In this document: one piece after another, positions 1-64,000 of the stretch | How positions within the stretch are numbered: the stretch's first letter is position 1 | Layout: every line of letters begins with the position of its first letter | Virus record (IMG/VR): IMGVR_UViG_3300048691_000224 | Strand: one strand, 5' to 3' | Length of the DNA: 64,000 bases | From: a virus | Lineage: Duplodnaviria > Caudoviricetes | Made by a program: the position numbers and the translations under genes | The notes under the pieces: generated by a model | Told to the model about the DNA's origin: nothing | What the model saw: only the letters and a program-made list of their open reading frames with translations | Databases searched by the model: none

Positions 1-62
1 GCAAAGATGAATTCTTCGGCGGTTGACAAATAATCTAAAAATTCACCACGTAAACTAGCCAT
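1..62 (-). CDS. hypothetical protein, partial (runs off window start)
   Basis: ATG at 62 with AGGAG Shine-Dalgarno about 9 nt upstream; reads MASLRGEFLDYLSTAEEFIF... open to the window edge; not in the ORF track. Confidence 0.5.
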   Translation of the reverse strand, partial: MASLRGEFLDYLSTAEEFIF

Positions 63-81
63 AATTTAAATCTCCTAATTG

Positions 82-182
82 TAGTCTCTATAGGGCTCGA
101 ACCTATTTCATTACCAAGTCAGCGACGCCTGTTTTCTGACTAATCGAAGGGTAATGGTCTTACCGTGTTAAACGAAGAAACC
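82..182 (-). tRNA. tRNA-like cloverleaf with ~27-nt insertion in the anticodon loop (tRNA-Arg(TCG) or tRNA-Glu(TTC) depending on register); no encoded CCA
   Basis: Minus strand: acceptor GGTTTCT/AGAGACT, D arm GTTT-AACACGGTA-AGAC, anticodon stem TTACC/GGTAA enclosing 34 nt instead of 7, T arm ATAGG-TTCGAGC-CCTAT. Confidence 0.7.
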
Positions 183-195
183 TTAAATTCACATA

Positions 196-387
196 TTATT
201 TTACTACGATTTCATGAGAACATGAAGGGCACTTAATGTAATTAAAATAATCTCGATCGCCAGTATAATCTGTTGAATATGATTGTTGTACATCAGAAGG
301 TGTATATTCCAATGTCGAACCGCAGTTCTTACAAACAACTTCTTTAACTACACTTTTATGTGGTTTTGTATCAATAATTCTAATCAT
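196..387 (-). CDS. small zinc-ribbon protein
   Basis: 63 aa with two CxxC motifs (CKNC, CPSC). Confidence 0.7.
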   Translation of the reverse strand: MIRIIDTKPHKSVVKEVVCKNCGSTLEYTPSDVQQSYSTDYTGDRDYFNYIKCPSCSHEIVVK

Positions 388-390
388 AAT

Positions 391-786
391 TCACCAATCA
401 ATATTAATTGCGTACTCACCTGCAGGCAGTAGACCTTTGGCATGTAGATCATTGATAACCATATCAACACTAGGATAAAAATTTCGAGCCCAGAATAAAT
501 CGATATACCACTGAGTATTTTGATCTGGGATACCGTACCATTCTTTTGGGTCACGAGCGAGCCAGGCGCTGAAACTCACACCCCGCTCTTCACCATTAAC
601 TTCATCTGGAATTGTGTCGTTATCATAATCCCCAAGATACCCATCTGATGGAACTGTGATATATTCCAACCCACGAGATTTACAACTATCTTGTTGTTGG
701 AAATTGTAGATGCGTCCATATGTATCCATGACTAATTGGTCAAAATCATCTACATTGATTGTGTGTAGTGTTTTAATTCTAATCAT
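391..786 (-). CDS. hypothetical phage protein
   Basis: 131-aa ORF tightly packed between neighbours in the same orientation. Confidence 0.7.
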   Translation of the reverse strand: MIRIKTLHTINVDDFDQLVMDTYGRIYNFQQQDSCKSRGLEYITVPSDGYLGDYDNDTIPDEVNGEERGVSFSAWLARDPKEWYGIPDQNTQWYIDLFWARNFYPSVDMVINDLHAKGLLPAGEYAINIDW

Positions 787-1115
787 ACATATTCCTTGGT
801 TTGTGTTTCTTCTATCCAGCGGGCCCAGTAGCCATGTGCATTTATGGTTTCGTCTTGCGTCAATGAGCCAGTAGACACCCAGTGAAAGATGCCACCTTCA
901 TTATCAATGTACGCGCGGGACTGATAGGTCTTCACCTTGGGTCGAATACGAAACTCTGCGAGCTCATATCGGCCTTCGTAGTTACTGATGTATGCTCGCA
1001 AAGTTCGTTCGACTGGCGTGGCTGCACTATTGAAACAGTCCCACTGCTCCCCTAGGAACTTAATGTCTAAGACATCACCAGCGAGGATGGCTTTGATGAT
1101 TTCTACTTGGTTCAT
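783..1115 (-). CDS. hypothetical phage protein
   Basis: Start reassigned to MNQVE at 1115, which gives an ATGA overlap with the upstream small ORF. Confidence 0.65.
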   Translation of the reverse strand: MNQVEIIKAILAGDVLDIKFLGEQWDCFNSAATPVERTLRAYISNYEGRYELAEFRIRPKVKTYQSRAYIDNEGGIFHWVSTGSLTQDETINAHGYWARWIEETQTKEYV

Positions 1116-1276
1116 TTGAAAAATCCACCAAAGTATACACACGCCCAAGCTGGGCTAGCGCACACGACACTAACCCAAAAGTTGTAATTTCCGACTTGCG
1201 GCTTACCATGCATGTGTGCTAAAAATAAAGCACCCACAATCTGCAGGCAAATATAAGCTATTGCATAATTACTCAC
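1112..1276 (-). CDS. small membrane protein (54 aa), absent from the ORF track
   Basis: GTG start after GAGGA SD; (M)SNYAIAYICLQIVGALFLAHMHGKPQVGNYNFWVSVVCASPAWACVYFGGFFK, two hydrophobic segments; stop overlaps next ATG. Confidence 0.7.
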   Translation of the reverse strand: MSNYAIAYICLQIVGALFLAHMHGKPQVGNYNFWVSVVCASPAWACVYFGGFFK

Positions 1277-1296
1277 AATCTAATTCCTCTATGTTT

Positions 1297-1557
1297 TTAG
1301 TATACTCGAACAATCGCTACAACTTCATTCAAATCGAGCGTTTCCAACTCAATTAAGTTGCGTGCACTACCAGATTGTACGAAATTGCTGATCGATCGAT
1401 TGCACAGAGACTGAGGGCTTATGGGGCTGTACGAAGAATATGCCTGATTTGGGTATGCCGTGAGGTTCTCGGTGTTAAAATCGATGTCACAAGACTCAAC
1501 TTTGTCAAGCTCGATAATCGCACCAGACTTCATGTAAATTTTTAATGAATATGTCAT
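1297..1557 (-). CDS. hypothetical protein, paralogue of 2283..2513
   Basis: Start MTYSLK with GGAG SD; shares I(Y/F)MKSG..(I/L).LD.V with 2283..2513. Confidence 0.65.
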   Translation of the reverse strand: MTYSLKIYMKSGAIIELDKVESCDIDFNTENLTAYPNQAYSSYSPISPQSLCNRSISNFVQSGSARNLIELETLDLNEVVAIVRVY

Positions 1558-1640
1558 ATTATGATCTCCATTAGTTGTGGGTTCGTTGGATGGGGTTTCA
1601 CATCTCACATACATGAGTCTAGTGAGTTGATGTAGGGTCT

Positions 1641-1669
1641 ATTATATACTAAAATTGGAATAAGGTCAA
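1641..1669 (-). promoter_or_regulatory. sigma70-type early promoter
   Basis: TTGACC-N17-TATAAT on the minus strand upstream of 1557. Confidence 0.7.
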
Positions 1670-1860
1670 CAGATCGAAATCGTGCGTGTCCAAACAAACC
1701 TAGTAGACGCTGGTACCCACTTGACTTCACACCGCTTGTGTTGAGGTTTATGGAAGTCAACACAAATGCAAAACCAACCGCGCTCTGGAGCAAAAGCAAC
1801 AGTGTCTACAAATTTCATGATTTGAACAATTGTCCCGTCGATAGTTTTTGCAATTTGCAT
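1666..1860 (-). CDS. hypothetical protein
   Basis: Start MQIAK with GGAG SD. Confidence 0.6.
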   Translation of the reverse strand: MQIAKTIDGTIVQIMKFVDTVAFAPERGWFCICVDFHKPQHKRCEVKWVPASTRFVWTRTISIC

Positions 1861-1953
1861 AATTATTTTCTCCCAGGTTCGAATTCTATCGCATGCGGAC
1901 ATTACACGATTATTCGTGCTAAGCTCTCACACCTGATCTCTCTAGCAATTTCA

Positions 1954-2160
1954 TCAATAACATCTAGCACACCGAATTTCCACAGTTTGTTGAAAGAAAT
2001 CATACGACACCGATTCGACGATAGTATCGCACAACTGTCGCAACTGTCCTGGTCCTTTTTTGCGCATCGCCACAGTTTCACCAACACGTGGGATTGGAAC
2101 GGCTGTCCCTGTTTCACCACTAATCACTTCACAACCTTCAGCGCTAATATAAAAGTTCAT
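1954..2160 (-). CDS. hypothetical protein
   Basis: 68 aa directly downstream of a consensus promoter with AAGGA SD. Confidence 0.6.
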   Translation of the reverse strand: MNFYISAEGCEVISGETGTAVPIPRVGETVAMRKKGPGQLRQLCDTIVESVSYDFFQQTVEIRCARCY

Positions 2161-2175
2161 CTTGGTTTTCCTTGT

Positions 2176-2231
2176 TTGTTTGATCTTAGGGTCAATTATA
2201 CCCTAATTCTACATCATGTCAACACTTATTT
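2176..2231 (-). repeat. 56-bp promoter cassette, copy 1 (TTGACA-N16-TATAAT at 2195-2222)
   Basis: 53/56 identical to 2525..2580; contains -35 and -10 boxes on the minus strand. Confidence 0.85.
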
Positions 2232-2282
2232 GAGAAATGAGATTTTTACTCACAAAAGTCCACAGTATTGTTAAATTGCGTT

Positions 2283-2513
2283 TCAATAAAATAGTGTGTA
2301 TGTTGGGTTTGAATACGTGATCGCTTCAATTTGCAAGAGCTCAATGGATTGGACCAACAATCTGGTCTTTGCTTGAGTGCTTTGAGCAAGTTTAAATGAC
2401 GAAATCACACTATTCGTATAGTCCACAGTTATTTCCTTGACCCGATCGAGTACCAGTGAGTTTCCAGATTTCATAAAAATCTCAACAGTGTGAATTTTTG
2501 TAATTTTAATCAT
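2283..2513 (-). CDS. hypothetical protein, paralogue of 1297..1557
   Basis: 76 aa, IFMKSGNSLVLDRV motif. Confidence 0.65.
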   Translation of the reverse strand: MIKITKIHTVEIFMKSGNSLVLDRVKEITVDYTNSVISSFKLAQSTQAKTRLLVQSIELLQIEAITYSNPTYTLFY

Positions 2514-2524
2514 TTTGAACTTCC

Positions 2525-2580
2525 TTGTTTGATCTTAGGTTCAATTATACCCTAATTCAACATCAAGTCAACACTTATTT
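2525..2580 (-). repeat. 56-bp promoter cassette, copy 2 (TTGACT-N16-TATAAT at 2544-2571)
   Basis: Direct repeat of 2176..2231. Confidence 0.85.
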
Positions 2581-2585
2581 TGGAT

Positions 2586-3575
2586 TTATGATGCCCAATG
2601 TCCCAGTTTCATTTGTGCACTAAATTCACTATCAACAATTCCTTGTGTAATTGCACTTTCGAGGTACATACTCCCATATTTGCGCAGGGCTTCGTTAAGA
2701 TCGCTGCAAGATCCAATGTCGGGGAAACTCAGTGAGAACCCAACACTAAGGGCTTGCTTAGCCATCACAGCGCCATTTGCATCTTTATTTGGTACGATGA
2801 TTTTTCTACCACGCGCTTGCGTCAATTTGTGAACGTGATACTTAGAGAAAGTGCTCCCCAGTATTGCAACACCATTAGACACCGATAGAGCATCCAATGA
2901 TCCCTCACACACTACAATATCATCTTCCGAGAACCGCGGAATTGAATTGTAATTGAACAACACGTTCGTCTTGGGGTGGATAGGTGATTCCCAACGCTTT
3001 GTGTTGGGGTTGCCTGTTATGTCACGACCTTGAAAAAAAGTTACCTGATTAGCTTGGTTGCGGCACAAAACAATCAACCTGTCTTGCCACTTGCCTCCTA
3101 TTTTATCACTCACCATAAACTCATGACTGGAAGGCTCGAGTGCTCGAGTGCGTAAGTAATCCACATATGTAGTATCTCGAGTTGGATCCAGCGGTCTGAA
3201 GAAGGTCGGTAGTTCAATCTGAGAGGCTTCAGCGAGGTTAGCTGGGATATACTGAGTAGAGTCGACTTGCCGACCACCTGCGGCGAATGCCGAGAATAGT
3301 ACTGATTTTGCGCTATCCAATAACCCAAAGTCTGATAAAACCGTTACCATTTTTTCAGAGAATCGGCTAGCGCCGGCTTTGTATCCAGCTGTGGTAGAGC
3401 AATTAAAACAGTGGTAGCTTGCGCTTCCACCCTCAAATTTCCACCCGCCGCGCGACTTCTTATCATTACACACCGGACAACGCAGTGTATACCACCCAGA
3501 CGGGGAGCGGGATCCTAGGATCCCGCTTGATGTGATTATCTGCTCGAGAGTGTCGTCAGATCCAGGCAGTACCAT
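2586..3575 (-). CDS. DNA primase (T4 gp61/DnaG-like)
   Basis: N-terminal zinc finger (CPVC...HCFNC) and TOPRIM motif VVCEGSLDAL. Confidence 0.9.
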   Translation of the reverse strand: MVLPGSDDTLEQIITSSGILGSRSPSGWYTLRCPVCNDKKSRGGWKFEGGSASYHCFNCSTTAGYKAGASRFSEKMVTVLSDFGLLDSAKSVLFSAFAAGGRQVDSTQYIPANLAEASQIELPTFFRPLDPTRDTTYVDYLRTRALEPSSHEFMVSDKIGGKWQDRLIVLCRNQANQVTFFQGRDITGNPNTKRWESPIHPKTNVLFNYNSIPRFSEDDIVVCEGSLDALSVSNGVAILGSTFSKYHVHKLTQARGRKIIVPNKDANGAVMAKQALSVGFSLSFPDIGSCSDLNEALRKYGSMYLESAITQGIVDSEFSAQMKLGHWAS

Positions 3576-3586
3576 GTGTGTATGTA

Positions 3587-4270
3587 TTATTCAATGGGTT
3601 GATCGGGATTGGGTTTAGCTAATTTTGAAGTTAATTTTTTTGGTTTAGGTTCTTGGAGAGTTGATTGCGCTTGCTTGGCTAGTTCCTTCAGTCGCTTCTC
3701 AATTGTCTCAGAAAGTAACCAAAGTTCTTCACCGTTGTCTATCTTCTTAATCTCATCGCTGGTGAGAAACTTTGAACATATCTTCTTGACGAGATTTGAG
3801 TATTGTCTCTTGTATGCGACAATCTGTCGATCGACGTCCGAACTCTTACCATAGAATCCACCACTGAATGTGTGGAACATCAACATTGTACAATCATGCA
3901 CAACATACTGGTGCCCCGCAAGGAAAATAATTGCAGCCATCGAGCTAGCACTAGAATCTAGCACTGTCGTAACAGTCGCTCGTGATTCAGCAATTGCGCT
4001 ACAAATTGCAATACCAGTATCGAGTCTCCCACCATCCGAATTTAGGTATATCGTGATGTCATCGTGTGGTTCTGCAGTGCGAATCGTATTGATCATCTCA
4101 ACATAATTAGCGGGTGCGCCGATCGGTCCATACAAGTAGTACGGATGTTGTTTTACGGGGATTACCCGCGAAAGACTTTGCTTGTATACGATGTTAATCG
4201 GGGCATCATCTAATTCTGCTTCTTCATCAAGATTGTTATTTTTGGAGATTTTGCTCATTGCCTGATTCAC
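3587..4270 (-). CDS. clpP: ClpP-like serine protease
   Basis: YLNSDGG, ASSMAAIIFLAG (catalytic Ser) and MFH (catalytic His) motifs. Confidence 0.85.
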   Translation of the reverse strand: MNQAMSKISKNNNLDEEAELDDAPINIVYKQSLSRVIPVKQHPYYLYGPIGAPANYVEMINTIRTAEPHDDITIYLNSDGGRLDTGIAICSAIAESRATVTTVLDSSASSMAAIIFLAGHQYVVHDCTMLMFHTFSGGFYGKSSDVDRQIVAYKRQYSNLVKKICSKFLTSDEIKKIDNGEELWLLSETIEKRLKELAKQAQSTLQEPKPKKLTSKLAKPNPDQPIE

Positions 4271-4288
4271 CGTACCTTTGTGTGTAAA

Positions 4289-4843
4289 TTAAGTTCTCAC
4301 ATAGTCGACAAAGACAAAATTATCTCCGTCGAGCTCGCCGGCTTTATTTACAGGCACAAAGTTTGTGGAAATCGCCTTTATGGGGTAGAATACATCGCAA
4401 TCATCTGTGTTCTTGACTACAGTCATGTAACAGTGTGTTGTGAAGGGTAGTGTTTCTACAAACAAATAATACCCTCCAATTACAAATACAGTCTCACCAT
4501 CCTGCATGATGTTTATATCACGCAATTTACCTACGCTGGGAATTTTGGTGGCGTGGGCCGGGGTAAAGTCCTCAGTATTACTAACAACATAACACTTGCG
4601 ACCTGGCAGAAATTCAATACCCTTCTCTTGAGCAATTCGCTCAACATCCAGATACGTCCTCCTCCCCATCACGACAGTGTGCCCCATAGTCAGTTCTTTG
4701 AATCGCTTCAAATCTTCCTTTATGTACCAAGGTTGTTTGCCGTCTTTGCCGATTCCACCGTACGAATTGACACTGACGATGTGCTTGAAGCCGTTATCGA
4801 TAGTTAGTGCGTTAACCGCAGGGGTTACATTTTGAAATATCAT
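4289..4843 (-). CDS. frd: dihydrofolate reductase
   Basis: GIGKDGKQPW..KEDLKRFKELT.G..VVMGRRTY, VIGG, CDVFYP motifs. Confidence 0.95.
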   Translation of the reverse strand: MIFQNVTPAVNALTIDNGFKHIVSVNSYGGIGKDGKQPWYIKEDLKRFKELTMGHTVVMGRRTYLDVERIAQEKGIEFLPGRKCYVVSNTEDFTPAHATKIPSVGKLRDINIMQDGETVFVIGGYYLFVETLPFTTHCYMTVVKNTDDCDVFYPIKAISTNFVPVNKAGELDGDNFVFVDYVRT

Positions 4844-5049
4844 TTAGTTTGGTGGGGAAAATAAATTGTAGTGCCTACAATCCGGGCACCAAGAACACTG
4901 TTCACCATATCAATATTGTGCATTTGGCGTATTTTGCTTTTTACAGTATCTCGTCTGATGCACAGGGCCGCGATTGAATCCATAATCTCAGCGAGTTCAG
5001 TGTTGAGTTGGTCTAGCGGTGTGGGAAAGTCGAATTCTAGTTGTACCAT
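4840..5049 (-). CDS. hypothetical protein
   Basis: Start reassigned to MVQLEFDFP after GGAGG SD. Confidence 0.55.
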   Translation of the reverse strand: MVQLEFDFPTPLDQLNTELAEIMDSIAALCIRRDTVKSKIRQMHNIDMVNSVLGARIVGTTIYFPHQTK

Positions 5050-5053
5050 TTTA

Positions 5054-5533
5054 TCAGTCCTCCAACTTAGAGTGATATTCGCTCGTGAGCACGATTCTTG
5101 GTAGTGTTGATACGTCAGGCAACTCACCTGACCATTCCTTAGACAGTGTGATGTGAGGGAGATACTCATCATAATCATACTCAGCTCCACACTTCATGTA
5201 TTCTTTGAACCTCTTTGTCGCATAGGGACACTTCACACGGACTACCAACAGTTTAGTCTGGGTATTTGGTGTTTCAAACACATCAAACTTAGTCGGCTGA
5301 GCCTCCACATTCTCCAGATCAGTTTTGAGAGTGGTCCAATCATACTCAAATGGTGTCTTTGAGTACGCAGTTGTGATGTGTAGGTCGTACTCATCATCAA
5401 TTTTGATATTATGATTGCGCGCCCAATCTTTGATGGCAGCAATACTGGTATCACTCAGTGAGAGTGCAGCATAATCCCCGGCGGGTTTCTTTGCTTCCAA
5501 TAATATATGGAGTTTCTTGATGAATTCAAACAT
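5054..5533 (-). CDS. 2H phosphoesterase (T4 gp57B/Acb1-like)
   Basis: Two HxT motifs (LHITTAY, PHITLS) about 75 aa apart in a 159-aa protein. Confidence 0.8.
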   Translation of the reverse strand: MFEFIKKLHILLEAKKPAGDYAALSLSDTSIAAIKDWARNHNIKIDDEYDLHITTAYSKTPFEYDWTTLKTDLENVEAQPTKFDVFETPNTQTKLLVVRVKCPYATKRFKEYMKCGAEYDYDEYLPHITLSKEWSGELPDVSTLPRIVLTSEYHSKLED

Positions 5534-6110
5534 TTGTGTCTAGTGCTTTATTGAAAATAGTACGAATCATTCTGACCGCTTTGAGTGCAGCTTGAGCATC
5601 TTCAAGTGAATTGTGCTTGTCACGAACTACATTGAACATCTCAAACAACTCATTCGAGTCCTTGGTGTTATATAGGATAGACCCAACTGAGAACGAATCG
5701 ATGCTGTGCCCCGACAACTTGAGAGCCATGTTGTATTTGTCGAACCAACTTAGTAAGAAATGCCGGTCGAACGTATCTACATTGTGTCCACCAAGCGTTA
5801 GAGCCTTGTTCGTGTCGAAGTTTTCGCTCAAGAATTCACAGAATGCTGCAAGAGCTTCCTCTTCTTCAACACCATTCTCCTCTAGGTACTCTCTCGACAG
5901 TCCGTGTACAGCCTCTGCTTCACTGTCCCACAAACTCATACCATTTGGTTTAATTTCAATATAGAATGAGTTTCCTTCTTTGAGCGTTTTAGTATCTGAT
6001 ACTACCCCTCCAAGGGATACAATTTGGTACTTGTAGCCGTTGCTCCGATCCATGCCGGTATTCCTACTATATCCACTAGTCTCAACGTCAATGAATAAGA
6101 CTTTGCTCAC
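5526..6110 (-). CDS. DEDDh 3'-5' exonuclease (DnaQ-like)
   Basis: IDVETSG, HNVDTFD, HNSLEDA motifs. Confidence 0.9.
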   Translation of the reverse strand: MSKVLFIDVETSGYSRNTGMDRSNGYKYQIVSLGGVVSDTKTLKEGNSFYIEIKPNGMSLWDSEAEAVHGLSREYLEENGVEEEEALAAFCEFLSENFDTNKALTLGGHNVDTFDRHFLLSWFDKYNMALKLSGHSIDSFSVGSILYNTKDSNELFEMFNVVRDKHNSLEDAQAALKAVRMIRTIFNKALDTNV

Positions 6111-6694
6111 AATACGTCCTTATCAAATTCTGTCGTTGGACGAGCAATATTGCTGGTGGCTGTGTCCTTCCAGGATGTACCAAGTTGATTGTTGTACGTA
6201 CCATCATACAACTTAGCTGAATCACTGTCCCACAACACCATCTGGGCTAACCGCATATTCTCTTCAACGGCGATTGTGTAATTGACGTGTAACAGCATTC
6301 CACAGTTTGTTGAAGTGAAGCCGGAATCGTACAAACCACTTACCCCAAAGCAACCATTGCGCACGAATGTACTGCGCAGGTGCAATGTTGCAGCTACCCC
6401 CAAGGGCAATGCACACCCTTCATTAAATGTAACATCATACACAGCCGGGTGCAAGAAGTACGATCGTGGTAGACTAGAATCTGCACCCGGGGTCGATACC
6501 GGTATAATAGGGGTATGATCGAGGTACTGTGTCCGTTGTTTGGATTCTGATAGGGTAACTGGTCGGTGTGGACTAGCCACCCGCGAGATAGATTTGATTG
6601 TCAAATCAATACCATCACTGCCAATTTGTTTGGTAGCGTTTAATAGTTTTGTAACAATCCCGAGGTCGTAGGCTTTTTGTGGTGAAATAATCAT
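6107..6694 (-). CDS. dCTP deaminase / trimeric dUTPase family protein
   Basis: DGIDL, LRST, GLYDSGF, RLAQMV, YDGTY motifs. Confidence 0.8.
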   Translation of the reverse strand: MIISPQKAYDLGIVTKLLNATKQIGSDGIDLTIKSISRVASPHRPVTLSESKQRTQYLDHTPIIPVSTPGADSSLPRSYFLHPAVYDVTFNEGCALPLGVAATLHLRSTFVRNGCFGVSGLYDSGFTSTNCGMLLHVNYTIAVEENMRLAQMVLWDSDSAKLYDGTYNNQLGTSWKDTATSNIARPTTEFDKDVL

Positions 6695-7542
6695 TTTTGA
6701 TACGATCTAAAAATCTCGTCAATAATTGCGAGGTTATGGGAGATGATTGAGTCATCTTTAACGGGGTGAACTGAGAAGTCTACCTCTGGTACATATTTCT
6801 TGTCAACAGGAGTCAGTGATTCACTAAATTGATTGTAAGGAATTCCACAGTGACCAAACCACACAGGATTGGAGCTATCGAGGGTATCAACGAGACCCAT
6901 CCCCAACAGTGCCGGTAACTCCAGTCCAGGATTCAACAAACCCAACCAATGGATGTGTTTGTAGTAGAATGCTTCAGCACGCTCAGTATCTTGTGTTAGC
7001 CAGGTTGCAATACGATCGGCTGCTACAACACGGACGTATGATTTTGGGATGTGGGGAAGTGCAATTGGGTGTGCGAGGATTGACATACCGATCATGTCAA
7101 TTTCAGGATTGAATAGAGCCCACTCGAAGCTTCGTAGCCACCCACCCCAATCACCTGGTGCTGATTGTGGGACGTAGAATGTTTTGAATCCCGCGTCTTT
7201 GAATTGTGGAATATATTTCTTCGCTGCTGTAATTGTGACATCGGATGGTTGCCCAGGGTAATCAGGCAACACTAATACATCAGCTCCTACCGACTTACCA
7301 ATTGTGATTAATCGGTCAGGAGCATATGACTGATTTAACTCGAAAGCTCCATTGTCGCAGATGTATGTTTCGTTGGAATACTTCGACTCCTTATAGAATG
7401 ATGCGTAGCCGGGATCATAGTGAGATGAATTGGGATCAATTAAATGTGCCAAAAGCAAGTGGAAGTCGGAGCCGTTTGCACGGGCAAATTTAGGCAAGTA
7501 TGCCGTTGGTGTGATTGTACAGAATTGTGGATGTTGTTTCAT
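6691..7542 (-). CDS. DpdA-like tRNA-guanine-transglycosylase-fold protein (putative DNA 7-deazaguanine insertase)
   Basis: TGT/DpdA-type motifs ICDNGAF, LPD, IHWLG, DTLDSS in the expected order; folE and queD in the same window. Confidence 0.7.
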   Translation of the reverse strand: MKQHPQFCTITPTAYLPKFARANGSDFHLLLAHLIDPNSSHYDPGYASFYKESKYSNETYICDNGAFELNQSYAPDRLITIGKSVGADVLVLPDYPGQPSDVTITAAKKYIPQFKDAGFKTFYVPQSAPGDWGGWLRSFEWALFNPEIDMIGMSILAHPIALPHIPKSYVRVVAADRIATWLTQDTERAEAFYYKHIHWLGLLNPGLELPALLGMGLVDTLDSSNPVWFGHCGIPYNQFSESLTPVDKKYVPEVDFSVHPVKDDSIISHNLAIIDEIFRSYQK

Positions 7543-7574
7543 GGATGTTTGAATATAGTGATGGGAGTGATCTA

Positions 7575-7603
7575 ATTATGTGGTAATCTAAAGATGGTGT
7601 CAA
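7575..7603 (-). promoter_or_regulatory. sigma70-type promoter for the DpdA-like/dcd/exonuclease/2H/DHFR cluster
   Basis: TTGACA-N17-CATAAT on the minus strand. Confidence 0.6.
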
Positions 7604-7606
7604 AGC

Positions 7607-7816
7607 TCACTTAGTGGGTCTACTCGACTTTACTATTTTAGCAATGGATGTAGGATCAAATAACCCCGAATGTACAACTTCGCCGTCAACCAATATGCAC
7701 CGGGTGGTTCTCGTTGCTCGAGCAAATCTCAAAAATGAGTCGACATCACAATCTGGTAGTGCATATTCGATTTTGTTGGTTATTGAGCTAAACTCTGTTA
7801 CTGTTCTTGATTGCAT
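7607..7816 (-). CDS. hypothetical protein
   Basis: 69-aa ORF in the minus-strand run. Confidence 0.55.
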   Translation of the reverse strand: MQSRTVTEFSSITNKIEYALPDCDVDSFLRFARATRTTRCILVDGEVVHSGLFDPTSIAKIVKSSRPTK

Positions 7817-7826
7817 GTAGTATGTT

Positions 7827-8066
7827 CTAGTTAGTGGTTAATCGAATAGGGTAGAATGTTTCGCATGGAGAATCGGCTCCAATATCTCTACAGGGGTGGC
7901 AACAAAACCACACCTCCCAACCAGACTTATCTTCTTCGGTTGCGCCTGTCCACACCTCCTCTGTGTGCCCAACATCACTACCACAAAACATGCAGGTTGG
8001 GTCAAGGGGGTAGCGAGATTGGTCGATGCGTTGCTGAACTTCAAAAGACATAAAATCTGATCTCAA
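7827..8066 (-). CDS. small Cys-containing hypothetical protein
   Basis: CMFC and CCHPC motifs. Confidence 0.55.
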   Translation of the reverse strand: MRSDFMSFEVQQRIDQSRYPLDPTCMFCGSDVGHTEEVWTGATEEDKSGWEVWFCCHPCRDIGADSPCETFYPIRLTTN

Positions 8067-8073
8067 TGAGTTA

Positions 8074-8433
8074 TTAAACTTTCCTACCCATCGTATGAAA
8101 GTCTTTGCTGTCTGTAATTACTTGGTACGCACCTTTGTTACAGATTGGTGCTATGGTAGCAGTAACTGTTAGCACCGGCTTGTGAATTGGGGTTGTGCCA
8201 TTTCCGACCAGGTCACCATAGGACGAGAGCTTCGGCGACTCTCCACGAGGCGGAGATTTTGGTTGCCAAAAAGAGTTACTATTAGTGGTGGTCTTGGTTG
8301 CCGAGGCGGATGTGTTGGCTCGGTATCGAAGCTTGAGGGCTTCCCATTCGACTAACAACTCTCGCTGCGCTTTTGTTAATTTTTTAGGTTTACTTTTTGT
8401 GGATGTGTATATCATAGTGTATGCAGCATACAC
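8074..8433 (-). CDS. conserved T4-like phage hypothetical protein
   Basis: C-terminal IAPICNKGAYQVI motif recalled from T4-like phage proteins. Confidence 0.65.
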   Translation of the reverse strand: MYAAYTMIYTSTKSKPKKLTKAQRELLVEWEALKLRYRANTSASATKTTTNSNSFWQPKSPPRGESPKLSSYGDLVGNGTTPIHKPVLTVTATIAPICNKGAYQVITDSKDFHTMGRKV

Positions 8434-8442
8434 ACATCTGAA

Positions 8443-8766
8443 TTAGTTGACAACAGACAGTGGAGTAGATGATGCGAGAACGGCTTGTTGTTCTAATTTT
8501 CGGCGAGCCTCAGTGGCTACCCAACTTTTTTCATAAGCGCCTTCATCAAGCAGCTTGAGAGTTCCGATAGCCCGCAACCGCGTCAATCCTTGCAAGACGG
8601 GGTTATTAGACAGGCAATCCGCCAACAGCAGTTCGTACATCTTATTTCGCTGTGTGAGCTGAACCTGAGTTATTTGATCACTGGGTAGTGCATATAGTGC
8701 GATCACGACCCTAAACCAAGCAAAAAATGTTGCTGGAGTTGGGACGATTTTAGTTAGAGAGGCCAT
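8443..8766 (-). CDS. hypothetical protein
   Basis: 107-aa ORF overlapping the upstream gene. Confidence 0.6.
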   Translation of the reverse strand: MASLTKIVPTPATFFAWFRVVIALYALPSDQITQVQLTQRNKMYELLLADCLSNNPVLQGLTRLRAIGTLKLLDEGAYEKSWVATEARRKLEQQAVLASSTPLSVVN

Positions 8767-9124
8767 TTATTTGGACAAAATTTAATGTATCTTCAGGTGC
8801 CCCTACACTCCACACATCAACTGTTTGCTCTCCATCGGGACTCTTGCGAGAGTGTTTGGAAATATCTGTACCAGCAAGAATTGCTGTGTATACCACATCT
8901 TCGCGCTTAGCTAACTTGTTGCTTTTGTATATCCACAGTTCACTGTACCGAGTAGCATCATCTTTGCGTTTATATACCAAGTGAGCGCCTTTAACAGTAC
9001 GGATAGTACCTTGTTTGTTTGGATCATCCTGATCTTCCGTTTGATCATCAACTTGATCTTCTGTGGTGTCAGGGATAGCAGCAAAAGATACGATTGGAGA
9101 TTCTAGGATTTGAAATAATCGCAT
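8750..9124 (-). CDS. conserved jumbo-phage hypothetical protein, possible head-packaged protein
   Basis: GTIRTVKGAHLVYKR...ELWIY...ILAGTDI; late-promoter-like CTAAATA at 9152-9158; N-terminus MRLFQILE/S. Confidence 0.7.
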   Translation of the reverse strand: MRLFQILESPIVSFAAIPDTTEDQVDDQTEDQDDPNKQGTIRTVKGAHLVYKRKDDATRYSELWIYKSNKLAKREDVVYTAILAGTDISKHSRKSPDGEQTVDVWSVGAPEDTLNFVQINGLSN

Positions 9125-9226
9125 AATATTAGATTGTTTTAAGTGTATTACTATTTAGGAGCGTGACTACAAGGATAGTCCGACTAAGTACACCTTGAAT
9201 ATCTCAGCACTCAGCTCAACATACAC

Positions 9227-9559
9227 GTGAAGAAACTACAGACCATTACCCGCAACGGAAAATTACATACCTTTTTTCCGGATGTTTTAATTGACGATCA
9301 CGTGAAAGGTTTTTTAGTAGATCAATCATGCACCCACATAATATTATCACTTGAGGTATTGTGGCAGGACTTTACTACAATCTGCGGAGAGGTGCCGGCG
9401 GCGACACATTACTTCAGTTTGTATATCGCTAGTGTCGTTGAGGAAAGTCTTAGTTCTAAATTTTATACCCACTACGTATCATTACCGACAACACAGGTAC
9501 TCACTAGTGGAGAACCACTAGTGTCGTTTTGCTCGATTGTGAAGAAACATCGCTTGTAA
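9227..9559 (+). CDS. hypothetical protein
   Basis: Only substantial ORF filling the gap; GTG start; convergent overlap with 9518..9835. Confidence 0.45.
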   Translation: MKKLQTITRNGKLHTFFPDVLIDDHVKGFLVDQSCTHIILSLEVLWQDFTTICGEVPAATHYFSLYIASVVEESLSSKFYTHYVSLPTTQVLTSGEPLVSFCSIVKKHRL

Positions 9560-9835
9560 TGATTCGGTAATCACCATGTCGATGTAGCTCTGTCCTAGTT
9601 CTGTCAACTCTCCGACATCATCGATAATACCATACTCAACACACTTCGCTTGAGTTGCAACTACATCCACAACAACGCTCTCAGGGCCTATCGAAATCAA
9701 GTGTTCGGATTCCAAGAGTTTGCCAAAAGACAGTGTCTTGGTGTTAGCATTTACCAAGTTGTAACAATCAATCGCCGAATCTCGTGATTGCCACAGTTGG
9801 GCTAGTAGTGCTAATTGTAAGTCGGACAGTATCAT
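9518..9835 (-). CDS. hypothetical protein
   Basis: 105 aa, ATGA overlap with upstream ORF. Confidence 0.6.
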   Translation of the reverse strand: MILSDLQLALLAQLWQSRDSAIDCYNLVNANTKTLSFGKLLESEHLISIGPESVVVDVVATQAKCVEYGIIDDVGELTELGQSYIDMVITESLQAMFLHNRAKRH

Positions 9836-10203
9836 GGAGTTGGGTGATCGATTACAGCAAGTGTATCTACAACTACATACGCAGTATTGGAGTCTTGTTT
9901 CACTTGATGTGAAATAGACGTCAGTTTGCTTGCAGATTTTTTGCCTTTGAAAATATCGGCGATTGTTGGGACTGTAGTCTTATTTGGCAAGCTATCCAAA
10001 AATTCACCAAATGTTGGCACATCGTGTGCTTCTGTCACTGCTACTTGAGGTTGGTATGATGTGATAATTGGGAATGCTTGTACTACACTCCCTCTAGTAT
10101 CTGCTGAAATAGCATCTGCAATAGAGCGTTCGCTAGTTATGCTGTGGATTGTGTTGTTTACCAACACAACGTATGCTGATGTAGAGTCTGAGAATGATGC
10201 CAT
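9832..10203 (-). CDS. hypothetical late protein
   Basis: 123 aa; GATAAATA late-promoter-like site at 10231-10238 on the minus strand. Confidence 0.65.
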   Translation of the reverse strand: MASFSDSTSAYVVLVNNTIHSITSERSIADAISADTRGSVVQAFPIITSYQPQVAVTEAHDVPTFGEFLDSLPNKTTVPTIADIFKGKKSASKLTSISHQVKQDSNTAYVVVDTLAVIDHPTP

Positions 10204-10255
10204 GGTATGTTACTACTGTAGTTAGTTAATTATTTATCTGCGTGGTGTTAAGAAC

Positions 10256-10570
10256 TCAGAGCCGCAATTCCCACGATTTGTGAAGGATACCTGTGCCGGT
10301 CTTGGATATTTTGTATGATGCTTTCTTGATAAGCATATCCACTAGGTGTTGAGTTTCATCAATCGTTTTCTTGTCGTCCGCAGTGAATGTGAGTGATGTT
10401 CGTTGATAGGGAGGCAACTTCACGATATCCTGAAACTTCTTGCTAGCTGGGATCATCACTTTGAGCTTTTTGTTCATATTAAAAGCAACTATCCCTGTTG
10501 CGAATCCAGCCGCAATTGTTAGCAATGATGTGCTTAGTGCAGATTCCGCGAGTACAGTTTCGAGTCTCAT
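10256..10570 (-). CDS. hypothetical protein
   Basis: 104 aa; N-terminus MRLETVLAE/S followed by a hydrophobic segment. Confidence 0.65.
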   Translation of the reverse strand: MRLETVLAESALSTSLLTIAAGFATGIVAFNMNKKLKVMIPASKKFQDIVKLPPYQRTSLTFTADDKKTIDETQHLVDMLIKKASYKISKTGTGILHKSWELRL

Positions 10571-10582
10571 GTGGTCACAACA

Positions 10583-10876
10583 CTACTTCGATGGGGTTTG
10601 ATTCACCGCATTCAACAGTGATTCTAGCTGGCTAGCGTAAGTCTGCAATTGCACAATTGTGACTCTATACGCAATTACCAACTCTGATACTGAGCTTGTA
10701 GGAGTGATTTTAGCAATTTCTAGGGCGGGGCGGGGTGGCACTACAACCTTGGGTAGATCCAGTGCAACAGGCACTTCAACAACTTGGGTTTCTACTCGAA
10801 CAAACTTAGATTTCGGGAGCGCAAAGCATCCACTGAGTAGTACACACAACACGACGGGTAAAATTATTTTTTCCAT
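10583..10876 (-). CDS. outer-membrane spanin (o-spanin, Rz1-like lipoprotein)
   Basis: Signal peptide with lipobox LSGC, Pro-rich body, overlaps the 3' end of the i-spanin. Confidence 0.8.
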   Translation of the reverse strand: MEKIILPVVLCVLLSGCFALPKSKFVRVETQVVEVPVALDLPKVVVPPRPALEIAKITPTSSVSELVIAYRVTIVQLQTYASQLESLLNAVNQTPSK

Positions 10877-11292
10877 TGTAAGGCCTCTAGGTTTCTTAGC
10901 ACACTAATTGCATCAACACAAGTAAGGGCAATATTTTCATCCTGGCGAATAGTCGCAATCTTGCGGTTGCCATCGACAACCACTCGTTGGTTGGACTTTT
11001 CAGCAGTGGTTACTCTCGTTTGTTGCTCAATAACTTGGGTCTTGAGTTTGTTGACAGCCGCATTTTGGAGTGCTATTGTGTCTCGGAAGCTATCTGCTTG
11101 TTGGGTATTCAACTCTGAAGCAACAATTAAATCTGTTTCTTGTTGTTTAACTTTGACTTCGAGTTTAGATACCACTGATTGTGAGTGTTGCAGCATACCA
11201 TACATGACGATAATGACTATCGAACATACGCCATACCCCCAGGCGGCGAGTGGTACTCGTCTTAATAAAGATACAATTATTGATATACTCAT
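10864..11292 (-). CDS. inner-membrane spanin (i-spanin, Rz-like)
   Basis: N-terminal transmembrane helix then coiled coil; TATAAATA late promoter at 11322-11329. Confidence 0.75.
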   Translation of the reverse strand: MSISIIVSLLRRVPLAAWGYGVCSIVIIVMYGMLQHSQSVVSKLEVKVKQQETDLIVASELNTQQADSFRDTIALQNAAVNKLKTQVIEQQTRVTTAEKSNQRVVVDGNRKIATIRQDENIALTCVDAISVLRNLEALQWKK

Positions 11293-11337
11293 GTGCGTAT
11301 GGCCACTGTTGGTCTGTGGTCTATTTATACAAAAGCG

Positions 11338-12291
11338 TCAAAACGAGAAGTCAGACTCATACGCCTTACTTTGGCGAGTGGGGACTTGTCTGGGAATCGA
11401 ATCGAACATATTATGCAGCATATTGTCAACCAACATACCAACGTGGCGTTGCCTATCAATTTTATCAAAGAATTCATCCTTGAACCACTGAGGAATCATC
11501 TCCTCATCTGTCGGGACAGCAATCGCCTTAAACATACGACCGGCGTGTTCCATTTCATATTTTAGTTTGAAAATCTTAATTTTCATACCACTCGATATTA
11601 ACAGCGACTCAGTATCTCCCGCAGCTTGTCTAAAATCATTATATAAAATTGCTGCTGATACATGGCCGGGTAGGCGTGTAGTTGGGTAGTCTCTAAACGA
11701 GGCTGTGTACTGTTCAATTCCCTTGATACCTTTTGGAAGGCCGAGATCCATTAGATCAATCTCATCAATCATTTCATCACGATATTCCATGATAAAATCA
11801 TCTAGCTCTTCATCAGGGGTTCCTGTAAGCATTTTGTGACACGTAGATCGCAGGAATGCTTTGACGGGGCGGGGGGTCGTAGTCTTGCGCATGTCGACCC
11901 CCATAGCCTTCAGTTCATCCTTGGCCTTGCCTTCTTTGTCGATCACATGGATGACATACCGCTTCTTCTGAATGAAAAATCCTTTATCAGCAACCAATTC
12001 TCTACCAGTTTTAATGTGCTGGTCGAACCCGGGTTGTACCAAGAATGCTGATCGATTGTACGCGGGGAATGAGGCATTGATCTCATGACCTATCTTGTCA
12101 GCAATCTTAACTACAAGGTTTGGATTGGCATTGGGTGGGATTATCTCACTGAGTGAACAATACAAACTGTTGTGCACCAATATACCGTTGGCGAAAAAAT
12201 TATGTACCCCATCAACCTCAATGTCGTACACATCAAGCTCTTGTAGACCCAAATCAATAATTTCAAAATTATCTGTCTCAACTATATTCAT
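11338..12291 (-). CDS. split-intein C fragment (41 aa) fused to the C-terminal part of family-B DNA polymerase
   Basis: VYDIEVDGVHNFFANGILVHN then +1 Ser; followed by PolB motifs KKRY, KAMGVDMRKTTTP, PGHVSAAILYN. Confidence 0.92.
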   Translation of the reverse strand: MNIVETDNFEIIDLGLQELDVYDIEVDGVHNFFANGILVHNSLYCSLSEIIPPNANPNLVVKIADKIGHEINASFPAYNRSAFLVQPGFDQHIKTGRELVADKGFFIQKKRYVIHVIDKEGKAKDELKAMGVDMRKTTTPRPVKAFLRSTCHKMLTGTPDEELDDFIMEYRDEMIDEIDLMDLGLPKGIKGIEQYTASFRDYPTTRLPGHVSAAILYNDFRQAAGDTESLLISSGMKIKIFKLKYEMEHAGRMFKAIAVPTDEEMIPQWFKDEFFDKIDRQRHVGMLVDNMLHNMFDSIPRQVPTRQSKAYESDFSF

Positions 12292-12298
12292 CTATTTT

Positions 12299-13372
12299 TT
12301 ACTCTTCAGGGGGATCACGAGGTGGTAGTTTATATTCTGCACGTATTATGTCAAGCACGTGGCTGGGATCACGATCAAAATCTCGCTCCCACACTACTAT
12401 AGTGCGATAGTTCCGGCTTTGTATGTGGGCAAGTTTTTTAGCGTCTGCGTCCCAACACTGAGATGCGGTTTTTCTGCCTCTACCGCGGAGTGCTTTTGGG
12501 AAGTCGGTTGGACCATATAGCGTTGGATTCCCATGATAGTGATCCCCGTTGAATTCTATACAAATCTTGTGGTTGGTATCAACGTAATCATATTTGTAAA
12601 ATCGTCTACCCAACGGGTCAAATGACCCAAATTCGGTATTTTTTGTGGCGTAATATACGTGCTCATCCGGAAGCTGTAAGTCATTGACTATTAAGTCGAA
12701 CAATACTTGCGACTTTACGGAATAAAAGTTAAATTGATTTGAGAACTTCTCAACCAATTTCTGAGTAGCAAGCTCAATATCCCCATACCGTTGGATATAG
12801 TTGTCAATTGTGTGGGCTTTAGATTTACATAGCGCATCCCATACTACCAACCCCTCATCCACCCCATGCTTGTCCTGGAACCACTGTAGGGATACTCCTG
12901 CAGTTCGTTGCTTCTCGACATAACTGGTCCATCTAAGCAACCCCTCTTGTTCACCATGGCGGGCGATCATTCTTTCTTTAGTCTGCTTTCTGGTTGAGTT
13001 GTATTCATCAAACTGATCGAGGGTCCACCCATGTGTACGCGATTTATACACAAATGTATTTTTTTCAGCCATGAATGCCCGACGTGCGGCCCATTTTGCA
13101 TCTGCGTAAGCGCCGTATGATAATACGTAGCGGTCATATGTGTGGGATAACCCTCCTTTATGCTCAATAACAATCCTCCAATACCGATCAAACATATTAG
13201 GTTCGATCTTATGAATTTCATATTTCAAGAAGTTATACGTAAACTTGTGGTGATTTTTGTTCCCACTATCTTCCAATTGCTTACTCAGTTGCTGGTATTT
13301 AATTAAGTCGATATCTGATATGTCTAGGTTGAATGTAGTTGCTTTATTGCGTAGTGTTCGTAAGGTTAGCAT
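12299..13372 (-). mobile_element. free-standing Vsr/DUF559-like homing endonuclease inside the fractured polymerase gene
   Basis: C-terminal YDYVD...IEFNGDHYH...DAKK...IVVWE; sits exactly between the intein halves; GTAAATA at 13398-13404 upstream. Confidence 0.8.
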
Positions 13373-13374
13373 GT

Positions 13375-15870
13375 TTATGGAGATACAGATTCGGGGGTAT
13401 TTACACTAATCAACTTATCCCCCCTTACTATATTCATCGGTGTTGTGCTTATTATTTCAGTGCCGCGGCGGACTATAATGGAGTGATCAGCTGTTATAGT
13501 AACCGATGCTCCATTTACCCTAACCTCAAACATGCGTTTTTTGACAGTATGTTTCATGACATAATTAATGGGTTTGGTTACTGGGTTGGACCCATCAAAA
13601 CCCACACTCGTTGAGCCGACTACTCGCTTGACATAATTGTTGGTAATCGGGTCGTGTTTTATGAAATCACCTGGCTGCTCCTCGTAAAACTGGGCAATAG
13701 TTTTTTGAATTCCGTTTACATAAATCGCGGTACCCCCAACAACCGAGTCGGTGTCGCCATAGATCAGACATGGGCTTGCAATCTCGTTGTTGATCGCCCG
13801 TGGGTCTTCATCACTAGTAATTGGGTTGATGTTGTAATCTCCATCTATAATTTCACAACCCTTGCGAATTTGGTGCCCGAGTATGCACCTACCTGTTGCA
13901 GTCACTGATTGCCCCATCCGCTTATCATAGAACCGGAAATTTTGATTGAGTAATGCACCGTATGCTGAATTGAGCTTAATTTTCATCGCATATTGCGTCA
14001 TATCTGCGAATTCATACTCTGTCTGCAGTAATGCCGCTTGATGAGCATCAGTCGTTGCTGCTATGGCACCCAATACTTGTTTGGATTGAGCTTGGAATTG
14101 CTTCCTTGTCGAATACCACCTACCGAGTAATGCTGGAATGATGCCTTCAACATCTTGGCGGAAAACTGTACCGTACCCTGAAATGGCATACTTCAGTTCA
14201 ATGAGATGCTCCTTCCACATTCTAGCTGACTTAGTTTCTACTTCCTGAGTTTTTTCCCATCTAAATGTTAATTGGGCGGTTGACCCAGCATTAATCTCAG
14301 TCCACGCAGACTCAAACTCACTGAATTGTCCGATTAACGTCTCGGGTGAAATGTTGACGGTGCGGATTGTATTTGGGTATAGAGAATTTATATCATAACA
14401 AACTATCCAGTTATGCATACCAGTTTGCGGAACTAACACATATGCACCGGCAGCTTGCCCTTGTTCGTCTAGCTGTTTTGTATCAGGGACCCGAACATTT
14501 AACTCGTACCAACAGTAATTATTGATAGCCATCTCTGCAGACCGGACAGTACCCACAATGTTTTTGAAATGGCACGTAGATTCATGAATTAGTGTATTAG
14601 CTAAATTTATAAATTTATACTTCTTATCTAACTCTCGAAGAATTTCAGTGTCACGGCAATTGTACCTCACAAACTTACTAAAGTTGTTGTTGTACAGATG
14701 GTGCAGAGTGCCTTCGTAATCCAACTTCTTGAATCGCTCGCCGAGATGGTCCTGGGAAACAGTTTCCAAGTTCCACGAGTCTCGATCCTCGACTGTAAAC
14801 TTCTTGAATAACTCCATGTAGTCGAGTGTGACGCGGCCATCAAACTGAACAAATAATTGCTCTTGGAAGAATACTTCTTTGGTCTGGAACCACGGCGCTT
14901 TACCTTTTGGAAATGACAGCATCTGCAACCACTCTTTGCCTAACACAATCTCCACTCGTTTAGCGAAGTATGGATCATCAAATCGTGAGGAGTTCCAACC
15001 AGACAACAAATCTGATTGTTGAATTTCCTCAACGGACCGAGTGAGTAGCTCAGTCTCATTTTTACAGAACACAATTGTAACCTTGGAATCAATATCTTCA
15101 AATAAACTGTAGTCAAACAGTTCTTCGACATTGCATCCTGTCCAGGACTTGGGTGGGACAGAAAAGATGACGTACTCGTCTTTCCAGGTGTGGTAGAACG
15201 CAATTGAGTTTAGTGGTGCGTATGGATCGAGTGGTGAGCTGAAACCGATTGGCCCATCGTATGTGTACAATGAATTTTTAACCGCCACCCACTTCTTTAC
15301 CGGCTCATCCCACACCTCAACATCAGGATCGCTCCTATAATCGCGAAGGTCCCAAACTGTAGCTTCGAAGGATTCTGAACCAATATTGCGAAGTTTGATT
15401 TTATGGTCCGCGTCGTACTTTTTGGGCCGGTAATCTACCTCGATGTCATAGTATGTTGTGTTGATGTGAGGCAATTCACATTTATAATACAGCGCACTCA
15501 GCGCCTTTAGTTCAGGTGGAATGTCGCTCTCAAATAAATCAACATCGATTGGTTTGCTATCTAGAAACTTCGACATCTCCTTCTTATTTGAGAATTCTAG
15601 TTCATACAAATCATCACCAAACATTGATTGATATTTGGTAGTTTCATCAATTGCAGTAGTACCAAGCCCCAGAAACTTTTTTAACACTCCATCAGGCGTT
15701 CCTTCTTCTACCGAATCACTAAACTCAGCGTGGGTTGAGTACCAGTCGCTACACTTGATGTAGCAATTGTACAGCGCCCTGACTGTCTTAATCGTCGGGG
15801 CGTGGTTAGGTGTCAGGCGTTGTTCCCAGATGGTTACGTGATCGAAGTGTCTACTAGCTGCAATGTACAT
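13375..15870 (-). CDS. family-B DNA polymerase N-terminal part (gp43-like) fused to split-intein N fragment (123 aa)
   Basis: Exonuclease motifs YDIEV and GWNSSRFD; YDINSLYP, KIKLNSAYG, YGDTD; then SVVGGTAIYV...VTITADHSIIV intein blocks A and B from 13746. Confidence 0.95.
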   Translation of the reverse strand: MYIAASRHFDHVTIWEQRLTPNHAPTIKTVRALYNCYIKCSDWYSTHAEFSDSVEEGTPDGVLKKFLGLGTTAIDETTKYQSMFGDDLYELEFSNKKEMSKFLDSKPIDVDLFESDIPPELKALSALYYKCELPHINTTYYDIEVDYRPKKYDADHKIKLRNIGSESFEATVWDLRDYRSDPDVEVWDEPVKKWVAVKNSLYTYDGPIGFSSPLDPYAPLNSIAFYHTWKDEYVIFSVPPKSWTGCNVEELFDYSLFEDIDSKVTIVFCKNETELLTRSVEEIQQSDLLSGWNSSRFDDPYFAKRVEIVLGKEWLQMLSFPKGKAPWFQTKEVFFQEQLFVQFDGRVTLDYMELFKKFTVEDRDSWNLETVSQDHLGERFKKLDYEGTLHHLYNNNFSKFVRYNCRDTEILRELDKKYKFINLANTLIHESTCHFKNIVGTVRSAEMAINNYCWYELNVRVPDTKQLDEQGQAAGAYVLVPQTGMHNWIVCYDINSLYPNTIRTVNISPETLIGQFSEFESAWTEINAGSTAQLTFRWEKTQEVETKSARMWKEHLIELKYAISGYGTVFRQDVEGIIPALLGRWYSTRKQFQAQSKQVLGAIAATTDAHQAALLQTEYEFADMTQYAMKIKLNSAYGALLNQNFRFYDKRMGQSVTATGRCILGHQIRKGCEIIDGDYNINPITSDEDPRAINNEIASPCLIYGDTDSVVGGTAIYVNGIQKTIAQFYEEQPGDFIKHDPITNNYVKRVVGSTSVGFDGSNPVTKPINYVMKHTVKKRMFEVRVNGASVTITADHSIIVRRGTEIISTTPMNIVRGDKLISVNTPESVSP

Positions 15871-15904
15871 TGATTTGGGTGTTTTGTATACTAAGAAAAG
15901 ATAA

Positions 15905-15931
15905 AACTCACCTAATATTATCAGGTGAGTT
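15905..15931 (-). terminator. probable intrinsic terminator after queD
   Basis: 9-bp stem AACTCACCT/AGGTGAGTT followed on the minus strand by TTATCTTTT. Confidence 0.55.
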
Positions 15932-15959
15932 GTGAGTTGTTAGCTAGATTGTAGTAGGA

Positions 15960-16475
15960 TTAAAATTCAGAGAGTAGATCTTCATTCCACTCTCTGTGAC
16001 CTTCCCGAAAGGCCATATTCGCTTGTGTTTCACGGACCTCAACTTTATAGCACCAGAGCCGCTCAGCTTCGCTTTGCCCCAACATGTCGGGAATGTAAAC
16101 GCCATTGACGTATTTGTATAACATGTCTGCCAATCCTTCACAGCCCAATCTAGGGAGGATCGTTAGCTTAGCAATGCCTGCACTCTGCATTGCTTCATAG
16201 AGCGTAATATATGGATCATCCTGGGCGACTAGTAGTGTATGGTCAAATTGATCTGCCAAAACTTGTTTTAATTCTTTGAGGCCGCCATAGTCACAAACCC
16301 AGTTTCTTTTGTCAAGATCATTTGTACCGAAGTAAAACTTCATTGAAAAACAGTACCCGTGTACAGTGTTGCACCAGGTGTCTGATTTCCACTGGCGATA
16401 TGCACACGGGAATGCGTCAACGTACTCTTTTGTGGATGTGAATTTGTATGCGATTGGCTGATGTTGTGGGGTCAT
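15960..16475 (-). CDS. queD: 6-carboxy-5,6,7,8-tetrahydropterin synthase
   Basis: CAYRQW...CNTVHGY, NWVCDYGGLKELK, FDHTLL, GCEGLA motifs. Confidence 0.85.
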   Translation of the reverse strand: MTPQHQPIAYKFTSTKEYVDAFPCAYRQWKSDTWCNTVHGYCFSMKFYFGTNDLDKRNWVCDYGGLKELKQVLADQFDHTLLVAQDDPYITLYEAMQSAGIAKLTILPRLGCEGLADMLYKYVNGVYIPDMLGQSEAERLWCYKVEVRETQANMAFREGHREWNEDLLSEF

Positions 16476-17437
16476 TGTAATCTTTCTGTAGTATAGTTAA
16501 TAAATTCGCTCAGAACTTCTACTGTTTGTTGCTCCGTGAAGTCAGATCGGACGACAAAGACTTTGTACCCTCGATCTTCAGCCATTTGTATTTTAGCTTG
16601 GTCTTTTGAATATTTTTGTGCATATGTCATGCCAGTTATCTCCATCAGCTCATCAGGAAATTCCTCAGCTTGCTGTTTAGTTGGGTGCCACCGAAATCCA
16701 TCATACTCTAAAATTGATTTGGCTTCACGTACACAGAAATCATAAAAATTAACACCACTCTTAGAACTCAAAAACCACTCACATTTGGATTTGTCGGAGG
16801 AACTTCTGTAATACAGCGAGTAATTTAATAGCCATGGATTTTCCAACAACACTCGATCGATTAGTATTTCAGCTTCCTTCGAATGGCCGATAGACTTGAA
16901 AATTTTCTGGAGGTAACGGGCGTATAATTCGTGACCAAGCTCACCATGCTTGTCGATGTAAATTTGGAGCTTTGTTTTATTACCATATCGCTCTTTTTTG
17001 GTTGCGGATGATTTCGCAGCTCTCGTCGTGATGTGGTATTGCCGTTCTGTCTCAGATAGATTGGACCAATACTTATCAATAGCAGCTTTTCGTTTTGCAT
17101 GCATTGCATCTACCGCAACCTCTCCACCACTTGCTCGGACTAGAGCGACAGTGTTCTTCTTAGCGACAGTGTCCTGCCATTTTTTTCTACCTAACTCTTC
17201 ACCCCACCTAGCAATCATATTTTCTTCCGACTGCCTGGATTTATTCACATGATTATTAAATCTAGTTAAACCATCTAGTGGATATCTCCACACAAACCAC
17301 TCCTTGGTTAGTCGTGTATACGGGTGAGTGGCGTAAGTTTGTGCTCGTATAGCCAATCGCCGTTGGGTAGCCTCAAATTTCTCAACCCCTCGATCGTTAC
17401 CATATTTATCGATGTAGTCTTGTACCGTCATTACCAT
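16472..17437 (-). mobile_element. free-standing Vsr-like homing endonuclease, paralogue of 12299..13372
   Basis: FYDF...ILEYDGFRWH...KDQAK...GYKVFVV; shared ENMIARWGEELG / ERMIARHGEQEG repeat motif. Confidence 0.7.
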
Positions 17438-17476
17438 ATCCGTGCTCCTAATTAAAAGAGTATTTATACACGGATA
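17437..17476 (-). promoter_or_regulatory. late promoter TATAAATA (17461-17468) within a hairpin that occludes the endonuclease SD and start
   Basis: 8-bp inverted repeat at 17437-17444 / 17469-17476; AGGAG SD can pair with CTCTT in the loop. Confidence 0.75.
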
Positions 17477-17522
17477 CTAATTATAGGTAGCACGTTAGGG
17501 TCATAATTATTTGCAGTATACT

Positions 17523-17705
17523 TTAATCAGTTGAGTTATCAGTATGGAGGTCAGGATTCAGATCTTCTTCAATTTCTTCGTGGTCGGACCACTCAACGTT
17601 CGGTTGTTTTGTGCCGAATATTCTATCCCAACCTGTTCGATATGAGTCTGATGCTTTCTTGGAAATCAGTGCGTCACCAGTGATGTCATTGCGGGCTGTG
17701 GTCAT
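17523..17705 (-). CDS. small conserved phage protein (60 aa)
   Basis: Start reassigned to MTTARNDITGD...YRTGWDRIFG, with ATGA overlap on the folE stop. Confidence 0.65.
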   Translation of the reverse strand: MTTARNDITGDALISKKASDSYRTGWDRIFGTKQPNVEWSDHEEIEEDLNPDLHTDNSTD

Positions 17706-18394
17706 GATAATTTTTGACGGGCGATGGCCAGAAATTCTGAGCGGACACTCGAGTCGGTTACAAATTTTCCACTCATCGCACACGTTGTTGTATCCGAAGC
17801 TGTATCTTTTGCTCCCCGTGTTGACATACACAAATGTGCCATGGATGCAAACACAGCGACACTGTCGGATTTTGTGACAAACTTGACAGCTTCCAAAATT
17901 TGATGTGTGAGACGTTCCTGTACCTGTGGGCGGGCGGCGAAAAAGTTCGCAATTCGACTCAACTTTGACAACCCAAGCACTTTATCCGCTGGAATGTAAG
18001 CGATCACAATTGAAGGTTGGTTCAAGCCACCCGCAGGAATTATGGACAAAAGGTGATGTTCACACTGAGAAGCCGCAGAAACTGCGACTGCAACAAATTC
18101 ATCTGGTGCTGACATCTTATTGTCTACGGTCGTGCACTTTGGGAAGTTGTTGTAATCAAGCCCCCACATCATATCATCTACCCACATCTTAGCAACCCGC
18201 ATCGGAGTCTCTGTTAAGCTATCATCCGTCAGGTCTAAACCAAGCACTTCTAACATTGCTTTGGTACTCGCTTCAATAGCGGCTAATTTTTCCGCTCTGG
18301 AAGCGTTCACCTTATCTGTAGTCGGTGTCTCGAGACCGAGAGATTTCAAGTGGGTGTGTACTTGACTTCCAAGTAATTTATCTGTGCTTGCCAT
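17702..18394 (-). CDS. folE: GTP cyclohydrolase I
   Basis: ETPMRVAKM, SQCEHHL, LGLSKL.RI..F..RPQVQERLT, HLCM..RG motifs. Confidence 0.95.
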   Translation of the reverse strand: MASTDKLLGSQVHTHLKSLGLETPTTDKVNASRAEKLAAIEASTKAMLEVLGLDLTDDSLTETPMRVAKMWVDDMMWGLDYNNFPKCTTVDNKMSAPDEFVAVAVSAASQCEHHLLSIIPAGGLNQPSIVIAYIPADKVLGLSKLSRIANFFAARPQVQERLTHQILEAVKFVTKSDSVAVFASMAHLCMSTRGAKDTASDTTTCAMSGKFVTDSSVRSEFLAIARQKLS

Positions 18395-18417
18395 GGTTAT
18401 ATCCTATAATAGTTTTG

Positions 18418-18702
18418 TTAAATCAATTGAATGCCAGAAACCTCTGTGAGGTACTGCTTCTCAAAATCGGGGTGTGGAGTACTTACAACAACAACGTGCT
18501 TGCGATCCAATTCAAAATCTTCTTTGTCATTGTTACTCATCAGTACGGGAATGAGTGCCATGCCGACCCCGCCTCCTTGTTGAGGCATGATGTGGAGTTT
18601 GCGGACTTTTGTCAGCGACAAGACTGTATTGGAGTCGAGTGTCTCTTGTTGCTGAGCAATCCATTCAGCGCCGTTAGTTAGTAGAATTGATACTGTTTTC
18701 AT
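18418..18702 (-). CDS. conserved T4-like phage hypothetical protein
   Basis: 94 aa ending EKQYLTEVSGIQLI. Confidence 0.65.
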   Translation of the reverse strand: MKTVSILLTNGAEWIAQQQETLDSNTVLSLTKVRKLHIMPQQGGGVGMALIPVLMSNNDKEDFELDRKHVVVVSTPHPDFEKQYLTEVSGIQLI

Positions 18703-19249
18703 GTGCTTTCTTTTGTTTTAGTAGGTATCTTAAAATTGTATCGTATTGAAACTTGTTACTAGGATCAAATTTGATATATTTGATATTTTGAGATATAAGA
18801 TGAGTTGTGATCAACTCATCGATCACCTTCGCTTGATCTACATCTTCATTTCTGCCTAGATGACTGTATGGTAGTGAACCACGATCGATGAATAGGTTTA
18901 CATTATTGTAGCTCTTGTACACTTTGTTCACAAGAGCGCTATACTCATCGAATGGGCAATATTTGTCGTATGGGCGTTGGGACGCATACACAACTGGCAA
19001 GTTGATTGGAGAATCACATACTGCAATCTCACACTTACCTACAACTGATCGCAATAGTCGATGTTGTTGAGCAAAGCAATAATCAGGCTGATCAAATACA
19101 TCTGTGTGTCCCCACCAAGCAGCGTCCTTGACAAATTCGTACACATACTCAGTCGTTAATCCAGCTAATTTCAAATCATACGTCAGGCGTAGTGCTGTAG
19201 TTGATTTGCCAGCGCCAGGGCCAGCATACAGGTTAACGACTATTGTCAT
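18674..19249 (-). CDS. P-loop kinase / NadR-like AAA protein
   Basis: Walker A AGPGAGKST; CDSP Walker-B-like motif. Confidence 0.8.
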   Translation of the reverse strand: MTIVVNLYAGPGAGKSTTALRLTYDLKLAGLTTEYVYEFVKDAAWWGHTDVFDQPDYCFAQQHRLLRSVVGKCEIAVCDSPINLPVVYASQRPYDKYCPFDEYSALVNKVYKSYNNVNLFIDRGSLPYSHLGRNEDVDQAKVIDELITTHLISQNIKYIKFDPSNKFQYDTILRYLLKQKKAHENSINSTN

Positions 19250-19452
19250 GTTGTGGTGGGAGTAGTACTAACAGAATCTGTATATTGTCGAATACTCTTG
19301 AACAGTGGAGACTCAGGAGCTGTGGTGTACCAAGACACAGCATTACTAACCGTATTCGCGACCCACGCTTCGTGGACTTGTTTGAATTCTCCCGTAGATC
19401 TTTCCCGTGTCAGATACTTCTCAATATCTGCGTGCGTTATAATGGTGCTCAT
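19246..19452 (-). CDS. hypothetical protein
   Basis: 68 aa with ATGA overlaps on both sides. Confidence 0.55.
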   Translation of the reverse strand: MSTIITHADIEKYLTRERSTGEFKQVHEAWVANTVSNAVSWYTTAPESPLFKSIRQYTDSVSTTPTTT

Positions 19453-20117
19453 TTGATTTGTCCTAATAGTGTATACCGTTGATATGCAGCACAGTATAGT
19501 ATGTTACATGAAATGATGTCAACATGCTTGTGTGCTTGTTCAACCAAATCAAATATTGAATTGCAACAATTGACGTGCCCTTCACAGTCGAATAGATTAT
19601 TGCTCTGCAGCAATATAGTCTGCCCTCGTTGAAGCATACTCAACCACATCGGAAGATCAGGTATGTGTTCGCAACTTGTGTTTATTACTACACCGTAATC
19701 ACCGTACAACTGGAAGTCGTACATATCAACAGTAACAGCAGTAAAACGATTTGGATCACGGATGTACGCGTCTGCGATCGGTGCTACAGTTGGGTCTATA
19801 TCCAATGAAGTAATGTGTAAGTTTTGTTTCTTACTCAACAACAATTTGCTTAGTGTACCATACCACCCACCAACCACCAGAGCTGTGTCGTGGTCGAGAC
19901 CTGTGTTGTATAGCATATCGCAAGCTAATATCTTACTCGCAAGTTGTCCCTCTGATAGTGCGTCTCTGACGGCATCAGCTTGCACTCGCATTGGTTGGTG
20001 GTATAGTTCGCTAACAAGGTCACTGGTTAGGGCAGCAGGAATGTGGTTATCGCTCAATATATCCCAAGAGTAAGAAGTTGTGAGGTGTAGTACTAGATCA
20101 GTGTGTGATGTATTCAT
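19449..20117 (-). CDS. class I SAM-dependent methyltransferase-like protein
   Basis: VVGGWYG (motif I), SLDID (motif II), VINTSCEH. Confidence 0.75.
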   Translation of the reverse strand: MNTSHTDLVLHLTTSYSWDILSDNHIPAALTSDLVSELYHQPMRVQADAVRDALSEGQLASKILACDMLYNTGLDHDTALVVGGWYGTLSKLLLSKKQNLHITSLDIDPTVAPIADAYIRDPNRFTAVTVDMYDFQLYGDYGVVINTSCEHIPDLPMWLSMLQRGQTILLQSNNLFDCEGHVNCCNSIFDLVEQAHKHVDIISCNILYCAAYQRYTLLGQIK

Positions 20118-20829
20118 TGGGTGATTGTGATGTCCATTGGTCTCTCAACCATGTGAAATTATTAATGAGTGTTGGATCTATATTCTGATCATACCACGTT
20201 TGTGCAGCACAAACCCCAGCGTTATATTCCAATTGATATTCAGTATTCGGATCATCCGTACGCCAGAGGCTAAGCCTCGCTATCACATCAGCATATTCTG
20301 TGTTGGTCGATAACTCAGCTAGTGATAGGGTAGTTTCGTAGTGGTGTTGAGCGGTTGCTAGTTTAAACACCTCCCGAGCTGTTGCTCTGAATGTGTGGAA
20401 TGGAGTTTGGTCAAAATGAGTTATACTTGCGGGTGGAGTGTTCATGCATTTTATGCCGAGTCCTCGCGTCGAGCAGAAATCAATCCATGTGGGTGGTTTG
20501 TCTACGGTCATCAACTGAGTGTTGAATAATTTTATACCACCGTAACCATACGTGCTACCGTTCACAATATTTTTTGTTGGCCATATGTGGGTATATCCCT
20601 GATCCCAAGGTTGGACCTCAGTGTCAAACTTAAACGTACTCAATGGTTCATTATCACCATCAATTACATAAAACATCTCAGTGCTAGCAAGCTTGGCGGC
20701 TTCGTAATGTGCCGCTGCTATACCAACCACACCGTGGACGCGTTTTACATATGGGAAGTCTTCCTGGAGTTTTGCATATGTTGAATCAGCGGTTGGTTCA
20801 TCATAACTAATTAGTACAATATCAAACAT
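20098..20829 (-). CDS. GT-A-fold glycosyltransferase-like protein
   Basis: Start MFDIVLISYDE; DxD motif YVIDGDN; NGSTYGYGGIKLF. Confidence 0.6.
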   Translation of the reverse strand: MFDIVLISYDEPTADSTYAKLQEDFPYVKRVHGVVGIAAAHYEAAKLASTEMFYVIDGDNEPLSTFKFDTEVQPWDQGYTHIWPTKNIVNGSTYGYGGIKLFNTQLMTVDKPPTWIDFCSTRGLGIKCMNTPPASITHFDQTPFHTFRATAREVFKLATAQHHYETTLSLAELSTNTEYADVIARLSLWRTDDPNTEYQLEYNAGVCAAQTWYDQNIDPTLINNFTWLRDQWTSQSPNEYITH

Positions 20830-20940
20830 ATAAGCGAGTTCTATAGGCTTATAGCCTACATTCAAAACAAGGAAAAGTTGCAACAGGTGTTAATCACCGT
20901 ACAACTTTTCCTTGTTGGGGGGAAGCTTTAGTTCAATAGG

Positions 20941-22176
20941 TCAGGCGATACCAACAGATGAACTTGCTGGGTATGCTACAGGCGGATTATTGTAGCACAG
21001 TGCTCCAACTCGTGTGAGTGATATTCCACTTGTGAACGAGCCTGTTACTGTAGCTGAGTCGTTGAATGATATGGTTAAAGTTAATACATTTCCTGTTGTA
21101 TTAACTTTGCCTTGAATCAAGACAGATCGAGTAGCTAGTACGTGCGAGAACATTGTTTGATTTGCGGTTGTTAGATCCTCAAACCCAATGGTCGAAGTCT
21201 GAGCTCCTTGAGTTGTATTGCTCTTTGTGACCGTGACGTTTGGAATTGAAGCTAACGCTGTTTGCCAAGCTACGTCAACAGCGCTACTGGTATTAGTAAC
21301 TGCTCCGGTCCAGACAATCTTACCGCCTGTGTTAAAAAATCTACCAACAGAACCGGCGTCTGCCCATGACAAAGTCACAGTGTGTGCGATTGTCCCTATC
21401 CATGCGGCGGTGCGAGCAGCTGATGCATTCGGTGGTGTGATCGTCTCGAAGCACGACGTGTTAATGGTTGGTGACAGTAGCGCTTGATTCAACAGCGTTT
21501 GTAGCTTACTATACTCACTCAATACTGTAGCCAAGCCACAGCGAGCATCCGAACAGAGGCGGAAGTTGTTAAATGCTACAGCATTGATTGTAGCAGTTGG
21601 AACAGATTTTGCATATGCAAGTTGCTTCACTCGATTAATCAGAGTCTGCCACTGAGCGTCGGTAATTCTGTACACAGTAGCCGGTGTCGGAGACGGTAGG
21701 ATTTCAGTCTGACCAACTGCGATTGAGTCAGCGTTTACAAGCGCAACCAGTTCGTCGTACTCACACACACCAGCAACTGCGATGCATACTGTGTTGATCC
21801 AGGCTGCGCCATCATAATAGTATAAACCACCAGTGATGGGGTTGTACCAGAGAGTATTGCTGTTGGCGGGGGCTGTGGGTCCTACGTATACGCCGGATCC
21901 GATTGTGTGCCATAGATTGTCTACACCATAGAATTTGGGTGTACCTGGAGTAGTTCCTGTATCCAACCAAATTTGTCCAGCAATTGGATGGATGGGTGGA
22001 GAATTGCGAGCAAAGTGCTCTAGCATTTGTAAGAAGTTTGTCCAAACAGCTTCTTGGTATACAGGAGATCTGTAACCTAAAAGTGTCAGTGATGTGCTCA
22101 TATCTATACCAAGGGGTTGGATGGATATGGGGGTTTTTGTTGGGTCGCTGTGTTCGACTGAATAGGTTCCTGGCAT
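20941..22176 (-). CDS. virion structural / tail-fibre-like protein
   Basis: N-terminal STSLTLLGY...NFLQMLEHFA...GQIW module; Thr/Ala-rich; CTAAATA at 22211-22217. Confidence 0.7.
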   Translation of the reverse strand: MPGTYSVEHSDPTKTPISIQPLGIDMSTSLTLLGYRSPVYQEAVWTNFLQMLEHFARNSPPIHPIAGQIWLDTGTTPGTPKFYGVDNLWHTIGSGVYVGPTAPANSNTLWYNPITGGLYYYDGAAWINTVCIAVAGVCEYDELVALVNADSIAVGQTEILPSPTPATVYRITDAQWQTLINRVKQLAYAKSVPTATINAVAFNNFRLCSDARCGLATVLSEYSKLQTLLNQALLSPTINTSCFETITPPNASAARTAAWIGTIAHTVTLSWADAGSVGRFFNTGGKIVWTGAVTNTSSAVDVAWQTALASIPNVTVTKSNTTQGAQTSTIGFEDLTTANQTMFSHVLATRSVLIQGKVNTTGNVLTLTISFNDSATVTGSFTSGISLTRVGALCYNNPPVAYPASSSVGIA

Positions 22177-22233
22177 GATGGATGGCAGTTTCTCTGGTTG
22201 TAGTATTGTTTATTTAGTGCGATGAGTGATACG

Positions 22234-22659
22234 TCACGTTGCTAGTGCTATTTTTGCAAGTAATTTTAACTCATCACTGGTAACTCCTAGCTTAGCGCAC
22301 AGTGCGGCTTCTTTCTCAGCTTGCTCTGTAGATAGTTTGAGTTGTTCTTTATCATATACTTTTTGTAGCTTTGCCTGCTCTTTTTGTAGTTTGGTATAGG
22401 TTGTCTTGTCAACTACACCAACCCTTGGAAATTTACCAGGAAAGTAAGTGATCATGTCGGGGGAAGCAATTTGTTGTTGCAGGGTAATATATTCAGCTTC
22501 TGAGATCTCTGTGGGCTTGTACCCCAAAAATACACTACCATCTGTAGTTCGCATTACACCAATCCACTCACCATTGTCATCTTGATTGTAACACGCAAGT
22601 GTTAGACCTGTTCCAAATGAGTCATTGAGTTCACCTAGTGTGTAATATTTTGTTATCAT
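22234..22659 (-). CDS. hypothetical protein
   Basis: 141 aa with a C-terminal coiled coil; follows the tail-fibre gene. Confidence 0.65.
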   Translation of the reverse strand: MITKYYTLGELNDSFGTGLTLACYNQDDNGEWIGVMRTTDGSVFLGYKPTEISEAEYITLQQQIASPDMITYFPGKFPRVGVVDKTTYTKLQKEQAKLQKVYDKEQLKLSTEQAEKEAALCAKLGVTSDELKLLAKIALAT

Positions 22660-24065
22660 AGATATGCTCCTCCGCGTGTTACTTTAACTTTCATTGCCAT
22701 ATTGCCGTGAATTACAGCGTATCCGTTCCAACTATGGGCTTGATATAGAATGCCCCACCATTGAGCGTATACTGTCACCGTTCCACCAGGTGGGATAACT
22801 TTGAAAAATCTCGCTCCTGATACAGTAGATTCTGTGTAGACGTCGAAGCCGCCAGCACTTCGCGTATTGAGGCCCGAAGAGTACACATCCTGTCTCATCG
22901 TGCCTTGTAGATTTGGGTCACCATTACCACTGTATCCAGCAGGCATTGTTATATTTAAATTCTCACCGATTGTATAAACCAAACCAAATGCGGCGTTGGG
23001 TAATCCATAATACAAATTGCCGTGTCCAGTGAGGTCTGCTTCAAATAGTACCGATTGATTTGTCGGATTTGTATATGAATAACTTAGATACGCGGGTGGA
23101 TTGCTGCCAGAGGGAATTGTAACTCCTCCAGCTTCAGTTGCAAAGTCCCTACCTCGGAAGATTGCTACACCATCACCATTCCCTGTGTCGTATTGATACC
23201 ATTGGGCACCGACAGCCAGACAAATCCCAGCACCAATCAGTGTGCTGGGGTTGCTAACCCAAACTGCTGGATAGGGTTGCTCAATCGGCCAGACTAATTG
23301 CCATGTACCAGCTGTGTCGCAGATGTATAACTTATTGACCGCGGTATTGTGCCAGAGCAAACCAATTTCATTTGCTGGTTGATTAGGGCTAACGATTACT
23401 TCCTCAGGAATTGGCCAGACTAATTGCCAGATGTTATTCACATCACAGATTCTGAGTTGATTAGCAGCGGTATTGTGCCAGAGCAAACCAATTTCATTTG
23501 CTGGTTGATTAGGGCTAACGATTACTTCCTCAGGAATTGGCCAGACTAATTGCCATGCGTTATTGGTGTCACAAATATACAACGTATTGGTTGCGGTATT
23601 GTGCCAGAGTAGACCAGTTTCGTACGCTGGTTGAACTGGGCTAACAATCACCTCTTCGGGGGTGGGCCAGACCAATTGCCATGTACCAGCTGTGTCGCAG
23701 ATGTATAACTTATTGACCGCGGTATTGTGCCAGAGCAAACCAATTTCATTTGCTGGTTGATTAGGGCTAACGATTACTTCCTCAGGAATTGGCCAGACTA
23801 ATTGCCAGACTCCAACAGAGTCGTACAATTTCAACTCCTGGGCTCCAGTATCATACCACATCTGCCCCGGGGTTGGGTTGACAGGGGGATAATCACTCGC
23901 GAAGTGCTCCATTGTATGGAGCATATTCTCCCAAATCAATTCTCCGTACACTGGAGATCGATACCCAACCATCTTGAGTGATGTTGAGTGGTCGAAACTC
24001 AGTGGGGGAATTATAATCTGTGGTTTTGTATTGTCGCTATGGTCGACTACGTAGGTTCCTGGCAT
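22656..24065 (-). CDS. tail-fibre-like protein with four 42-aa tandem repeats
   Basis: Same N-terminal module as 20941..22176; repeats WQLVWPIPEEVIVSPNQPANEIGLLWHNTA... Confidence 0.75.
   Translation of the reverse strand: MPGTYVVDHSDNTKPQIIIPPLSFDHSTSLKMVGYRSPVYGELIWENMLHTMEHFASDYPPVNPTPGQMWYDTGAQELKLYDSVGVWQLVWPIPEEVIVSPNQPANEIGLLWHNTAVNKLYICDTAGTWQLVWPTPEEVIVSPVQPAYETGLLWHNTATNTLYICDTNNAWQLVWPIPEEVIVSPNQPANEIGLLWHNTAANQLRICDVNNIWQLVWPIPEEVIVSPNQPANEIGLLWHNTAVNKLYICDTAGTWQLVWPIEQPYPAVWVSNPSTLIGAGICLAVGAQWYQYDTGNGDGVAIFRGRDFATEAGGVTIPSGSNPPAYLSYSYTNPTNQSVLFEADLTGHGNLYYGLPNAAFGLVYTIGENLNITMPAGYSGNGDPNLQGTMRQDVYSSGLNTRSAGGFDVYTESTVSGARFFKVIPPGGTVTVYAQWWGILYQAHSWNGYAVIHGNMAMKVKVTRGGAYL
23287..23807. 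repeat. tandem repeat, 126-bp unit x4 plus a 17-bp partial unit
   Basis: Unit boundary GGCCAGAC(T/C)AATTGCCA recurs every 126 nt; first and last full units near-identical. Confidence 0.95.
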
Positions 24066-24069
24066 TTTA

Positions 24070-24927
24070 TTAATTCACAACCAAATTAGTGAGATATTTA
24101 TGCAGATCAGGCAGTCCGCCAATGGAGGTGCCATCAGGGCACACTATTTGCGGGAAGCTTCGAGCGCTTGGAAACTTCTCACTAAAGTCATCACGCGTGA
24201 AGTCAACATCCAACATCTTGGTTATAAATTGTTTATCCTTGTTTGTCAGTAGCGCTTTAGCTTGATCGCACTGTGGACAGCCGGGTTTGGAATATACAGT
24301 AAATTCTGGAATTCCAACATATCGATCTGCTGAACCAAACATTGGAGCATCATCACCGCTGTATTGGCCCCAGACGTCATCCCAATCACCCTCTGTAGCA
24401 CCTTTGGAATACTCAAATACTTTTTGTTCGAAAAAGTTTCCGTGAGTTACGCTATCAATCATCTGCTCTACCCATGGTAGCGGATTCTTTTTAATTTTGA
24501 ATATCCCCTTTAATCCAAGGGCGATCAATCGGCGATCTGCAATGTACCTAATATACAACTTCACATCAGCTGCCGTAAGGTCTTTCATTTCACCCATCTC
24601 AAACGCGAGATCGATAAACTTATCCTCCAAATCAACCATGCGCTCTGCAATTGTATAGAGTTGACTCTTCAGGCTATCTTTCCAGATGTGTCGATTTTCC
24701 TCAATAAACACACGGAACAACTTAATCATAGCGTCTGTATGACAATTACCAGAAATGGATAGTGTGTTAGCATGTCTAATTTGAAACGCTGTACCAGGGA
24801 CGCTGAGACAAAACACTTCTGTTGACTGAAGTTCTTTGGTCACTTGTACTGCTGATTTGGGGATCGGTGGTAAGCTACCAGCAATCGCCTGAAGCATATT
24901 GATAATATCCGTATTTGTTTTATTCAT
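24070..24927 (-). CDS. nrdB: split-intein C fragment fused to the C-terminal part of ribonucleotide reductase beta, with a C-terminal glutaredoxin domain
   Basis: VFCLSVPGTAFQIRH...ISGN then +1 Cys (CHTDAMIKLF); YIRYIADRRL, NPLPW, NFFE; then YSKPGCPQC and SFPQI. Confidence 0.9.
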   Translation of the reverse strand: MNKTNTDIINMLQAIAGSLPPIPKSAVQVTKELQSTEVFCLSVPGTAFQIRHANTLSISGNCHTDAMIKLFRVFIEENRHIWKDSLKSQLYTIAERMVDLEDKFIDLAFEMGEMKDLTAADVKLYIRYIADRRLIALGLKGIFKIKKNPLPWVEQMIDSVTHGNFFEQKVFEYSKGATEGDWDDVWGQYSGDDAPMFGSADRYVGIPEFTVYSKPGCPQCDQAKALLTNKDKQFITKMLDVDFTRDDFSEKFPSARSFPQIVCPDGTSIGGLPDLHKYLTNLVVN

Positions 24928-25879
24928 TTGTTGTATTCTGAGCACTAGTTAATGTTTTTGCGCGAGCCGCTGCTGCAGCGGCTAGCAGTTTGTCAATGTG
25001 TTTTATGGTTCTACCTAATTTCCACCCAGTTGGTATCTCAGCTAGCCTACCAATAGTTTTAGATTCAGTGCCGTTGGTTATCCACTGCTTATCGCGCTTC
25101 TTTTGGGTCATCCCAGCCCAGAATCCAATTGGAGGATCTATATTAGGCTGAAGCTTCAGATTGGTTGTGCCATCTGTATAGCAAATTACACCCCTAATAT
25201 TTGGGTGATTTGATACTTGCATCCTTTGGGCAGCAGTACGGATTTGGGGTGGGGGTGGATGTTTACCAAATCTCCACCCAACTGGTAGTTGGGCTGTTTT
25301 TAGCATTTGTGTCGACGTTGTACCATCAGTAATCCACCTAAACTTCCCTACTCGAGTTGCTGAGGCCTTGCGCCTAATCTCTATTGCTTCTTCAGTATAC
25401 ACTCGTCCTGTGTTGTTGGGAATACTATGTGGGTGGTCTTGCAACCGCTTGATGTTGCGCCTAGTCACACATTCTAGTTCATCCGCCGAATAGTAACTAC
25501 CACCATTTAATAATCGCCGGGCAGCAGATGTTTTTGCACGCGTAGCGGTAGCTTTTGACCTTGCGGTTTGACGCACATAATCAGGTACACCCGCTAGTGT
25601 GTCTCCACCTTGGCCACCTATTGCTATGTTGTAGGTATCATCCCTTGATACAAAATTAACGTCAACTAGTTGACGTTCTACAGCTCGAGCTTCGTCCCAA
25701 GTGTCACACTCATGCAATGTGATTCTCACAAAGTTATCTCTACCATATTTTTCGACGGCCCTAGCTAACAATATACCCGAACCCAAATACCCATCAAATT
25801 GATCGGCAAACTGCTTGTGGATCCCCACATATATGCGATCATTGATTACGTTAGTTGTCTGGTACACGATATAATTCAT
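24920..25879 (-). mobile_element. GIY-YIG (Seg-like) homing endonuclease inside the fractured nrdB gene
   Basis: YIVYQTTNVINDRIYVGIH...YLGSG; NUMOD-like WITDG / GW..GR repeats. Confidence 0.88.
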
Positions 25880-25893
25880 TCAGATTCAAGATG

Positions 25894-25933
25894 TTACGTG
25901 GTACCATATTTATGTCTTCGTTGTACCACGTAA
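25894..25933 (-). promoter_or_regulatory. late promoter CATAAATA (25907-25914) in the loop of an 11-bp hairpin upstream of the GIY-YIG gene
   Basis: TTACGTGGTAC (25894-25904) / GTACCACGTAA (25923-25933) perfect inverted repeat. Confidence 0.7.
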
Positions 25934-25941
25934 TATTCTCT

Positions 25942-26991
25942 TCAGCTCATGTACTCTAGTAGAAATTCCTTCGCCCACGATGAGTCCATTATTGGGAGCA
26001 GTGGCAATACCCACTCCAAAGACAATACACCTTCTTTGGTGAGTCTACACAATTCCTTATGCTTGTCTGTCAATACTTTCAAGGAGCCACTCTTAGTGCC
26101 CGAGCACACGTAACTAAACTCCTCAGTTACAGATTCAATATCCTTCGCCTGAACGTCCTGTATCCGACCATCACCCATCTCTAAAATCATTCTATGATTT
26201 GGTGATACTGATTGTGAGAAACCTTCACCCTTAAAATGGTACACTGTCGGTACTGTTTTCTTGGTAAGATTGGTTGGAGTCACAAAATTAGTCTGACTGG
26301 TTTCGGTATCATACTCTAACAGTTCAGTAGATAGTGTGACACATTCGATAGGTAACCACCCATCTAGTGTCATAACTTCTGTGCCGGCAACCAAACACTT
26401 CTCATCAAGGATCGACCAAGAGATGTTTGAGCCCATTCCAACCATCGTTCCGTGACGGGGGAAGTTCAATAACATGATGAATGATGAAAATAATTGCATA
26501 CCTTCAGTGAATGCTGAGAATACTGCTAGCTGTTGAGCAATGGACTCGGTGTCAGTTCCGATAAAATTCTCAACATATTCGTATTTTTCACGCATCGCAT
26601 CATATTCTAAGAACTGATTGTAGATTGTGTCAGGCATTCCTAGCGTTTCCACTAGGTTAGAGTATGCTGCAATATGAGTAGCTTCACGAGCCGCAAAACT
26701 TAACAACATCATCCGAACTTCTGGTTGGGGAAATACCGGTAGATAATTCATCACATATGCATTTGCTACACTGATGTCACCTTGAGTGAAAAATCTGAAG
26801 ATGTGGGTCAAGAAGTTTTGTTCAGACTGTGTTAATTTGGTGTTCCAATCTTTAACATCCTCCAGGAGAGGGGCCTCCCAGTGACCCCAATGCATGCGTT
26901 CGTGATCCATCCACGTTTCGTAGCACCACTGGTAGTTGAATGGCTTGTACGATGGACGTGGGTCTGTTAATTTTAATTTCTTTTTGGACAT
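25942..26991 (-). CDS. nrdB: ribonucleotide reductase beta N-terminal part fused to split-intein N fragment (151 aa)
   Basis: FFTQGD, REATH, FTEGMQLFSSF, WSILDEK; then CLVAGTEVMTLDGW...VSPNHRM intein blocks from 26397. Confidence 0.92.
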   Translation of the reverse strand: MSKKKLKLTDPRPSYKPFNYQWCYETWMDHERMHWGHWEAPLLEDVKDWNTKLTQSEQNFLTHIFRFFTQGDISVANAYVMNYLPVFPQPEVRMMLLSFAAREATHIAAYSNLVETLGMPDTIYNQFLEYDAMREKYEYVENFIGTDTESIAQQLAVFSAFTEGMQLFSSFIMLLNFPRHGTMVGMGSNISWSILDEKCLVAGTEVMTLDGWLPIECVTLSTELLEYDTETSQTNFVTPTNLTKKTVPTVYHFKGEGFSQSVSPNHRMILEMGDGRIQDVQAKDIESVTEEFSYVCSGTKSGSLKVLTDKHKELCRLTKEGVLSLEWVLPLLPIMDSSWAKEFLLEYMS

Positions 26992-26997
26992 AGTAGT

Positions 26998-28824
26998 TTA
27001 TTGGCAGGCGATACACTCTGTAGAATCAACAGCTTCTGTGGTAGGAGACTGTTCGTCGATTTTAACTCGTTTGATTGTTTTGGAGATTTTTTCAGTAGAT
27101 TTAAGTTTCTCACTTCTAAGGTAATATAGCGTCTTCAATTCTTGTTTCCAAGCATTGAAGTGAATGTCGTGCAATACCTTAGTAGTCACGTTAGGTTTGG
27201 TGAACACATTAACACTCTGCGCTTGGTCGATGTGGGGTTGACGATCAGCAGCGAGATCAATGATATGTTGTTGGTCAATTTCCATTGCTGTCTTGAACAC
27301 GTCTTTTGTATGTGCGTCAAATAAATCAGAGTGTTGGATTGACCCATCGTGTGCATTGATGTCCGACCAAATATCATCACGGTCCAACTTTTTATCTGCA
27401 GCACACAGAGCAATAATCAATTTATCAAGGTATGGGTTGCGATGGAAGTTGAATCCAGAGAGTGTGTCCTGACGATAGCAGTTGGCTCTGAACGGTTCGG
27501 CGCTTGGTGAAGTGTTTCCTAGAATCAAACTAGACGACGCATTTGGCGCAAGTGCGCATCTGTGAGAGAATCTAAGTGGTTTGGTCATGTCCCCACCACC
27601 TTCGATATAGTCGAGGTTTGCTCCACGCTCTACCCCAAGTCTCTCTGAGGATTCGAGTGATTGATCGTCTAGCTGTTTGAATATTTGGATATTCATTGCT
27701 CGCGATTCGGGTGATCCAAACGCAACATTATTTTTTTGGAAATATGCGTGCAGACCAAGCAAACCCAAACCAACTGATCTCTCTCGTTGAGCTGAGAAGC
27801 GAGCTCGAGCAATCGAATCTGGCGCATTATCTATAAAATATTGCAGCACATTATCCAACATTTCCATAACATCAGATATAAACAAGTTGTCGTTCTTCCA
27901 CTCATCGTAGTACTCCGCATTTACAGATGATAGTACGCAGATTGCAGTTCGATTTTCATCGACAGGTAGTGTTATCTCAGAGCACAGATTCGACTGTCGG
28001 ATTTTCAATCCTAATTTTTTTTGCCAGTGAGGGAGCTTCTTATTTGCGGTGTCGATGAACAGAAAATATGGTTCGCCGGTTTCTTTGCGGAGTTTGAGCA
28101 GTTGAGACCAGAGAGCTTTGGCAGATACCACCTTAGTAACTTCTTTGCTGAATGGATCAATCAGTGGCCAATCATCATTAGCATTACTGTCCTTCATACA
28201 TCGTTCGATGATGTGCATGAAAGCATCTGGGATATTGACTGCGTGATTCAAATTTGTGCAACGTGTATTAGCATCGCCAGTAGGTTTTCTCATTTCTAAG
28301 AATGGGATAATCTCGGGGTGTGAGATATCCAAATACATGGCGAAACTACCTCTGCGCGTAGATCCTTGTTTGTAGGCCATACTCGCGCTGTCATACGTCT
28401 TCATATGGGCAAGTACGCCAGTAGATTTATCGTCGCTAGTACGAAGGCCAACACCTACGCCAACGCCTCCCCCAAGCATACTCAGAATACAGGTTTCTTT
28501 ATAGGTATCAACCAACCCATCAGATGAATCAGGCAAAAAACTAAGGTAGCAGCTAACAGAAAGACCTTTCTTGTTGCGGCCATGTGATAAGATTGGCGTT
28601 GAATAACTCAACCAGTGTTTACTAGCGTAATTGTATAACCGCTGAGCGTGTTCAGGATTGCTAGAAAACTGCTTGGATACTTTAGCGAACCGCTCTTGTG
28701 GACTGACCTCGTCGGAGGTCATATATGATTCTCTGAGCCTCTGTAGACCGAGTTGATCAAACAATGAATCGCGTGAGTAGTCTACGGTAATGCCTGCTAT
28801 TGCAGGTGGGAGAGTGGTTGTCAA
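26998..28824 (-). CDS. nrdA: class I ribonucleotide reductase alpha subunit (no ATP cone)
   Basis: SCYL, GGGVG, QSNLCSEI, LAPNASSS, DQAQSVN, KTLYYLRS, C-terminal CIAC. Confidence 0.95.
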   Translation of the reverse strand: MTTTLPPAIAGITVDYSRDSLFDQLGLQRLRESYMTSDEVSPQERFAKVSKQFSSNPEHAQRLYNYASKHWLSYSTPILSHGRNKKGLSVSCYLSFLPDSSDGLVDTYKETCILSMLGGGVGVGVGLRTSDDKSTGVLAHMKTYDSASMAYKQGSTRRGSFAMYLDISHPEIIPFLEMRKPTGDANTRCTNLNHAVNIPDAFMHIIERCMKDSNANDDWPLIDPFSKEVTKVVSAKALWSQLLKLRKETGEPYFLFIDTANKKLPHWQKKLGLKIRQSNLCSEITLPVDENRTAICVLSSVNAEYYDEWKNDNLFISDVMEMLDNVLQYFIDNAPDSIARARFSAQRERSVGLGLLGLHAYFQKNNVAFGSPESRAMNIQIFKQLDDQSLESSERLGVERGANLDYIEGGGDMTKPLRFSHRCALAPNASSSLILGNTSPSAEPFRANCYRQDTLSGFNFHRNPYLDKLIIALCAADKKLDRDDIWSDINAHDGSIQHSDLFDAHTKDVFKTAMEIDQQHIIDLAADRQPHIDQAQSVNVFTKPNVTTKVLHDIHFNAWKQELKTLYYLRSEKLKSTEKISKTIKRVKIDEQSPTTEAVDSTECIACQ

Positions 28825-29065
28825 GGGTTCAGACTTTCAGGTTAAGGGATGGTGTGGAATCTAATAACAAATCAAATGCGTGAAGAGATTTCTCGTATGT
28901 GATCGGATCACATGAAGTGGATCTATTTAGTACACATGAGTGTGAACTATGCTCCAAAATTAACATGTTTACTACAATATAAATATACGGGAGTATTCAC
29001 TCAGTAAACACGATACTAAATTCGCGTTTATCACATATCAACAACTCAGTTCTGACAAGGAAACC

Positions 29066-29392
29066 ATGGAACAACAAACCCAATATCAACAACGCCCAGC
29101 TTTCAATTCCGAGGCAATGACGAATAAGCTATCAGCAATGTTTCGTAGTGCTACTCGAGCACTACCACACTCTTCCCCTAATTTGAGAAAGCTTCAGGTT
29201 AAATTTACATACTTTATTGACGACATTCAACGTGGGCCAGCATATGACCAGTCAAAGTTGAGTATGTTTGTACTACAATGGGTAAATGACTTGACGCGAT
29301 CTCTCCAAGAAGCTCAAGGTACTAGTGGAGTAGACTCGTGTGTTCGCAGACTTATGGTACCTGAGTACGAGCACCGAAATTACTACATCTAA
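29066..29392 (+). CDS. hypothetical late protein
   Basis: 108 aa; TATAAATA at 28978-28985, AAGGA SD and its own terminator. Confidence 0.7.
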   Translation: MEQQTQYQQRPAFNSEAMTNKLSAMFRSATRALPHSSPNLRKLQVKFTYFIDDIQRGPAYDQSKLSMFVLQWVNDLTRSLQEAQGTSGVDSCVRRLMVPEYEHRNYYI

Positions 29393-29397
29393 CATCA

Positions 29398-29426
29398 ATA
29401 AAAAGCCGCTTCAAGCGGCTTTTTAT
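29398..29426. terminator. bidirectional intrinsic terminator
   Basis: ATAAAAAGCCGCT-TCA-AGCGGCTTTTTAT between convergent genes. Confidence 0.9.
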
Positions 29427-30313
29427 GTAATAACAAGATTTTTAATCGATTGCCTGAGAGCCTCAGCTTTTGCTCGGGCAGATGATTGTGCTGCTTGAGA
29501 CTCTTCGTTGATGTCTCGCCTAATTGGGTACTCTATGTTTCCACACATATTTGAGATATCAGGATTCTGCTCAAAGGGGACACCTAAGTCCAGGCGGAAC
29601 GCATCATAATCGAATGTGAATCTCAATATTGAGTTGTCGGTAGCTTCCATAGACAATTCATCCAACTCAAGCGTTGCTACTCTAGGGTTTATGAATGTGT
29701 ATTTGTTGAACGTGCGGCCGAATCGATACACGTGATACAATTCAATAGATTTAATTAATTGTGGTGGGGTTCCACCACCTGGCAGTCCTAAGGGCCCCGA
29801 ACTAACACTGTATAAGTTTGCTGGTGTTTCATTGGGGTTGGTAGGTTCGTCATACTCAGCTGCCCCAAAGTTATACAGATACTGCCCCGATTCCAACAAT
29901 GAGCTTGTATCTGAATTAGATAGTGGACTCTGAAGCCTTAGTACATTAGCGTAAAAGTTCATCATCTGATTTTGAGAATCGTCCAGAAATGACATAGACA
30001 TATTGTCATAAGTGGTTTTTTTCAATACACCAGTCCGCATTCCATAGAGGTTCACATCACCATATTCAAACTTCGGCTTTGGTCGAGTCATCGTCTGAGT
30101 CAGTAGCGAGAACTTATCCACCCCAACAATTGTATCATAAGGAGCATTGAATGTTATCATCGTAACAAACAAAAACTTATGTTTGGGGAAAAACTTATCA
30201 AGATCTCGGGCATATGCAGATACGTCCCTAGTAGCACCCGGCGCTACTTCAGGGGCACGTGCCCCCGAAACGAACGATCGTTGGGCTACTGTTGGTATTC
30301 TAGGGTCTGCCAT
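29423..30313 (-). CDS. tail tube / tube-initiator-like protein (gp19/gp54 fold)
   Basis: TMTRPKPKFEY...TTYDNMSMSFLDD...FTFDYD pattern; located in the baseplate cluster. Confidence 0.65.
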   Translation of the reverse strand: MADPRIPTVAQRSFVSGARAPEVAPGATRDVSAYARDLDKFFPKHKFLFVTMITFNAPYDTIVGVDKFSLLTQTMTRPKPKFEYGDVNLYGMRTGVLKKTTYDNMSMSFLDDSQNQMMNFYANVLRLQSPLSNSDTSSLLESGQYLYNFGAAEYDEPTNPNETPANLYSVSSGPLGLPGGGTPPQLIKSIELYHVYRFGRTFNKYTFINPRVATLELDELSMEATDNSILRFTFDYDAFRLDLGVPFEQNPDISNMCGNIEYPIRRDINEESQAAQSSARAKAEALRQSIKNLVIT

Positions 30314-30345
30314 TAGGGTGATAACTTACAAATGTGGTCTATTAT

Positions 30346-31767
30346 TTAGCGCCTCCATCGCTCATCACGAACTTTGTGCTCGCGACCGACCATTGGATCA
30401 TCATACTCATATTTTGGCTCAAGTGAATTATCATTCATTGTTCCAGTTCGAGCCCACGGTTCATGGTGAGGATATCGACTTGGCCAGAAGCAGTCAAGTG
30501 GATCAGCTTTCGGTGCTGTAGGGGCGGTTGGTCCATTCATATCAATGCGGGCGGCGGTTTCAGTGATATTCCCACCAGCTTTTTCAGTGATATTCCCACC
30601 AGCTGATTCTGTGATGTTTTTACCAATATTATCAAGCATACTACCGCCGGCGGTGTGCATTATATCACCCCCAGCTGTCATTTGAATATTCTTAACCGCA
30701 TCGAGAAAAATGCTGCCCTCCGTCTTCAGATGAATGCTATCATATGCAAATAAGCGTACGGTAGCTTCACCTATTAAATTAATATCTGGTGCATTGACAG
30801 AGATCTTAGTTGTCGAGAATAATTCAACACACCCATCTTCGTCAAACTCCATCCAATTGTTGCCTTTGCATGTATTGATGTAGATGCGCTCATTTGTATC
30901 ATCCAAGATAATCTGGTGGCCAGCCGTGGTACGGAATCGCATTCTACAGTTCTCGATTCGATCATCCATCGTAATAGAGTGAAACCCCGGAGTAGTCCAT
31001 GTGTACACGGAACTGTCAGGAGAGTCAGCGTTGGTTCTATCCATCGTCTCAGCCATCCCTTGGACTACAAAAATTACGGTACCATCCTCTTGCTCGAATT
31101 CGACAATTTCGTCGTCTGTAACATTACACGGACTTGGGTCTAGATAATTATCGAAAATTGCAGTGGCTTGATAGTCAGCGCCGCGGGTGCGCCACTCAAA
31201 ATTGTGATCTCTACGTTCGAACGCTTCTGTTTGATTATCGAAGATCGGTTGGATTGGTTCTTCTGTTCCACTCAATGGACCATATGGCGCACCAAGTGGG
31301 TGTGGAACATTACCTTCTTCATCCTCATAGAAAAATCTACCGTGAGGGAGGGTGTTTGTTGTGAATTGGTCGTAGATGCACCCAATCCAGATTCGTTGAG
31401 TTGGATTTCCATCGATGCACATTACGACGACTGTTGCACCAGGCTTCGGTATATTCCACATGCCGTAAGTGACAGGCCCATTAGTTAAGTTCTTCTCTAG
31501 TTCATAACTTGGGCCACGCTTCAAAATTGAAGTCGATGTTCCTGCTAATGGTGAACAATATGTGCAGAGTGGCAGATCTTCATATTCATCTTGAGCAAGA
31601 TCGACTGGATCCCCTAGTTCGGGGCAATGGACGTACAATCGACCCATCTGTTGAGGATCATTGGTACTAACAACACGGCCGGTTGTTACACCATAAAACA
31701 GTGCGCCGCCCCTAGAGGCGTCGCTATTGACATATTGAGTTCGTTCGGTATTAAAAAATTCTGCCAT
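30346..31767 (-). CDS. baseplate hub spike (gp5/VgrG-like OB-fold, no lysozyme domain)
   Basis: GRVVSTNDPQQMGRL, PKPGATVVV, TTAGHQIILDD, beta-helix repeats. Confidence 0.85.
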   Translation of the reverse strand: MAEFFNTERTQYVNSDASRGGALFYGVTTGRVVSTNDPQQMGRLYVHCPELGDPVDLAQDEYEDLPLCTYCSPLAGTSTSILKRGPSYELEKNLTNGPVTYGMWNIPKPGATVVVMCIDGNPTQRIWIGCIYDQFTTNTLPHGRFFYEDEEGNVPHPLGAPYGPLSGTEEPIQPIFDNQTEAFERRDHNFEWRTRGADYQATAIFDNYLDPSPCNVTDDEIVEFEQEDGTVIFVVQGMAETMDRTNADSPDSSVYTWTTPGFHSITMDDRIENCRMRFRTTAGHQIILDDTNERIYINTCKGNNWMEFDEDGCVELFSTTKISVNAPDINLIGEATVRLFAYDSIHLKTEGSIFLDAVKNIQMTAGGDIMHTAGGSMLDNIGKNITESAGGNITEKAGGNITETAARIDMNGPTAPTAPKADPLDCFWPSRYPHHEPWARTGTMNDNSLEPKYEYDDPMVGREHKVRDERWRR

Positions 31768-31768
31768 A

Positions 31769-34177
31769 TTACTTCTGTGTTTTTTGAGTTTTCTTGTACG
31801 GGATGTACTGTTTGTTGCCTAGGTATCTGAGAATGCTTTTTTTACCCTTTGGGTTGAAAGCAACGTGAATCCAAACACTCTTGTTGGGGGGTTGCTCAAA
31901 AATGACTTGACTGAAAGGCAACCCAGATGCTAATATCTTTTCCATAAATGCCTCAGCATCGGACGCTGCAAAGCCAGGACAAACGATGTCAGCGGCTAAG
32001 CCGGATACGTGATCAGACTTTGCAGCACCTTTCACCTTGGCGTTAACTGTAGGAGATCTGTATCCACTGTTAATTTGAATCGGGAACCCAACAAATTTCT
32101 GCAGCTGCTGGAGGTACCCAATTGTAGATACGATGTTATCCAAAATCTCCTGCGATGGTGGAAAGTTATCCTTCTGCCAGTTGGCAACCTGTCTAGTAGC
32201 TAACATTCGTCCGAGTGTAAAGTCCTCCGTAATCTTGGTCTCTGCTGATACACTATCTATTAAGAACTTTCCACTCAATGATGATGTGGGTACTACACCA
32301 GGAATAGCTTTGATCTCTGATGTCACAGTATCTTCACGAGCAGCCTCAAGCTCAACAGGGACATCTTTCTTGCTCTGAGGTTTACCAGCAGCTTCCCCAG
32401 CAGATGGCTGATCATCTCGTGTCGGAACTATCTCTCCCGTCATAGGGTACCCAATAATCTCCAGCTCGTGCCTAAATTTACCATCTGCAAATATTGACTT
32501 CACTTGGAGAATTTGCCAGACCCCTTCGTACCAAAAAGCATCATATGTAGGAATTTCTTCTCGACTTGCTCCCGTCTTGGTATAAGTCGAGGGCATCTTG
32601 ACGTGTATTTTAATATACGGAAGTGCGGTGTGTAGTCCGATATCAATGGTCTCATCGATCACATTCCCCGGCTCCAGGTTAAATAATGAGATCCAAGCTG
32701 GATTTCCCCGAATTCCCAAAGTCGCGGCAGATTTTGCTACAGTGATAGATGTTGATTCGGAAAGTAAGTTTTTATACTGCGTTATCGCAACATCCATGTC
32801 TGAATTTCGCTGACGAACCGAATCCGACATTGCCCCCACCCCAACAAGAGTATTGTCAGGGATTTGCTTAGCTGGATCTTTTTCATTTGTCAGAAACCCC
32901 GACTCCTTTGCTCGCGCTGTTCCATCTCGAGTGAGTGATGGTGATCTATATGAGGTGCTAAGACTTTGATTCGTGGTCACAGTTTGAAACAAAGGGAATC
33001 CTTCATCTACTACCATATCAAAATCTGTGATGTCTATATTCTTTCCTGTAAAAATATAGTCAAAGTGTAATACATTACTCGTTTCTTGGAGGTTTTTATC
33101 TTCAGAGATCTGTTTGTGTTCACCCACAACATACGAAGGTGTAATCCTATACACAACATCGAGTGAGTCTTTCATCGTGTAAATGGTTGATACTATTCGA
33201 TATGTAAACGATTTGCCTGGGATTTTCTCATTCGCTTGCTGTAGGTACTGCTTGCAGGATTCAAATACCAATCGAATTGCACCTTCGATTGCGATCTTTT
33301 GTCCTACAGATATTGCGTTTGTTTGCCCTGAGCCCTGAGATCGTGGGGATTTATCTTCTGTTATCGCCCAATCAGAAGCTTCAGCGATTGATGGGTCAAA
33401 TTCAATTGTATATGTTGCTACTCGTTTGTTACCAACACTACCAAACATCGTCTTGCAATTCTTCAACGCATCTTGAGTGTATGCGTCCGCTATTGTATCA
33501 AGCGCATCACCAACGCTACCACTACCACGAATGTTGATTCCACCTGCTGATGTGGATATGTTTGGGTGCATTGCTCCACTGTTAATTATGGGAAGTAGCG
33601 ATAGTGAGTAGACAGTACCCTGTTCATCAATTCGTGCGCGAGATTTCAGTATGTTAAAATATAGCGGTGCAACATTCCAAACTGTTTCTACAGTTCCTTC
33701 GTCGGTGTAACCGACGAAGACAGTCTTTATCACATTAGTGTTGTCCTGAGCAAGCCCACCGAGCGTGCGGTTGGCTTCACGAAAAATATTTGCAAACCGG
33801 ATACCTGCAGGCTCTTCGACGACAATGTCGGCTTCTTGGACCGTGGCATTTGAAGTCCCCATACTCATTTGATTTGATATAGGGTTGGCGGTAGTGATCA
33901 TACTCGTTATACGAAGATCAGCATCTTGTGCTTCGTTTATCAATATAATGAAGTCGCCACCAGCAGGGGTGGCGGCTAAGCGGTTGCCAAATTCATCCTT
34001 CGGTGTGGGTTGTGATACTATTTGTTGGAGGAGTTCAACATCAGAGAATACCTCTTCAGCTCGACGGGTTGAATTTGCCATACCCCATATGTGGAAATAC
34101 GAGTATGATCTGTACTTGTCAAGTGGGTTAGTGAAGCGAGCTTTGGTAGCTGCTGGAGCAGAGTCTAGTATACGCAT
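31769..34177 (-). CDS. baseplate hub (gp27-like) with C-terminal peptidase M15A domain
   Basis: Hub-like IRGNP...EGVWQILQVKSIF..G.F; C-terminal INSGYRS...SDHVSGLAADI...WIHVAF. Confidence 0.75.
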   Translation of the reverse strand: MRILDSAPAATKARFTNPLDKYRSYSYFHIWGMANSTRRAEEVFSDVELLQQIVSQPTPKDEFGNRLAATPAGGDFIILINEAQDADLRITSMITTANPISNQMSMGTSNATVQEADIVVEEPAGIRFANIFREANRTLGGLAQDNTNVIKTVFVGYTDEGTVETVWNVAPLYFNILKSRARIDEQGTVYSLSLLPIINSGAMHPNISTSAGGINIRGSGSVGDALDTIADAYTQDALKNCKTMFGSVGNKRVATYTIEFDPSIAEASDWAITEDKSPRSQGSGQTNAISVGQKIAIEGAIRLVFESCKQYLQQANEKIPGKSFTYRIVSTIYTMKDSLDVVYRITPSYVVGEHKQISEDKNLQETSNVLHFDYIFTGKNIDITDFDMVVDEGFPLFQTVTTNQSLSTSYRSPSLTRDGTARAKESGFLTNEKDPAKQIPDNTLVGVGAMSDSVRQRNSDMDVAITQYKNLLSESTSITVAKSAATLGIRGNPAWISLFNLEPGNVIDETIDIGLHTALPYIKIHVKMPSTYTKTGASREEIPTYDAFWYEGVWQILQVKSIFADGKFRHELEIIGYPMTGEIVPTRDDQPSAGEAAGKPQSKKDVPVELEAAREDTVTSEIKAIPGVVPTSSLSGKFLIDSVSAETKITEDFTLGRMLATRQVANWQKDNFPPSQEILDNIVSTIGYLQQLQKFVGFPIQINSGYRSPTVNAKVKGAAKSDHVSGLAADIVCPGFAASDAEAFMEKILASGLPFSQVIFEQPPNKSVWIHVAFNPKGKKSILRYLGNKQYIPYKKTQKTQK

Positions 34178-34219
34178 ATGTAGTCGACAGATCTTTCCTG
34201 TACCCGCAGTCGGGTGCTG

Positions 34220-34501
34220 TTAATTTATACGGGTAGGGTGAGGTAATACAATTACTTTACCTGGGAACAATTCTTCCACCGGATCAATAATATTGTTATA
34301 TTGCAGCAACAGCCACAATAAATTATCTTTACCATATAACTTATAGGTGACTTGACTTGGTTTCAACGCTTCGACAACTGACATTTTAATATACACGTCA
34401 TCAGAGCGGAACGGGAGTATCTTCCGTGTCCAGAAGCCGACACCAACGGTGTTGGTGTCCACGACCCCCCCAAAACCATATCTCGTTTTATCTGTTACCA
34501 T
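34220..34501 (-). CDS. baseplate wedge protein (gp53/LysM-like)
   Basis: PSQVTYKLYGKDNLLWLLLQYNNIIDP...GKVIVLP. Confidence 0.8.
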   Translation of the reverse strand: MVTDKTRYGFGGVVDTNTVGVGFWTRKILPFRSDDVYIKMSVVEALKPSQVTYKLYGKDNLLWLLLQYNNIIDPVEELFPGKVIVLPHPTRIN

Positions 34502-36516
34502 CCTAACATCCTACCTTGCTTGAATGCTGCAATGTCAAAACTCTCAACTTCCCTAGGTGAGTGTGTCTCTCTCAAGGTCATTGATATTGTCATTACAGCT
34601 GGGAACGGAATACCCTCAGATGTTGGTATGTAGTCGACGTCATTTGGATAATCGTACGTCAGACTCTCAATCACAACTGGGATCTTATTTATATTTTGAG
34701 CGGATGTTGAATTTCCAGGGTCTGAATATCCATATAGGTACAACACCATCGGAGGAGCACCCAACATACTTGATTCGGTTGTTGCTGCTGCTTTAGAAGC
34801 GGCGATTCGGTTGGCTACAGCTTCTGTCTTTTGTGCTTGAGCTGCTTTTCGTGCAGCTTGAGCCGCAGAATCTGCAGCACTTTCTGTCGCTGTTTGGTCT
34901 GGTTGAATTGGACTCTCAATATTCCCATAGTATGCACCAGTCGCATCTGTGTGCCCCGTCAATCCAGGGGTGGAATCTGTAGTAGTGGGCGCAAGTTGTT
35001 TAGTGATATTTGTGGGTTGAGATCGGGCGCTACGAGCTGACGTAGATAGTTTAGCAGGTGGAGCGCCGGCGGCCCCTTTGTCCACTGTGGCGTTTTGAGA
35101 ATCGTTGGCTTGCGGTAGTTTATTTGCTGGAATTAGTGTAGGGTTCGCTACTTTCTCATTATTGGCAATTATTGGTACAGCTGAAGATGAGTTGGGGGTA
35201 GCATTTGAAGCGGTGGGTTGTGATGCGGCAGTTTTGTTGCGAGCGTCAGATACCGCTGACTCAGCGGCCCACTTTGCTGCTTGTTGTTTGCCGTACTCTA
35301 TCGCTTGTTGCGTCTTTTCTGCTTGCGTCATTCCTGGTGTGATCGTAGGTTCGACTGCTGTTTGAATTGCTGGGGGTGTTGGTGTAGTAGCAACAGGTTC
35401 TGCTGTTTCAGTAGCACCGCCATCACCCCCCACAGTACCAAAATATGGTTTAAGCCAACTTCTCAGTTTGTTGAGATCCCTCAAATTTTCGCTAGCTTCC
35501 TCAAATGTCCTAGAAAATAGATTGATATCAGTGATTGTATAGTTGCGAGTAGGGTTACCTTTGAAAAAAGTAAAACTCGTTGGCATATGTGTGGGAGACA
35601 TCTCTGTGTATGTTGCCAAATCGCCCGTACTGATTCGAGGTTGGGCTTTGAATACAAATTTATCACCAGGACTCAATGTGGGTACCAGGTACACTTTACC
35701 AAAGTCGGGGTCAGATACTGCTGCTGCTTGTGCAACATTGTTCACTGGTTCAGCAGCGCGGGATTGGTTTTCTGCTTGTCTAAAACTATCTCGTGGGGTA
35801 ACCTCGGCTGCGTTTTGTTCTCTGATTTCCGAACGTCTGAAATCAGAGTTGTCAGCGGGCGACGTGGTATTATCATTCTCAGCGACTACACTCGATTGGT
35901 CAGAGTTTGAACCTGCTTGATTTTGGGCTGCCAATTCTGTCTGAGCTGCATTAGGAGCACTCTCAGCGCTTGCATTTTGAGCTGCTATCTCAACCTGACG
36001 AAAGCTCACCTGCGGTTCAGCTACATCACTCGATGCTGGAGCTGTCGAGGAAACAATATTCTGCTCAAAGGCTGCAGTAGTTTGTTGCGTAAAATTTGAA
36101 AATTGGGAACTCGCTAAATTTGTAGCAGTTCCTAGCGATGATATCGATGATCCTAGCGTATTGACGAAGGAGGTTGTCAGTCCATTTACTATTGGTCCGA
36201 CGGCGGTAGTTGCTAAACCTAGCGCGGCGGAGTTACCAATGATATCCGAGCGCAATCCCGTAAACACTGCTCCCGTAACTGCGTTTTTAAATGCGGCGGT
36301 TCCTACATCAACGATAGACCCTACTGCAGGAGCTAAGCTACCCAAGCTTTCAGTCGCAACTGAACTCGCAATCTGAACTATTTGGTCGTGAGATTGAGTG
36401 GGGAGACGAAGTGTATTAACTCCAGTTAATACCTTTGGGACACTTAGTGATACAACTGACCGCTTGAATGGTGCACGGAGTTGATTCAGTCCATCGGTGT
36501 ATATTTTTGATGCCAT
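34495..36516 (-). CDS. baseplate / tail-tube cap-like protein (gp48-like) with long low-complexity segments
   Basis: Conserved-looking blocks LRSWLKPYFG, GAPPMVLYLYGY, IPVVIESLTYDYPNDVDYI. Confidence 0.65.
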   Translation of the reverse strand: MASKIYTDGLNQLRAPFKRSVVSLSVPKVLTGVNTLRLPTQSHDQIVQIASSVATESLGSLAPAVGSIVDVGTAAFKNAVTGAVFTGLRSDIIGNSAALGLATTAVGPIVNGLTTSFVNTLGSSISSLGTATNLASSQFSNFTQQTTAAFEQNIVSSTAPASSDVAEPQVSFRQVEIAAQNASAESAPNAAQTELAAQNQAGSNSDQSSVVAENDNTTSPADNSDFRRSEIREQNAAEVTPRDSFRQAENQSRAAEPVNNVAQAAAVSDPDFGKVYLVPTLSPGDKFVFKAQPRISTGDLATYTEMSPTHMPTSFTFFKGNPTRNYTITDINLFSRTFEEASENLRDLNKLRSWLKPYFGTVGGDGGATETAEPVATTPTPPAIQTAVEPTITPGMTQAEKTQQAIEYGKQQAAKWAAESAVSDARNKTAASQPTASNATPNSSSAVPIIANNEKVANPTLIPANKLPQANDSQNATVDKGAAGAPPAKLSTSARSARSQPTNITKQLAPTTTDSTPGLTGHTDATGAYYGNIESPIQPDQTATESAADSAAQAARKAAQAQKTEAVANRIAASKAAATTESSMLGAPPMVLYLYGYSDPGNSTSAQNINKIPVVIESLTYDYPNDVDYIPTSEGIPFPAVMTISMTLRETHSPREVESFDIAAFKQGRMLGW

Positions 36517-36518
36517 GG

Positions 36519-37115
36519 TTACGCGGTCACATTCTGTTGACTGTCGTATCGGCGCTTAAGTAGGTCGAATAATTTCTGAGCCTTGGGTTCACTACTTGGG
36601 ACAATTTGTTTAAATTGATTAAAATCATCTGCAACAACAGCGGCTCGGGCTTTGGAAGATGACAGTCCTTCAGTCCCATCAGAGTCTGGATCTCGTGCCA
36701 GGGCAACAACTTCAACAGGATCAGTCTGAGTGTCCGCAAATACGCGGGCAGCCATGCTCTTATACGCCGACAACCTATCAGATCCACACACAATCAATCC
36801 ACAACGCCGGTTAGAGTCAGATACTTGAAGTAGTGCATCGAATGCATTCTTCACAATAACAATTTCAAGATCACCATATAGATCCTTAATCTGATCAAGC
36901 CGTTCTTTACCTGTCAGTAAGCGATCGGGAGCAAATCGACCAACATCAACAATGCACACCATCGGTGTGAGTTTTCGGGCGGCGCACTCTCGAATCAACC
37001 TATCAACCATCTGTTTGTGCCCTTTAGTTACGGGAGAGAATTTTCCTATCACGAGGCCGACACCTGTAGCAGAAGATTCCTTCAGTGTTGATGTATTCAG
37101 GTAGGATATAAACAT
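36519..37115 (-). CDS. HIGH-family nucleotidyltransferase (cytidyltransferase-like)
   Basis: IGKFSPVTKGH, CGSDR, SSSKAR motifs; GTAAATA at 37149-37155. Confidence 0.8.
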   Translation of the reverse strand: MFISYLNTSTLKESSATGVGLVIGKFSPVTKGHKQMVDRLIRECAARKLTPMVCIVDVGRFAPDRLLTGKERLDQIKDLYGDLEIVIVKNAFDALLQVSDSNRRCGLIVCGSDRLSAYKSMAARVFADTQTDPVEVVALARDPDSDGTEGLSSSKARAAVVADDFNQFKQIVPSSEPKAQKLFDLLKRRYDSQQNVTA

Positions 37116-37225
37116 AGATTGATAGAGCTCAGATGATACATTGTTGTGTATTTACTAAATTTAGTTGACCCCAGTCTTGTCCCTGCTGTATATAATAACC
37201 TGTACACCAAGGAATTATATACATT

Positions 37226-37873
37226 ATGGCAACTAAGAAACTCAAGCAACCAAAACAACCCACACCACCATTAGAAGGCATCGATGACGACACAAGTATA
37301 CTGGCTATTGAGCTACTTGAAGAGGAAATGCTTTCCAGTGATTTGATCACGACTGGGTCAGTTGTTGGTGACACCGTTGCTATGCCGGCAGAAAAGGTTA
37401 AGCGTCCACAAGCATATGTTAACAACAAAGCACTACTAGAAGAATTTGACATCAGCATTAAACAAGATCAGATGACACCAAAGTTAGCAAAGATGGTAAT
37501 GATGATATGTCAACGTTATGCGAGAAAGGTTAACTTTAGTAGCTACACATATAATGAAGATATGCAGGGGTTTGCTATGATGAATCTCGTAAAATCGTGG
37601 CGCAGTTTTAATCCTGAGAAATCTCAGAACCCTTTTGCTTATTTTACAACTTGTGTAACCAATTCTTTCTTGCAATATTTAAACCACGAACGCAAGCATA
37701 GAAACATTCGTGACGCACTGTTGGTTGACAACGGTTTGGATCCATCATATACTTTCACTGAAGCATATAATACCTCAGAGTCTCAATCTGAAGTTGTTTC
37801 CCAACAACCCGAACCGCCAACACTCAACGATGTCGTCGTCAAAAAACCCAAAAAAACAAAAACAATTAAATAA
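37226..37873 (+). CDS. late-transcription sigma factor (T4 gp55-like)
   Basis: YVNNKAL...NFSSYTYNEDM...FNPEKSQNPFAYFT. Confidence 0.9.
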   Translation: MATKKLKQPKQPTPPLEGIDDDTSILAIELLEEEMLSSDLITTGSVVGDTVAMPAEKVKRPQAYVNNKALLEEFDISIKQDQMTPKLAKMVMMICQRYARKVNFSSYTYNEDMQGFAMMNLVKSWRSFNPEKSQNPFAYFTTCVTNSFLQYLNHERKHRNIRDALLVDNGLDPSYTFTEAYNTSESQSEVVSQQPEPPTLNDVVVKKPKKTKTIK

Positions 37874-37874
37874 A

Positions 37875-38906
37875 ATGCTTCTGTTTACCGACTACCATGT
37901 CGGTAAATCTCGTGATTTATTCTACACAACCAACACTCTTGAATATATGGAGTGGTTGGTTTCCCTCGTTGAGGGAGATCCGACAATCGATAGCATTGGA
38001 TTCTTAGGAGATTGGCACGAATCTCGAAGCCACATCCACGTCGATACTCTAAACCTTTCATATAAATTGGCAACAAGACTCAACAATCTTGGGCTCCCAA
38101 TCTACTTTGTCGTAGGTAATCACGATTTATTCAACAAACACTCACGAGATATCCACAGTTGTGTATTTTTCAATAAGTTTGAAAATTTCACGATAATTGA
38201 TCAACCTACCATATTCCCAGAATTTGATAAGAGTGCTTTGTTTTCACCGTATCTCTTTCACAATGAGTATGATTTTTGCCTATTGAAGCAGCCTGCTAGC
38301 CACTTGCTCGGCCATTTCGAATTTAAAGATTTCGTGATAACTGGATATAACACCAAGATGGATCACGGGCCAGACGCTCAACAGTTGTCGGAATACATAA
38401 GTGTGTTGTCAGGACACTTTCACAAGAGGCAGACTACAGGGAATGTTACATACATTGGCAACACATTCCCAACCTCATTTGCGGACGCAAATGATACAGC
38501 TCGAGGAGCATGTGTCTACCAATTCGATACCGGACAAAAGACGTACCATAACTGGATGGGGGGCCCCAGATACTACAAGACTACACTGAGTGAGTTAGCA
38601 AGTGGTAAAGTGAATCATGAGGTAAACGAAAAGACATTTGTGCGGTGTATGGCAGATACCCACATTACATACGAGGAACATAATATACTCAAAGACATGT
38701 TTATTAAGCAGCTCGGCATCAAGTCTCTAGCTATCGAAGAGGATAAGACTGAAGCAAAGCAAATACTAGGTGAAACCTTATCAGGAATATCACAAGACGA
38801 ACTTACGAAATCTACAGTAGATGAACTTGTCCACAAGATGCTAAGTCAAATTGCAGTTGAAAAGATTGATAATAAAGCGCTAATTGAAATATACAAAACC
38901 CTCTGA
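37875..38906 (+). CDS. recombination endonuclease subunit (gp47, Mre11/SbcD-like)
   Basis: FTDYH, LGDW, GNHD, GHFE, SGHFH metallophosphoesterase motifs; start MLLFTD. Confidence 0.92.
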   Translation: MLLFTDYHVGKSRDLFYTTNTLEYMEWLVSLVEGDPTIDSIGFLGDWHESRSHIHVDTLNLSYKLATRLNNLGLPIYFVVGNHDLFNKHSRDIHSCVFFNKFENFTIIDQPTIFPEFDKSALFSPYLFHNEYDFCLLKQPASHLLGHFEFKDFVITGYNTKMDHGPDAQQLSEYISVLSGHFHKRQTTGNVTYIGNTFPTSFADANDTARGACVYQFDTGQKTYHNWMGGPRYYKTTLSELASGKVNHEVNEKTFVRCMADTHITYEEHNILKDMFIKQLGIKSLAIEEDKTEAKQILGETLSGISQDELTKSTVDELVHKMLSQIAVEKIDNKALIEIYKTL

Positions 38907-38924
38907 TAATATATCCTACACACA

Positions 38925-40679
38925 ATGCTAGTAATTAAATCAATTTCTTTCCGCAATTTCCGCTCTTATGGCAAGATTGCTACGAATATCAACTTCAATG
39001 TCCCCGGAACAACATTAATCATTGGTAAAAATGATGATGACAAGACCACAAACGGGCAAGGTAAGACGTCTATCTTATTCTGCCTGACGTGGTTATTCTA
39101 CGACAAGGTGTTGGACTCTCTCACAAAAGATGAGTTGATCAACAACATCAATAAACAAGATTTGCATGGTGCTGTCGACTTTTCCATAGACGATGTGTCA
39201 TATCACATCGAACGTTGGCGGAAGGGTGGAAAAGGATTCCGCGAGAATGGCGTCAGCATTTCAGAGAATGGTATCGATATCACTCCAGCAAGTGCTGATC
39301 ACACCAACACACTAATCGAGAAAATTGTTGGGATTGACTTCGACTTGTTTTCGCGCATCGTGGTGTTCAGTGCAACGAACAAGAGTTTTTTCGACTTACC
39401 TACTAATTCTCACTACGAATCAAACCAGACGGATATGATCGAGCAGTTGTTTGATTTACAATCACTGTCGCTCAAGGCGCAGACACTCAAGACGCAGATC
39501 AAAGTTACTGAACAATCACTGTCTACCCAACAGACTATAATTGAGGCAACAGCCAAACAAATAGATACTCACCACGATTTGATCTCAAAAGCAAAGGCAA
39601 GGTCAATTAGTTGGGAAAACCAGTCAAAGATTGCTATCAATCAACTAACTACCGACCTAGATTCAATCAAGGGTGTGGACTTTGAGTACGAGAAAAAGTT
39701 ACACGCTACTGTAAATGAACTCCAAAAGGTAAAATCTGACACTAAGCGTGGTGTCGATAAAGTAACATCAACAATATCCGACCTGATTCGTGAATCCAAA
39801 AAACTAAAAAAGGAAGCTGCGGCGTTGGCAGAGTCTAAGTGCCCATATTGTGAACAGGAATTTAAGGGCTCTAAGGAGAAGCAGGCTGATGTTGCTGCAA
39901 AGCTGAGTCAATTGGAGACGGACATTCTGAACTGCGATTCTGAATCAGTCGAAATGAAGACTAAGTTAGACACTGTAACAAGACTACTGGAGGCTGCCCA
40001 ATCGAAGTCAACGGTTGATGATTTCAATCATCTAGTAGAATTACACACACAACACCAACAACTTCAGACGAGACTAGAAGGGTTGCGAGCTCAGTTAAAC
40101 CCACACCTCGACACACTTCAGGAATTGCTTGACGCACAACCTGAGGAAGCAAACTTTGATTCAATCAACACACTTTCGAAGTTGAATGAACACCAAGCGT
40201 TCTTATTAAAGTTGCTGACGAAGAAGGATTCTTTTGTTAGGAAAGCTCTCTTGTTGAAAAACATTCCATTTTTAAATGGCCGAATGGCCACATATCTCGA
40301 AGCACTTGGCTTGCCTCATGGTGTAGAGTTCACTCCCAATCTTAATGCGTGCATTACTCAGTTTGGTAGAGAGCTGTCGTACGGATGTTTGAGCAATGGG
40401 CAAAAGGCTCGAGTCAACTTTGCACTTAGTTTAGCGTTCTGTGATGTACTACAGAAGATCCACCGCAAAATTAATATTCAGATATTTGATGAGGTGTTAG
40501 ATATTGGGCTTGACTCACACGGCATCAGTGCCGCATCGCGCCTGTTGAAACGCAAGGCTCGGGAAGAGAACCTTGCTGTATTTGTAATATCTCACAGAGA
40601 CGAGATCTCAAATGCTTTTGATAACACACTGATTGTCAGGCAGACTGACGGATTTAGTCACATCGAAATTACTCAGTAG
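38925..40679 (+). CDS. recombination ATPase subunit (gp46, Rad50/SbcC-like)
   Basis: NGQGKTS, coiled coil with CPYC hook, LSNGQ signature, IFDE Walker B. Confidence 0.93.
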   Translation: MLVIKSISFRNFRSYGKIATNINFNVPGTTLIIGKNDDDKTTNGQGKTSILFCLTWLFYDKVLDSLTKDELINNINKQDLHGAVDFSIDDVSYHIERWRKGGKGFRENGVSISENGIDITPASADHTNTLIEKIVGIDFDLFSRIVVFSATNKSFFDLPTNSHYESNQTDMIEQLFDLQSLSLKAQTLKTQIKVTEQSLSTQQTIIEATAKQIDTHHDLISKAKARSISWENQSKIAINQLTTDLDSIKGVDFEYEKKLHATVNELQKVKSDTKRGVDKVTSTISDLIRESKKLKKEAAALAESKCPYCEQEFKGSKEKQADVAAKLSQLETDILNCDSESVEMKTKLDTVTRLLEAAQSKSTVDDFNHLVELHTQHQQLQTRLEGLRAQLNPHLDTLQELLDAQPEEANFDSINTLSKLNEHQAFLLKLLTKKDSFVRKALLLKNIPFLNGRMATYLEALGLPHGVEFTPNLNACITQFGRELSYGCLSNGQKARVNFALSLAFCDVLQKIHRKINIQIFDEVLDIGLDSHGISAASRLLKRKAREENLAVFVISHRDEISNAFDNTLIVRQTDGFSHIEITQ

Positions 40680-40689
40680 GTGATTTAAC

Positions 40690-41187
40690 TCACGCAAAAA
40701 ACTCTGTCAACGGCAGAGTGAGCAAATCATCGAGAGTGTATACAAACATATCCTTGTACTTGAACCTACAAGGAATTCCCTCGTGGTGTTTTGTGACTAG
40801 TACAATTTCCGGAACATTGTTATACTTGATAATTAAGAGAGGTGCCTTGCCTGTCTGAGAGCTATCTTGAGTTACTTGAGCTAACCACCCATCCCACTGC
40901 TTAATCTCTCCACTAAACAACACACCCATCGATGGTGGAGTTTTGTAGTGTTTACACTCAATGGAGAATAAAAATGAAACAGGACAAATCAAATCTCCAA
41001 AAGTGGCCATGCTTGTATCGTGAGTACCGACGCGCTGCTTATTAGAACCACCAAAGAAACTACCTGAATCTGGGTTTCGGCGAAACCCCTTCTCCATTTG
41101 CAGATGCTCTGAGAATTGCTCGGAGAGTCGGTTTGCAATTCTCCGCTCGAAGGTAGATCCCTTATTCTTACTATTAATCTTTGTCAT
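40690..41187 (-). CDS. PD-(D/E)XK nuclease, Holliday-junction resolvase-like
   Basis: KGSTFER...GDL...SIECKHY; CTAAATA at 41214-41220. Confidence 0.75.
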   Translation of the reverse strand: MTKINSKNKGSTFERRIANRLSEQFSEHLQMEKGFRRNPDSGSFFGGSNKQRVGTHDTSMATFGDLICPVSFLFSIECKHYKTPPSMGVLFSGEIKQWDGWLAQVTQDSSQTGKAPLLIIKYNNVPEIVLVTKHHEGIPCRFKYKDMFVYTLDDLLTLPLTEFFA

Positions 41188-41282
41188 AACTCACCGTGGG
41201 TATTGTAGTGTGATATTTAGTTAAGTAGTTCAGCGGGCGACCCTAGAGTTACTTAACTGTTCTGACCAATATATTATGCATG

Positions 41283-41290
41283 TATAAATA
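41283..41290 (+). promoter_or_regulatory. T4-type late promoter
   Basis: Perfect TATAAATA. Confidence 0.7.
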
Positions 41291-41847
41291 ACAAATCGAT
41301 TCTTCACTAGAATTGATATACAATCTGAAAATTTGAGGGGAGCACGACTCTATTAGCGGTGAGGTGCCCTTGAAGGATGTGTTGAGAGTGACTACTTCGA
41401 TGTAGGGTGAATTTGTGGGGGTCCACAACATAAGACGTATAAACAGTCGTCAGTTCACCGGAGATACAAATTTCTCCTATATTAAACCCAACTATGTCGT
41501 AACTTCTAAACTCGAGAGACCGACCGATAAACTGTGTTGCTGCTCTTGATTGTGCCGTTGTGACCCAACGAACAAAATAGCACAAGTAATATCTGATGTA
41601 ATTTGCGGTCAGATACGAGAATAAATTCAATTTATTCCGAATTGCAAATCGGCATGCTGTCACCCGCGTGTACGTTAGGGGGGATTATAAAACTGGTTTT
41701 GTAATTTCACGCCTTAGTAATTGAATTACAAAAAAAAATTGACGTAGTGCTAACGAAGTCACCGATAAACGGAATCAACGGAGTTGATGCAGTGCGGGAG
41801 GCAAGGGATGTAATGTGAATAAGTACTAGATTAGGAATAAATCAATT

Positions 41848-42219
41848 ATGCGTAGTTTATACCGAGGATTCTCGCTGCACGAGTTCCGCCAAAAGCACAG
41901 CACTAAGTTAGTAGATCTCGACTTAGTTAAAATGAATTTACTTACTCACATCTATACCAGCAAAGGTGAGAGATTAAAAATGACAAAGTTTGGAACAAGG
42001 ATTCCAGGTTTGTTATTTGAACCAATGACAAAGGAAGCAATAGATATAGTGCGCGAGGACTTGACTTATGTATGCAACTACGACCCGCGCGTAGAACTCA
42101 AAAATTTGTCTGTCGTTCCAAATTGGAATGCACATGCAATCATTGCAACAATAGAGTTGAACTACATTGAATTAAATCTAATTGATGTACTTTCTCTGCA
42201 CCTGGAATTTGGTGGTTAA
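41848..42219 (+). CDS. baseplate wedge subunit (gp25-like)
   Basis: TSKGER.KM..FGTRI..LLFEP, YDPRV motifs. Confidence 0.9.
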   Translation: MRSLYRGFSLHEFRQKHSTKLVDLDLVKMNLLTHIYTSKGERLKMTKFGTRIPGLLFEPMTKEAIDIVREDLTYVCNYDPRVELKNLSVVPNWNAHAIIATIELNYIELNLIDVLSLHLEFGG

Positions 42220-42293
42220 TCCACACTCCAACAAGTTGTACTGAATTCAATCGGGCAACTTACCTAGTAGGTACCTAGAGCTAGTAATTACTA

Positions 42294-42466
42294 AAGATAG
42301 ATGAGGACTTCGTTAGCACTACATCCTCATCTATCTTGCGTTTTAAGTTACATTGAACTTTGGTTTTACTTCACTACGTTACACAACCCCAAAGTTCAAT
42401 GTAACTTAAAGTTTTTATCCCTCGGGGATATGAGTGATTTGTTTGGATAAATAACAAATCACTCAT
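42294..42466. repeat. three consecutive perfect inverted repeats (14, 22 and 14 bp)
   Basis: Arms at 42294-42307/42324-42337, 42342-42363/42389-42410 and 42430-42443/42453-42466. Confidence 0.95.
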
Positions 42467-42513
42467 GCCGCGCACATGTCAAATAAGTACGGCGGAACTT
42501 ACATATTACCTAA

Positions 42514-45500
42514 ATGCCAGCTGCTCCAAATACTAACTTTGCCGAACAATGGCAGTCAACATACGATGTTTTAAAGAAGTCAATTTCTTATAAACAGTTT
42601 GATTATGATGAAATCAAACAAGTTCTCATAAGCTATCTCCGAACATATCACCCAGAGTATTTCAACAACCTTATTGAAACGGATGAAATGCTACCCTTAA
42701 TAGAGTTATTCGCATATGTAGGGGAACTGTTTGCATATAGGGTAGACGTAAACACACAAGAACACATACTGGGTAATGTTACCCGCAAGTCCTCAGCCCT
42801 GCAACTAGCAGCGATGATGGGGTACACACCCTCTCGTCGGACCCCAGCAACTGGTCTGGTTAAAATAGATACCCTAACTACAACTGAATCAATTATCGAC
42901 CAACAGGGTGTGGATTTAAAAAATAAAGCTGTTAAGTGGAACGATCAAACCAATTCAAATTGGCAGCTTCAGTTTGAATTAATCCTCAACAAAATTGTCA
43001 ATAATAAGACCGGAATCATAAACGACTCAGACAAGCTGAATCTTGATGGTACGATAGTCGAGAAGTTCTCACTTAATGTTGCACCAACGGCGAATGGTGT
43101 GTACAGGTACACAGTCAACCTCGATAAACTAAATTTGCCGATGGAGCTCGTTCCGGTAAAATTAACTGAGAGTGCTATTGCTGAGTACCCAGCATCGGGG
43201 GATAGATCACTCGACATTCTTAGGCTCAATGATGGATTTGGAGTAGGGTCAAGAAACACTGGATACTTCTTCCTAACCAAGCAAGGACACTTATCACCAA
43301 CCCCCTTGTTCTTTGATGGCGCAACGGTAAACCACACAGATGCGCTCCGGATCAATGGCATCAATGATACAGACGTCTGGCTTGCGGAATTGACCTCGAG
43401 TGGTGATTTCGTTCGCCATTGGACTCAAGTTGACAATATTGCATACAATAGCCCAACAAACGACCGCAATGTATTTCAGGTTGAGACTCTTGAGGGTGAT
43501 GGGATTCAATTGGTATTTGGAGATGGTAACTACTCTAATGTACCCACTGGCCATTTTACTCTCTGGACTCGTGCTAGTGAGGCTCTCACACAATCAATCC
43601 CCGTGTCGGTGATACAGAAGCGAGTGATGATTCTTGAGTACCAAGACTTGTATGGTAACAAACAACGTTGTACAGTACAATTCTCTCTAACGACTCCAAT
43701 TGAGAATCAATCCGAGTCTGAATCGATTAGAAAACTTCAGCGGGCAGTTCCTGGTGTGTACTACACTCAGGACAGGATGGTTAATGCTCAAGATCACGAG
43801 GGGTACCTACTCCAAGATCCATCCATCGTAAAAATTAAGGCGGTCAATCGAAGCTTCACAGGTCAGTCGAAATATTCAGGCTGGAACGACGGTAGTGAAG
43901 TGTATGAAAATGTAAAAATATTCAGCAATGATGGTGCATTCTACTTCAAGCCAACCATCAAGCTAAAAGAAGTTCTCAATCCTAATAACTCAATCCCAAC
44001 AATTGTGTTCGCCCTCACACACGTGGAGCCATTACTAGCTGCACCTGACCTCTGGTTGGGTATTGTGCAGAGAAATGCGGCGAATGTACAAGTTAGGACG
44101 TACCTTACAATACCAGAGCGCTCTCAACTGGTCAACGCTCTAGATTTGCTAACTAGCGGTGGCACAGTCGGCTTCAAGTGGGACATTACGACAAACACTT
44201 GGATAATCGGACTGAACCTGACTGTAACTCCTGATATTACAATCAATGTGATGACATCGACACGGGGTTGGGTAATAACCTCATATACCGCCGCGACTAT
44301 ATTCTCCAGCGCAACAACTAAATTTTGGAACTACTCGCTAGGATCTCAATTAGATTACGATACCTTATTGCCAACAGCTGACCGAATTACAATTCTGAAA
44401 GCTAACGTCAACAAAACAAAAAATGGTGTGCTTACAGATGATGTTGTGTTTAAGGTCGCTGGCAATGTAGTCACATATTCTTCGCTGCCGAATCAAACTA
44501 CTGTAGATTTATCAAAAGTAGAACTAATCGGTTCAGATTCGAATGGAGATGGGTTCCCAGAAGACCTTGCAGCTGAGTCACTACTAAACTCGATATACAC
44601 CTTCGCGGTACCACAAAATAGTGCCATCGATTTAACACTACCCGACAAGTACCTACGGGGATTTGGTGACGTCAGTGCAGTGTACGGAAACTCGGATCCG
44701 GTAACGTGGGAAGAAGATCCGACTGGTATGTCAGGCCAACTAGTCAACATAATTAAAATTGCTGATACGAGATCTAACACTCAGATCACGGTGGTTGTAC
44801 GCGACTTTGTGTACTTGTCTCGGCCCAATACCAACTCGGATTTCATCATCCAAGAGGACACAGATTCTGTCAGATTAAACTACGCTTACGACTTCGCTCA
44901 TAACCTATACATTCGTTACCCTGGACGAAAAGATTTGAACTTTTTGTGGGAGCACTACACAGACTCATTCAACTTGGTAGATCCGGTACACACCAACGTC
45001 AACGATTTGTACATAATCACCAAACAGTACTACGTTGATACTCTGAACTGGCTCCAATCAGACGCCCCTCAACCAGAAGTGCCTAGTTACTTCCAACTCA
45101 AGACGTCGTATTCTGCCTACCTACAGAATGCAATGATGTCTGATGAGGTGATACTTCGCCCCGGTAAATTCAAAGTATTGTACGGTAAAAATGCTCCACC
45201 ACAAAGTCGTGCAAAAATTCAACTCGTTGTCAACAACCTATCAACATCTTCGGATATGGTCAAGACTGATGTGATATCGCTCATTCGTCAATACTTCGAC
45301 ATCTCCAATATCGCATTTGGTGATCAATTGTTTTTCTCGAGCCTGGCAGCATATGTTCAGACCAACACCAAATACGACATCCGGTCGATGTTGTTAGTGC
45401 CACTGTATCCAGAATTTCAATTTGGAGATTTGTATCAAGTGCAAAGCGCTGCTGATGAAATCTTAATTGCAGATGTGTCGGCAGTGGATATTCAAATAGT

Positions 45501-45534
45501 TGATACATTAACAGCTACAAACCTCAGACAGTAA
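42514..45534 (+). CDS. baseplate wedge subunit (gp6-like)
   Basis: YDEIKQ.LISYL, QLAAMMGY.P.R, LVFGDG, QDRMV..QD motifs. Confidence 0.85.
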   Translation: MPAAPNTNFAEQWQSTYDVLKKSISYKQFDYDEIKQVLISYLRTYHPEYFNNLIETDEMLPLIELFAYVGELFAYRVDVNTQEHILGNVTRKSSALQLAAMMGYTPSRRTPATGLVKIDTLTTTESIIDQQGVDLKNKAVKWNDQTNSNWQLQFELILNKIVNNKTGIINDSDKLNLDGTIVEKFSLNVAPTANGVYRYTVNLDKLNLPMELVPVKLTESAIAEYPASGDRSLDILRLNDGFGVGSRNTGYFFLTKQGHLSPTPLFFDGATVNHTDALRINGINDTDVWLAELTSSGDFVRHWTQVDNIAYNSPTNDRNVFQVETLEGDGIQLVFGDGNYSNVPTGHFTLWTRASEALTQSIPVSVIQKRVMILEYQDLYGNKQRCTVQFSLTTPIENQSESESIRKLQRAVPGVYYTQDRMVNAQDHEGYLLQDPSIVKIKAVNRSFTGQSKYSGWNDGSEVYENVKIFSNDGAFYFKPTIKLKEVLNPNNSIPTIVFALTHVEPLLAAPDLWLGIVQRNAANVQVRTYLTIPERSQLVNALDLLTSGGTVGFKWDITTNTWIIGLNLTVTPDITINVMTSTRGWVITSYTAATIFSSATTKFWNYSLGSQLDYDTLLPTADRITILKANVNKTKNGVLTDDVVFKVAGNVVTYSSLPNQTTVDLSKVELIGSDSNGDGFPEDLAAESLLNSIYTFAVPQNSAIDLTLPDKYLRGFGDVSAVYGNSDPVTWEEDPTGMSGQLVNIIKIADTRSNTQITVVVRDFVYLSRPNTNSDFIIQEDTDSVRLNYAYDFAHNLYIRYPGRKDLNFLWEHYTDSFNLVDPVHTNVNDLYIITKQYYVDTLNWLQSDAPQPEVPSYFQLKTSYSAYLQNAMMSDEVILRPGKFKVLYGKNAPPQSRAKIQLVVNNLSTSSDMVKTDVISLIRQYFDISNIAFGDQLFFSSLAAYVQTNTKYDIRSMLLVPLYPEFQFGDLYQVQSAADEILIADVSAVDIQIVDTLTATNLRQ

Positions 45535-45556
45535 GGTTATCAGAATCATCGCACTC

Positions 45557-45593
45557 TATAAATACTACACTCCTTGATCGTGGTGTAGTATTT
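45557..45593 (+). promoter_or_regulatory. late promoter TATAAATA overlapping the left arm of an 11-bp terminator-like hairpin
   Basis: AAATACTACAC (45560-45570) / GTGTAGTATTT (45583-45593) followed by TT. Confidence 0.7.
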
Positions 45594-45655
45594 TTCTGTG
45601 CGTCCACTACGTATCTAGCCCTAGTACTCCGATACTCACTAAAGGTGCCTGAATA

Positions 45656-48600
45656 ATGTTTGAAGAATTTGGTAGCGACTATACACGCAAGAACTTGGAT
45701 TTAGATTCGCTGCTCCCTGGTGTGAATCAGTCTGAAGTATCTAGTAGCATGTTATCTACGGTATTTCAACGATGGCTTACCAAACCTGAAGTTACAAATG
45801 TTGCCGGTACGATTGGATTTCCACTGACAAATGTATCTGAAGCTATCCTGGAAACTACAACAGGCCGCCAAGCCTACCAACTGTCGCCAGTATACTCAGT
45901 ACAGTATGGAACAGAAGAAACGATCTTAAATTGGGCTGACATTCTGCGCAAAGCTGCCCATACTGGCATTGATCCTACTAGATATCGTGAATGGGGCAAG
46001 GTTAGTCAAATGAATTTTGCTCCACCCATCGCGCTGGATAAATTTATCCACTATAACGACTATTTCTGGGCAAACCCTGACAACGTCACTGAGAAACCAG
46101 ATTACGTCACGATTACACGTGATGTGGCTGTACCCAATGCTTGGAGTGCATCCAATAAGTGGTACACTCAAACTCAGATCGAATCCCCATTCTTGTATGG
46201 GTTGTCGACAAATCCCACAGCATCATGGACAGGAATTGCAAAACAAGCAGTTCTACCTATAATTGAGTTTGATGACATCGAGCTCAATGCCTGGTCACAA
46301 GTACACAGGACCTGGAATCACCGACAAACACTTTCAGATCAGTGGACGACATCAATTACAGATCCGACTGATCTACAAATTCAAGATCCGTTGTTTCCAC
46401 TATTGTGGGAACTTGTTGATGAGAGAGTATCACCATGTGTGCACCAACCACTACTACTGACTCCACACGCCTCACAACTCATCACTCAACCAACAACTCA
46501 AGTATACTGCCCAGCCTTTCTATTTGGACAGGATGCTATCATAGTTCATCACAATGGGAAGCGCGTATTCAACTATATTGAAGTTGAAACTCCTGGGTCC
46601 CAATATAGTACAGAAATTCAATTTCTGACCCCTGTTGTTGGTAGCGTGGAAATTTTCCACGGAGCTCAAACCGCGGCAGACGTTGGTAGAGAAGATGTGG
46701 TTACAAAAGTGCTATCATCAGCGGCTGTATTCACAGACTTTGCTGGTATTGAAGTCTCGGGTACTATTAGAAAAAATCTAACCAAGTATCGATACACTGA
46801 CCAGGTAAAGTCTGCATACTCTCAACAACCCAGGTTTAATTTGTATGATGTTGCTACGAGTGAGTTGCACTCAATTGGTACCATATGGGAATATGTTGGA
46901 GACCCCGATGCGGGAGTTACACCTCAACTCAACAAACGCATTTGGGTATCAAATGGCCGTGAAGACTTCAAGTTTTCGACTGACCTCACTACAACCACAA
47001 ACGAGTTGTTGGCCTTCAAACACAGTTCAAACTTCAGCACAATCTGGAGAGGGCCACACCAATATGTTCCACGCTATGTGAATCAAGATAGGGTTGCTGA
47101 TGGCGAACTGCCTGGAGTTTCTGTCCCGCCTGGGTCGGGGACTTGGGAACCATCACCACTGCTGGCAGCGAACCCTATGCGCGAAACTCGCCGAGTTGTT
47201 AGATATAGTGAGATTGCTCCCCATTTCAAGTCAATTAGCGAACATCAACCACCCACTGGTGGTGCTCCGACAGATTGGTCGCTCGGTGGAATCATTAAGA
47301 TAGCGCACGGTGGAGAAATTCATTGGATATCGTCAATGATTGCTAAGCACATTGCAATGCCTAATCTGATTAACTTCATTATCGATCAAACCTACGCACA
47401 CACAGCATTCGTCGAGCAGCAGGCTACATTATTGTTGGCGGATCTAATTGCTACTGCGGAACACAACGCTGAAACGATTGCGGCTGTAATATACAGTTCG
47501 ATTAAAACCGCTGCAGTGACTAGCGGTACAAATGATTTAGTGTTCCAAGATTCAGCAACCTATAATGTGACCACGGGCGTGGGCTTTCCAAATTTAGTAC
47601 CGTCGCTAGCTATGTATGGCATTGTACCACTCACTACTCCAACTCTGGTCGCAGACCCATCACTTGGTGTAATATCACTAACCTCCCACACAGGATCCAA
47701 GCGTATCCTAGCAGTCAACAAAGCCAGGCATGACTCGGTAGTATCTAGTGTAGTAGCGACAGGATCTGTTGTGACAGCAAATGTCCCACCACTTCCTATA
47801 GCTAGAAATGCTCTCTGGTTGAACACATCAACCAACCAACTAATGAGTTTGGTAGTCGACTACATCGCAACTTCAGCACCACAAGGCCTAATCCCAACTG
47901 GTAAGTTCTGGTTAGAAACGCCAACAAATGTACTGTACCAAATGACTAATTTGGGTTGGGCAATCGTACCTACCATTCGTGCGTGGCACACCCTCGACAC
48001 TGCTGTCATACTAGCGCAAGTGCAGCTATTGTTTGAGACAGACCTGCACAAGCGAACCCTGGAGCGTAATCCACAACCACTTTCGTTACTGGATATTAAC
48101 ACGCAGCACACAGCACTCGAAGCTAGTGGGTTGACCAAAGCATATCAAACCGCCTACAAGCGATTGGTACGCACCCGAAATCAGACTAATGCACTAACTC
48201 GATCGTATGTTGCTACAAAGGCGTTTACGTGGTGGTACGGCAATACATTCACCCCCGCTATCAACGCACCTTACCCAACCATTCCCGTCGAGTGGGCAAA
48301 TACTACATTGGAGATTTACTCCAATCTATATGGAACCTCATACCCGCACCGCGAACCATGGCGTCTGCAGGGTTACATAAACGAACCCACCTGGTGGAAG
48401 GTTGAGTACTCTGACCAATCTCGGTTTCGAGTGTGGACTCAGACAATGTGGGAAAATATTGCTCAAGGGATTGTCCCACCTGGATATCCTCTGCCAGACG
48501 ATGTTGCTATTTCAAGTGGAGTAGCAGGCGAAGTATTGGGTTGTGTTAGAACATCAGTCAATACAACTGACTATACAACTTCTGATGGAATTTTACCAGA

Positions 48601-50695
48601 CGGTCTGCTTCCGCCTTATTGGGTGCCCGTATCACCGACTGATCAACAAGTAGACGGGCAGCAGTTATTGACAAATATATCTGCGATAGGATCCACCACT
48701 CCTCCATCAGTACTCCCATATAGAGCAGGTAGCAACTTGGAGTTTATCTGGAGATGGTCTGACGACTTCGTCAGAGCTCAACTACAAACAGCACACGCAG
48801 CAGATCCTTTTGAATTCTACAAATTGGTGGTCATGCAAGCTGACACCATTGTAGTTGGTGGGTTAACAATCAATACCAATACTCGCAATGTCCACTCTCA
48901 ACTAGACTCCCTACTTGGTGACAATCTCCACTCGGACAGATCACTAATGAGTCTTGTTGTACTCTTCAGCAGATACAACAATTTGTTGAGCGTCAACGAT
49001 TCACCCCTACTTGCTTGGAAGTCTTGGACTACCAAGCTTGCTTATCAAACAGGCTCACTAATAGTTCCTCAGACTCTCCGAATATATGAAGAGTGTTCAC
49101 CACTGACAAACTACAAACTTGCACTCAAGCGCACCGAGAATGTAAAAACTATATCATTCTCAAATCTTATCGTGACACTCAATAAGGCAGGATCCCCACT
49201 CACGCTACCTGCAGGTACTGGAGACGATTGGGAATATAAGATCGATACTTCTGAGTCCATTGTGGAAACCCGCCGCCGGTACGGAATGTTGAGACGCTCC
49301 GTGACATGGAAGCCTTCCCTACTCGCATTTCAATGTGTGGGTAGTGCACCTTGGATTACAGGAGAAACAATTACTATAGTAATTGATGGAGTGTCTAGTG
49401 TATTATATGTGCGCAATATGCCGCATATTACAACCTCTTCACACAGCTTTTTCCAACTATGTGACGACATCGACCAAGCACTAATATCCCAAGGGACTAC
49501 AGCAGTGTTTGGAATGAACGAATTCGTTGCAGAAGCTAAATCTATAGAGTCAACATTTCACTCAGCTGTTGATAATGTGAAGCGAGTTTGGGAGTATATT
49601 GTTCCGGATAGAAATGAAATTATCCCATTTGAGTTTCCAGTAGTTGTTACCGGTGTACAGAATCTAATTGACTTCATTCACTCGTATGTGCGGTTCATGG
49701 AGGATGATGGTGTTGTGTTTGCTTATGGCGGAAACCCAACGTACGATCCTGATACTCAAGAATTGGTAGACTGGAACCAGCAAGTTAGACGAATGTTGAG
49801 TACCATATACAATTCATATGGACTGTCAAATCGGAGATATGTACCTGAAGATTCATACAATACTCGACTAGCACTAGATATTCCGTATGTAGAACTCAAT
49901 CCATTCCGTGATCGAATCTGGGTGAATACTCCCGAAGGTGTGATATGTAACATTTACAATACTCCATACACTACCGAACTGCAATCCACAGCGGCAATAT
50001 ATGATGATATTGGCGATCCGATCACCTCTGATGTAGTTCCGCTGCGTACTGACAGAATCACTACATTCTTTTACGAAAATAAGAATCGTGTAGGCAATGC
50101 AGTACCAAATCAAAACAAATTCCAACATATTGGTTCAGGTAAAGTGTCTGTTGATTACTATGAACACGCGCTACTCTTCGATGCTCAGACTGCTGGTGGG
50201 CTCGTTATCTATGATCCATTTCTAAATATCCAGAAACCTACAATGAGGTTGGAATTTCAGCGCAGTTCTAGACACTTCTACCGCCCAACCATGGGTGGAT
50301 TTGTAGTAACCCCTAACACTACTCTACCAAATCTGGAAACAACCGCCCAATACCAACGCCAGGATTGGAATGTTAATAATAGCAATGAGTTGATCCAGTC
50401 TACTACAGACGTTCGCACAGGCATGGGTAAGCTTCCGCTCTCATATTTTCAGAATGTCCCAGTTACATCCAAGACTGAGTTTCAATTTTGGCAAAAGATG
50501 ATCCGCCAAAAGGGTACCAAAGGTGTTGTGGATGTTTTCACTAAGCATACTCTGTATGACCAAAAAGAAGTAGATGAGTTTTGGGCATGGAAGTTAGGTA
50601 CTTTCGGCACCGTCCATCAGAGAGATCAAATAGCTTTCAACATCACTTCAGATGATTTATTGAATGATTTTTGCAACTTCAGGTTCAGTACGTGA
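45656..50695 (+). CDS. large virion / baseplate protein (1679 aa)
   Basis: Follows gp6-like gene; jumbo-phage-type blocks PHREPW...P.WW, MIRQKGT, EFWAWKLG.FG. Confidence 0.75.
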   Translation: MFEEFGSDYTRKNLDLDSLLPGVNQSEVSSSMLSTVFQRWLTKPEVTNVAGTIGFPLTNVSEAILETTTGRQAYQLSPVYSVQYGTEETILNWADILRKAAHTGIDPTRYREWGKVSQMNFAPPIALDKFIHYNDYFWANPDNVTEKPDYVTITRDVAVPNAWSASNKWYTQTQIESPFLYGLSTNPTASWTGIAKQAVLPIIEFDDIELNAWSQVHRTWNHRQTLSDQWTTSITDPTDLQIQDPLFPLLWELVDERVSPCVHQPLLLTPHASQLITQPTTQVYCPAFLFGQDAIIVHHNGKRVFNYIEVETPGSQYSTEIQFLTPVVGSVEIFHGAQTAADVGREDVVTKVLSSAAVFTDFAGIEVSGTIRKNLTKYRYTDQVKSAYSQQPRFNLYDVATSELHSIGTIWEYVGDPDAGVTPQLNKRIWVSNGREDFKFSTDLTTTTNELLAFKHSSNFSTIWRGPHQYVPRYVNQDRVADGELPGVSVPPGSGTWEPSPLLAANPMRETRRVVRYSEIAPHFKSISEHQPPTGGAPTDWSLGGIIKIAHGGEIHWISSMIAKHIAMPNLINFIIDQTYAHTAFVEQQATLLLADLIATAEHNAETIAAVIYSSIKTAAVTSGTNDLVFQDSATYNVTTGVGFPNLVPSLAMYGIVPLTTPTLVADPSLGVISLTSHTGSKRILAVNKARHDSVVSSVVATGSVVTANVPPLPIARNALWLNTSTNQLMSLVVDYIATSAPQGLIPTGKFWLETPTNVLYQMTNLGWAIVPTIRAWHTLDTAVILAQVQLLFETDLHKRTLERNPQPLSLLDINTQHTALEASGLTKAYQTAYKRLVRTRNQTNALTRSYVATKAFTWWYGNTFTPAINAPYPTIPVEWANTTLEIYSNLYGTSYPHREPWRLQGYINEPTWWKVEYSDQSRFRVWTQTMWENIAQGIVPPGYPLPDDVAISSGVAGEVLGCVRTSVNTTDYTTSDGILPDGLLPPYWVPVSPTDQQVDGQQLLTNISAIGSTTPPSVLPYRAGSNLEFIWRWSDDFVRAQLQTAHAADPFEFYKLVVMQADTIVVGGLTINTNTRNVHSQLDSLLGDNLHSDRSLMSLVVLFSRYNNLLSVNDSPLLAWKSWTTKLAYQTGSLIVPQTLRIYEECSPLTNYKLALKRTENVKTISFSNLIVTLNKAGSPLTLPAGTGDDWEYKIDTSESIVETRRRYGMLRRSVTWKPSLLAFQCVGSAPWITGETITIVIDGVSSVLYVRNMPHITTSSHSFFQLCDDIDQALISQGTTAVFGMNEFVAEAKSIESTFHSAVDNVKRVWEYIVPDRNEIIPFEFPVVVTGVQNLIDFIHSYVRFMEDDGVVFAYGGNPTYDPDTQELVDWNQQVRRMLSTIYNSYGLSNRRYVPEDSYNTRLALDIPYVELNPFRDRIWVNTPEGVICNIYNTPYTTELQSTAAIYDDIGDPITSDVVPLRTDRITTFFYENKNRVGNAVPNQNKFQHIGSGKVSVDYYEHALLFDAQTAGGLVIYDPFLNIQKPTMRLEFQRSSRHFYRPTMGGFVVTPNTTLPNLETTAQYQRQDWNVNNSNELIQSTTDVRTGMGKLPLSYFQNVPVTSKTEFQFWQKMIRQKGTKGVVDVFTKHTLYDQKEVDEFWAWKLGTFGTVHQRDQIAFNITSDDLLNDFCNFRFST

Positions 50696-50774
50696 TAGTT
50701 TTGATTAAATACACCTAACATCAGAACTCACTACCGAACTCTGTCACCAGTCTGACTGAGTAAACACCGACACT

Positions 50775-53312
50775 ATGGCTAAAAATCCCGGAATATCAAA
50801 CCTCAATGAGGTTCGTGAACAACTCGCAGAGCAATCACCGGCGCTAAGTGTGGCGTATTCGGAGATAGACACCGATTTCCCAGTGTCTGATATATTCAGT
50901 ACCGATCAAGCTAGGTGGATTGACTATCCAAATTACTCCAATAGAATCGACACTACTGTTGGTGTCCAATTTGCCGCCGAAATCCTTCCACCTAACGTTT
51001 ATGTAATCGATCGCAGCGCTAGCGCTACTAATTTGACCACAATGTCATTCGCTTCCCGACTAGCTCATGGCCTGCTCGGTGATCAAGTTGATGTCAAGTT
51101 GTTCATGTTTGATACTGTATTACGAGACACTCAGGTTGTATCGTCAGATATCCAGCGGATATTCACATTTACTAGCAATATTCCAATAAACACCATAAAC
51201 ACCCCATTTACATCCAAACTGTATGTTGGGTCTACTGAGATTACAGGTTTCACACTCAACGGACTAACGGTCACACTCGCCGCCCCGGTAGCAATTGGTG
51301 TTGAATTGACGCTACTACTAGCAGTGGACGCGAGACCAACAGTAATACAACTAAATGACCCATCGGATTATGTAGTTATTAACAACGAACTAATTCACTG
51401 GACATATGACATCGCGACCTGGGTACCAGCTTCTGGCATTGCGTTCGTTGTAATTCAACCAATGCTGCCGAGATATTCAAAATATGCTCCAATTCGAATC
51501 ATAAACAACCACGATAAATCTATCGTGAAGTCGCTCAACCGGTGGGATCCTAAATTCAACCTACATTCTCGTTCGATTAATCAAATTGATGTAACATCAG
51601 ATACTGACCCAGCCATATACTCAGTCGACAAATTAGTGACGAGCGACGGCTCTCCTGGCAATCAATGGACATCACACCAGCAAGGTACATACTGGTGGGC
51701 TACCAACACAAGGTTGTACCGCCCTTATAACGATACTCACATTGCATCATTCGATCAAGCTACCTCGAGTTGGGGTCAGCTACACGAAGGTACTGAACTT
51801 GTGGTGTACCAATGGGTAGCATCAAACAAGCAGCCGTCTGCAGTCAAAGATTCTACAGAACCATATAGTAGGATACTATCCAAAACGCGAAAGTATAATG
51901 ATGTTGTGTTATGGGACGCAGGTACAACGCAAACAGTCTTCACATCTCTGACACCAATATTGTTCACAACCGGTAAACTGGTGTCTGTATACGAACGGGT
52001 AGGAACTGCCGGAAATAAAGTATCTACGGGAATCACACTAGGGCTGCCGTATGTTATAACCGTACTAACCCCAACTACTTTCATACTGGAAACAGAAGCC
52101 GGGGATCCGGTGATTAGTTTGACGACACCCATCGGCGACTTTCGGATCGCAGATAGTGATTGGGACGCATATCCCAGCATTGTCGAACCACCAGTTACAG
52201 AGAGATTTTACTGCTTCGACAATTCAGTGTTCCCAAACACTTATGTGAATCCAAAGTTTTATTTTCAACACCCCACGATGATCCGCCGCCTACCAGATGA
52301 TGATAATGTTATCGTCTGGGTTAATGGCCTCGAATCCCCTTACGTACTTGATCAGGACGACCTATCTGTTACGATACTGAATGATGTTGGTGAGCCATCT
52401 ACCGATCTTGGTCCGCAAGACATAATCGATGTGCAGCTGCTGGAACCAACACCAACAATACGAAAGACCACCACAGATCTAATTGACACCAATAATATGA
52501 TCACGTACTACGTCAGAGACTTCCCGTACTCTGAACGAGATGATGGTGTGACTACAACATACTACTTCTGGATTCGGAAGTATGATGTTATTCCAACGGG
52601 GAAAACTCTCACCACTACTGATGTTGAACTCGACTTAGCTGTGGGGGACAGTAGAGAGTTTTTCGTGCTACGCAACCCAAACCGCACAGCTACAGGTGAG
52701 TTCGTGTATGACATTATTACCACTAAGGGATTATTTGATCTGAATAGTCCTAAACCTCACGCATACTCCATTGCACTTGATTTGGATCCAAATATTCGTG
52801 CACGGTATGAGTCTGATACTAATCAGAAAGTTGCACATGATCAGTGGGTACTATTCCGACCCAAACAAAAAAATAAGATACTGCCAGCAATCTGGGCGCG
52901 AATAACTCAAACAATATCTGGTATAAACTCAGATGGTGAGATAGTACCGAGCTCAAGTAGAGCGACATACGACTTCTTGAACTCCACCCAAACTCAGTAT
53001 GGGTCGGGGCACGATCAGGTGATGTTTAGTACAACAGAGGCTCGTGAGCTATTTTTAGATTATATGCGAACTGCAAGTCTTGTAACAGAAGACCGCCACA
53101 CAATTCTCGAAATATTGGCAAGACCGTTAAATACCCCACACGATTACAATAGTGCATTGTTGATGATGTATCAGGCGTGCTTTCCAAGTACGATAAATGA
53201 TCTAACATTTTTGATAATTAATGTTGCAATGTATAAAGGGCACGAGCTTGTGGATTTAATGAAAACTAGTTACATATCACTAAATGCCTCACAGGAAGTT
53301 ATCTTAGGGTAA
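50775..53312 (+). CDS. virion / baseplate protein (845 aa)
   Basis: RWDP, DPAIY, GTYWW, WGQL..G...VYQWV, YYFW motifs; TTAAATA at 50705-50711. Confidence 0.7.
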   Translation: MAKNPGISNLNEVREQLAEQSPALSVAYSEIDTDFPVSDIFSTDQARWIDYPNYSNRIDTTVGVQFAAEILPPNVYVIDRSASATNLTTMSFASRLAHGLLGDQVDVKLFMFDTVLRDTQVVSSDIQRIFTFTSNIPINTINTPFTSKLYVGSTEITGFTLNGLTVTLAAPVAIGVELTLLLAVDARPTVIQLNDPSDYVVINNELIHWTYDIATWVPASGIAFVVIQPMLPRYSKYAPIRIINNHDKSIVKSLNRWDPKFNLHSRSINQIDVTSDTDPAIYSVDKLVTSDGSPGNQWTSHQQGTYWWATNTRLYRPYNDTHIASFDQATSSWGQLHEGTELVVYQWVASNKQPSAVKDSTEPYSRILSKTRKYNDVVLWDAGTTQTVFTSLTPILFTTGKLVSVYERVGTAGNKVSTGITLGLPYVITVLTPTTFILETEAGDPVISLTTPIGDFRIADSDWDAYPSIVEPPVTERFYCFDNSVFPNTYVNPKFYFQHPTMIRRLPDDDNVIVWVNGLESPYVLDQDDLSVTILNDVGEPSTDLGPQDIIDVQLLEPTPTIRKTTTDLIDTNNMITYYVRDFPYSERDDGVTTTYYFWIRKYDVIPTGKTLTTTDVELDLAVGDSREFFVLRNPNRTATGEFVYDIITTKGLFDLNSPKPHAYSIALDLDPNIRARYESDTNQKVAHDQWVLFRPKQKNKILPAIWARITQTISGINSDGEIVPSSSRATYDFLNSTQTQYGSGHDQVMFSTTEARELFLDYMRTASLVTEDRHTILEILARPLNTPHDYNSALLMMYQACFPSTINDLTFLIINVAMYKGHELVDLMKTSYISLNASQEVILG

Positions 53313-53319
53313 TCATCAG

Positions 53320-54171
53320 ATGAGCTCACTACTATTCTCCCCGTCGTGTCTTAGTCCTATTCAAGGGTTGGTTGACTTTACGCTAGACGCAAAGCCCTTC
53401 CATACCAAAATCTTATCAGCTGGAATTCAAATAAATTTCTCCGATGATTTGAATGTCGCTCCAGAGGAAGACTTCTTTTCGATTGTGCACCTCGGCTTCA
53501 ATCTACACACAGATAATTGTGACCAACCCCCTGATTGTTGTGTCATACAAGGTCTGGAGACGACCGTTCTTGAAGATTTGGGAATTGAGATGGATTCCCC
53601 AATATACTCAATTATCACTGACCCCAGAGGCTTGGATATTAATCCCGAAACGAACGCACCATATCGAAATCCACTATGGTACATCGGACTGAGTTCTGGG
53701 GGAGTTCCTGTGTTTTACGACTTCCCGATGTGTGATGTTGAACCAACGATATCAACTACCATGCCTGGTTGTGAAATTGGATTCGAGGTATATCCATATG
53801 AAACTACTGGATACGAATTTGGAGATCCGCTGTGTGAGGTTTATTGCGAACCTCAACCAGCATGTGAGACAGGGCTTGAGGGTGAGTTACTTGAATCAAA
53901 CCTACTCGAGTCGGGGACAATTGATTGTGAAGCCGTGTGTGGATACCAGCCAAGTATGAGGATTGGTCTTGAACTAGGAGAGTTGGAAGAATTTCCCATC
54001 GAGTATGCAGATCCAATCCCAACCGAAATTTGGTCTAACAACTATCACGGCCCTTGCACGGTACCTTCTACATCACCTTGCCCTGACATCTCTCATACGA
54101 CTGTATCAGCTGCAATGGTGGAGTTTTTCCAGGTTATTGAAGATGGTGTACTATTACTAGAGATTGGTTAA
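53320..54171 (+). CDS. highly acidic Cys/Pro-rich virion-associated protein
   Basis: 283 aa with 13 Cys and only 2 Lys + 3 Arg; KPFHTK motif near the N-terminus. Confidence 0.65.
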   Translation: MSSLLFSPSCLSPIQGLVDFTLDAKPFHTKILSAGIQINFSDDLNVAPEEDFFSIVHLGFNLHTDNCDQPPDCCVIQGLETTVLEDLGIEMDSPIYSIITDPRGLDINPETNAPYRNPLWYIGLSSGGVPVFYDFPMCDVEPTISTTMPGCEIGFEVYPYETTGYEFGDPLCEVYCEPQPACETGLEGELLESNLLESGTIDCEAVCGYQPSMRIGLELGELEEFPIEYADPIPTEIWSNNYHGPCTVPSTSPCPDISHTTVSAAMVEFFQVIEDGVLLLEIG

Positions 54172-54173
54172 AA

Positions 54174-54641
54174 ATGATACTCGAATCCACAATTCAACAA
54201 GTTCAGCAAGCTACGACAACCATGCCAAGTGATCGCGATGAGCGATCGAAAGGCGTCAAGTTAGTTGGATCGGTTGAGTGTAGTGCAGTTCCACCTGGAG
54301 TGCTATTCTCCGCTACTACGGCGACCAAACAACGTGTACATCTCAGAGTGCTTGACACTATTGAACAACCTGATGGCGTGCAGGTGCAACTTGTAGATGG
54401 TGAGTCGATAAACATACACCCGATCGACTCGAGGGGTGATAAAATACAACTTAATTGTACTTGTGAAGATTTTACATTTCGACTGGCACGAGCGAATTCG
54501 AGTGTAGGGGTTTTGTTTGGATCAATTAGCAAACCGTATATCAAGAAAACTAGTTCCCCTGTAAGCAACACATCCATTGGTATGTGTAAACACCTTATGA
54601 AATTAATTGCTACCCTCACAGCAAGTGGTATAATCAAGTAG
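54174..54641 (+). CDS. SWIM-type zinc-finger protein
   Basis: CTCEDF...MCKH (CxC..CxH). Confidence 0.7.
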   Translation: MILESTIQQVQQATTTMPSDRDERSKGVKLVGSVECSAVPPGVLFSATTATKQRVHLRVLDTIEQPDGVQVQLVDGESINIHPIDSRGDKIQLNCTCEDFTFRLARANSSVGVLFGSISKPYIKKTSSPVSNTSIGMCKHLMKLIATLTASGIIK

Positions 54642-54719
54642 TGATTTTGTAGTGATCTAGTAGAACGCACGATCTTTTGGCTAAATACACCACATCACTG
54701 AATATGTTGGTATTTGAAT

Positions 54720-56177
54720 ATGTTAGTTCCATTCCGTCAAGGTATTGTAAATTCTCAAAAACAAGGCTTAGTTCCTGGCTTTTTATCGGTCCAGGCTGGT
54801 AATATTACACTATTAGCTGACAACACTCCTTTGATAATGTGCTTTGCGCACGGCGCGAGTGATTATCTAATTTCCGTAGACTCAACCAAATTAAATGCTT
54901 GGACTGGATTCGGATCATCAAGCTATCCAACAGGGGTATCTTACTGGTTATATATTGACGTCGATCCAGCTACTGGTTTGATAACATACGGCCAGGTCCC
55001 AACCGCCCAAACCAACGCATCTAAAGCTCCTACAAACCCACTGCCTAACCAACACTGGTATGATATGAACAGTTCCAAGATGAAAGTTTGGACAGGCAAT
55101 ACATGGCAAGTTAGAATTCGACTTTTTGTTGCAGAGTTCACCAACTCCTCAACAATTTCATACATCCCGTATGGTACCCAAGTGGGTAAATCAACGAGCG
55201 TCAATGCAGGCCGCATTGCTTTTGACTCATATAGCAAGCCAATCAGAAAGAGTACGGGTGAATTTTTTACAACTGAAGACTCAATCTATGTAAATGGAAT
55301 CGTATCTGCACCTAACTCTTATGAGACCCGCCGTCTTGCTGTTACCGCCCTGGAGCCAATTCCAGCGAGATCGATCGTGGCACTTGCACAGTTCGATAAA
55401 GTTGTTGTAGCTCGATATGAAGATACTGGGACACGAGTACTAGGATTTGCAAACAATGCAATGGCTATTGGCCAGACAGAAGAAATTGTATTAAGTGGTG
55501 TGATCGAGAATACCGCATGGAACTTCTCGACAGTGAATGATAATATATGGGTAGAGCTTGGCCAGCCGGTTGTAGTGAGTCCTTTTGCAGTTACGTCTGG
55601 TCGAGGAATTCAACAGCCAATCGGTAAGGTAATTGCACCACAAAAGATTCGTTTTAATCCTCCAAATTTCCACATACCTACCGTGGCTGGTACCCCAACC
55701 GCTGGACCGACAAATATATGGATTACAACAATCGACACCAGTAATGCAGCAAACTTGCTGAGTTACGGTACCTATGACACGCACAAGTTCACTGGAAATA
55801 CAGTATCGAGTACTGCAATATTACCACCATCAGCACCACATCGGATGAAGTTAACCCCCGGGTACTATACATTTACATTCAATGGTGCGCTCTCAGCAGA
55901 TTTCATCGGCAATCCCCGAACTACCATCGCAGTTTCCAACGCTCCAACCGCGTGGCCACTACTGCCGGCCCAAGGATGGACATCTCAAAATACTGGTGGT
56001 GTATCGGACACGGAGACGGGTTTGACTGAAGTTGTTGAGTCGGTTACATACACAACGACCCTACTGGTGGTTGACGAAGTAGAGTTTGCGATTCAAAATA
56101 CATTAAACCCAAATACGCTAGTTCGAACTTCAGTCACAGGAACGTTGATTATCGAGCAACTCAATGTAACCATTTAA
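54720..56177 (+). CDS. virion structural protein
   Basis: FRQGIV N-terminus, QHWYD..S.KMKVW.G..W module; CTAAATA at 54681-54687. Confidence 0.7.
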   Translation: MLVPFRQGIVNSQKQGLVPGFLSVQAGNITLLADNTPLIMCFAHGASDYLISVDSTKLNAWTGFGSSSYPTGVSYWLYIDVDPATGLITYGQVPTAQTNASKAPTNPLPNQHWYDMNSSKMKVWTGNTWQVRIRLFVAEFTNSSTISYIPYGTQVGKSTSVNAGRIAFDSYSKPIRKSTGEFFTTEDSIYVNGIVSAPNSYETRRLAVTALEPIPARSIVALAQFDKVVVARYEDTGTRVLGFANNAMAIGQTEEIVLSGVIENTAWNFSTVNDNIWVELGQPVVVSPFAVTSGRGIQQPIGKVIAPQKIRFNPPNFHIPTVAGTPTAGPTNIWITTIDTSNAANLLSYGTYDTHKFTGNTVSSTAILPPSAPHRMKLTPGYYTFTFNGALSADFIGNPRTTIAVSNAPTAWPLLPAQGWTSQNTGGVSDTETGLTEVVESVTYTTTLLVVDEVEFAIQNTLNPNTLVRTSVTGTLIIEQLNVTI

Positions 56178-56196
56178 CGATAGTAAATCAAATATC

Positions 56197-56239
56197 CGAA
56201 AAACTAGAGGAGTAAATAACACACTCCTCTAGTTTTTCG
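56197..56239 (+). terminator. 17-bp perfect hairpin with late promoter GTAAATA at the stem/loop junction
   Basis: CGAAAAACTAGAGGAGT-AAATAACAC-ACTCCTCTAGTTTTTCG. Confidence 0.85.
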
Positions 56240-56266
56240 TTGTATAACAATACAATCCACATATAC

Positions 56267-57100
56267 ATGTCTATCAATCCACTATTAGAATCAACATCAT
56301 TTCGTCTACCCGGAGAGACTGTTAAGTTACCTAGCTTGGCTCTGTTCTATGACAACACTGTAGTAGATGATACTGTCCTCGTCGAGGGTGAAGTGTACGT
56401 ACAACCCATGACGACGTATGAAGAGTTACTGATGAAAACTCCTGAGTTGATCTACAGCGGTCAGGCTCTAACTCAAGTATTCGGCAAGTGTATTCCTCAA
56501 ATCAAACAACCAATGCAGCTATTAGCTAAAGATGTTGACTTCTTGTTGATAGCGCTCCGCAAAATTTCCCTCGGGTCTGTCGTAACAATCACACATACCC
56601 ACACGTGCGATGATGCTCATGAACATAACTACAACGTAGATGTGAGTAGCTTTATTAAGGACACTAATAATGTCGACCCATCGACAGTAACCACACTATT
56701 TGAAACTACCCTAGATAATGGTCAAATTGTGAAACTTAAACCTTACACAATGGGTGCAGTGTTATCACTATCCCAAACGGCCGTTGCTCAACAAGACAAA
56801 TTAGAAGCAATGTCTGAACTTGAGTTAGTAAATTACATGCGTGATAGCATACTGTTGAATATACTGCCAGCAATTGTATCGGTTGGTGATGTTACAGATG
56901 AAAATCATATTCTGGAGTGGTTGAATAATTTACCGATGGCTTGGATCAAGCGACTCAACGCTACAATTGAGAACACTAACGCTTGGGGAGTAGATTTTAC
57001 TACAGAACAAGTTTGTAAAGATTGTGGTGAGTCATTCACGACTATTGTCCCTTTGAATCCACTAAGTTTTTTTACGGAACCCTCAGGTCTGGAGATGTAG
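56267..57100 (+). CDS. baseplate hub assembly / tail assembly chaperone (gp26-like)
   Basis: VQPMTTYEELLMK, DVDFLLIALRKIS.G, CKDCG, ends PLNPLSFF; immediately precedes the tape measure gene. Confidence 0.8.
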   Translation: MSINPLLESTSFRLPGETVKLPSLALFYDNTVVDDTVLVEGEVYVQPMTTYEELLMKTPELIYSGQALTQVFGKCIPQIKQPMQLLAKDVDFLLIALRKISLGSVVTITHTHTCDDAHEHNYNVDVSSFIKDTNNVDPSTVTTLFETTLDNGQIVKLKPYTMGAVLSLSQTAVAQQDKLEAMSELELVNYMRDSILLNILPAIVSVGDVTDENHILEWLNNLPMAWIKRLNATIENTNAWGVDFTTEQVCKDCGESFTTIVPLNPLSFFTEPSGLEM

Positions 57101-57303
57101 ACCGCATCCGAGAGCTGTTCGCGGCTCTTGAAGATGAAGCGCGAGGGTTAATCAAGACTGTTATAGATTTGGTGTACTTCATGCGTGGTGCAGTATCTTA
57201 CGAGGAAATGATGCGCCGTTGCTTTGCTGAACGGCAACTAATTGGCGAATTTCTCAGTGAACGCCTAACTACAGAGTCTAACAAAGAGTTCCAGGTCTAT
57301 TAA
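57067..57303 (+). CDS. -1-frame extension of the chaperone (gp51-like C-terminal part), probably reached by programmed frameshift
   Basis: T7 run at 57067-57073; the -1 frame reads FFYGTLRSGDVDRIRELFAALEDEARGLIKTVIDLVYFMRGAVSYEEMM...QVY*; no ATG before 57181. Confidence 0.75.
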   Translation, partial: FFYGTLRSGDVDRIRELFAALEDEARGLIKTVIDLVYFMRGAVSYEEMMRRCFAERQLIGEFLSERLTTESNKEFQVY

Positions 57304-57387
57304 CCAGCAAAGCGCACCGGTTACTAAATATAGAATGCGCTCGCTACTGCATTACACTGGTTAAACCGAGCTTATTTGATACAAAAC

Positions 57388-60282
57388 ATGGCTACAACTC
57401 CGCAGAATCAATTAGGGAATACATTATCAGCTGCTGATGTGAAGGAACTCACACGCGCCATGGCTAGACTGTCAACAATAATGACAGGCCAAATTAAGCC
57501 CCTGGCTAAGGCACTGGACCTACTATCAGGACTTACGACAGATTCCGTAGGGGTTGGTCGACAGGTACTCAAATCGGACCGTGACACAAGAAAGGTCGAT
57601 CAGAAGCTGATTGACTCTTTGGTTAACCTCACGGAGTCAAATGAGCAAGACAAACGAAAATTAGCAGAAGCTGTTGCACTTGCCCAGCAGACTCTGCAAC
57701 AAGCTGCTGCTAATACCCGCACCGCCGCTGAGAGAGCTCTGAAAACAGCCGAAGCTGATTACCTCAAGTTCCACGATCAGATGAAGCAGGTGATGGAGCC
57801 GATCATCCAGTATACCGACGATTCGAGTGAGCAGTTTGCAAAACAACTTGAATTAGAAAAACAGTCCGTAGAACTAAAAATCAAGGAATCTACCTCTCGT
57901 AAGGAACGAATATCGGCTGAGAAACAACTGTCGACGATTCAAGCTCAAATCGCCGAAAAAAATGAATCTGATGCTACGACTCGACTAACCGCCACCAAGG
58001 CTGCATATGCAGCCCACAGTTCGTTAGCGAACCAAACGGCTCAAAAGCGAGCTCAACTTGAGTACGATACAGCAAAAGCAAATAGCGCTCGAGCAGCTAA
58101 ACTAGCAGCGCCCAATGGCGCTCTTGTCCCGGTATTCGAAACTCTGGCTAAGCGAGTAAAGGAATTTGTAGCTGGACTATCTCTTGCAAGTGCTGCAACG
58201 TCAGTATATGGTGATATGATCACTCAGAGATCAACAGGCGGCGCAAATTCGATAATCGGTGGGAATGATAACAACAGTAGCATATTAGGCAACTATGGGA
58301 CTGCGGCTGCACAGGGTATAAACACAAAGACGTTGATGGAGATCCGACAATCAACACGCGCGGCTGAACTGAGTGCTGGATCCCAAGCAAAGTTTGACCA
58401 AGCACTATTCGGAAACTTGGCAGGGCTGTACGATATTACAGAGAGTCGTAATGAGGCTGCCCAGATAGGAGCAGGAATTCTATCCGCAACTCAAGAGGTG
58501 GGAATCTCAGCCCCTGTTGGCGGCAAGTTGCTTGGTGATCTGACAGAGCAGTTCGGCAAACTGAGTCGATTGACAGGACTGAGCACGATATCCATAGCTA
58601 AGATGACTGAGGGCATCACAAAGGATTCAGATCAGCGAGAAATCATGTTGGGTATGGGCGAGAAGCAAAAGTCCATGTACCTACTAGAGCAAGTGCAGAG
58701 AATGGCTCAGTATAAACAGGCCGGTTATTCGATAGAGCAAGCTCAGGAACTAATACGACTGCAAGCTCAACAACACAATAAAAAAGCACTGTCTAAGTTC
58801 ACAGACTACTACACTCAACAGTTACACGTGTCGCAAATAGAAAAGGGACTACGAGATACTGGTAATGGGGACCGCGCTGCGAAGGTTGCCGCCGCCCAAC
58901 AGCGAGACCGCGAGTTGGAAATGCGAGGACGAAATGTCCAAGCATCGTCTCCTGAAGGACAACAAATTATCAAGGAGCGTGCGGAACTCAAAGGCATCAT
59001 TGGTGAACAAGCTAAATTCCTGATTAACTCTCAAACCACGGCAGGTGATACCGGTAAGAATGTAGCTGTGTTACAACAGTGGCAGGAATCATTAGATAAA
59101 CTCAAGGGTACTGATGCAGCATACGGGATAGTAAATCAAGGCGCCAAAGACGTTGACCAAACAGCTGCAAAAGCAGCATCACCCAGTGGATCAGCAGCAA
59201 CAAATGGGGTTACGACTTTAGTTGACCGTGTATCCAGCATATTAACAAATCCAATCCTACAAGGCGCAGGCGGCCTTGCATATTTTACCTCCACAATGTT
59301 TTTTCACGGTGTCGCGATCAAATACATGATGATGAAAATGAGAACATCTGTAGGTAGTTTAGCAAAAGGTGCGCTGGATAGTGTGAAAGGTGGTGCTGGT
59401 AAAGTTGGTGAAATAGCTAGGAAAACAGGGAGCAAGATAGGCTCCGCAGCTAAAACAGCTTGGGATGCGACAAAAACAGGTGGTGGATATCTCGCAGATG
59501 TAGCCAAGTCAAGTGGGAGCAAGATAGGCTCTGCAGCTAAAACAGCTTGGGATGCGACAAAAACAGGTGGTGGATATCTATTAAACGCCGCCAAAGTAGG
59601 AGGAAGTTCGCTAGTAGGGAATGCTGGAAAGATCGCATCTATTGGATCCAAACTATCATTAGCTGGAATAGCCTCATATATTGGTGGTGAGTTTTTGGAC
59701 GATAGAGCGAAAGCTGAAACAGCAAAGGGAAATATCAAAACTGGTGCGGCCCTCGATACAGCAGGGTACGCTTTGCAAGGTGGAGCGCTTGGTGCGACAA
59801 TAGGGTCGTTCGTACCAGTAGCTGGTACTGCAGTTGGTGCAGCAGTTGGTGCGGGTATGGGAGGGGCATATGGTCTGTACCAAAATTGGACTAAGTCACC
59901 AACAAGCCCAAAGTTGGGTGATGTCCCTACTGATGTCCAACCAGGTAAGATAGCAACTCCATCCCAACCGCTGATGAGCTCAGCATTAGCGGACAAGAAA
60001 GCGGACGCAATCTCCAGTTTAACATCCGCCGCAAAAACCCTACCTGGTGCTAATGATGGAACATCAACTAGTACAAAAACCCCCGACGAGCCTAGTAGGG
60101 ACCAAAGCCTTGTGGCCATAGAACAATTGACAGCGCGAGTAGTACAGTTACTAGAGTTGATGATTAATAAACCTGAATCTGAAAGTCAGACTAAGTTGAC
60201 CAATGAGTATATGCGAAACGGGTCTAATCTTCGCATCGCCACTGCTATGTACAGCCAACCAGTAATCAATGTTCCCTCATAG
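57388..60282 (+). CDS. tape measure protein
   Basis: 964 aa, Ala/Gly/Gln-rich helical and coiled-coil character, GAxxG repeats; follows the chaperone gene; CTAAATA at 57324-57330. Confidence 0.8.
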   Translation: MATTPQNQLGNTLSAADVKELTRAMARLSTIMTGQIKPLAKALDLLSGLTTDSVGVGRQVLKSDRDTRKVDQKLIDSLVNLTESNEQDKRKLAEAVALAQQTLQQAAANTRTAAERALKTAEADYLKFHDQMKQVMEPIIQYTDDSSEQFAKQLELEKQSVELKIKESTSRKERISAEKQLSTIQAQIAEKNESDATTRLTATKAAYAAHSSLANQTAQKRAQLEYDTAKANSARAAKLAAPNGALVPVFETLAKRVKEFVAGLSLASAATSVYGDMITQRSTGGANSIIGGNDNNSSILGNYGTAAAQGINTKTLMEIRQSTRAAELSAGSQAKFDQALFGNLAGLYDITESRNEAAQIGAGILSATQEVGISAPVGGKLLGDLTEQFGKLSRLTGLSTISIAKMTEGITKDSDQREIMLGMGEKQKSMYLLEQVQRMAQYKQAGYSIEQAQELIRLQAQQHNKKALSKFTDYYTQQLHVSQIEKGLRDTGNGDRAAKVAAAQQRDRELEMRGRNVQASSPEGQQIIKERAELKGIIGEQAKFLINSQTTAGDTGKNVAVLQQWQESLDKLKGTDAAYGIVNQGAKDVDQTAAKAASPSGSAATNGVTTLVDRVSSILTNPILQGAGGLAYFTSTMFFHGVAIKYMMMKMRTSVGSLAKGALDSVKGGAGKVGEIARKTGSKIGSAAKTAWDATKTGGGYLADVAKSSGSKIGSAAKTAWDATKTGGGYLLNAAKVGGSSLVGNAGKIASIGSKLSLAGIASYIGGEFLDDRAKAETAKGNIKTGAALDTAGYALQGGALGATIGSFVPVAGTAVGAAVGAGMGGAYGLYQNWTKSPTSPKLGDVPTDVQPGKIATPSQPLMSSALADKKADAISSLTSAAKTLPGANDGTSTSTKTPDEPSRDQSLVAIEQLTARVVQLLELMINKPESESQTKLTNEYMRNGSNLRIATAMYSQPVINVPS
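59428..59579 (+). repeat. 65-bp direct repeat x2 (87-nt / 29-aa period) in the tape measure gene
   Basis: GSKIGSAAKTAWDATKTGGGYL twice; one nucleotide mismatch. Confidence 0.95.
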
Positions 60283-60345
60283 TTTTTGCGCCCAACAATA
60301 GTAGAGCTAAATAAGTTCTACTATCTCACGCACATCAATCCAAAT

Positions 60346-61869
60346 ATGAATGAAAACGCTAAGTTTTCGGGGTACTTCAAGTTAGTAAACATTGAACCGA
60401 CTCCTACCCAACTCCAGGATAACATTACCTTCGATACAATGTCGATGAGTACTGTCACAGGCTGGTACAACAACATTGTAACCGGATCAGGTAATCGCTT
60501 GAGTCGATATGCTGAGTATGATCTAATGGATTCAGATGTTGATGTGTCAAGAGCACTTGATATCATCGCAGAAGAGATGACCAATGAGAACGATGGCGAA
60601 ACACTCTCAGTAGAGCTGGAGACTGATGTTGTTGATGAAATTGGACAAGTCACTCTGAATACTGCCCTGCGCCGCTGGTGTAAGATGATTGGGTTGGAGG
60701 CTAAACTATTTGACATTGCCAGGCATCTGATCAAGTATGGGGACGTTGTCTTTAACAAAGTTGATACCTTTTCCCCTTGGGAATATGTCCCCATCAAGAA
60801 TGTATCAGGAGCATACGTCGATCAGAATAACGCAAGTCTCATAATTGGGCTCGTGGTAAATCAAAACTTTAAAAGCACAGTACCAAAGACGCTGGGAGTA
60901 AACTCTAATACCCTGGAAATTACTCCTATGAGCAAATTGGTGAGATTCACCCTAAACAATGGAATGAGTGAATCAGCACCTTTTGGGTTGTCGATCCTCA
61001 ATTCAGTATATCGAGCTTATCAACAAAAAAAGCTGATCGAAGACTCCATCATCATATACCGTGTTCAACGAGCTCCGGAGAAACGTGTGTTTTATATCGA
61101 TGTTGGTAAAATGCCACCTCCAAGGCGTAAAGCGTACCTGGAGCAGGTTAAGTTGGAGATGCGTCAAAAGAAGATTCCAACAGTTAATAATTCTAGCGAC
61201 TCGGGAATCGACAATATGTATGATCCTCAAGATATGATGGAAGATTTCTTCCTTGCGACATCAGGAGAGGGTGGAAGAGGAAGTAAGATTGAGGTACTGC
61301 CTGGCGGTGCGAATCTGGGTGAACTCTCTGACTTGAATCACTTCTCTGATAAACTGGCTCAAGGACTAAGAATTCCAGTCAGTTGGACCAGAGATGGTAC
61401 GAATGGCCCTACAGTTACCAATGATGGTAAGGTTGGCGCTGCGTTCATCCAAGAAGCACGGTTCGCTAAGTTTACTGAACGATTGCAAACTGCACTCCAG
61501 ATCACCATCGACGCAGAATTCAAAGCATTTGTTAAGAGTGTTGGAATTAAGATCGACCCCCACTACTTCTCGGTTGTACTACCTAAACCTAGCAACTTTG
61601 ACTCTTATCGTCAAGCTGAGAAGGATGCTGCTCTACTCAACTTGCTAAGCCAGACAAGTACTGTAGCAACCCTGTCCCCACGATTCGCAGCAAGGCGTTA
61701 TCTGCAAATGACACAGAATGAAATAATTGAAAATGAGCGCATGTTGCGTGAAGAGCGTGGAATTGCGTTGGATGATCCACAACTCATTACAAAACTATAC
61801 TCACCTGACTCAGTAGTAGCAGGCGATTCAGAAGCACCGGCGGACAGCATCGAATTAGATGCAGCATAA
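60346..61869 (+). CDS. portal protein (gp20-like)
   Basis: IEDSIIIYRVQRAPEKRVFYIDVGKMP, EDFFL, GSKIEVLPGGANLGELSD motifs. Confidence 0.95.
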   Translation: MNENAKFSGYFKLVNIEPTPTQLQDNITFDTMSMSTVTGWYNNIVTGSGNRLSRYAEYDLMDSDVDVSRALDIIAEEMTNENDGETLSVELETDVVDEIGQVTLNTALRRWCKMIGLEAKLFDIARHLIKYGDVVFNKVDTFSPWEYVPIKNVSGAYVDQNNASLIIGLVVNQNFKSTVPKTLGVNSNTLEITPMSKLVRFTLNNGMSESAPFGLSILNSVYRAYQQKKLIEDSIIIYRVQRAPEKRVFYIDVGKMPPPRRKAYLEQVKLEMRQKKIPTVNNSSDSGIDNMYDPQDMMEDFFLATSGEGGRGSKIEVLPGGANLGELSDLNHFSDKLAQGLRIPVSWTRDGTNGPTVTNDGKVGAAFIQEARFAKFTERLQTALQITIDAEFKAFVKSVGIKIDPHYFSVVLPKPSNFDSYRQAEKDAALLNLLSQTSTVATLSPRFAARRYLQMTQNEIIENERMLREERGIALDDPQLITKLYSPDSVVAGDSEAPADSIELDAA

Positions 61870-61901
61870 CTTTTTACACACCCACTAAGGATACTAATCA
61901 C

Positions 61902-62075
61902 ATGGATACTAATGTAAAACAACAATACTCTGATTTAATAGACACCATTGTTCGTCAAGGGGACCCCTCTGCTGCAATCGCAGCTGTTCTGGCCGCTCGG
62001 CTACCCGACGTTGTTCAAACTGTTGGAGTGACTATCGATCCGACGGCTCCTCGTGTAAACCTCAACCCAGCGTAG
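61902..62075 (+). CDS. small protein at the prohead-core (gp67-like) position, absent from the ORF track
   Basis: 57 aa MDTNVKQQYSDLIDTIVRQGDP... between portal and protease. Confidence 0.55.
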   Translation: MDTNVKQQYSDLIDTIVRQGDPSAAIAAVLAARLPDVVQTVGVTIDPTAPRVNLNPA

Positions 62076-62111
62076 TAAATACCCCATACTACACATAAAG
62101 AGTTCACTAAA

Positions 62112-62750
62112 ATGCATACTACCTTCTTACGCGAGATTTACACTCCTGATCAAACACAATTCGTATCCGAATCCGTCCTGGACGCCAAGGGAGAGAAATT
62201 CTGGTACCTAGAAGGTATTGTGATGCAGTCTGAAATGAAAAACCGCAATGGTAGAAATTACCCAAGACAGGAAATCTCCAATGCAGTCGCAACTCTACAA
62301 GAATCAATCAACAACAAGCAGTGCTATGGTGAATTGGATCATCCACTAGATTCGCGGATCAGTGTTGAGTTAAAAAATGTTTCTCACATCTTCGAGAAAC
62401 TAATGATGCGAGACAACGATGCGGTCGGCCGCATTAAAATCCTTGGCACTCCAATGGGTCAAATTGCTGCTGCAATTATTGAAGGCGGTGGACAACTTGG
62501 AGTATCCTCTCGAGGTACGGGTGATGTTGTTGAGGGTGGGAGCGTCCGCAATTTTGTGGTCTCATGTTTAGACATCGTAGCAACACCAAGTGCTATGGGT
62601 GCTGTTCCCATGTCCATCAAGGAAGCACTCGAAGATTCGATCTCTGGTCGCCGTGTACAGACCCTAGCAGAAGCACTCCAAGAGGATAAATCTGCCCAGA
62701 AATACTTCAACACAGAAGTGCAAAAATTTCTGCGCTCGTTCTTAGGATAA
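62112..62750 (+). CDS. prohead protease (gp21-like)
   Basis: NRNGRNY, GELDHP, LGVSSRGTG, DIVATPSA motifs. Confidence 0.95.
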   Translation: MHTTFLREIYTPDQTQFVSESVLDAKGEKFWYLEGIVMQSEMKNRNGRNYPRQEISNAVATLQESINNKQCYGELDHPLDSRISVELKNVSHIFEKLMMRDNDAVGRIKILGTPMGQIAAAIIEGGGQLGVSSRGTGDVVEGGSVRNFVVSCLDIVATPSAMGAVPMSIKEALEDSISGRRVQTLAEALQEDKSAQKYFNTEVQKFLRSFLG

Positions 62751-62757
62751 TGTCGCA

Positions 62758-63543
62758 ATGTCGACCCTGAAATTCTCAGAATACCTAGCAGAGTCGGCAG
62801 TCAACTCACTCCCATCCGTCACAATCCTCCCAGGTTCGCACGTGGACGCAGTTAAAAATGCCATGCCTGAATATGGTGACGCAGTTCGGTGTGCGAGCAA
62901 TGGTGCAGTGTTATATCGTGCTGTTAAACTATCGATGAATCATTCGTATGCGGTCGATCCAAAAACTGGTACCAGAACATCGACAAATGAACACAATCAC
63001 CACACCGTACTGATGTCGGATATTCTACCATCGTGGGCAAGCTATCCCAGGCGAGACAAATCTCTGTGCTGTACCAATAGTGAATATGTTGCGTTAAATT
63101 ATGGCCGTCAAGTGTTTGTCACACTACCTCACAATGGCACAACTCTTGCTGTCGCACCGCTAGGGGACATGTGGGAATCTTTCTCCATTACAAACCTAGA
63201 GAATTTGGCGTGGGATATAATCGACGCGACCGCCAAAACTATATCAACCAGTTCATACAAAGCTGCTAGGTACCACGCTGAGTACCTTGAGACTCTAATC
63301 GACATAAGTTCTATCCTAGAAATTGTTGGAGTACGAGCTAATAAGGCTGAGCTCGCTGAGTGGTTGAGTACACACAACCTCATGGCAAAGTTTGACAAGT
63401 ATCTCAACCCCGAAACTAATGGGTTCAAGTTGATTAGTATATCCGAGCTGCCGACTTTAACTAAGCGCTCTCACGAGATTTGGTTCTCATCACCAGCCAT
63501 CCTCATTCCAGGTGATAATTTCACCGCACCAACAAACCAATGA
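62758..63543 (+). CDS. hypothetical protein, possible ADP-ribosyltransferase fold, putative internal head protein
   Basis: N-terminus MSTLKFSEYLAE/S; LYRA, CCTN and HEIWF in R-S-E-like order. Confidence 0.6.
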   Translation: MSTLKFSEYLAESAVNSLPSVTILPGSHVDAVKNAMPEYGDAVRCASNGAVLYRAVKLSMNHSYAVDPKTGTRTSTNEHNHHTVLMSDILPSWASYPRRDKSLCCTNSEYVALNYGRQVFVTLPHNGTTLAVAPLGDMWESFSITNLENLAWDIIDATAKTISTSSYKAARYHAEYLETLIDISSILEIVGVRANKAELAEWLSTHNLMAKFDKYLNPETNGFKLISISELPTLTKRSHEIWFSSPAILIPGDNFTAPTNQ

Positions 63544-64000
63544 AATTCTCAGACTACCTATCCGAATCGATCAACGATACAGGAATATTTAAAGCAGTAT
63601 TCTTTGCTGGTTCCCCGGGGGCTGGCAAGAGTTATGTATCCAAACAAATTACATCTGGTGGCGTAGCGCCCCGGTTAGTGAATACCGACAAAGCCTACGA
63701 ACACCTGGTGCACACTGCAGGAGCACAGTTTTCTGGAACTGCTGATGAATATGTCGATAAAGCAATGCAACTGACGCAGACGTCTCTCGTAAACTACATC
63801 AATGGTGTACTTCCGATCTACATTGACGGAACTAGTAATAGCCCCAGTTCACTTTTTCAGCGGATGGGTATTCTAGAATCTTTTGGATATGATGTTGGAA
63901 TGGTGTTTATTAATACCGATCTTGACGTTGCGTTAGATAGGGCAGCAAGTCGCGAAAGGTTTGTTCCACCTGATTTTATCAAGTCTGTCCATGCTAAAGT
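63540..64000 (+). CDS. P-loop kinase (zeta-toxin/AAA_33-like), partial
   Basis: MKFSDYLSESINDTGIFKAVFFAGSPGAGKSY...IDGT; open to the window end; not in the ORF track. Confidence 0.8.
   Translation, partial: MKFSDYLSESINDTGIFKAVFFAGSPGAGKSYVSKQITSGGVAPRLVNTDKAYEHLVHTAGAQFSGTADEYVDKAMQLTQTSLVNYINGVLPIYIDGTSNSPSSLFQRMGILESFGYDVGMVFINTDLDVALDRAASRERFVPPDFIKSVHAK

Follow-up and report, generated by a model that had tools for sequence, protein, structure and literature searches.

A tRNA-Arg(UCG)-like gene of a T4-like phage with a 27-nt hairpin insert in its anticodon loop: a candidate for protein-dependent splicing

Introduction

Splicing of tRNA precursors by proteins is regarded as a trait of archaea and eukaryotes; from the tRNA genes of bacteria and phages, only self-splicing group I introns are known. 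To our knowledge, there is no known case of protein-dependent tRNA splicing in bacteria or their phages, and a literature search returned neither such splicing nor any short hairpin introns in their tRNAs. The stretch of DNA analysed here (64,000 nucleotides of IMG/VR record IMGVR_UViG_3300048691_000224, hereafter the window) carries a tRNA-shaped gene with a short hairpin inserted into its anticodon loop. The window belongs to an uncultured T4-like phage and encodes a T4-type portal protein, prohead protease, baseplate protein and family B DNA polymerase; it further encodes ribonucleotide reductase, a gp46/47-like nuclease, Acb1/57B, dihydrofolate reductase (DHFR) and a dexA-like exonuclease. 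The question raised by this locus is how such a gene should be read: as a decoding tRNA from which an intron is removed, as a structured RNA that is used together with its insert, or as a tRNA gene that the insertion has inactivated.

Results

Identification of the gene

The gene is 101 nt long and forms a complete cloverleaf. Its parts and its two flanking genes are located as follows (positions of the window):

1-76, minus strand: downstream neighbour, with a Shine-Dalgarno sequence AGGAG at 72-76 and an ATG at 60-62; the open reading frame runs off the window
82-182, minus strand: whole tRNA-like gene (RF00005, 38.5 bits; ARAGORN -i -ps)
144-182, minus strand: 5' exon, tRNA positions 1-37 (direct reading and Infernal alignment)
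145-147, minus strand: anticodon UCG, positions 34-36, between C32-U33 and A37 (ARAGORN)
117-143, minus strand: 27-nt insert UU-AGUCAG-AAAACAGGCGUCG-CUGACU (ARAGORN intron call and anticodon-arm folds)
82-116, minus strand: 3' exon (Infernal alignment)
196-387, minus strand: upstream neighbour, a 63-aa zinc-ribbon protein (phrog_2834); 13 nt separate its stop from the tRNA 5' end

The original prediction, made from the letters of the sequence, held that all arms of a tRNA are present at this locus. This is borne out by a sensitive scan of window positions 1-500, in which the Rfam model RF00005, with a gathering score of 29 bits, matched 182->82 at 38.5 bits (E 1.2e-6) and was covered end to end, from model position 1 to 71. 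In the Infernal alignment, the anticodon loop takes up 29 inserted nt. The run of ARAGORN with introns allowed, which had been proposed at the outset, was made at a lowered threshold (-i -ps) and calls a tRNA-Arg(UCG) with a 27-nt intron after position 37. This call agrees with the outcome foreseen for removing about 27 nt after that position, and the 74-mer obtained by splicing in silico is recognised as tRNA-Arg(UCG) at the default threshold of the program. The 101-nt gene itself is missed by ARAGORN run on the window with default settings, by Rfam at the gathering threshold and by a sensitive Rfam scan ('evalue' mode) over all 64 kb. Two further ARAGORN calls at lowered threshold, a tRNA-Ser with an 8-nt intron and a permuted tmRNA (55901-55980 and 24935-25636), were rejected; they lie inside protein-coding genes and are without Rfam support.

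The minimum free energy of the 101-mer does not stand out from that of shuffled sequences (z -0.22). Thus, the evidence for a real gene is provided by the covariance-model score and by conservation, and not by thermodynamics. Positions 82-182 are a genuine tRNA-derived gene that has been maintained.

Structure of the tRNA body and of the insert

The acceptor stem GGUUUCU/AGAGACU comprises seven pairs, two of them G.U including G1.U72. The discriminator is A73, and CCA is not encoded, as is likewise the case for several T4 tRNAs. Within the 5' exon, the 5' strand of the acceptor stem is followed by U8, a D arm with A14, G18, G19, U20 and A21, the 5' strand UUACC of the anticodon stem and the loop bases CUUCGA. 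The 3' exon continues with U38, the 3' strand GGUAA of the anticodon stem, a 4-nt variable region, a canonical T arm (AUAGG-UUCGAGC-CCUAU), the 3' strand of the acceptor stem and A73. All of the universal bases U8, A14, G18, G19, A21, G53-C61, U54, U55, C56, R57 and A58 are present. The Levitt pair 15/48 is a non-standard A/A, and the D stem contains either a U11xC24 mismatch (Infernal) or, in the ARAGORN structure, leaves a 2-nt position-26 linker between the D and anticodon stems. U20 follows directly on G18 and G19; the next base or bases are A, to be counted as 20a/21 or as 21 depending on the D-stem register.

Read in the minus-strand orientation, the anticodon stem UUACC/GGUAA encloses CUUCGAUU-AGUCAG-13 nt-CUGACU-U, 34 nt altogether, which is the arrangement (stem TTACC/GGTAA around 34 nt including a 6-bp hairpin) described in the original prediction. 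The hairpin of the insert is built from 6-bp arms at 136-141 and 117-122 with a 13-nt loop at 123-135, and in the folds an asymmetric internal loop of 8 nt and 1 nt separates it from the 5-bp anticodon stem. The boundary of the insert can slide by 1 nt with an identical product, U being present on both sides. The gene, with its 34-nt loop, does not show the usual 7-nt loop in which U33 and a purine 37 flank the anticodon; such a loop, CUUCGAU, appears after in-silico removal of the insert. When all 27-nt deletions within the loop are enumerated, only the UCG register leaves U33 and a purine 37. The alternative UUC (Glu) register, which had also been put forward, would require C33 and is preferred by neither program.

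Several identities of the insert were considered and rejected. As had been argued from its size, the insert is too short for a group I intron; it measures 27 nt, and the sensitive scan of positions 1-500 finds neither an intron family nor any other Rfam family for it at E<=10. A bulge-helix-bulge intron was sought exhaustively in both topologies. The only strict match pairs the acceptor with the variable region, outside the insert, and no pair of bulges brackets the insert, in agreement with the earlier remark that no clean bulge-helix-bulge is to be seen. Half of such a motif, an AUU bulge with a 4-bp helix, can be drawn at the 5' site if C35 and G36 pair with U38 and G39. A hammerhead-like reading of GUC/GAAA/CUGA has the elements in the wrong order, CUGAC being the hairpin complement, and if RNase P and RNase Z released the hairpin as a mini-helix, the remaining loop would have 8 nt. 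The hairpin is also not a repeated or mobile element, as it occurs once in the 64-kb window with no second copy. No site in the window pairs with the insert loop above chance, and an opposite-strand coding frame is open in the related contig introduced below but not in the window, where it contains a stop. Finally, RNase E prefers RN|WU, to which the 5' junction GA|UUA is similar and the 3' junction is not; we gave this resemblance no weight.

Codon use and arginine identity

In window genes of at least 100 codons, CGA is the commonest arginine codon (200 of 788, or 25%; 10.4 per thousand codons). Its share amounts to 24% in replication genes and 26% in structural genes, and the preference tracks a general bias to A-ending codons. 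The resulting CGA demand would be met directly by a UCG anticodon. The bacterial arginine identity set consists of A/G73, A20, C35 and U/G36, with A20 as the strongest element (PMC9976931). Three of these four elements are present in the gene (A73, C35 and G36). A20, the main determinant for bacterial arginyl-tRNA synthetase (ArgRS), is replaced by U20; at this place T4 tRNA-Arg has GGA.

Conservation in the one relative

An ortholog is found in the related contig IMGVR_UViG_3300046336_000201 (L001 4608-4708), where RF00005 scores 40.8 bits. Degenerate orthologous loci had been named in the original prediction as an observation that would speak against it; this single ortholog is intact, with cloverleaf and hairpin kept. 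The two genes differ at 3 of 101 nt. An A to G change at 141, at the base of the hairpin, converts an A-U pair to G.U and is the sole difference within the insert; G57 is changed to A57 in the T loop (98), and U72 to C72 (83), whereby G1.U72 becomes G1-C72. The 5' exon is free of differences, and none of the three changes removes a pair or alters a conserved base class. By comparison, 39 of 196 third codon positions differ in the two adjacent upstream genes (20%, with 11-13% difference overall), as do 5 of 31 positions in the two short spacers that abut the tRNA.

At a rate of 20%, the binomial probability of so few differences is 5e-7 over all 101 nt, 1e-5 in the exons and 0.019 in the insert taken by itself; for the 13-nt insert loop, in which 13 of 13 positions are conserved, it is about 0.055. 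The least-diverged 101-nt segments of an 800-nt alignment are those over the tRNA. Compensatory double changes were not seen in this comparison of two sequences. With 3 of 101 differences against about 20% at neighbouring third positions, we infer that purifying selection has acted on exons and insert alike ever since the two phages diverged, and the conservation of the insert-bearing gene is thus evidence against a decaying pseudogene. As far as can be judged from the two sequences, such conservation would fit a spliced tRNA and a functional unspliced RNA alike, and likewise both readings offered in the original prediction, a protein-spliced intron and an anticodon-shielded mimic.

Distribution

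The insert-bearing tRNA gene is restricted to one narrow lineage. Among 50,697 phage records, neither megablast nor blastn, with window positions 1-1500 and the 101-mer as queries, turned up a homolog of the element. Patterns for the gapped anticodon arm, the 3' half, the 5' half, an intron-less anticodon arm and the neighbouring promoter block were scanned against IMG/VR and returned only the related contig UViG_3300046336_000201 (L001, L004, L014), plus a chance match in a coding region (L003). A pattern scan of metagenomes, in which loops of 7-37 nt were allowed and the intron-less form was therefore included, yielded 0 matches, and the one match in bacterial genomes, in a Desulfopila MAG, is a chance match and not a tRNA.

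The loci around neighbouring genes give the same picture from the protein side. At neighbour-protein loci from IMG/VR and metagenomes (L002, L005-L011, L015-L021) no tRNA is found at the syntenic site. Homologs of the 63-aa zinc-ribbon protein in other phage contigs (52-62% identity) are directly followed by a protein gene with no tRNA, in 7 more distant phage contigs no tRNA comes after the zinc-ribbon gene, and more distant phages in which the 131-aa or the 63-aa gene is also found have a protein gene at the tRNA's place. The 131-aa neighbour has no Pfam family, and its Atlas matches are hypothetical viral proteins. Closer relatives of the neighbouring genes do exist in the protein database (P0001 95%, P0003 80%, P0004 75%), and in five related IMG/VR records the tRNAs are all of normal length.

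Genomic context

The downstream Shine-Dalgarno sequence starts 5 nt past the tRNA 3' end on the same strand. A sigma-70-like promoter is not found at 183-400 on the minus strand, the nearest promoter-like site being located at 1278-1250. Given flanking genes on the same strand and no nearby promoter, the tRNA appears embedded in an mRNA and thus needs to be cut from a polycistronic transcript. On the same strand, Acb1/57B is located 4.9 kb upstream of the gene; in T4, the tRNA cluster is placed on the corresponding side, downstream of 57B, and so are the stable RNAs C and D. Searches of 45 window ORFs with Pfam or PHROGs showed no RNA ligase, polynucleotide kinase, RtcB or EndA-like nuclease.

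Some further features of the window and of the related contig were recorded alongside. A few kb upstream of the tRNA, the same strand encodes Acb1 (anti-CBASS, T4 57B-like; 5054-5533) and a ClpP-like protease (3587-4270). In the related contig, the region 1.5-2 kb downstream of the tRNA (L001:6140-6830) contains three structured RNAs whose ends are zipped into long stems. At least two of them follow a repeated promoter block, TTGACTTAT...GATAAT, of which exact copies are present at L004 9580 and 9994. The structured RNA at L001 6629-6712 still has its D and T arms and reaches 27.4 bits with the Rfam tRNA model; for two of the three RNAs the fold z-scores are -3.5 and -2.9. These RNAs look like non-decoding tRNA-derived RNAs. 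Between them and the tRNA, L001:5474-6142 encodes a 222-aa protein with little else than pentapeptide repeats (A-N-L-S/T/K-x), which might serve as a DNA mimic or in anti-defence.

In the window, the small subunit of ribonucleotide reductase is split into an N-terminal part (25942-26991) and a C-terminal part that is fused to a glutaredoxin domain (24070-24945), and a gene for a GIY-YIG homing endonuclease (24920-25879) is situated between the two. The family B DNA polymerase is apparently interrupted as well (window:11338-15870): a part with the polB N-terminal and exonuclease regions (13375-15870) is followed by a 357-aa ORF of phrog_22677 (12299-13372), and the ORF at 11338-12291 opens with an intein C-terminal splicing motif.

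Discussion

Splicing as a possible route to a decoding tRNA

The reading towards which we lean, with a confidence that stays a little below even, is that of a tRNA-Arg(UCG) gene interrupted after nucleotide 37 by a 27-nt hairpin mini-intron that is removed by proteins. It is favoured because CGA is heavily used and because removal of the insert yields a canonical 7-nt loop, and it is weakened because of U20 and because no splicing or ligation enzyme is found among the 45 window ORFs searched. The three arginine identity elements that are present, the position downstream of Acb1/57B, as for the tRNA genes of T4, and the Lak introns discussed below are further points in its favour; the missing bulge-helix-bulge and the D-stem irregularity count against it. 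The protein-spliced intron suggested in the original prediction thus holds up with regard to codon use and the anticodon loop and less well with regard to position 20 and the enzymes. The fully conserved 13-nt loop is an argument against simple excision, as it is not required for removal.

On the splicing reading, the gene would be co-transcribed with its neighbours and then released by RNase P and a 3' endonuclease, and CCA would be supplied by a CCA-adding enzyme as for several T4 tRNAs. Protein endonucleases would make two cuts, one within the unpaired AUU that precedes the hairpin and one at the hairpin's 3' base. The tRNA body would hold the two halves together until they are sealed by an RNA ligase, the candidates being a phage enzyme of the Rnl type and the host's RtcB. 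Hereby, the spliced junction would read CCCUUCGAU|GGUAAUG, and the product would decode CGA and CGG. In addition, the insert could hide the tRNA-Arg(UCG) from host anticodon-loop nucleases until it is processed. We are slightly more hesitant about the general proposition, namely that bacteria or their phages possess a protein-based cut-and-rejoin splicing of tRNAs that operates without a ribozyme core or a bulge-helix-bulge and has the 27-nt hairpin as a substrate.

Comparison with known systems

The Lak megaphages contain tRNA introns that were termed 'enigmatic' and whose removal mechanism is unknown (Devoto et al. 2019, PMC6784885, Table S6). Like the insert described here, the Lak introns interrupt a phage tRNA one base after the anticodon (37/38), have no Rfam match and no ribozyme core, and are highly conserved between phage variants. 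The respective tRNA genes are, as in our case, missed by bacterial-mode tRNA finders. However, the Lak inserts that are shown are longer, with 79 and 93 nt, and include a tRNA-like T arm (GGTTCGAWTCC), whereas the present insert is a plain 27-nt hairpin with no T-arm motif, and the hosts of Lak phages are gut Prevotella, whereas the phage studied here is T4-like.

The protein-spliced introns of archaea and eukaryotes (EndA/TSEN together with RtcB or Trl1) share with the insert the position 37/38, the small size and a 5' splice site that is unpaired beside the intron helix. Commonly, tRNA introns of archaea and eukaryotes are 11-60 nt long. In contrast to the two 3-nt bulges around a 4-bp helix that characterise them, the insert has no second bulge and no such helix, and an EndA-type endonuclease is not found among the 45 window ORFs searched. 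Nor do we know of an EndA-type splicing endonuclease in the bacterial hosts of T4-like phages. Group I introns resemble the insert in that they interrupt the anticodon loop of a bacterial-type tRNA gene, but they comprise at least 200 nt with a conserved catalytic core (P3-P9), compared with 27 nt here.

In T4, tRNA-Lys cleaved by PrrC is healed and sealed by Pnkp and Rnl1. This repair shows that a tRNA with a break in the anticodon loop can be rejoined by T4-like phages, which corresponds to the ligation half of the proposed route. The T4 repair differs in that it mends a single break from which nothing is excised, and no Pnkp or Rnl homolog is present among the 45 window ORFs searched. The T4 RNAs rnaC and rnaD and the stem-clamped RNAs of the present lineage are further structured, non-decoding RNAs in the tRNA region. 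Unlike them, the gene described here has free, normal acceptor ends and an anticodon arm that is complete except for the insert, and no sequence similarity was found between the gene and either rnaC/rnaD or the stem-clamped RNAs.

Alternative explanations

The reading that competes most directly with splicing is that the 101-nt RNA is never spliced and is itself a stable tRNA-shaped product, whose enlarged anticodon arm blocks decoding. Among its possible roles are those of a decoy or competitor that engages a host tRNA-directed nuclease or a tRNA-binding defence protein, of a ligand bound by a phage enzyme, and of a signal for RNase P/Z processing by which the flanking mRNAs are separated. 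We take this for a serious possibility, though a somewhat less likely one than splicing. In line with it, the lineage has what look like other non-decoding tRNA-derived RNAs (the three in L001, one of them at 27.4 bits), and T4 keeps the stable RNAs C and D, of unknown function, beside its tRNAs. The lack of the ArgRS determinant A20 and of encoded splicing machinery in the window (45 ORFs searched) points the same way, and the 13/13 conservation of the insert loop, at a probability of about 0.055, is a hint of a sequence-specific role. Moreover, with the downstream ribosome-binding site 5 nt past the tRNA, tRNA processing would set the 5' end of that mRNA. A decoy or a signal would, however, have no need of the intact C32-U33-UCG-A37-U38 loop, a weak argument in that it comes from two sequences, and the match of the anticodon to the commonest arginine codon would be coincidental. 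Similarity to T4 rnaC/rnaD also does not extend beyond 7-nt T-loop words.

A tRNA-Arg gene that was inactivated by the 27-nt insertion, be it a pseudogene that has not yet decayed or a recent recombination patch between two phages, appears unlikely to us. The confinement of the element to a narrow lineage and its absence from the syntenic site in L002 would fit such an origin, as would the small defects of the tRNA body (G1.U72, the D-stem irregularity and U20) and the mosaic nature of T4-like genomes. Against it stand the 3 differences in 101 nt compared with about 20% at third positions and 5 of 31 positions in the abutting spacers, and the fact that the three changes cost neither a pair nor a conserved base class; the ends of a recombination patch would furthermore have to fall a few bases from both tRNA termini. 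Least probable of all, and in our view very improbable, is an excision by host RNase III, which would cut both sides of the insert helix and leave a ligase to rejoin the tRNA. It would have the merit of 5'-phosphate and 3'-OH ends, which according to established enzymology can be sealed directly by an ATP-dependent ligase. Yet known RNase III substrates possess about a helical turn or more of duplex and are typically cut with a 2-nt 3' overhang, whereas the stem here has only 6 bp, with a 13-nt loop on one side and the 8/1-nt internal loop before the anticodon stem on the other. By inspection, cuts that restore a 7-nt loop leave the hairpin with a 5' overhang of 2 nt or with a single nt at either end, and the RNase III stagger would instead yield a 9-nt loop and lose the C31-G39 pair.

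Conclusion

In conclusion, the insert is a putative, unexplained phage tRNA intron, and it would be categorically new only with proven splicing that depends on neither a bulge-helix-bulge nor a ribozyme. If the RNA is spliced, this would point to an unrecognised RNA cut-and-rejoin pathway in bacterial systems; if it is not, the gene would represent a new form among the poorly understood tRNA look-alike RNAs of large phages. Since default ARAGORN, Rfam at its gathering threshold and the whole-window scan are all blind to this gene, phage tRNA inventories and analyses of codon supply undercount insert-bearing tRNAs.

Follow-up and report, generated by a model that had tools for sequence, protein, structure and literature searches.

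Modification of DNA with 7-deazaguanines is already known as an anti-restriction strategy. All the guanine is replaced in the phages with a DpdA3 protein: by dDG in Cellulophaga phage phiST, by fdPreQ1 in Flavobacterium phage immuto_2-6A, and by dADG in CP220 (PMC10516641). In phiST, the protein DpdL, a paralogue of QueD, is predicted to be a decarboxylase of 7-carboxy-7-deazaguanine (CDG) (PMC10516641). Reconstitution of the DpdA3 and DpdL activities in E. coli failed in the hands of the authors who named both proteins (PMC10516641). Thus, the insertion into DNA by DpdA3 is itself inferred. The bacterial DpdA depends on the ATPase DpdB and inserts preQ0 in place of less than 0.1% of G (PMC10516641, PMC10164549).

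I analysed a stretch of 64 kb (hereafter the window) from a large uncultured T4-like phage whose genome is at least 221 kb. The window probably carries some of the genes, here scattered, of a 7-deazaguanine DNA-modification pathway of the phiST type, which lacks QueC. The preliminary description had reported a TGT-fold protein, QueD, and FolE in two loci separated by the polymerase. All three genes were located at the positions it gave, on the minus strand, with a family B polymerase gene between the loci. The first locus and its surroundings are as follows.

5526..6110, minus strand: RNase T/DnaQ-like 3'-5' exonuclease (PF00929 2e-9, phrog_192), the third gene in a tightly packed run
6107..6694, minus strand: dUTPase/dCTP-deaminase-like protein (PF22769 4e-11), whose start and the P0001 stop share 4 nt
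6691..7542, minus strand: P0001, 283 aa, zinc-less TGT-fold protein of the DpdA3 family, guanine transglycosylase-like (structure, hhalign, DpdA3 HMM, catalytic residues)
7575..7603, minus strand: sigma-70-like promoter match TTGACA-17-CATAAT (11/12, a consensus match only), shortly upstream of the start codon of P0001
11338-15870: family B polymerase gene (polB), separating this locus from the queD/folE locus

Judged by sequence, P0001 is a full-length DpdA3 homologue, a relative with no earlier annotation of enzymes held to exchange guanine for 7-deazaguanine in phage DNA. The alignment of the P0001 family with the DpdA3 proteins of immuto_2-6A, CP220, and Youna2 by hhalign gave 99.6% (E 6.8e-24, 226 columns), and a profile made from the P0001 family only detected CGPG_00065 of phiST at E 4.2e-18. 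When all six frames of the window were searched with a DpdA3 HMM, P0001 was the sole ORF matched (1.1e-14). The P0001 family and the DpdA3 proteins fell into one cluster by single-linkage blastp. In an unrooted tree, P0001 lies within its own well-supported clade, separate from immuto_2-6A and CP220. A tblastn search of 50,697 phage records with the DpdA3 of immuto_2-6A found a homologue in Aeromonas phage Ahp1 at 7e-5. The protein had been called divergent, and indeed P0001 matched no Pfam (E 0.01), PHROG, or NCBIfam model and, by HMMER, no PDB sequence, TGTs included. The TGT model PF01702 did not match it either. A DpdA-type identity had been proposed from motifs, and the profile comparisons place the protein in the DpdA3 family specifically.

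The AF2 model of P0001 (pLDDT 91.7, pTM 0.90) is a TIM barrel of the TGT superfamily. Its best structural matches are archaeal arcTGT (Z 17.4), the DpdA of Salmonella Montevideo (PDB 7ui4, Z 16.2), and bacterial TGT (Z 15.6). The top five of 48,161 chains all belong to the TGT superfamily (Z 15.0-17.4), followed by generic TIM barrels at Z of 14.4 or less. A Foldseek search of the PDB gave TGT at E 4e-8, and 50 of the 50 matches listed were TGT-superfamily members (E about 4e-8 to 3e-7). In BFVD, the second match was a 259-aa protein of phiST (TM 0.74-0.80). The motifs are DNGAF (residues 63-67), LPD (92-94), HWLG (198-201), and DSS (222-224). They are not due to chance, since D63, N64, D94, H198, L200, G201, and D222 do not vary among 27 family members and four DpdA3 proteins, nor do the D-x3-F spacing and H-x-L-G. 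The three invariant aspartates and the stacking phenylalanine appear to correspond to Asp95, Asp130, Asp256, and Phe99 of bacterial DpdA (PMC10164549), with their roles assigned by analogy.

P0001 shares its fold and catalytic residues with bacterial DpdA, bacterial TGT, and arcTGT. It is smaller than the bacterial DpdA (283 aa against 413), is without the latter's large insertion after strand 8, and differs likewise from phage DpdA1 and DpdA2. Unlike bacterial TGT and arcTGT, it lacks both a zinc site and tRNA-binding domains. The C-terminal zinc-binding cysteine cluster (CxCxxC...H) is absent from P0001 and its family, and no match to PF01702 was found in 14 related records or in immuto_2-6A.

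The neighbours of P0001 are conserved. In 15 related loci, a homologue of the dUTPase-like gene adjoins that of the DpdA3-like protein, and a homologue of the exonuclease gene is a neighbour in 11. The dUTPase-like protein scores 66 bits against NF002598, under the cut-off, and its nearest PDB entry is an archaeal-type dUTPase (9w59).

The second locus lies beyond polB.

15960..16475, minus strand: P0121, 171 aa, QueD-type T-fold protein of a variant called type B (PF01242, phrog_2389)
16472..17437, minus strand: P0243, free-standing homing-endonuclease-like ORF (weak DUF559 match, phrog_22677), inserted between folE and queD
17523..17705, minus strand: conserved small ORF of about 60 aa, whose start and the folE stop overlap, with a coding-type substitution pattern against the nearest relative, contig L024
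17702..18394, minus strand: P0122, 230 aa, GTP cyclohydrolase I, FolE (NF006824, PF01227, CEHH and HxCM)
18674..19249, minus strand: P-loop protein (AAA_28/thymidylate-kinase-like; PF13521 2e-6, phrog_2107), upstream of folE

The identification of P0122 as GTP cyclohydrolase I stands: it scores 233 bits against the curated equivalog model NF006824 (cut-off 202) and 3e-47 against PF01227, and the zinc/catalytic Cys-His-Cys motifs CEHH and HxCM (HLCM) are present. The QueD claim holds in part. P0121 is a real PTPS-family protein of the QueD type (PF01242 3.5e-14, 53 bits against a cut-off of 22.4; phrog_2389 'QueD-like' 9e-34), but the canonical CxxxHGH motif is missing. It reads C35-NTV-H39-G-Y41 (CxxxHGY), and the position of the first zinc ligand is Tyr25. 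It thus lacks two zinc histidines out of the canonical three but retains its cysteine, central histidine, and DH pair. Since the three-histidine signature is absent and the TIGR03367 score (36 bits) is under the cut-off of 89, P0121 is filed as a QueD-type variant B and not as a canonical QueD. Both immuto_2-6A and a complete relative (G013) have this variant as their sole PTPS-family protein, and in sister phages it occupies the same QueE-NUDIX-QueD slot as the canonical HGH forms.

Homing endonucleases part folE from queD and also break up polB. P0243 shares phrog_22677 with the polB-associated ORF P0244 and is outside the pathway. L024 lacks P0243; there, FolE, the small ORF, and QueD are contiguous. 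Thus, the folE/queD split and the break in polB result from homing-endonuclease and intein insertions that are missing in the nearest relative. The P-loop protein is possibly a nucleotide kinase. Its gene has the same position in L024, and in Vibrio phage Bakedbeans the DpdA3-like gene has a homologue of it two genes away.

Where are the other pathway genes? The preliminary description had noted the absence of QueE and QueC and proposed a wider look-up. QueE, QueC, QueF, DpdN, and DpdL were all absent from the 64-kb window when six frames were searched with HMMs and by tblastn with phage proteins; as a positive control, the DpdA3 HMM recovered P0001 at about 1e-14. The radical-SAM cysteine motif is in no real ORF of the window. 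A DpdL HMM (LxxxHRHxF) made from ten relatives found no match in the window or in contigs L024-L027, each read in six frames. Among the explanations offered earlier for the missing steps, a location elsewhere in the genome and a non-standard base are favoured here; host supply is not. The missing genes probably lie in other parts of the genome, which is at least 221 kb long.

The related phages suggest which genes these would be. A QueE-like gene was found in 15 of 20 related records and DpdL in 16, including one (G003) of the same subclade as the window phage. Their DpdL family matched CGPG_00067 of phiST at E 2e-13 and has the LxxxHRHxF motif. In the 19 of these records that were searched for QueC (PF06508), the sole match (D479) was weak and partial. 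Both records that are at least 90% complete have QueE-like and DpdL genes, with QueC not found. Against the pathway count the detection of FolE in only two of 16 IMG/VR relatives, the histidines missing from P0121, and the absence of queE and dpdL from the window. The order that recurs in jumbo relatives is DpdL, DpdA3-like, dUTPase-like, exonuclease, phosphoribosyltransferase, u170, QueE, NUDIX, and QueD. A set of phosphoribosyltransferase (PF00156), NUDIX hydrolase, and dUTPase-like genes is thus linked to the module in these phages.

Because the relatives have QueE-like and DpdL genes and gave one weak, partial match to QueC, the phiST-type reading is preferred. Like the phiST dDG system (Cui, Hutinet et al., NAR 2023, PMC10516641), the window encodes a short TGT-fold protein with no zinc site, together with FolE and a QueD-type protein, with no QueC found, and the phage's relatives have QueE-like genes and homologues of CGPG_00067. 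In contrast to the single 4-kb cluster of phiST, the window genes extend over at least 12 kb, and queE and dpdL would lie outside the 64 kb. The pairwise identity of CGPG_00065 and P0001 is only 23%, and the window phage, which has a family B polymerase, belongs to the T4-like jumbo phages; its modified base is a prediction. The DpdA3 of immuto_2-6A and CP220 belongs to the same family as P0001 (25% identity over 222 aa, with every motif in register). Phage immuto_2-6A also shares the CxxxHGY variant of QueD; a kinase-like gene adjoins its DpdA3 gene, and its cluster has a phosphoribosyltransferase. Unlike the window, in which none of these was found, immuto_2-6A has QueC, QueF, and DpdN, and CP220 a QueC-like gene.

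A different route to the same base deserves consideration. 7-Deazaguanine might enter DNA during replication via the nucleotide pool and not afterwards: either a phosphoribosyltransferase would turn the free base into a nucleotide, or the base would be exchanged on dGMP or dGTP by the DpdA3-like enzyme; kinases would then give the triphosphate, and NUDIX, MazG, or dUTPase-like enzymes would remove dGTP. The complete replacement in DpdA3 phages is easier to explain in this way, and a DpdA3 protein consists of a bare TIM barrel, lacking the DNA-binding insertion that bacterial DpdA has. The phosphoribosyltransferase of immuto_2-6A and the set within the module of jumbo relatives would fit, as would the kinase-like gene upstream of folE and the dNMP-/thymidylate-kinase-like genes that flank DpdA3 in CP220, immuto_2-6A, and D479. 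In addition, PMC10516641 cites a report of the ADG nucleoside in cells infected with CP220. Nevertheless, characterised TGT-superfamily enzymes all act on a polymer, that is, tRNA, DNA, or protein (Cap10). The phosphoribosyltransferase could equally recycle the guanine released by a DNA transglycosylase; T4-like nucleotide-metabolism clusters ordinarily include the dUTPase-like gene, the exonuclease, and kinases; and neither the phosphoribosyltransferase nor the NUDIX gene is in the window. I consider this route unlikely.

It is highly improbable that the pathway is a remnant, with queE and dpdL lost from the lineage and host CDG, preQ0, or preQ1 used instead, or with the genes decaying. The nearest contigs (43, 29, 28, and 82 kb) have no QueE-like gene and three have no DpdL, but all are fragments of 20-23%. 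Furthermore, G003 has DpdL, and the three window genes are intact with their catalytic residues conserved.

PTPS-family enzymes are catalytically promiscuous, which would suit a suggestion, more improbable still, that FolE, the PTPS-family protein, and a dihydrofolate reductase encoded 2 kb from P0001 boost pterin and folate for thymidylate, P0001 having an unrelated role. The non-canonical motif of P0121 would agree with this, but the same variant directly follows QueE-NUDIX in sister phages and serves as the only PTPS protein of immuto_2-6A, whose DNA contains fdPreQ1. The co-occurrence of P0001 homologues with QueE-like and DpdL genes also argues against it, and no other folate-pathway gene (FolB, FolK, or FolP) was seen.

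The least likely suggestion is that P0001 modifies host or phage tRNA, as bacterial and archaeal TGTs do: such enzymes are among its closest solved folds, but P0001 has no PF01702 match, zinc-binding subdomain, or PUA or other tRNA-binding domain, the window has no tRNA genes, and the nearest sequence relatives are the DpdA3 proteins of phages with fully modified DNA.

In the preferred phiST-type pathway, FolE would convert GTP to dihydroneopterin triphosphate, and the QueD-type protein would convert this to 6-carboxytetrahydropterin. A QueE-like radical-SAM enzyme, encoded outside the window, would produce CDG, and a DpdL decarboxylase, also encoded outside, would most likely yield 7-deazaguanine. 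Since the relatives carry QueE-like and DpdL genes, with one weak partial match to QueC, the expected product would be 7-deazaguanine or a CDG derivative, not preQ0. By analogy with the DpdA3 phages, P0001 may then exchange guanine in the phage DNA for this base, and the replacement of dG may be complete. The exchange would be a TGT-type double displacement, with D63 as the acid/base, D94 in base recognition, and D222 as the nucleophile. The DNA of this T4-like phage, so modified, would evade restriction enzymes and other nucleases.

The window lies on the early, nucleotide-metabolism arm of a T4-like genome. Its genes are on the minus strand and encode, among others, a family B polymerase, ribonucleotide reductase, DHFR and ClpP as well as gp46/47/55-like proteins; genes for the baseplate lie beyond them. 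The TGT-fold, QueD and FolE genes claimed in the preliminary description were all found to be real:

6691-7542, minus strand: P0001, TGT-fold protein, 283 aa
15960-16475, minus strand: P0121, PTPS/QueD-family protein
17702-18394, minus strand: P0122, GTP cyclohydrolase I (FolE)

The FolE scores 233 bits, above the NCBI equivalog cut-off of 202, and both the CEHH and the HxCM motif are retained. Contigs bearing P0001 are up to 221 kb in length, and P0018, a protein with 65% identity to P0001, sits on ERZ27249359 k141_565240, a 320-kb ENA contig. A P0001 match is absent from record G001, an 11.9-kb fragment, and a DNA-level search of phage records gave no matches.

P0001 had been described as DpdA-type but divergent. 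The divergence is borne out, as P0001 has no match in Pfam, PHROGs or NCBIfam, and no TGT was found in PDB sequence searches with the protein or with its profile. Its close homologues number more than 500, none of them named, and its profile matches 3,441 clusters (50% identity) at E 1e-3 or better. The AlphaFold model of P0001 is confident (pLDDT 91.7). In an exhaustive structural comparison with 48,161 chains, the top five were all of the TGT superfamily: archaeosine TGT (Z 17.4), DpdA 7ui4 (16.2), bacterial TGT (15.6), and QTRT2 and Cap10 (15.0). The 7ui4 chain is the DNA preQ0 insertase DpdA. Generic TIM barrels follow closely at Z 14.4 or lower; thus, the fold alone is not decisive. Among predicted viral structures, the second match is a 259-aa protein of Cellulophaga phage phiST, the same size as CGPG_00065, the DpdA3 prototype of that phage.

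The decisive evidence is homology to DpdA3 at the level of sequence profiles. An hhalign comparison of the P0001 family with the DpdA3 proteins of Flavobacterium phage immuto_2-6A, Campylobacter phage CP220 and Weizmannia phage Youna2 aligned 226 columns with all motifs in register (99.6%, E 6.8e-24). The search with DpdA HMMs that had been proposed as a check also gave a match, the HMM from these three proteins picking P0001 at 1.1e-14 as its sole match within the window. Reciprocally, an HMM made from the P0001 family only matches phiST CGPG_00065 at 4.2e-18. A tblastn search of all phage records with the immuto_2-6A DpdA3 found the Aeromonas phage Ahp1 homologue at 7e-5. D63 with F67, D94, H198-x-L-G and D222 are invariant in the P0001 family and in DpdA3 alike; D63/F67 and D94 match Asp95/Phe99 and Asp130 of bacterial DpdA, and D222 matches its nucleophile, Asp256 (PMC10164549). 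A zinc-binding subdomain is missing from P0001. Unrooted trees place P0001 in its own well-supported clade, surrounded by the named DpdA3 proteins as scattered long branches; grouping the known DpdA3 proteins in one clade is not rejected (p-AU 0.26). Therefore P0001 was filed in the DpdA3 family as a divergent member, and the DpdA-type identity proposed earlier is upheld by the hhalign result and both reciprocal HMM matches.

Two interchangeable forms of QueD were observed among jumbo contigs L072-L080, immuto_2-6A and Rhizobium phage RHph_I1_18. Type A has the pattern F.YGHRV...C..LHGH and about 205-222 aa, while type B has (A/V)(Y/F)RQW...C...HGY and about 150-195 aa; contig G009 carries both side by side. 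P0121, a type B protein, clearly belongs to the PTPS family but fails the canonical QueD signature test, having CxxxHGY instead of CxxxHGH with Tyr at the first zinc-histidine position. Type B is the sole PTPS protein of immuto_2-6A, in which fdPreQ1 takes the place of all guanines (PMC10516641), and the sole PTPS match in G013, a complete relative of 350 kb. In addition, exactly the same place in a QueE-NUDIX-QueD slot is held by type B in sister phages and by the canonical HGH form in others. Thus, P0121 is probably a working equivalent of QueD.

As the preliminary description stated, QueE and QueC are absent from the window: no radical-SAM protein, QueC, QueF, DpdN or DpdL was found in the 64 kb. 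A plus-strand ORF (1738-2274) with AHRHSF was considered as DpdL, but the DpdL HMM gave it no support, and the motif was taken as a chance occurrence. Twenty relatives were examined, comprising 16 IMG/VR contigs (one complete, one 90% complete) and four cultured phages that encode a P0001 homologue: Vibrio phages D479 and Bakedbeans, Rhizobium phage RHph_I1_18 and Aeromonas phage Ahp1. QueC is absent from all 16 contigs and from three of the cultured phages, D479 giving a weak partial match only. A search of 14 of these records and of immuto_2-6A for a PF01702 TGT gave no match. A QueE-like protein of about 300 aa, with the motifs QGEG...GC, TGGEP and ETNG and an insert of 37-41 residues between cluster cysteines 2 and 3, is present in 15 of the 20 records. 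Directly upstream of the transglycosylase gene, relatives encode a protein of 124-140 aa with LxxxHRHxF, the published DpdL signature (PMC10516641). This protein matches CGPG_00067, the phiST DpdL, at 2e-13 and also matches Acidovorax phage ACP17, whose DpdL neighbourhood holds no member of the P0001 transglycosylase family. The DpdL-like gene occurs in 16 of the 20 records, including both near-complete genomes; in G003, a contig of the window's own subclade, 28 kb separate it from the transglycosylase gene. Two domain fusions were noticed: Bakedbeans gp176, with 393 aa, has DpdL as its C-terminal domain, and RHph_I1_18 EVB91_073, a DpdA3-like protein of 422 aa, bears the fused domain behind its sole annotation, 'DUF3310 domain-containing'.

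In jumbo relatives, a recurrent gene order was found: DpdL, DpdA3-like, dUTPase-like, exonuclease, phosphoribosyltransferase, u170, QueE, NUDIX and QueD, where u170 is a 170-aa protein of no assigned function. In the window's subclade, the DpdA3-like, dUTPase-like and exonuclease genes are the only run kept together, with 4-nt overlaps, and the following genes come after it:

5054-5533, minus strand: Acb1 anti-CBASS phosphodiesterase (PF23474, 8e-24), directly after the run
4289-4843, minus strand: DHFR, next after Acb1
3587-4270, minus strand: ClpP-like protease, beyond DHFR

FolE and QueD lie on the far side of polB from this run, in agreement with the two loci split by the polymerase that had been noted before. 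The PF00156 phosphoribosyltransferase, the NUDIX hydrolase and u170 are conserved within the DpdA3-like/QueE/QueD module of IMG/VR jumbo contigs L071-L080, and the immuto_2-6A cluster has the phosphoribosyltransferase as well. None of these three is discussed in the DpdA3 paper (PMC10516641). Upstream of folE (18418-20883, minus strand) are a P-loop AAA_28 kinase-like gene, a class I SAM methyltransferase-like gene and a gene for a 261-aa viral protein whose fold family was not recognised:

19449-20117, minus strand: class I SAM methyltransferase-like (Atlas feature score 0.98, Pfam match weak)

The kinase alone holds the same position in L024, the nearest relative, whose P0001 has 77% identity to that of the window. 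In L024, the kinase gene is followed by FolE, a small ORF, QueD and an unbroken PolB of 1001 aa. In the window, polB (11338-15870, minus strand) is fractured at YGDTDS. Judged by this comparison, the dispersed look of the genes is due to an endonuclease ORF between folE and queD and to the fractured polB:

16472-17437, minus strand: homing-endonuclease-like ORF between folE and queD, absent from the L024 order
13375-15870, minus strand: ORF with the N-extein (residues 1-709), ending YGDTDS, followed by about 122 aa of intein
12299-13372, minus strand: free-standing PD-(D/E)xK/DUF559-like endonuclease ORF between the polB pieces, a paralogue of ORF 16472-17437
11338-12291, minus strand: ORF starting with a C-intein piece of 40 aa that ends HN|S, then the C-extein

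ORF 16472-17437 was also considered as a hidden QueE and rejected, since it lacks a cysteine motif and its paralogue is the endonuclease ORF between the polB pieces. The gap before this inserted gene (17438-17522, minus strand) contains a T4-late-promoter-like TATAAATA with an inverted repeat on its flanks, beside an AGGAG ribosome-binding site. A queD-leader riboswitch was rejected: there is no Rfam match, and in this lineage no leader separates folE, the small ORF and queD, which abut. The ribonucleotide reductase small subunit (24070-26991, minus strand) is likewise in two ORFs, the C-terminal piece having a thioredoxin-like domain:

24920-25879, minus strand: homing-endonuclease ORF (phrog_314) between the small-subunit pieces

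The most likely mechanism, which I hold with fairly good confidence, is a QueC-less 7-deazaguanine pathway of the phiST type. FolE would convert GTP to H2NTP and the type B QueD would convert H2NTP to CPH4; QueE and DpdL, probably encoded elsewhere in the genome, would then produce CDG and 7-deazaguanine, respectively, and P0001 would replace guanine in DNA with 7-deazaguanine. In phiST DNA, dDG replaces all dG (PMC10516641). The base in the DNA of the window phage could instead be dCDG or another derivative. The main alternative, a rather unlikely one, is that the DpdA3-like clade installs 7-deazaguanine via the nucleotide pool and not on finished DNA, by conversion of the base to a nucleotide or by base exchange on dGMP/dGTP, plus dGTP exclusion. 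Such a route is suggested by the phosphoribosyltransferase, NUDIX, dUTPase-like and kinase neighbours, which are conserved or tightly linked, and by the fact that DpdA3 phages typically show complete replacement; the phosphoribosyltransferase could equally return freed guanine to GTP. If true, the route would explain why complete replacement is observed with DpdA3 alone, and the current view that all such modification is post-replicative would be overturned. Readings in which the genes supply folate, act on tRNA or are remnants of a pathway are less likely.

The kind of system, DpdA3/DpdL, is already known and was described in 2023. What is new is the placement in DpdA3, by homology, of a large unannotated clade with genes from four cultured phages, the description of the type B QueD, and the documentation of a conserved nucleotide-enzyme neighbourhood; a specialist would find this useful and not surprising. 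If the nucleotide-pool route were true, the zinc-histidine-poor type B QueD would also become a distinct enzyme class. The P0001 family, a large phage family of roughly 250-300 aa, is invisible to Pfam, PHROGs and NCBIfam, belongs to the DpdA3 guanine transglycosylases, and is annotated as 'hypothetical' in D479, Ahp1 and Bakedbeans. How DpdA3 phages attain 100% replacement can be approached through the non-canonical QueD and through the conserved phosphoribosyltransferase, NUDIX and dUTPase-like genes nearby. It is predicted that 7-deazaguanine replaces guanine in many T4-like and jumbo phages, cultured ones included, which, if true, would affect their sensitivity to restriction, CRISPR and nucleases as well as the sequencing and cloning of their DNA.

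Follow-up and report, generated by a model that had tools for sequence, protein, structure and literature searches.

A family-B DNA polymerase gene fractured by a putative trans-splicing intein and homing endonuclease in a large myovirus-type phage

Background

Fractured genes that combine a split intein with a free-standing Vsr-like endonuclease were described by Dassa et al. 2009 (PMC2677866). The host genes named in the sections of that paper used here are DnaE, gp41, NrdA, NrdJ, IMPDH, ligase and terminase, and a family-B DNA polymerase (PolB), the host protein in the present case, is not among them. GenBank records of Aeromonas phages, however, already carry the arrangement reported here as an annotation, and Imam et al. 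2019 (PMC6892783) published it for MIJ3 and PA5oct, two Pseudomonas jumbo phages. In the T4-like Aeromonas salmonicida phages Aes123 and Aes508 (GenBank JN377899 and JN377894) PolB is broken at DTD/S, where the slash marks the insertion point, by a cysteine-less intein with Ser1/Ser+1 chemistry, and a VSR-like endonuclease gene lies between the halves, with the ORFs tightly packed or overlapping. PolB of MIJ3 and PA5oct is broken at the same DTD/S, again by a Ser1/Ser+1 split intein, which is homologous to the one described below; its halves are likewise separated by an endonuclease gene, although that endonuclease is a 560-aa Hef-like protein.

The Aes123 PolB1 intein splices in trans, the wild type with an efficiency of only about 30% in vitro, and it has already been engineered into the CL and CLm ligation tools. 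Its cysteine-less relatives from phage or metagenomic PolB, namely CP21 PolB1, LCGC14 PolB2 and GOM-OPS-1 PolB2, were mined from databases and tested as tool candidates (PMC12707363). The prototype of the EDxHD nucleases, I-Bth0305I (Taylor et al. 2011, PMC3239194; PDB 3R3P), is encoded in a recA intron, unlike the endonuclease described below.

Results

Anatomy of the locus

The window is a 64,000-nt stretch of viral DNA (IMG/VR record IMGVR_UViG_3300048691_000224). We read the locus in Table 1, with a probability of roughly 90%, as a family-B DNA polymerase gene that a trans-splicing intein and a homing endonuclease have fractured in a large myovirus-type phage. Only 2 nt (13373-13374) separate the N gene from the endonuclease ORF, and 7 nt (12292-12298) separate the latter from the C gene. 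The YGDTD sequence ends at residue 708 of the N gene product, and Ser1 is therefore encoded by codon 13744-13746. A mobile cassette of 1,578 nt (12169-13746) thus separates the Asp codon of YGDTD/S from the Ser codon, and the two exteins sum to 984 aa (708 + 276). An earlier sequence-only reading of this DNA had described the three ORFs, their gaps, the YGDTD/S break, the intein sizes and the VHN/SLYCSL junction, and all of these were found again at the same positions.

Table 1. Coordinates of the features of the fractured polB locus in the window
Feature	Position	Strand	Description
Terminator-like hairpin	15905..15931	minus	after queD, ~35 nt upstream of polB N gene
polB N gene	13375-15870	minus	831 aa = 708-aa PolB N-part + 123-aa intein-N
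PolB N-extein	13747..15870	minus	708 aa; comprises the exonuclease domain plus polymerase motifs through motif C; ends ...LIYGDTD
Intein-N	13375..13746	minus	123 aa + stop codon (13375-13377)
Free-standing putative homing-endonuclease ORF	12299..13372	minus	357 aa; helical N-region and C-terminal Vsr-like/EDxHD domain
Vsr-like/EDxHD nuclease domain	12317-12727	minus	residues 216-352, C-terminal part of endonuclease
polB C gene	11338-12291	minus	317 aa = 41-aa intein-C + 276-aa PolB C-part
Intein-C	12169..12291	minus	41 aa; ends LVHN
PolB C-extein	11338..12168	minus	276 aa + stop; first residue Ser+1 (SLYCSL)

The polymerase exteins

The N-extein matched the Pfam families DNA_pol_B_exo1 and DNA_pol_B, and the 856 positions of the PHROG 262 DNA-polymerase profile were divided between the two genes, with positions 53-583 on the N gene and 582-845 on the C gene. 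When joined, the exteins aligned as a single HSP (E 1e-175 to 1e-168) to the uninterrupted PolB of XacN1, RsoM2USA and Xoo-sp13, and the alignment to intact jumbo-phage PolB was free of gaps at the DTD/S junction, which bears out the earlier proposal that the rejoined halves would make a 984-aa PolB. The locus thus has the form of a fractured gene, that is, two adjacent ORFs on the same strand whose products are jointly colinear with an intact homologue, and this layout is far beyond chance. With 37-40% identity to the PolB of RsoM2USA, XacN1, CM1 and Xoo-sp13, the polymerase is of the jumbo-phage type rather than the T4 type; the exteins of MIJ3 and PA5oct are about 31-33% identical to those of the window. 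The Aeromonas phages have in addition an upstream gp43A/B break and a group I intron, both of which are absent from the window.

A group I intron is annotated at the same locus in the polB of some Aeromonas phages (Aes508), which raises the idea that the middle ORF is excised from the transcript, and a break of this kind could also be an artefact of assembly or sequencing. A search of Rfam over positions 11000-16200 at E <= 1 found no intron family and gave one irrelevant weak snoRNA match outside the genes. Moreover, the conservation of the intein halves is at the protein level, with stop and start codons of their own, and the same layout recurs in isolated phages and on an independent contig that comes from a different sample and belongs to a more distant relative designated L008, which carries the same cassette. 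We therefore give next to no credence to an intron or an artefact.

The split intein

Intein-N is homologous to the cysteine-less split intein of Aes123 PolB1, whose structure has been solved (PDB 9HTH; E 1.5e-26). The split is similar in size (123 + 41 aa in the window and 120 + 39 aa in Aes123), but identity to the Aes123 proteins is low, at 44% for intein-N, 69% for intein-C and 34% for the endonuclease. Intein-C matched the Pfam family Intein_splicing at positions 124-155 of the 155-position profile with an E value of 7e-6, below the curated cutoff. Cysteine is absent from both halves. The residue set of the class 1 Ser1/Ser+1 inteins of the Aes123 PolB1 type is complete: intein-N has Ser1, the NX motif Lys65-His66 and block B Thr85-x-x-His88 (TADH), and intein-C has block F Asp23 (VYD) and block G His40-Asn41, followed by Ser+1. 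The splicing residues of intein-N are invariant with Aes123 and PA5oct, the Lys-His NX motif is specific to Ser1 inteins, and the insertion point DTD/S is common to all three. This homology to a trans-splicing intein of solved structure upholds the earlier identification of a Ser1/Ser+1 split intein at YGDTD/S.

A complex prediction for intein-N with intein-C scored 0.76, as compared with 0.02 for the best control; of 78 solved complexes, 51 attain that mark, as do 2 of 108 mismatched pairs. Since a like complex has already been solved, we take the predicted association as a likeness and not as independent proof, and it may stem from solved intein structures that the model had learned. Association of the halves could in principle be all that the intein does, serving as a non-covalent docking module for polymerase fragments that work as a heterodimer with no peptide bond between them. 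A split polymerase that lacks an intein has a precedent in T4-like gp43, and a gp43A/gp43B break free of an intein is tolerated in the related phages Aes123, Aes508, L015 and L017. In the window, however, the break falls within catalytic motif C, none of the splicing residues has been lost, not even the NX histidine, which is relevant only to Ser1 chemistry, and the homologous Aes123 intein splices. Docking alone is therefore a very improbable account, and trans-splicing is the reading that we prefer, although the efficiency of about 30% for wild-type Aes123 means that homology is no guarantee of efficient splicing here.

The endonuclease

The endonuclease matched PHROG 22677 (E 6.5e-47) and shares 33-34% identity with the proteins annotated as 'putative VSR endonuclease' in Aes123 and Aes508, and it has no significant pairwise similarity to the endonuclease of MIJ3 and PA5oct. 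This protein and intein-N of the window both have matches in the Campylobacter CP21 locus. By its sequence alone the endonuclease had no match in Pfam or in a single-sequence search of PDB, and a profile of its homologues against PDB ranked Vsr first, only at an E value of 0.13. The Vsr-fold assignment rests on structural alignment together with residue conservation. An AF2 model (pLDDT 92.9) was aligned over residues 216-352 with VIA-align, giving Z scores of 10.8 and 10.0 to Vsr (1cw0 and 1vsr) and of 10.0 to I-Bth0305I (3r3p; 97 of 97 residues, rmsd 2.6). Foldseek on the model, taken alone, gave weak E values (3r3p, E 0.13, probability 0.99) because of the large helical N-domain.

Vsr residues D51, H69 and D97 align with D262, H280 and D310 of the endonuclease. 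E247, D262, H280 and an additional acid, E273, are kept in all 49 homologues, N275 in 46 of them, and position 310 is D or E in all 49; the roles of the catalytic residues in the EDxHD family are taken from PMC3239194. The catalytic-domain fold and residues are those of I-Bth0305I, which supports the earlier proposal of a Vsr-like (EDxHD), putatively homing endonuclease between the halves. Residues ~1-215, where a modular DNA-binding region (NUMOD/HTH) would be expected in this family, are confidently helical in the model and contain a repeated G-x-x-E-G...W...Y..KQ module; two of the homologues, but not the window protein itself, matched Pfam HTH_59.

Transcription and translation signals

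The hairpin upstream of the N gene has a stem of 12 pairs with a T run after it (fold z-score -3.05) and likely marks the start of a polB-N/endonuclease/polB-C transcription unit. No comparable signal was found between the three ORFs, TATAAATA was not found inside the putative transcription unit, and sigma-70-like sites were about as frequent as expected by chance (18 as against 13.4 +/- 4). There was no clear Shine-Dalgarno sequence before the endonuclease or the N gene. At the starts of the endonuclease and the C gene, a search for regulatory hairpins of the type described by Dassa et al., or for occlusion of the ribosome-binding site, found folds no better than those of shuffled sequences (z -0.8 and +0.95).

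Empty sites and selection

Four syntenic metagenomic relatives (L009-L012) have the gene order folE-queD-polB-next gene with an intact polB of 1001 aa that lacks the cassette and is 77% identical to the N-extein. Among phage records, megablast found no match to the 4.5-kb region. Between the window and L008, pN was 0.17 for intein-N, 0.14 for the endonuclease and 0.11 for intein-C, as against pS values of 0.70-0.81, near saturation (0.81 for the endonuclease). These low pN values beside near-saturated pS indicate purifying selection on all three parts of the cassette.

The cassette could be vertically inherited, with the endonuclease a fixed passenger that has lost homing and is either inactive or put to another use. 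The saturation of synonymous sites between the two cassette-bearing genomes means that a recent transfer is not demonstrable and no date for it is obtainable, and the flanking exteins show no donor signal. Against this, the endonuclease ORF is full length with intact, invariant catalytic residues and is under purifying selection, the cassette proteins are closer to those of L008 (70-80% alike) than the exteins are (58-66%), and syntenic relatives lack the cassette. We consider a mere passenger unlikely and favor an endonuclease that is still capable of homing. When polB was compared with an empty-site allele, residues 481-760, which surround the junction, were 38-60% identical and the remainder >90%. 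This stretch was considered as a co-conversion tract, which was not supported since it is no closer to the cassette-bearing L008; it may be no more than a fast-evolving segment.

Discussion

The arrangement is almost certainly functional. In the mechanism that we propose, the three tightly packed ORFs would be translated separately from what is probably a common transcript, and the polymerase fragments would associate via the intein halves. Class-1 splicing via oxygen esters would then involve an N-O shift at Ser1, attack by Ser+1 and cyclisation of Asn41, and would release the 984-aa polymerase with motif C restored. By analogy with I-Bth0305I, the endonuclease would cut insert-free polB alleles near the DTDS codons, and repair of the cut allele would copy the cassette in. 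The architecture and mechanism put forward in the sequence-only reading are supported by these data, but its claim that replication would depend on trans-splicing was too strong; such dependence is putative, and the rest of the genome could hold another polymerase.

The same reading had also presented the intein as a new candidate for a ligation tool, which is overstated given the existing Aes123-derived tools and the mined relatives already tested. The window intein is not one of the three examined in PMC12707363, and it is a further natural member of the cysteine-less split inteins, a family under active mining by protein chemists. The locus is a further example of an arrangement that has been described, solved and exploited for tools, and it leaves current understanding unchanged.

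Another fractured gene, nrdB, is present in the 64-kb window, as is a paralogue of the endonuclease that is free-standing, which makes the phage a compact illustration of homing endonucleases breaking essential replication genes. The occupied and empty sites of the syntenic phages form a natural pair in which homing of the cassette would be directly testable. The endonuclease and the natural empty-site relatives might also provide a matched filled and empty pair for measuring intein homing between jumbo phages.

Anatomy of the fractured polB gene

The fractured DNA polymerase locus comprises three minus-strand ORFs, with gaps of 2 nt between the N gene and the endonuclease ORF and 7 nt between the latter and the C gene. 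The N-gene protein reads ...SPCLIYGDTD and then SVVGGTAIYV...TADHS..., continuing for 123 residues past YGDTD; the first 41 residues of the C-gene protein end in ...NGILVHN and are followed by SLYCSL. Pfam identified DNA_pol_B_exo1 and DNA_pol_B in the N-gene protein, and DNA_pol_B with the final 32 positions of Intein_splicing in the C-gene protein. An 856-position PHROG polymerase profile is covered from 53 to 583 by the former and from 582 to 845 by the latter. Joining N-gene residues 1-708 to C-gene residues 42-317 gives 984 aa of exteins, which aligned with the uninterrupted polymerases of XacN1, RsoM2USA and Xoo-sp13 in a single HSP (E value 1e-175 to 1e-168), the junction column reading YGDTD/S in every sequence, without a gap. 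The ORF coordinates, the profile coverage and this alignment bear out the three-ORF layout, short gaps and 984-aa product proposed in the sequence-only reading.

Features of the fractured polB region, of other loci in the window and of related polB genes
Feature	Coordinates	Strand	Basis or position
polB N gene (PolB N-part + intein-N), 831 aa	13375-15870	-	ORF
Endonuclease ORF, 357 aa	12299-13372	-	ORF
polB C gene (intein-C + PolB C-part), 317 aa	11338-12291	-	ORF
Low-identity PolB stretch, residues 481-760	13591-14430 and 12013-12168	-	Comparison with L009
Sigma-70-like site (TTGACA, 16 nt, TAAACT)	12327-12354	-	Inside endonuclease ORF 3' end, ~35 nt before C-gene start
T4-late-promoter-like TATAAATA	11322-11329	-	Just past polB C gene, upstream of next ORF (10864-11292)
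Free-standing endonuclease paralogue	16472-17437	-	Between folE (GTP cyclohydrolase I) and queD
Second fractured gene, nrdB	24070-26991	-	Pfam coverage
nrdB N-part (Ribonuc_red_sm 4-193), then CLVAGTEV..., putative Cys1 intein-N	25942-26991	-	Intein-N from sequence-only reading
GIY-YIG ORF within nrdB	24920-25879	-	
nrdB C-part (Ribonuc_red_sm 193-281 fused to glutaredoxin)	24070-24945	-	
Contiguous mini-intein, L015	9318-10991		
Contiguous mini-intein, L017	7449-8927		
polB with additional upstream split, L015	5872-10991		gp43A/gp43B
polB with additional upstream split, L017	5869-8927		gp43A/gp43B

The intein halves

Searching PDB sequences with intein-N gave one strong match (E value 1.5e-26), 9hth, a crystal structure in which the two halves of the Aes123 PolB1 intein are fused; its sequence equals GenBank JN377899 except for Ser1Ala (118 aligned residues). 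T4-like Aeromonas phages carry the Aes123 intein in their PolB gene; it is naturally split (120 + 39 aa) and cysteine-less, its trans-splicing has been shown, and the CL and CLm ligation tools were engineered from it. Identity to the Aes123 halves is 44% for the window's intein-N and 69% for its intein-C; the DTD/S insertion point is shared, and neither window half contains a cysteine. No splicing residue is missing: intein-N has Ser1, the Lys65-His66 pair of the 'NX' motif (reportedly specific to Ser1 inteins) and Thr85/His88 in block B, while intein-C has the block F Asp and ends with His40-Asn41, ahead of Ser+1. When the halves were modelled as a complex, the prediction scored 0.76 and the best control 0.02; 51 of 78 solved complexes reach that mark, as do 2 of 108 mismatched pairs. 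Since intein structures have already been solved, this score shows likeness rather than independent proof.

The endonuclease

The middle ORF matches PHROG 22677 and is 33-34% identical to the 'putative VSR endonuclease' between the intein halves of Aes123, Aes508 and related phages; equivalently placed ORFs in Campylobacter CP21-type phages, Vibrio VPALA, Lak megaphages and others also match. Its AlphaFold model (alignment of 49 homologues) has a mean pLDDT of 92.9, and the closest structural matches to its residues 216-352 are Vsr (1cw0, Z 10.8; 1vsr, Z 10.0) and the catalytic domain of I-Bth0305I, which aligns over all its 97 residues (3r3p, Z 10.0, rmsd 2.6). A homologue profile also ranked Vsr first in the PDB, with an E value of only 0.13, aligning D262, H280 and D310 with Vsr D51, H69 and D97. 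All homologues share E247, D262, E273 and H280, nearly all share N275, and every one has an acidic residue at position 310; this is the EDxHD signature known from the family. The N-terminal 215 residues form helical repeats; Pfam HTH_59 was found in two homologues and not in the window protein itself. A public gene call uses a shorter form of 325 aa. The true start is the longer one, at 13372: the 35 residues that it adds to the front of the model are confidently placed, and both of the nearest homologues conserve them.

A free-standing paralogue (E value 6e-9 to the polB endonuclease; PHROG 22677; weak DUF559 match) is absent from the four syntenic metagenomic relatives L009-L012, in which just ~110-160 nt separate folE from queD. 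The window also holds a second fractured gene, nrdB, whose parts join exactly at Ribonuc_red_sm position 193.

Empty sites and selection

L009-L012 share the window's gene order (folE, queD, polB and three further genes), and their polB is intact (1001 aa, ...AGDTDSGYV...), with neither intein nor endonuclease and 80% identity to the joined exteins. A more distant contig from a separate sample, L008, carries the three-ORF cassette as well. Between window and L008, identity is 58-66% in the exteins, 70% in intein-N, 76% in the endonuclease and 80% in intein-C. Non-synonymous difference is low (0.17, 0.14 and 0.11 for the three cassette parts, respectively) against 0.70-0.81 at synonymous sites, which points to purifying selection on all three; because synonymous sites are saturated, no date can be put on any transfer. 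Around the insertion point, residues 481-760 of the spliced product are 38-60% identical to the L009 empty-site allele versus >90% elsewhere, and no matching rise in identity to L008 was seen across this stretch.

In Salicola phage SCTP-2 (L002) and the relatives L015 and L017, homologous contiguous mini-inteins lie two codons upstream of the window site; these follow YGD, begin with Ser and end (K/H)N before TDS (Thr+1), whereas the window has YGDTD/S and Ser+1. Both positions in D-T-D-S place Asp before a hydroxyl residue, and one may speculate that the site shifted when the quasi-repeated codons GAY-ACN/GAY-AGY slipped in alignment. The polB genes of L015 and L017 are additionally split upstream without an intein, by a 630-aa Hef-like endonuclease gene in L015 and by a bare stop/start overlap in L017; L015 polB thus combines an endonuclease break with a separate mini-intein.

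Expression signals

A strong terminator-like hairpin follows queD, directly upstream of the N gene; no similar signal separates the three ORFs, suggesting that they share one transcript. Intron families gave no match in the polB region. Promoter-like sites occur there at chance level, including the sigma-70-like match that could serve as the C half's own promoter. The T4-late-promoter-like sequence has 6 copies in the window versus 2.9 expected.

Comparison with known systems

This layout is what Dassa et al. (2009) called a 'fractured gene'. By GenBank annotation, Aeromonas phages have PolB broken at DTD/S by a Ser1 split intein and VSR-like endonuclease, as here; for the jumbo phages MIJ3 and PA5oct, a homologous split intein has been published whose accompanying endonuclease differs, being Hef-like. 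The split intein and endonuclease were correctly identified at the outset, but the suggested novelty is overstated: the kind is known and already exploited, through the Aes123 CL/CLm tools and through the database-derived relatives CP21 PolB1, LCGC14 PolB2 and GOM-OPS-1 PolB2, which have been tested as tools. The host polymerase shares 37-40% identity with its counterparts in jumbo phages RsoM2USA, XacN1, CM1 and Xoo-sp13; baseplate and ribonucleotide-reductase genes are also present in the window, and a public contig with an identical endonuclease measures 221 kb. We give the proposed fractured-polB split-intein mechanism a probability of about 90%. The arrangement itself is genuine and very likely functional, and this copy is set apart by its host, its divergence from the reference intein and its natural empty-site alleles.

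Follow-up and report, generated by a model that had tools for sequence, protein, structure and literature searches.

The hexamer TAAATA is a genuine gp55-type late promoter motif in the 64,000-nucleotide stretch of viral DNA analyzed here (the window). We estimate at roughly 60% the probability that this motif and the stem-loops lying in or against it are the ordinary intergenic punctuation of a T4-like programme, packed into short spacers and acting at the RNA level. The superposition of promoter and hairpin probably results mostly from co-residence in these spacers and not from a separately selected device. The principle is already known from T4 and is not new. The data compared were the window, its relatives in IMG/VR, T4, Xoo-sp13, and 32 metagenomic loci. 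A megablast search of INPHARED with the window gave no match, and a locus search with the hub protein as the single query returned only a near-identical contig.

TAAATA and the late sigma gene

In the window, 20 of the 33 copies of TAAATA are located 15 to 100 nt upstream of start codons, mostly at 24 to 35 nt. This zone makes up 4.5% of strand positions, and the hexamer is otherwise under-represented. The genes following the boxes are structural, including those for the tail tube, baseplate wedge, hub, portal, and head protease. The boxes are TATAAATA-like −10 boxes without a −35 box upstream of late or virion genes, which is the pattern of gp55-type promoters, and no −35/−10 pair was found at the hairpin sites. 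Using the annotated late sigma factor of Xoo-sp13 as the tblastn query, we found a gp55-like sigma gene in the window (44% identity over 130 aa at 37382-37771, E = 1e-37), which adjoins SbcD/SbcC-like genes. Both the late promoters and the gp55-like sigma factor had been proposed in a preliminary description of this DNA, and the placement of the copies and the presence of the gene support them. Xoo-sp13 has the identical motif with the same spacing. When it was searched with T4 gp45, T4 gp33, and PF02916, no match was obtained, an empty answer that is uninformative. Phage CBB, a Rak2-like phage, also has a motif of this kind. Its reported late motif is ATAAATA (PMC5259590).

Strong and chance-level hairpins

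The preliminary description had listed eight inverted repeats at TAAATA. All eight are present with the positions, stems, and loops it gave, and all hold TAAATA in the sense orientation relative to the gene 3′ of them; only six are strong, while those at 57311 and 62072 are at chance level (Table 1). Fold z scores were calculated against dinucleotide shuffles, and the strong set consists of the sites at 17437, 25894, 42430, 45560, 56197, and 60298 (z −3.6 to −8.1), with stems of 8 to 17 bp and loops of about 5 to 24 nt. Rfam at the gathering threshold and ARAGORN gave no match.

Table 1. Promoter-associated hairpins, contrast sites, and the late sigma gene in the window
Feature	Coordinates	Strand	Fold or other evidence
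T4-type mask hairpin	17437-17476	−	−14.2 kcal/mol, z −3.6
11-bp hairpin, 18-nt loop with ATAAATA	25894-25933	−	−15.7 kcal/mol, z −4.7
14-bp hairpin, loop TGGATAAAT	42430-42466	+	−21.6 kcal/mol, z −7.5
11-12-bp hairpin into TTTTT	45557-45593 (stem from 45560)	+	−15.2 kcal/mol, z −5.1
17-bp hairpin, loop AAATAACAC, A-run/T-run flanks, terminator-like	56197-56239	+	−25.5 kcal/mol, z −8.1
11-bp hairpin (one G·U), loop AAATA	60298-60324	+	−12.7 kcal/mol, z −6.5
TAAATA promoter, 6-bp repeat	57311-57341	+	z −0.8; 42/200 shuffles fold as well
TAAATA promoter, marginal 6-bp repeat	62072-62092	+	−4.9 kcal/mol, z about 0 in 76-nt context
Weak interrupted hairpin (8+4 bp), 14-nt loop starting with TAAATA	50692-50731	+	z −3.4
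Hairpin followed directly by TAAATA (ordinary order)	41214-41258 (hairpin 41219-41258)	−	5′ of RusA-like gene
Canonical terminator-like hairpin with T-tract, without promoter (contrast class)	15905-15931	−	
Promoter-free terminator-like hairpin	29398-29426		
Promoter-free terminator-like hairpin	42294-42337		
gp55-like late sigma gene	37382-37873 (ORF 37226-37873)	+	tblastn with Xoo-sp13 late sigma

How often such stems arise by chance was measured in 3,000 random contexts, by counting perfect stems enclosing TAAATA. Stems of at least 6 bp occurred in 15% of the contexts and stems of at least 8 bp in 1.1%; at least 11 bp was reached in 0 of 3,000. A merely coincidental association, with some repeats lacking function, would agree with the two chance-level sites, with the lack of conservation at 50692, and with the null overlap statistics given below. 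However, stems of 11 to 17 bp are not what random contexts yield, and the six strong hairpins, all with z of −3.6 or lower, are kept in near relatives, so we regard coincidence as improbable.

Two promoter-associated hairpins outside the eight repeats were also observed. One is the hairpin at 50692-50731, which carries two uncompensated pair-breaking changes in the 96.6%-identical relative G005, and the other is the promoter-abutting hairpin at 41219-41258. The head protease gene is located 3′ of the promoter at 62072. In relative G003, the spacer orthologous to that at 57311 has an 8+4-bp hairpin with the loop AAAT.

Sites between late genes

The four strong hairpins on the plus strand come after late structural genes. 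The one at 42430 is the third of three stem-loops 5′ of the baseplate wedge gene (42514-45534); its promoter straddles the loop and the 3′ arm, which ends 47 nt before the ATG. The 97%-identical G006 has this hairpin unchanged and the adjoining second hairpin degraded. The hairpin at 45560 is located between the wedge gene and the gene for a 1,679-aa virion protein, with TATAAATA overlapping the beginning of its 5′ arm and its 3′ arm ending 62 nt upstream of the ATG. In G005 and G006, which are 97.9% identical here, all three substitutions fall outside 45557-45593. At 56197, TAAATA is found at the junction of 5′ arm and loop, and the 3′ arm ends 27 nt before the likely ATG of the baseplate hub gene, placed at 56267 from the alignment. 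The orthologous hairpin of G003 (14439-14471) shows coordinated changes in both arms. The hairpin at 60298 ends 21 nt before the ATG at 60346 of the portal gene (a match to phrog_213), and it is absent from the orthologous G003 spacer.

Sites before endonuclease genes

The two minus-strand sites have a different setting. At 17437, TATAAATA is flanked by two helices, an outer one of 8 bp and an inner one of 5 bp. The 3′ arm of the outer helix reaches across the spacer to take in the A of the ATG, and the inner helix pairs AGGAG, which makes this the only one of the six strong sites with masking of the start region. It precedes a phrog_22677 gene and lies between folE- and queD-like genes, which, by gene function, would fit an early or middle unit. 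The 3′ arm of the 25894 hairpin ends 14 nt before the ATG of a homing endonuclease gene (24920-25879; phrog_314). Hairpin and gene are inside an insertion that splits nrdB, which by gene function would again fit an early or middle unit. The insertion is missing from the 99%-identical G001, and none of the Rfam group I intron models matches it. A further TAAATA, at 13398, is enclosed by a weak G5/C5 pairing, which is at chance level (z −1.3) and precedes a gene inserted in the split DNA polymerase gene.

Proposed RNA-level action

In the mechanism that we propose, host RNA polymerase with the phage gp55-like sigma factor would read TAAATA as a −10-only late promoter. The stem-loops would act as RNA, on transcripts coming from upstream, which may be attenuated, ended, or protected at their 3′ ends. 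A 3′ arm close to a start codon would block ribosome access. In the overlapping cases, with the promoter in the loop or at the edge of the 5′ arm, transcription would start about 6 nt on, within the 3′ arm. RNA made from the promoter would thus be devoid of the 5′ arm, could not fold the hairpin, and would be immune to it. The start sites were predicted at 6 nt past the last A of TAAATA, the T4 spacing, and the RNA ends considered here likewise derive from T4 geometry. At six of six strong sites, the predicted late start is 3′ of the 5′ arm. The suggestion that transcription starts past the left arm, so that only read-through RNA folds, therefore holds geometrically at every site, given this spacing.

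The further suggestion that read-through RNA is terminated there fared less well. A T-tract is found only at 45560, where a run of T5 straddles the stem end, and at 56197, and most of the hairpins are thus not canonical intrinsic terminators. In a simple terminator scan of the sense strand, none of the plus-strand promoter hairpins was called. These two sites resemble Rho-independent terminators in having a stem and a T-run, and at 41219-41258 the hairpin is followed by its promoter. In contrast, the sites at 25894, 42430, and 60298 have no T-tract and hold the promoter inside the structure.

The stems are nearly all Watson-Crick paired, and the sense and antisense strands fold equally well as judged by G·U counts and energies. 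With no strand asymmetry, the stems do not prove action at the RNA level over action at the DNA level. The preliminary description had offered the latter as an alternative, in the form of DNA cruciforms or ssDNA hairpins. In this reading, the repeats would extrude as cruciforms or as hairpins at replication forks, and the gp55-like sigma factor would meet the −10 box in single-stranded form, allowing late initiation independent of the clamp. Such pairing, together with several short loops, would suit this idea. In its favour, the virion RNA polymerase of phage N4 reads hairpin promoters, and basal transcription with gp55 in vitro works better on supercoiled DNA. In N4, as here, a promoter element is located within a DNA inverted repeat. 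However, N4 hairpin promoters have 5- to 7-bp stems and 3-nt loops and are read by a phage single-subunit polymerase, whereas the repeats of the window have stems of 8 to 17 bp and go with a gp55-like sigma factor; PHROG scans of the window found no N4-type virion RNA polymerase. No hairpin is present at 12 of the about 20 promoter-like TAAATA sites. The motif is variously at the 5′ end of the loop, at its 3′ end, in the 5′ arm, or just past the 3′ arm. Some loops of 4 to 5 nt are too small to expose the entire box, while loops as long as 18 nt make extrusion less favourable. No association was seen in wider relatives that have the same promoter, and among the phage's own genes are those for SbcCD-like and RusA-like nucleases, which act on structures of this sort. 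We found no positive evidence for the DNA-level alternative and consider it highly improbable, and we give equally little credence to its corollary, in which boxes in the loops of extruded hairpins would couple late transcription to supercoiling or to single strands at the replication fork, and not to the sliding clamp.

Overlap and loop placement

Enrichment over shuffled controls had been put forward as a check. Part of it came out positive, as the hairpins beat sequence shuffles and placement of the motif in the loop is enriched; overlap as such is not enriched over what random positions of the motif in its own spacers would give. Under this placement null, 10 promoter-hairpin overlaps were observed and 8.3 expected (p = 0.27). 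Predicted starts fell within a hairpin 5 times in the window (2.8 expected, p = 0.09) and 6 times in the relatives (4.2 expected). Loop rather than stem placement was found 7 times in the clade (1.6 expected, p = 2e-4) and 4 times in the window alone (0.76 expected, p = 0.003). The most frequent hexamer in the loops of spacer hairpins is TAAATA (7 copies), and its antisense form is not found there. Hairpins entirely within a late 5′ leader are rare (2 against 5.75 expected). No promoter-hairpin enrichment was detected in Xoo-sp13 or in the 32 metagenomic relatives.

These numbers bear on the proposal of fused insulator/promoter switches, in which the overlap itself would be adaptive and would tie the expression of each late cistron to no promoter but its own, for instance to set virion stoichiometry. 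Loop placement speaks for such a switch, but a preference for loops is expected anyway, since a stem that takes in a hexamer of A and T only is less stable. The sites at 42430 and 45560 are in long spacers (294 and 121 nt), and their promoters are set back 61 and 92 nt from the ATG, whereas 24 to 35 nt is usual. The overlap at these two sites is therefore not forced by crowding, and compaction was dismissed as its only cause there. Nearly all late junctions compared have a module of this type in one or more of the three clades. One junction has the same promoter-proximal CTACAC in the window and in G004, but the complement with which it pairs is placed downstream in the former and upstream in the latter. 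Against the switch are the overlap and start counts, which stand at random expectation, the lack of any trend in Xoo-sp13 and the 32 relatives, and the high turnover between clades. As a special selected device, it is not supported by these results, and we consider it unlikely.

The order of genes in the late cluster is fully syntenic across the three clades, while hairpins are gained and lost between them, and that at 50692 decays within 4% divergence. At the same junctions, divergent relatives have non-homologous hairpins with TAAATA in the loop (G003, 12914-12958 and 15516-15546; G004, 18837-18871 and 27346-27387). An all-against-all comparison of the hairpins brought out no similarity beyond the TAAATA core and a single orthologous pair. 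Among relatives that are 97 to 100% identical in this region, the four strongest late-gene hairpins have 0 substitutions in 143 nt and their flanks 10 in 473 nt; at the flank rate about 3 would be expected in the hairpins, so the difference is marginal.

Relation to known systems

For the late-promoter/hairpin logic there are established precedents in T4 e, soc, 49, I-TevI to I-TevIII, and segB and in Aeh1 mobE (PMC2988022, PMC3014915). PeSL cassettes follow the same read-through logic (PMC2839356). When run on T4, our pipeline recovered exactly e, soc, 49, and I-TevII. In the T4 masks, TA(TA)AATA is located in the loop or the 5′ arm, late RNA has no 5′ arm, and read-through RNA folds, as would be the case here; the match is full at 17437. 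Unlike the T4 masks, whose 3′ arm pairs with the Shine-Dalgarno sequence and AUG, the hairpins at 42430, 45560, 56197, and 60298 have arms ending 21 to 62 nt upstream, and their leaders mostly have no Shine-Dalgarno sequence. The T4 genes are behind early or middle units, whereas the genes upstream of these four sites are themselves late.

Hairpins were described in 15 of 16 leaders of endonucleases in fractured genes, 10 of them with a late promoter (Dassa et al. 2009; PMC2677866). Those hairpins, with TATAAATA before free-standing endonuclease genes in split-intein settings, are similar to that at 25894 in the split nrdB, and the chance-level pairing at 13398 has a comparable setting. They differ in that the 3′ arm at 25894, at its distance from the ATG, covers no ribosome binding site. 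By analogy, the sites at 17437 and 25894 would fit the pattern known for selfish endonuclease genes that sit within early operons.

The four plus-strand sites resemble a late-promoter counterpart of PeSL cassettes, in which a stem-loop attenuates upstream transcription and a promoter restarts it (PMC2839356, PMC4122927). In both, an intergenic stem-loop overlaps or abuts a −10 box. PeSL and PmSL elements, however, have a sigma70 early or MotA middle promoter and are repeated conserved sequences with recombination around ORFans, whereas the sites of the window have the late TAAATA as promoter and no arm sequence in common, and the late cluster is syntenic. A repeated mobile PeSL-like cassette was rejected because of the unrelated arms.

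Implications

With the TAAATA map, about 20 late promoters can be placed in the window, and the starts of the portal (60346) and hub (56267) genes are corrected. The map also singles out endonuclease genes with late control of their own. The statistics caution against reading each overlap of promoter and hairpin as a designed switch. If the hairpins act as we infer, each late cistron of this giant phage would be punctuated, with upstream RNA stopped, trimmed, or silenced where the next promoter fires. If true, this would extend the logic of T4 e, soc, and I-TevI, together with the PeSL idea, to junctions between late genes.

Phage, late sigma factor, and late promoter

The window (G+C content, 43.5%) belongs to a giant myophage. 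Its baseplate wedge protein shares ~30 to 35% identity with its counterparts in Xanthomonas phages Xoo-sp13 and XacN1, Ralstonia phage RsoM2USA, and others including Serratia phage BF and Klebsiella phage K64-1. The coding strand switches from minus to plus at ~37.2 kb. PHROG scans showed regions of two types, one for replication and nucleotide metabolism (primase, split DNA polymerase, folE/queD-like genes, nrdA, and split nrdB) and one for the virion (tail tube, hub/lysozyme, wedge subunits, large virion proteins, hub, portal, and protease). The gp55-like sigma gene named in the preliminary description was borne out by its match to the annotated late sigma factor of Xoo-sp13. SbcD/SbcC-like genes adjoin it, and two small minus-strand open reading frames (ORFs) overlapping it (37129-37458 and 37484-37675) are probably spurious.

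TAAATA occurs 33 times in the window versus ~63 expected from base composition, and 20 of the 33 copies lie on the coding strand 15 to 100 nt 5' of a start codon, a zone comprising 4.5% of strand positions. The distance to the ATG is mostly 24 to 35 nt, the sequence 3' of the hexamer is A/C rich, and the genes that follow include those for tail tube, wedge, hub, portal, and protease. Because the two bases 5' of the core are variable, the full TATAAATA is present in only a few copies. Xoo-sp13 has the identical box at an equal distance to the start. Phage CBB is Rak2-like. For CBB, an ATAAATA late motif has been published (PMC5259590). We accept TAAATA as the late promoter, with start sites predicted from T4 geometry at an assumed ~6 nt past the last A. 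Most late-gene leaders have no Shine-Dalgarno (SD) sequence (e.g., 42490-42513, 50750-50774, and 60325-60345). The phage also uses sigma70-like early promoters, such as TTGACT-N17-TATAAT on the minus strand (2514-2585).

Hairpins at late promoters

Eight inverted repeats had been described in or against late promoters. All eight are in place, and folding in tight windows with comparison to dinucleotide shuffles partly confirmed the observation: six are real, while two, at 57311 and 62072, are at chance level (see the table). Among 3,000 simulated random contexts, a perfect stem enclosing TAAATA reached at least 6 bp in 15%, at least 8 bp in 1.1%, and at least 11 bp in none, so that about three 6-bp cases are expected among 20 promoters. 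A hairpin is absent at 12 of the 20 promoters in the window. Two hairpins had been overlooked, a weak one at 50692-50731 and one at 41219-41258 that is merely 5' of its promoter, the ordinary order. In the spacer before the wedge gene, the promoter hairpin is preceded by two long hairpins without a promoter (14 bp and ~22 bp; 42294-42412).

A 17-bp minus-strand hairpin without TAAATA (20866-20916; -20 to -27 kcal/mol) crosses the predicted TTG start of gene 20098-20883 and has a counterpart in relative G002 (13178-13498). The first-start ORF calls of hub and portal (TTG; 56240 and 60286) run into hairpins, and alignment of relatives points to ATG at 56267 and 60346 as the likely starts.

Late sigma gene, promoter sites (left coordinates), and hairpins of IMG/VR relatives G003 and G004
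Feature	Position	Strand	z (fold energy versus dinucleotide shuffles)	Remark
gp55-like late sigma gene	~37382-37873, within 37226-37873			44% identity to Xoo-sp13 late sigma, E 1e-37
Hairpin	17437	minus	-3.6	
Hairpin	25894	minus	-4.7	
Hairpin	42430	plus	-7.5	
Hairpin	45560	plus	-5.1	
Hairpin	56197	plus	-8.1	
Site	57311	plus	-0.8	Within range of shuffles
Hairpin	60298	plus	-6.5	
Site	62072	plus		Only -4.9 kcal/mol
G003 hairpin	12914-12958			16- to 20-bp stem; none at this junction in window
G003 hairpin	14439-14471			Orthologue of 56197; coordinated changes in both arms
G003 hairpin	15516-15546			Strong; only 6 bp in window
G004 hairpin	18837-18871			12-bp stem, loop TACTAAATACC; window has 45560 arrangement
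G004 hairpin	27346-27387			Further distant-clade hairpin, TAAATA in loop

Geometry and possible action

TAAATA lies in the loop at 25894, 42430, 56197, 60298, and 50692, its T and last A often forming the closing pair; it lies between the arms at 17437 and overlaps the first bases of the 5' arm at 45560. At every site, the predicted 5' end of the late RNA falls in the 3' arm or at the extreme end of the 5' arm, so the hairpin could form only on RNA from upstream. The proposal that read-through RNA folds and late RNA does not follows from the geometry, and it has good precedent. The identical pipeline on T4 (1 to 150 kb) recovers soc, I-TevII, 49, and e and no others; in these textbook examples, the 5' portion of an inhibitory hairpin is missing from late RNA (PMC2988022, PMC3014915). 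Structure on read-through RNA only is no new principle. Across the clade, hairpins wholly within the late leader are rare (2 observed versus 5.75 expected).

A T-run is confined to 45560 and 56197; canonical T-tract terminators lie at other places in the window (15905, 29398, and 42294), usually with no promoter. For about half of the clade's promoter hairpins, the distance from hairpin end to start is 14 nt or less, and these could hinder ribosome loading on the SD-poor leaders; the 3' arm is paired with the SD-to-AUG region at 17437 only. The stems are nearly all Watson-Crick and fold equally on both strands, so sequence does not settle between action on RNA and on DNA. For the alternative of a cruciform, in which a DNA-level hairpin serves as a promoter device, we found no support.

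Two sites are linked to endonuclease-type genes. Within a 1.67-kb insertion that splits nrdB (24730-26397) and is absent from 99%-identical G001 (L022 4556-4572), site 25894 is directly 5' of a homing endonuclease gene. Site 17437 precedes gene 16472-17437, whose paralogue lies between the two ORFs of the split DNA polymerase. Dassa et al. (2009) described endonuclease genes in fractured genes with hairpins in 15 of 16 leaders, ten with TATAAATA. The split polymerase (11338-15870) consists of ORFs 13375-15870 and 11338-12291, with a phrog_22677 gene (12299-13372) in between that has its own TAAATA at 13398. G001 carries a 1.28-kb nrdA insertion with an intein-like N-terminal block (L022 6727-8007), absent from the window at ~28550.

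The nearest precedent for sites between late genes is the PeSL/PmSL cassette of T4-like phages, in which a stem-loop overlaps the -10 box of either an early or a middle promoter; both termination and promotion have been demonstrated for it. The sites here differ in promoter class (late), in arms without any common sequence, and in a fully syntenic late cluster.

Turnover in relatives

By wedge protein identity, the relatives fall at three distances: a near group (G001, G005, and G006; 97 to 99%) and two distant clades, one of G002 and G003 (~74%, with ~70% nucleotide identity) and one of G004 (50%). In near relatives the strong hairpins are unaltered, while flanks and the promoter-less neighbor hairpin gather changes: by our own tally, among hairpins located between late genes the strongest four have 0 substitutions in 143 nt versus 10 in 473 flanking nt, a marginal difference, and the second promoter-less hairpin of the wedge gene spacer has two uncompensated arm changes in G006. 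In G003, this wedge gene spacer has three to four different hairpins. Distant clades have different hairpins at equivalent junctions, again with TAAATA in the loop, and the structure thus recurs without sequence conservation and with fast turnover. In orthologous spacers, the GTGTAG partner of promoter-proximal CTACAC is 3' of the promoter in the window (45560-45593) and 5' in G004 (18837-18871, within L007).

Overlap versus co-residence

We placed each motif at random in its own spacer, using a set of 122 spacer sequences drawn from the window and from G002, G003, and G004. Among the hexamers of hairpin loops, TAAATA is the most frequent (7 copies; antisense, 0 copies). Hairpin overlap is not enriched over random placement (10 versus 8.3 expected; P = 0.27), whereas loop placement is (7 versus 1.6, P = 2e-4; window alone, 4 versus 0.76, P = 0.003). 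Predicted starts within hairpins number 5 versus 2.8 expected in the window (P = 0.09), 6 versus 4.2 in relatives, 6 versus 4.0 in T4, 4 versus 6.4 across the complete genome of Xoo-sp13, and 6 versus 7.9 around portal homologues (26 to 63% identity) at 32 metagenomic loci. The overlap is not demonstrably selected, and a fused insulator/promoter switch under selection was not supported. Sites 42430 and 45560 argue against pure crowding, since each has a long spacer, the ATG lying 61 and 92 nt past the promoter, respectively. Promoter and hairpin signals are both real, and their overlap is about as expected of two independent signals sharing short spacers, with a single exception: the promoter avoids stems.
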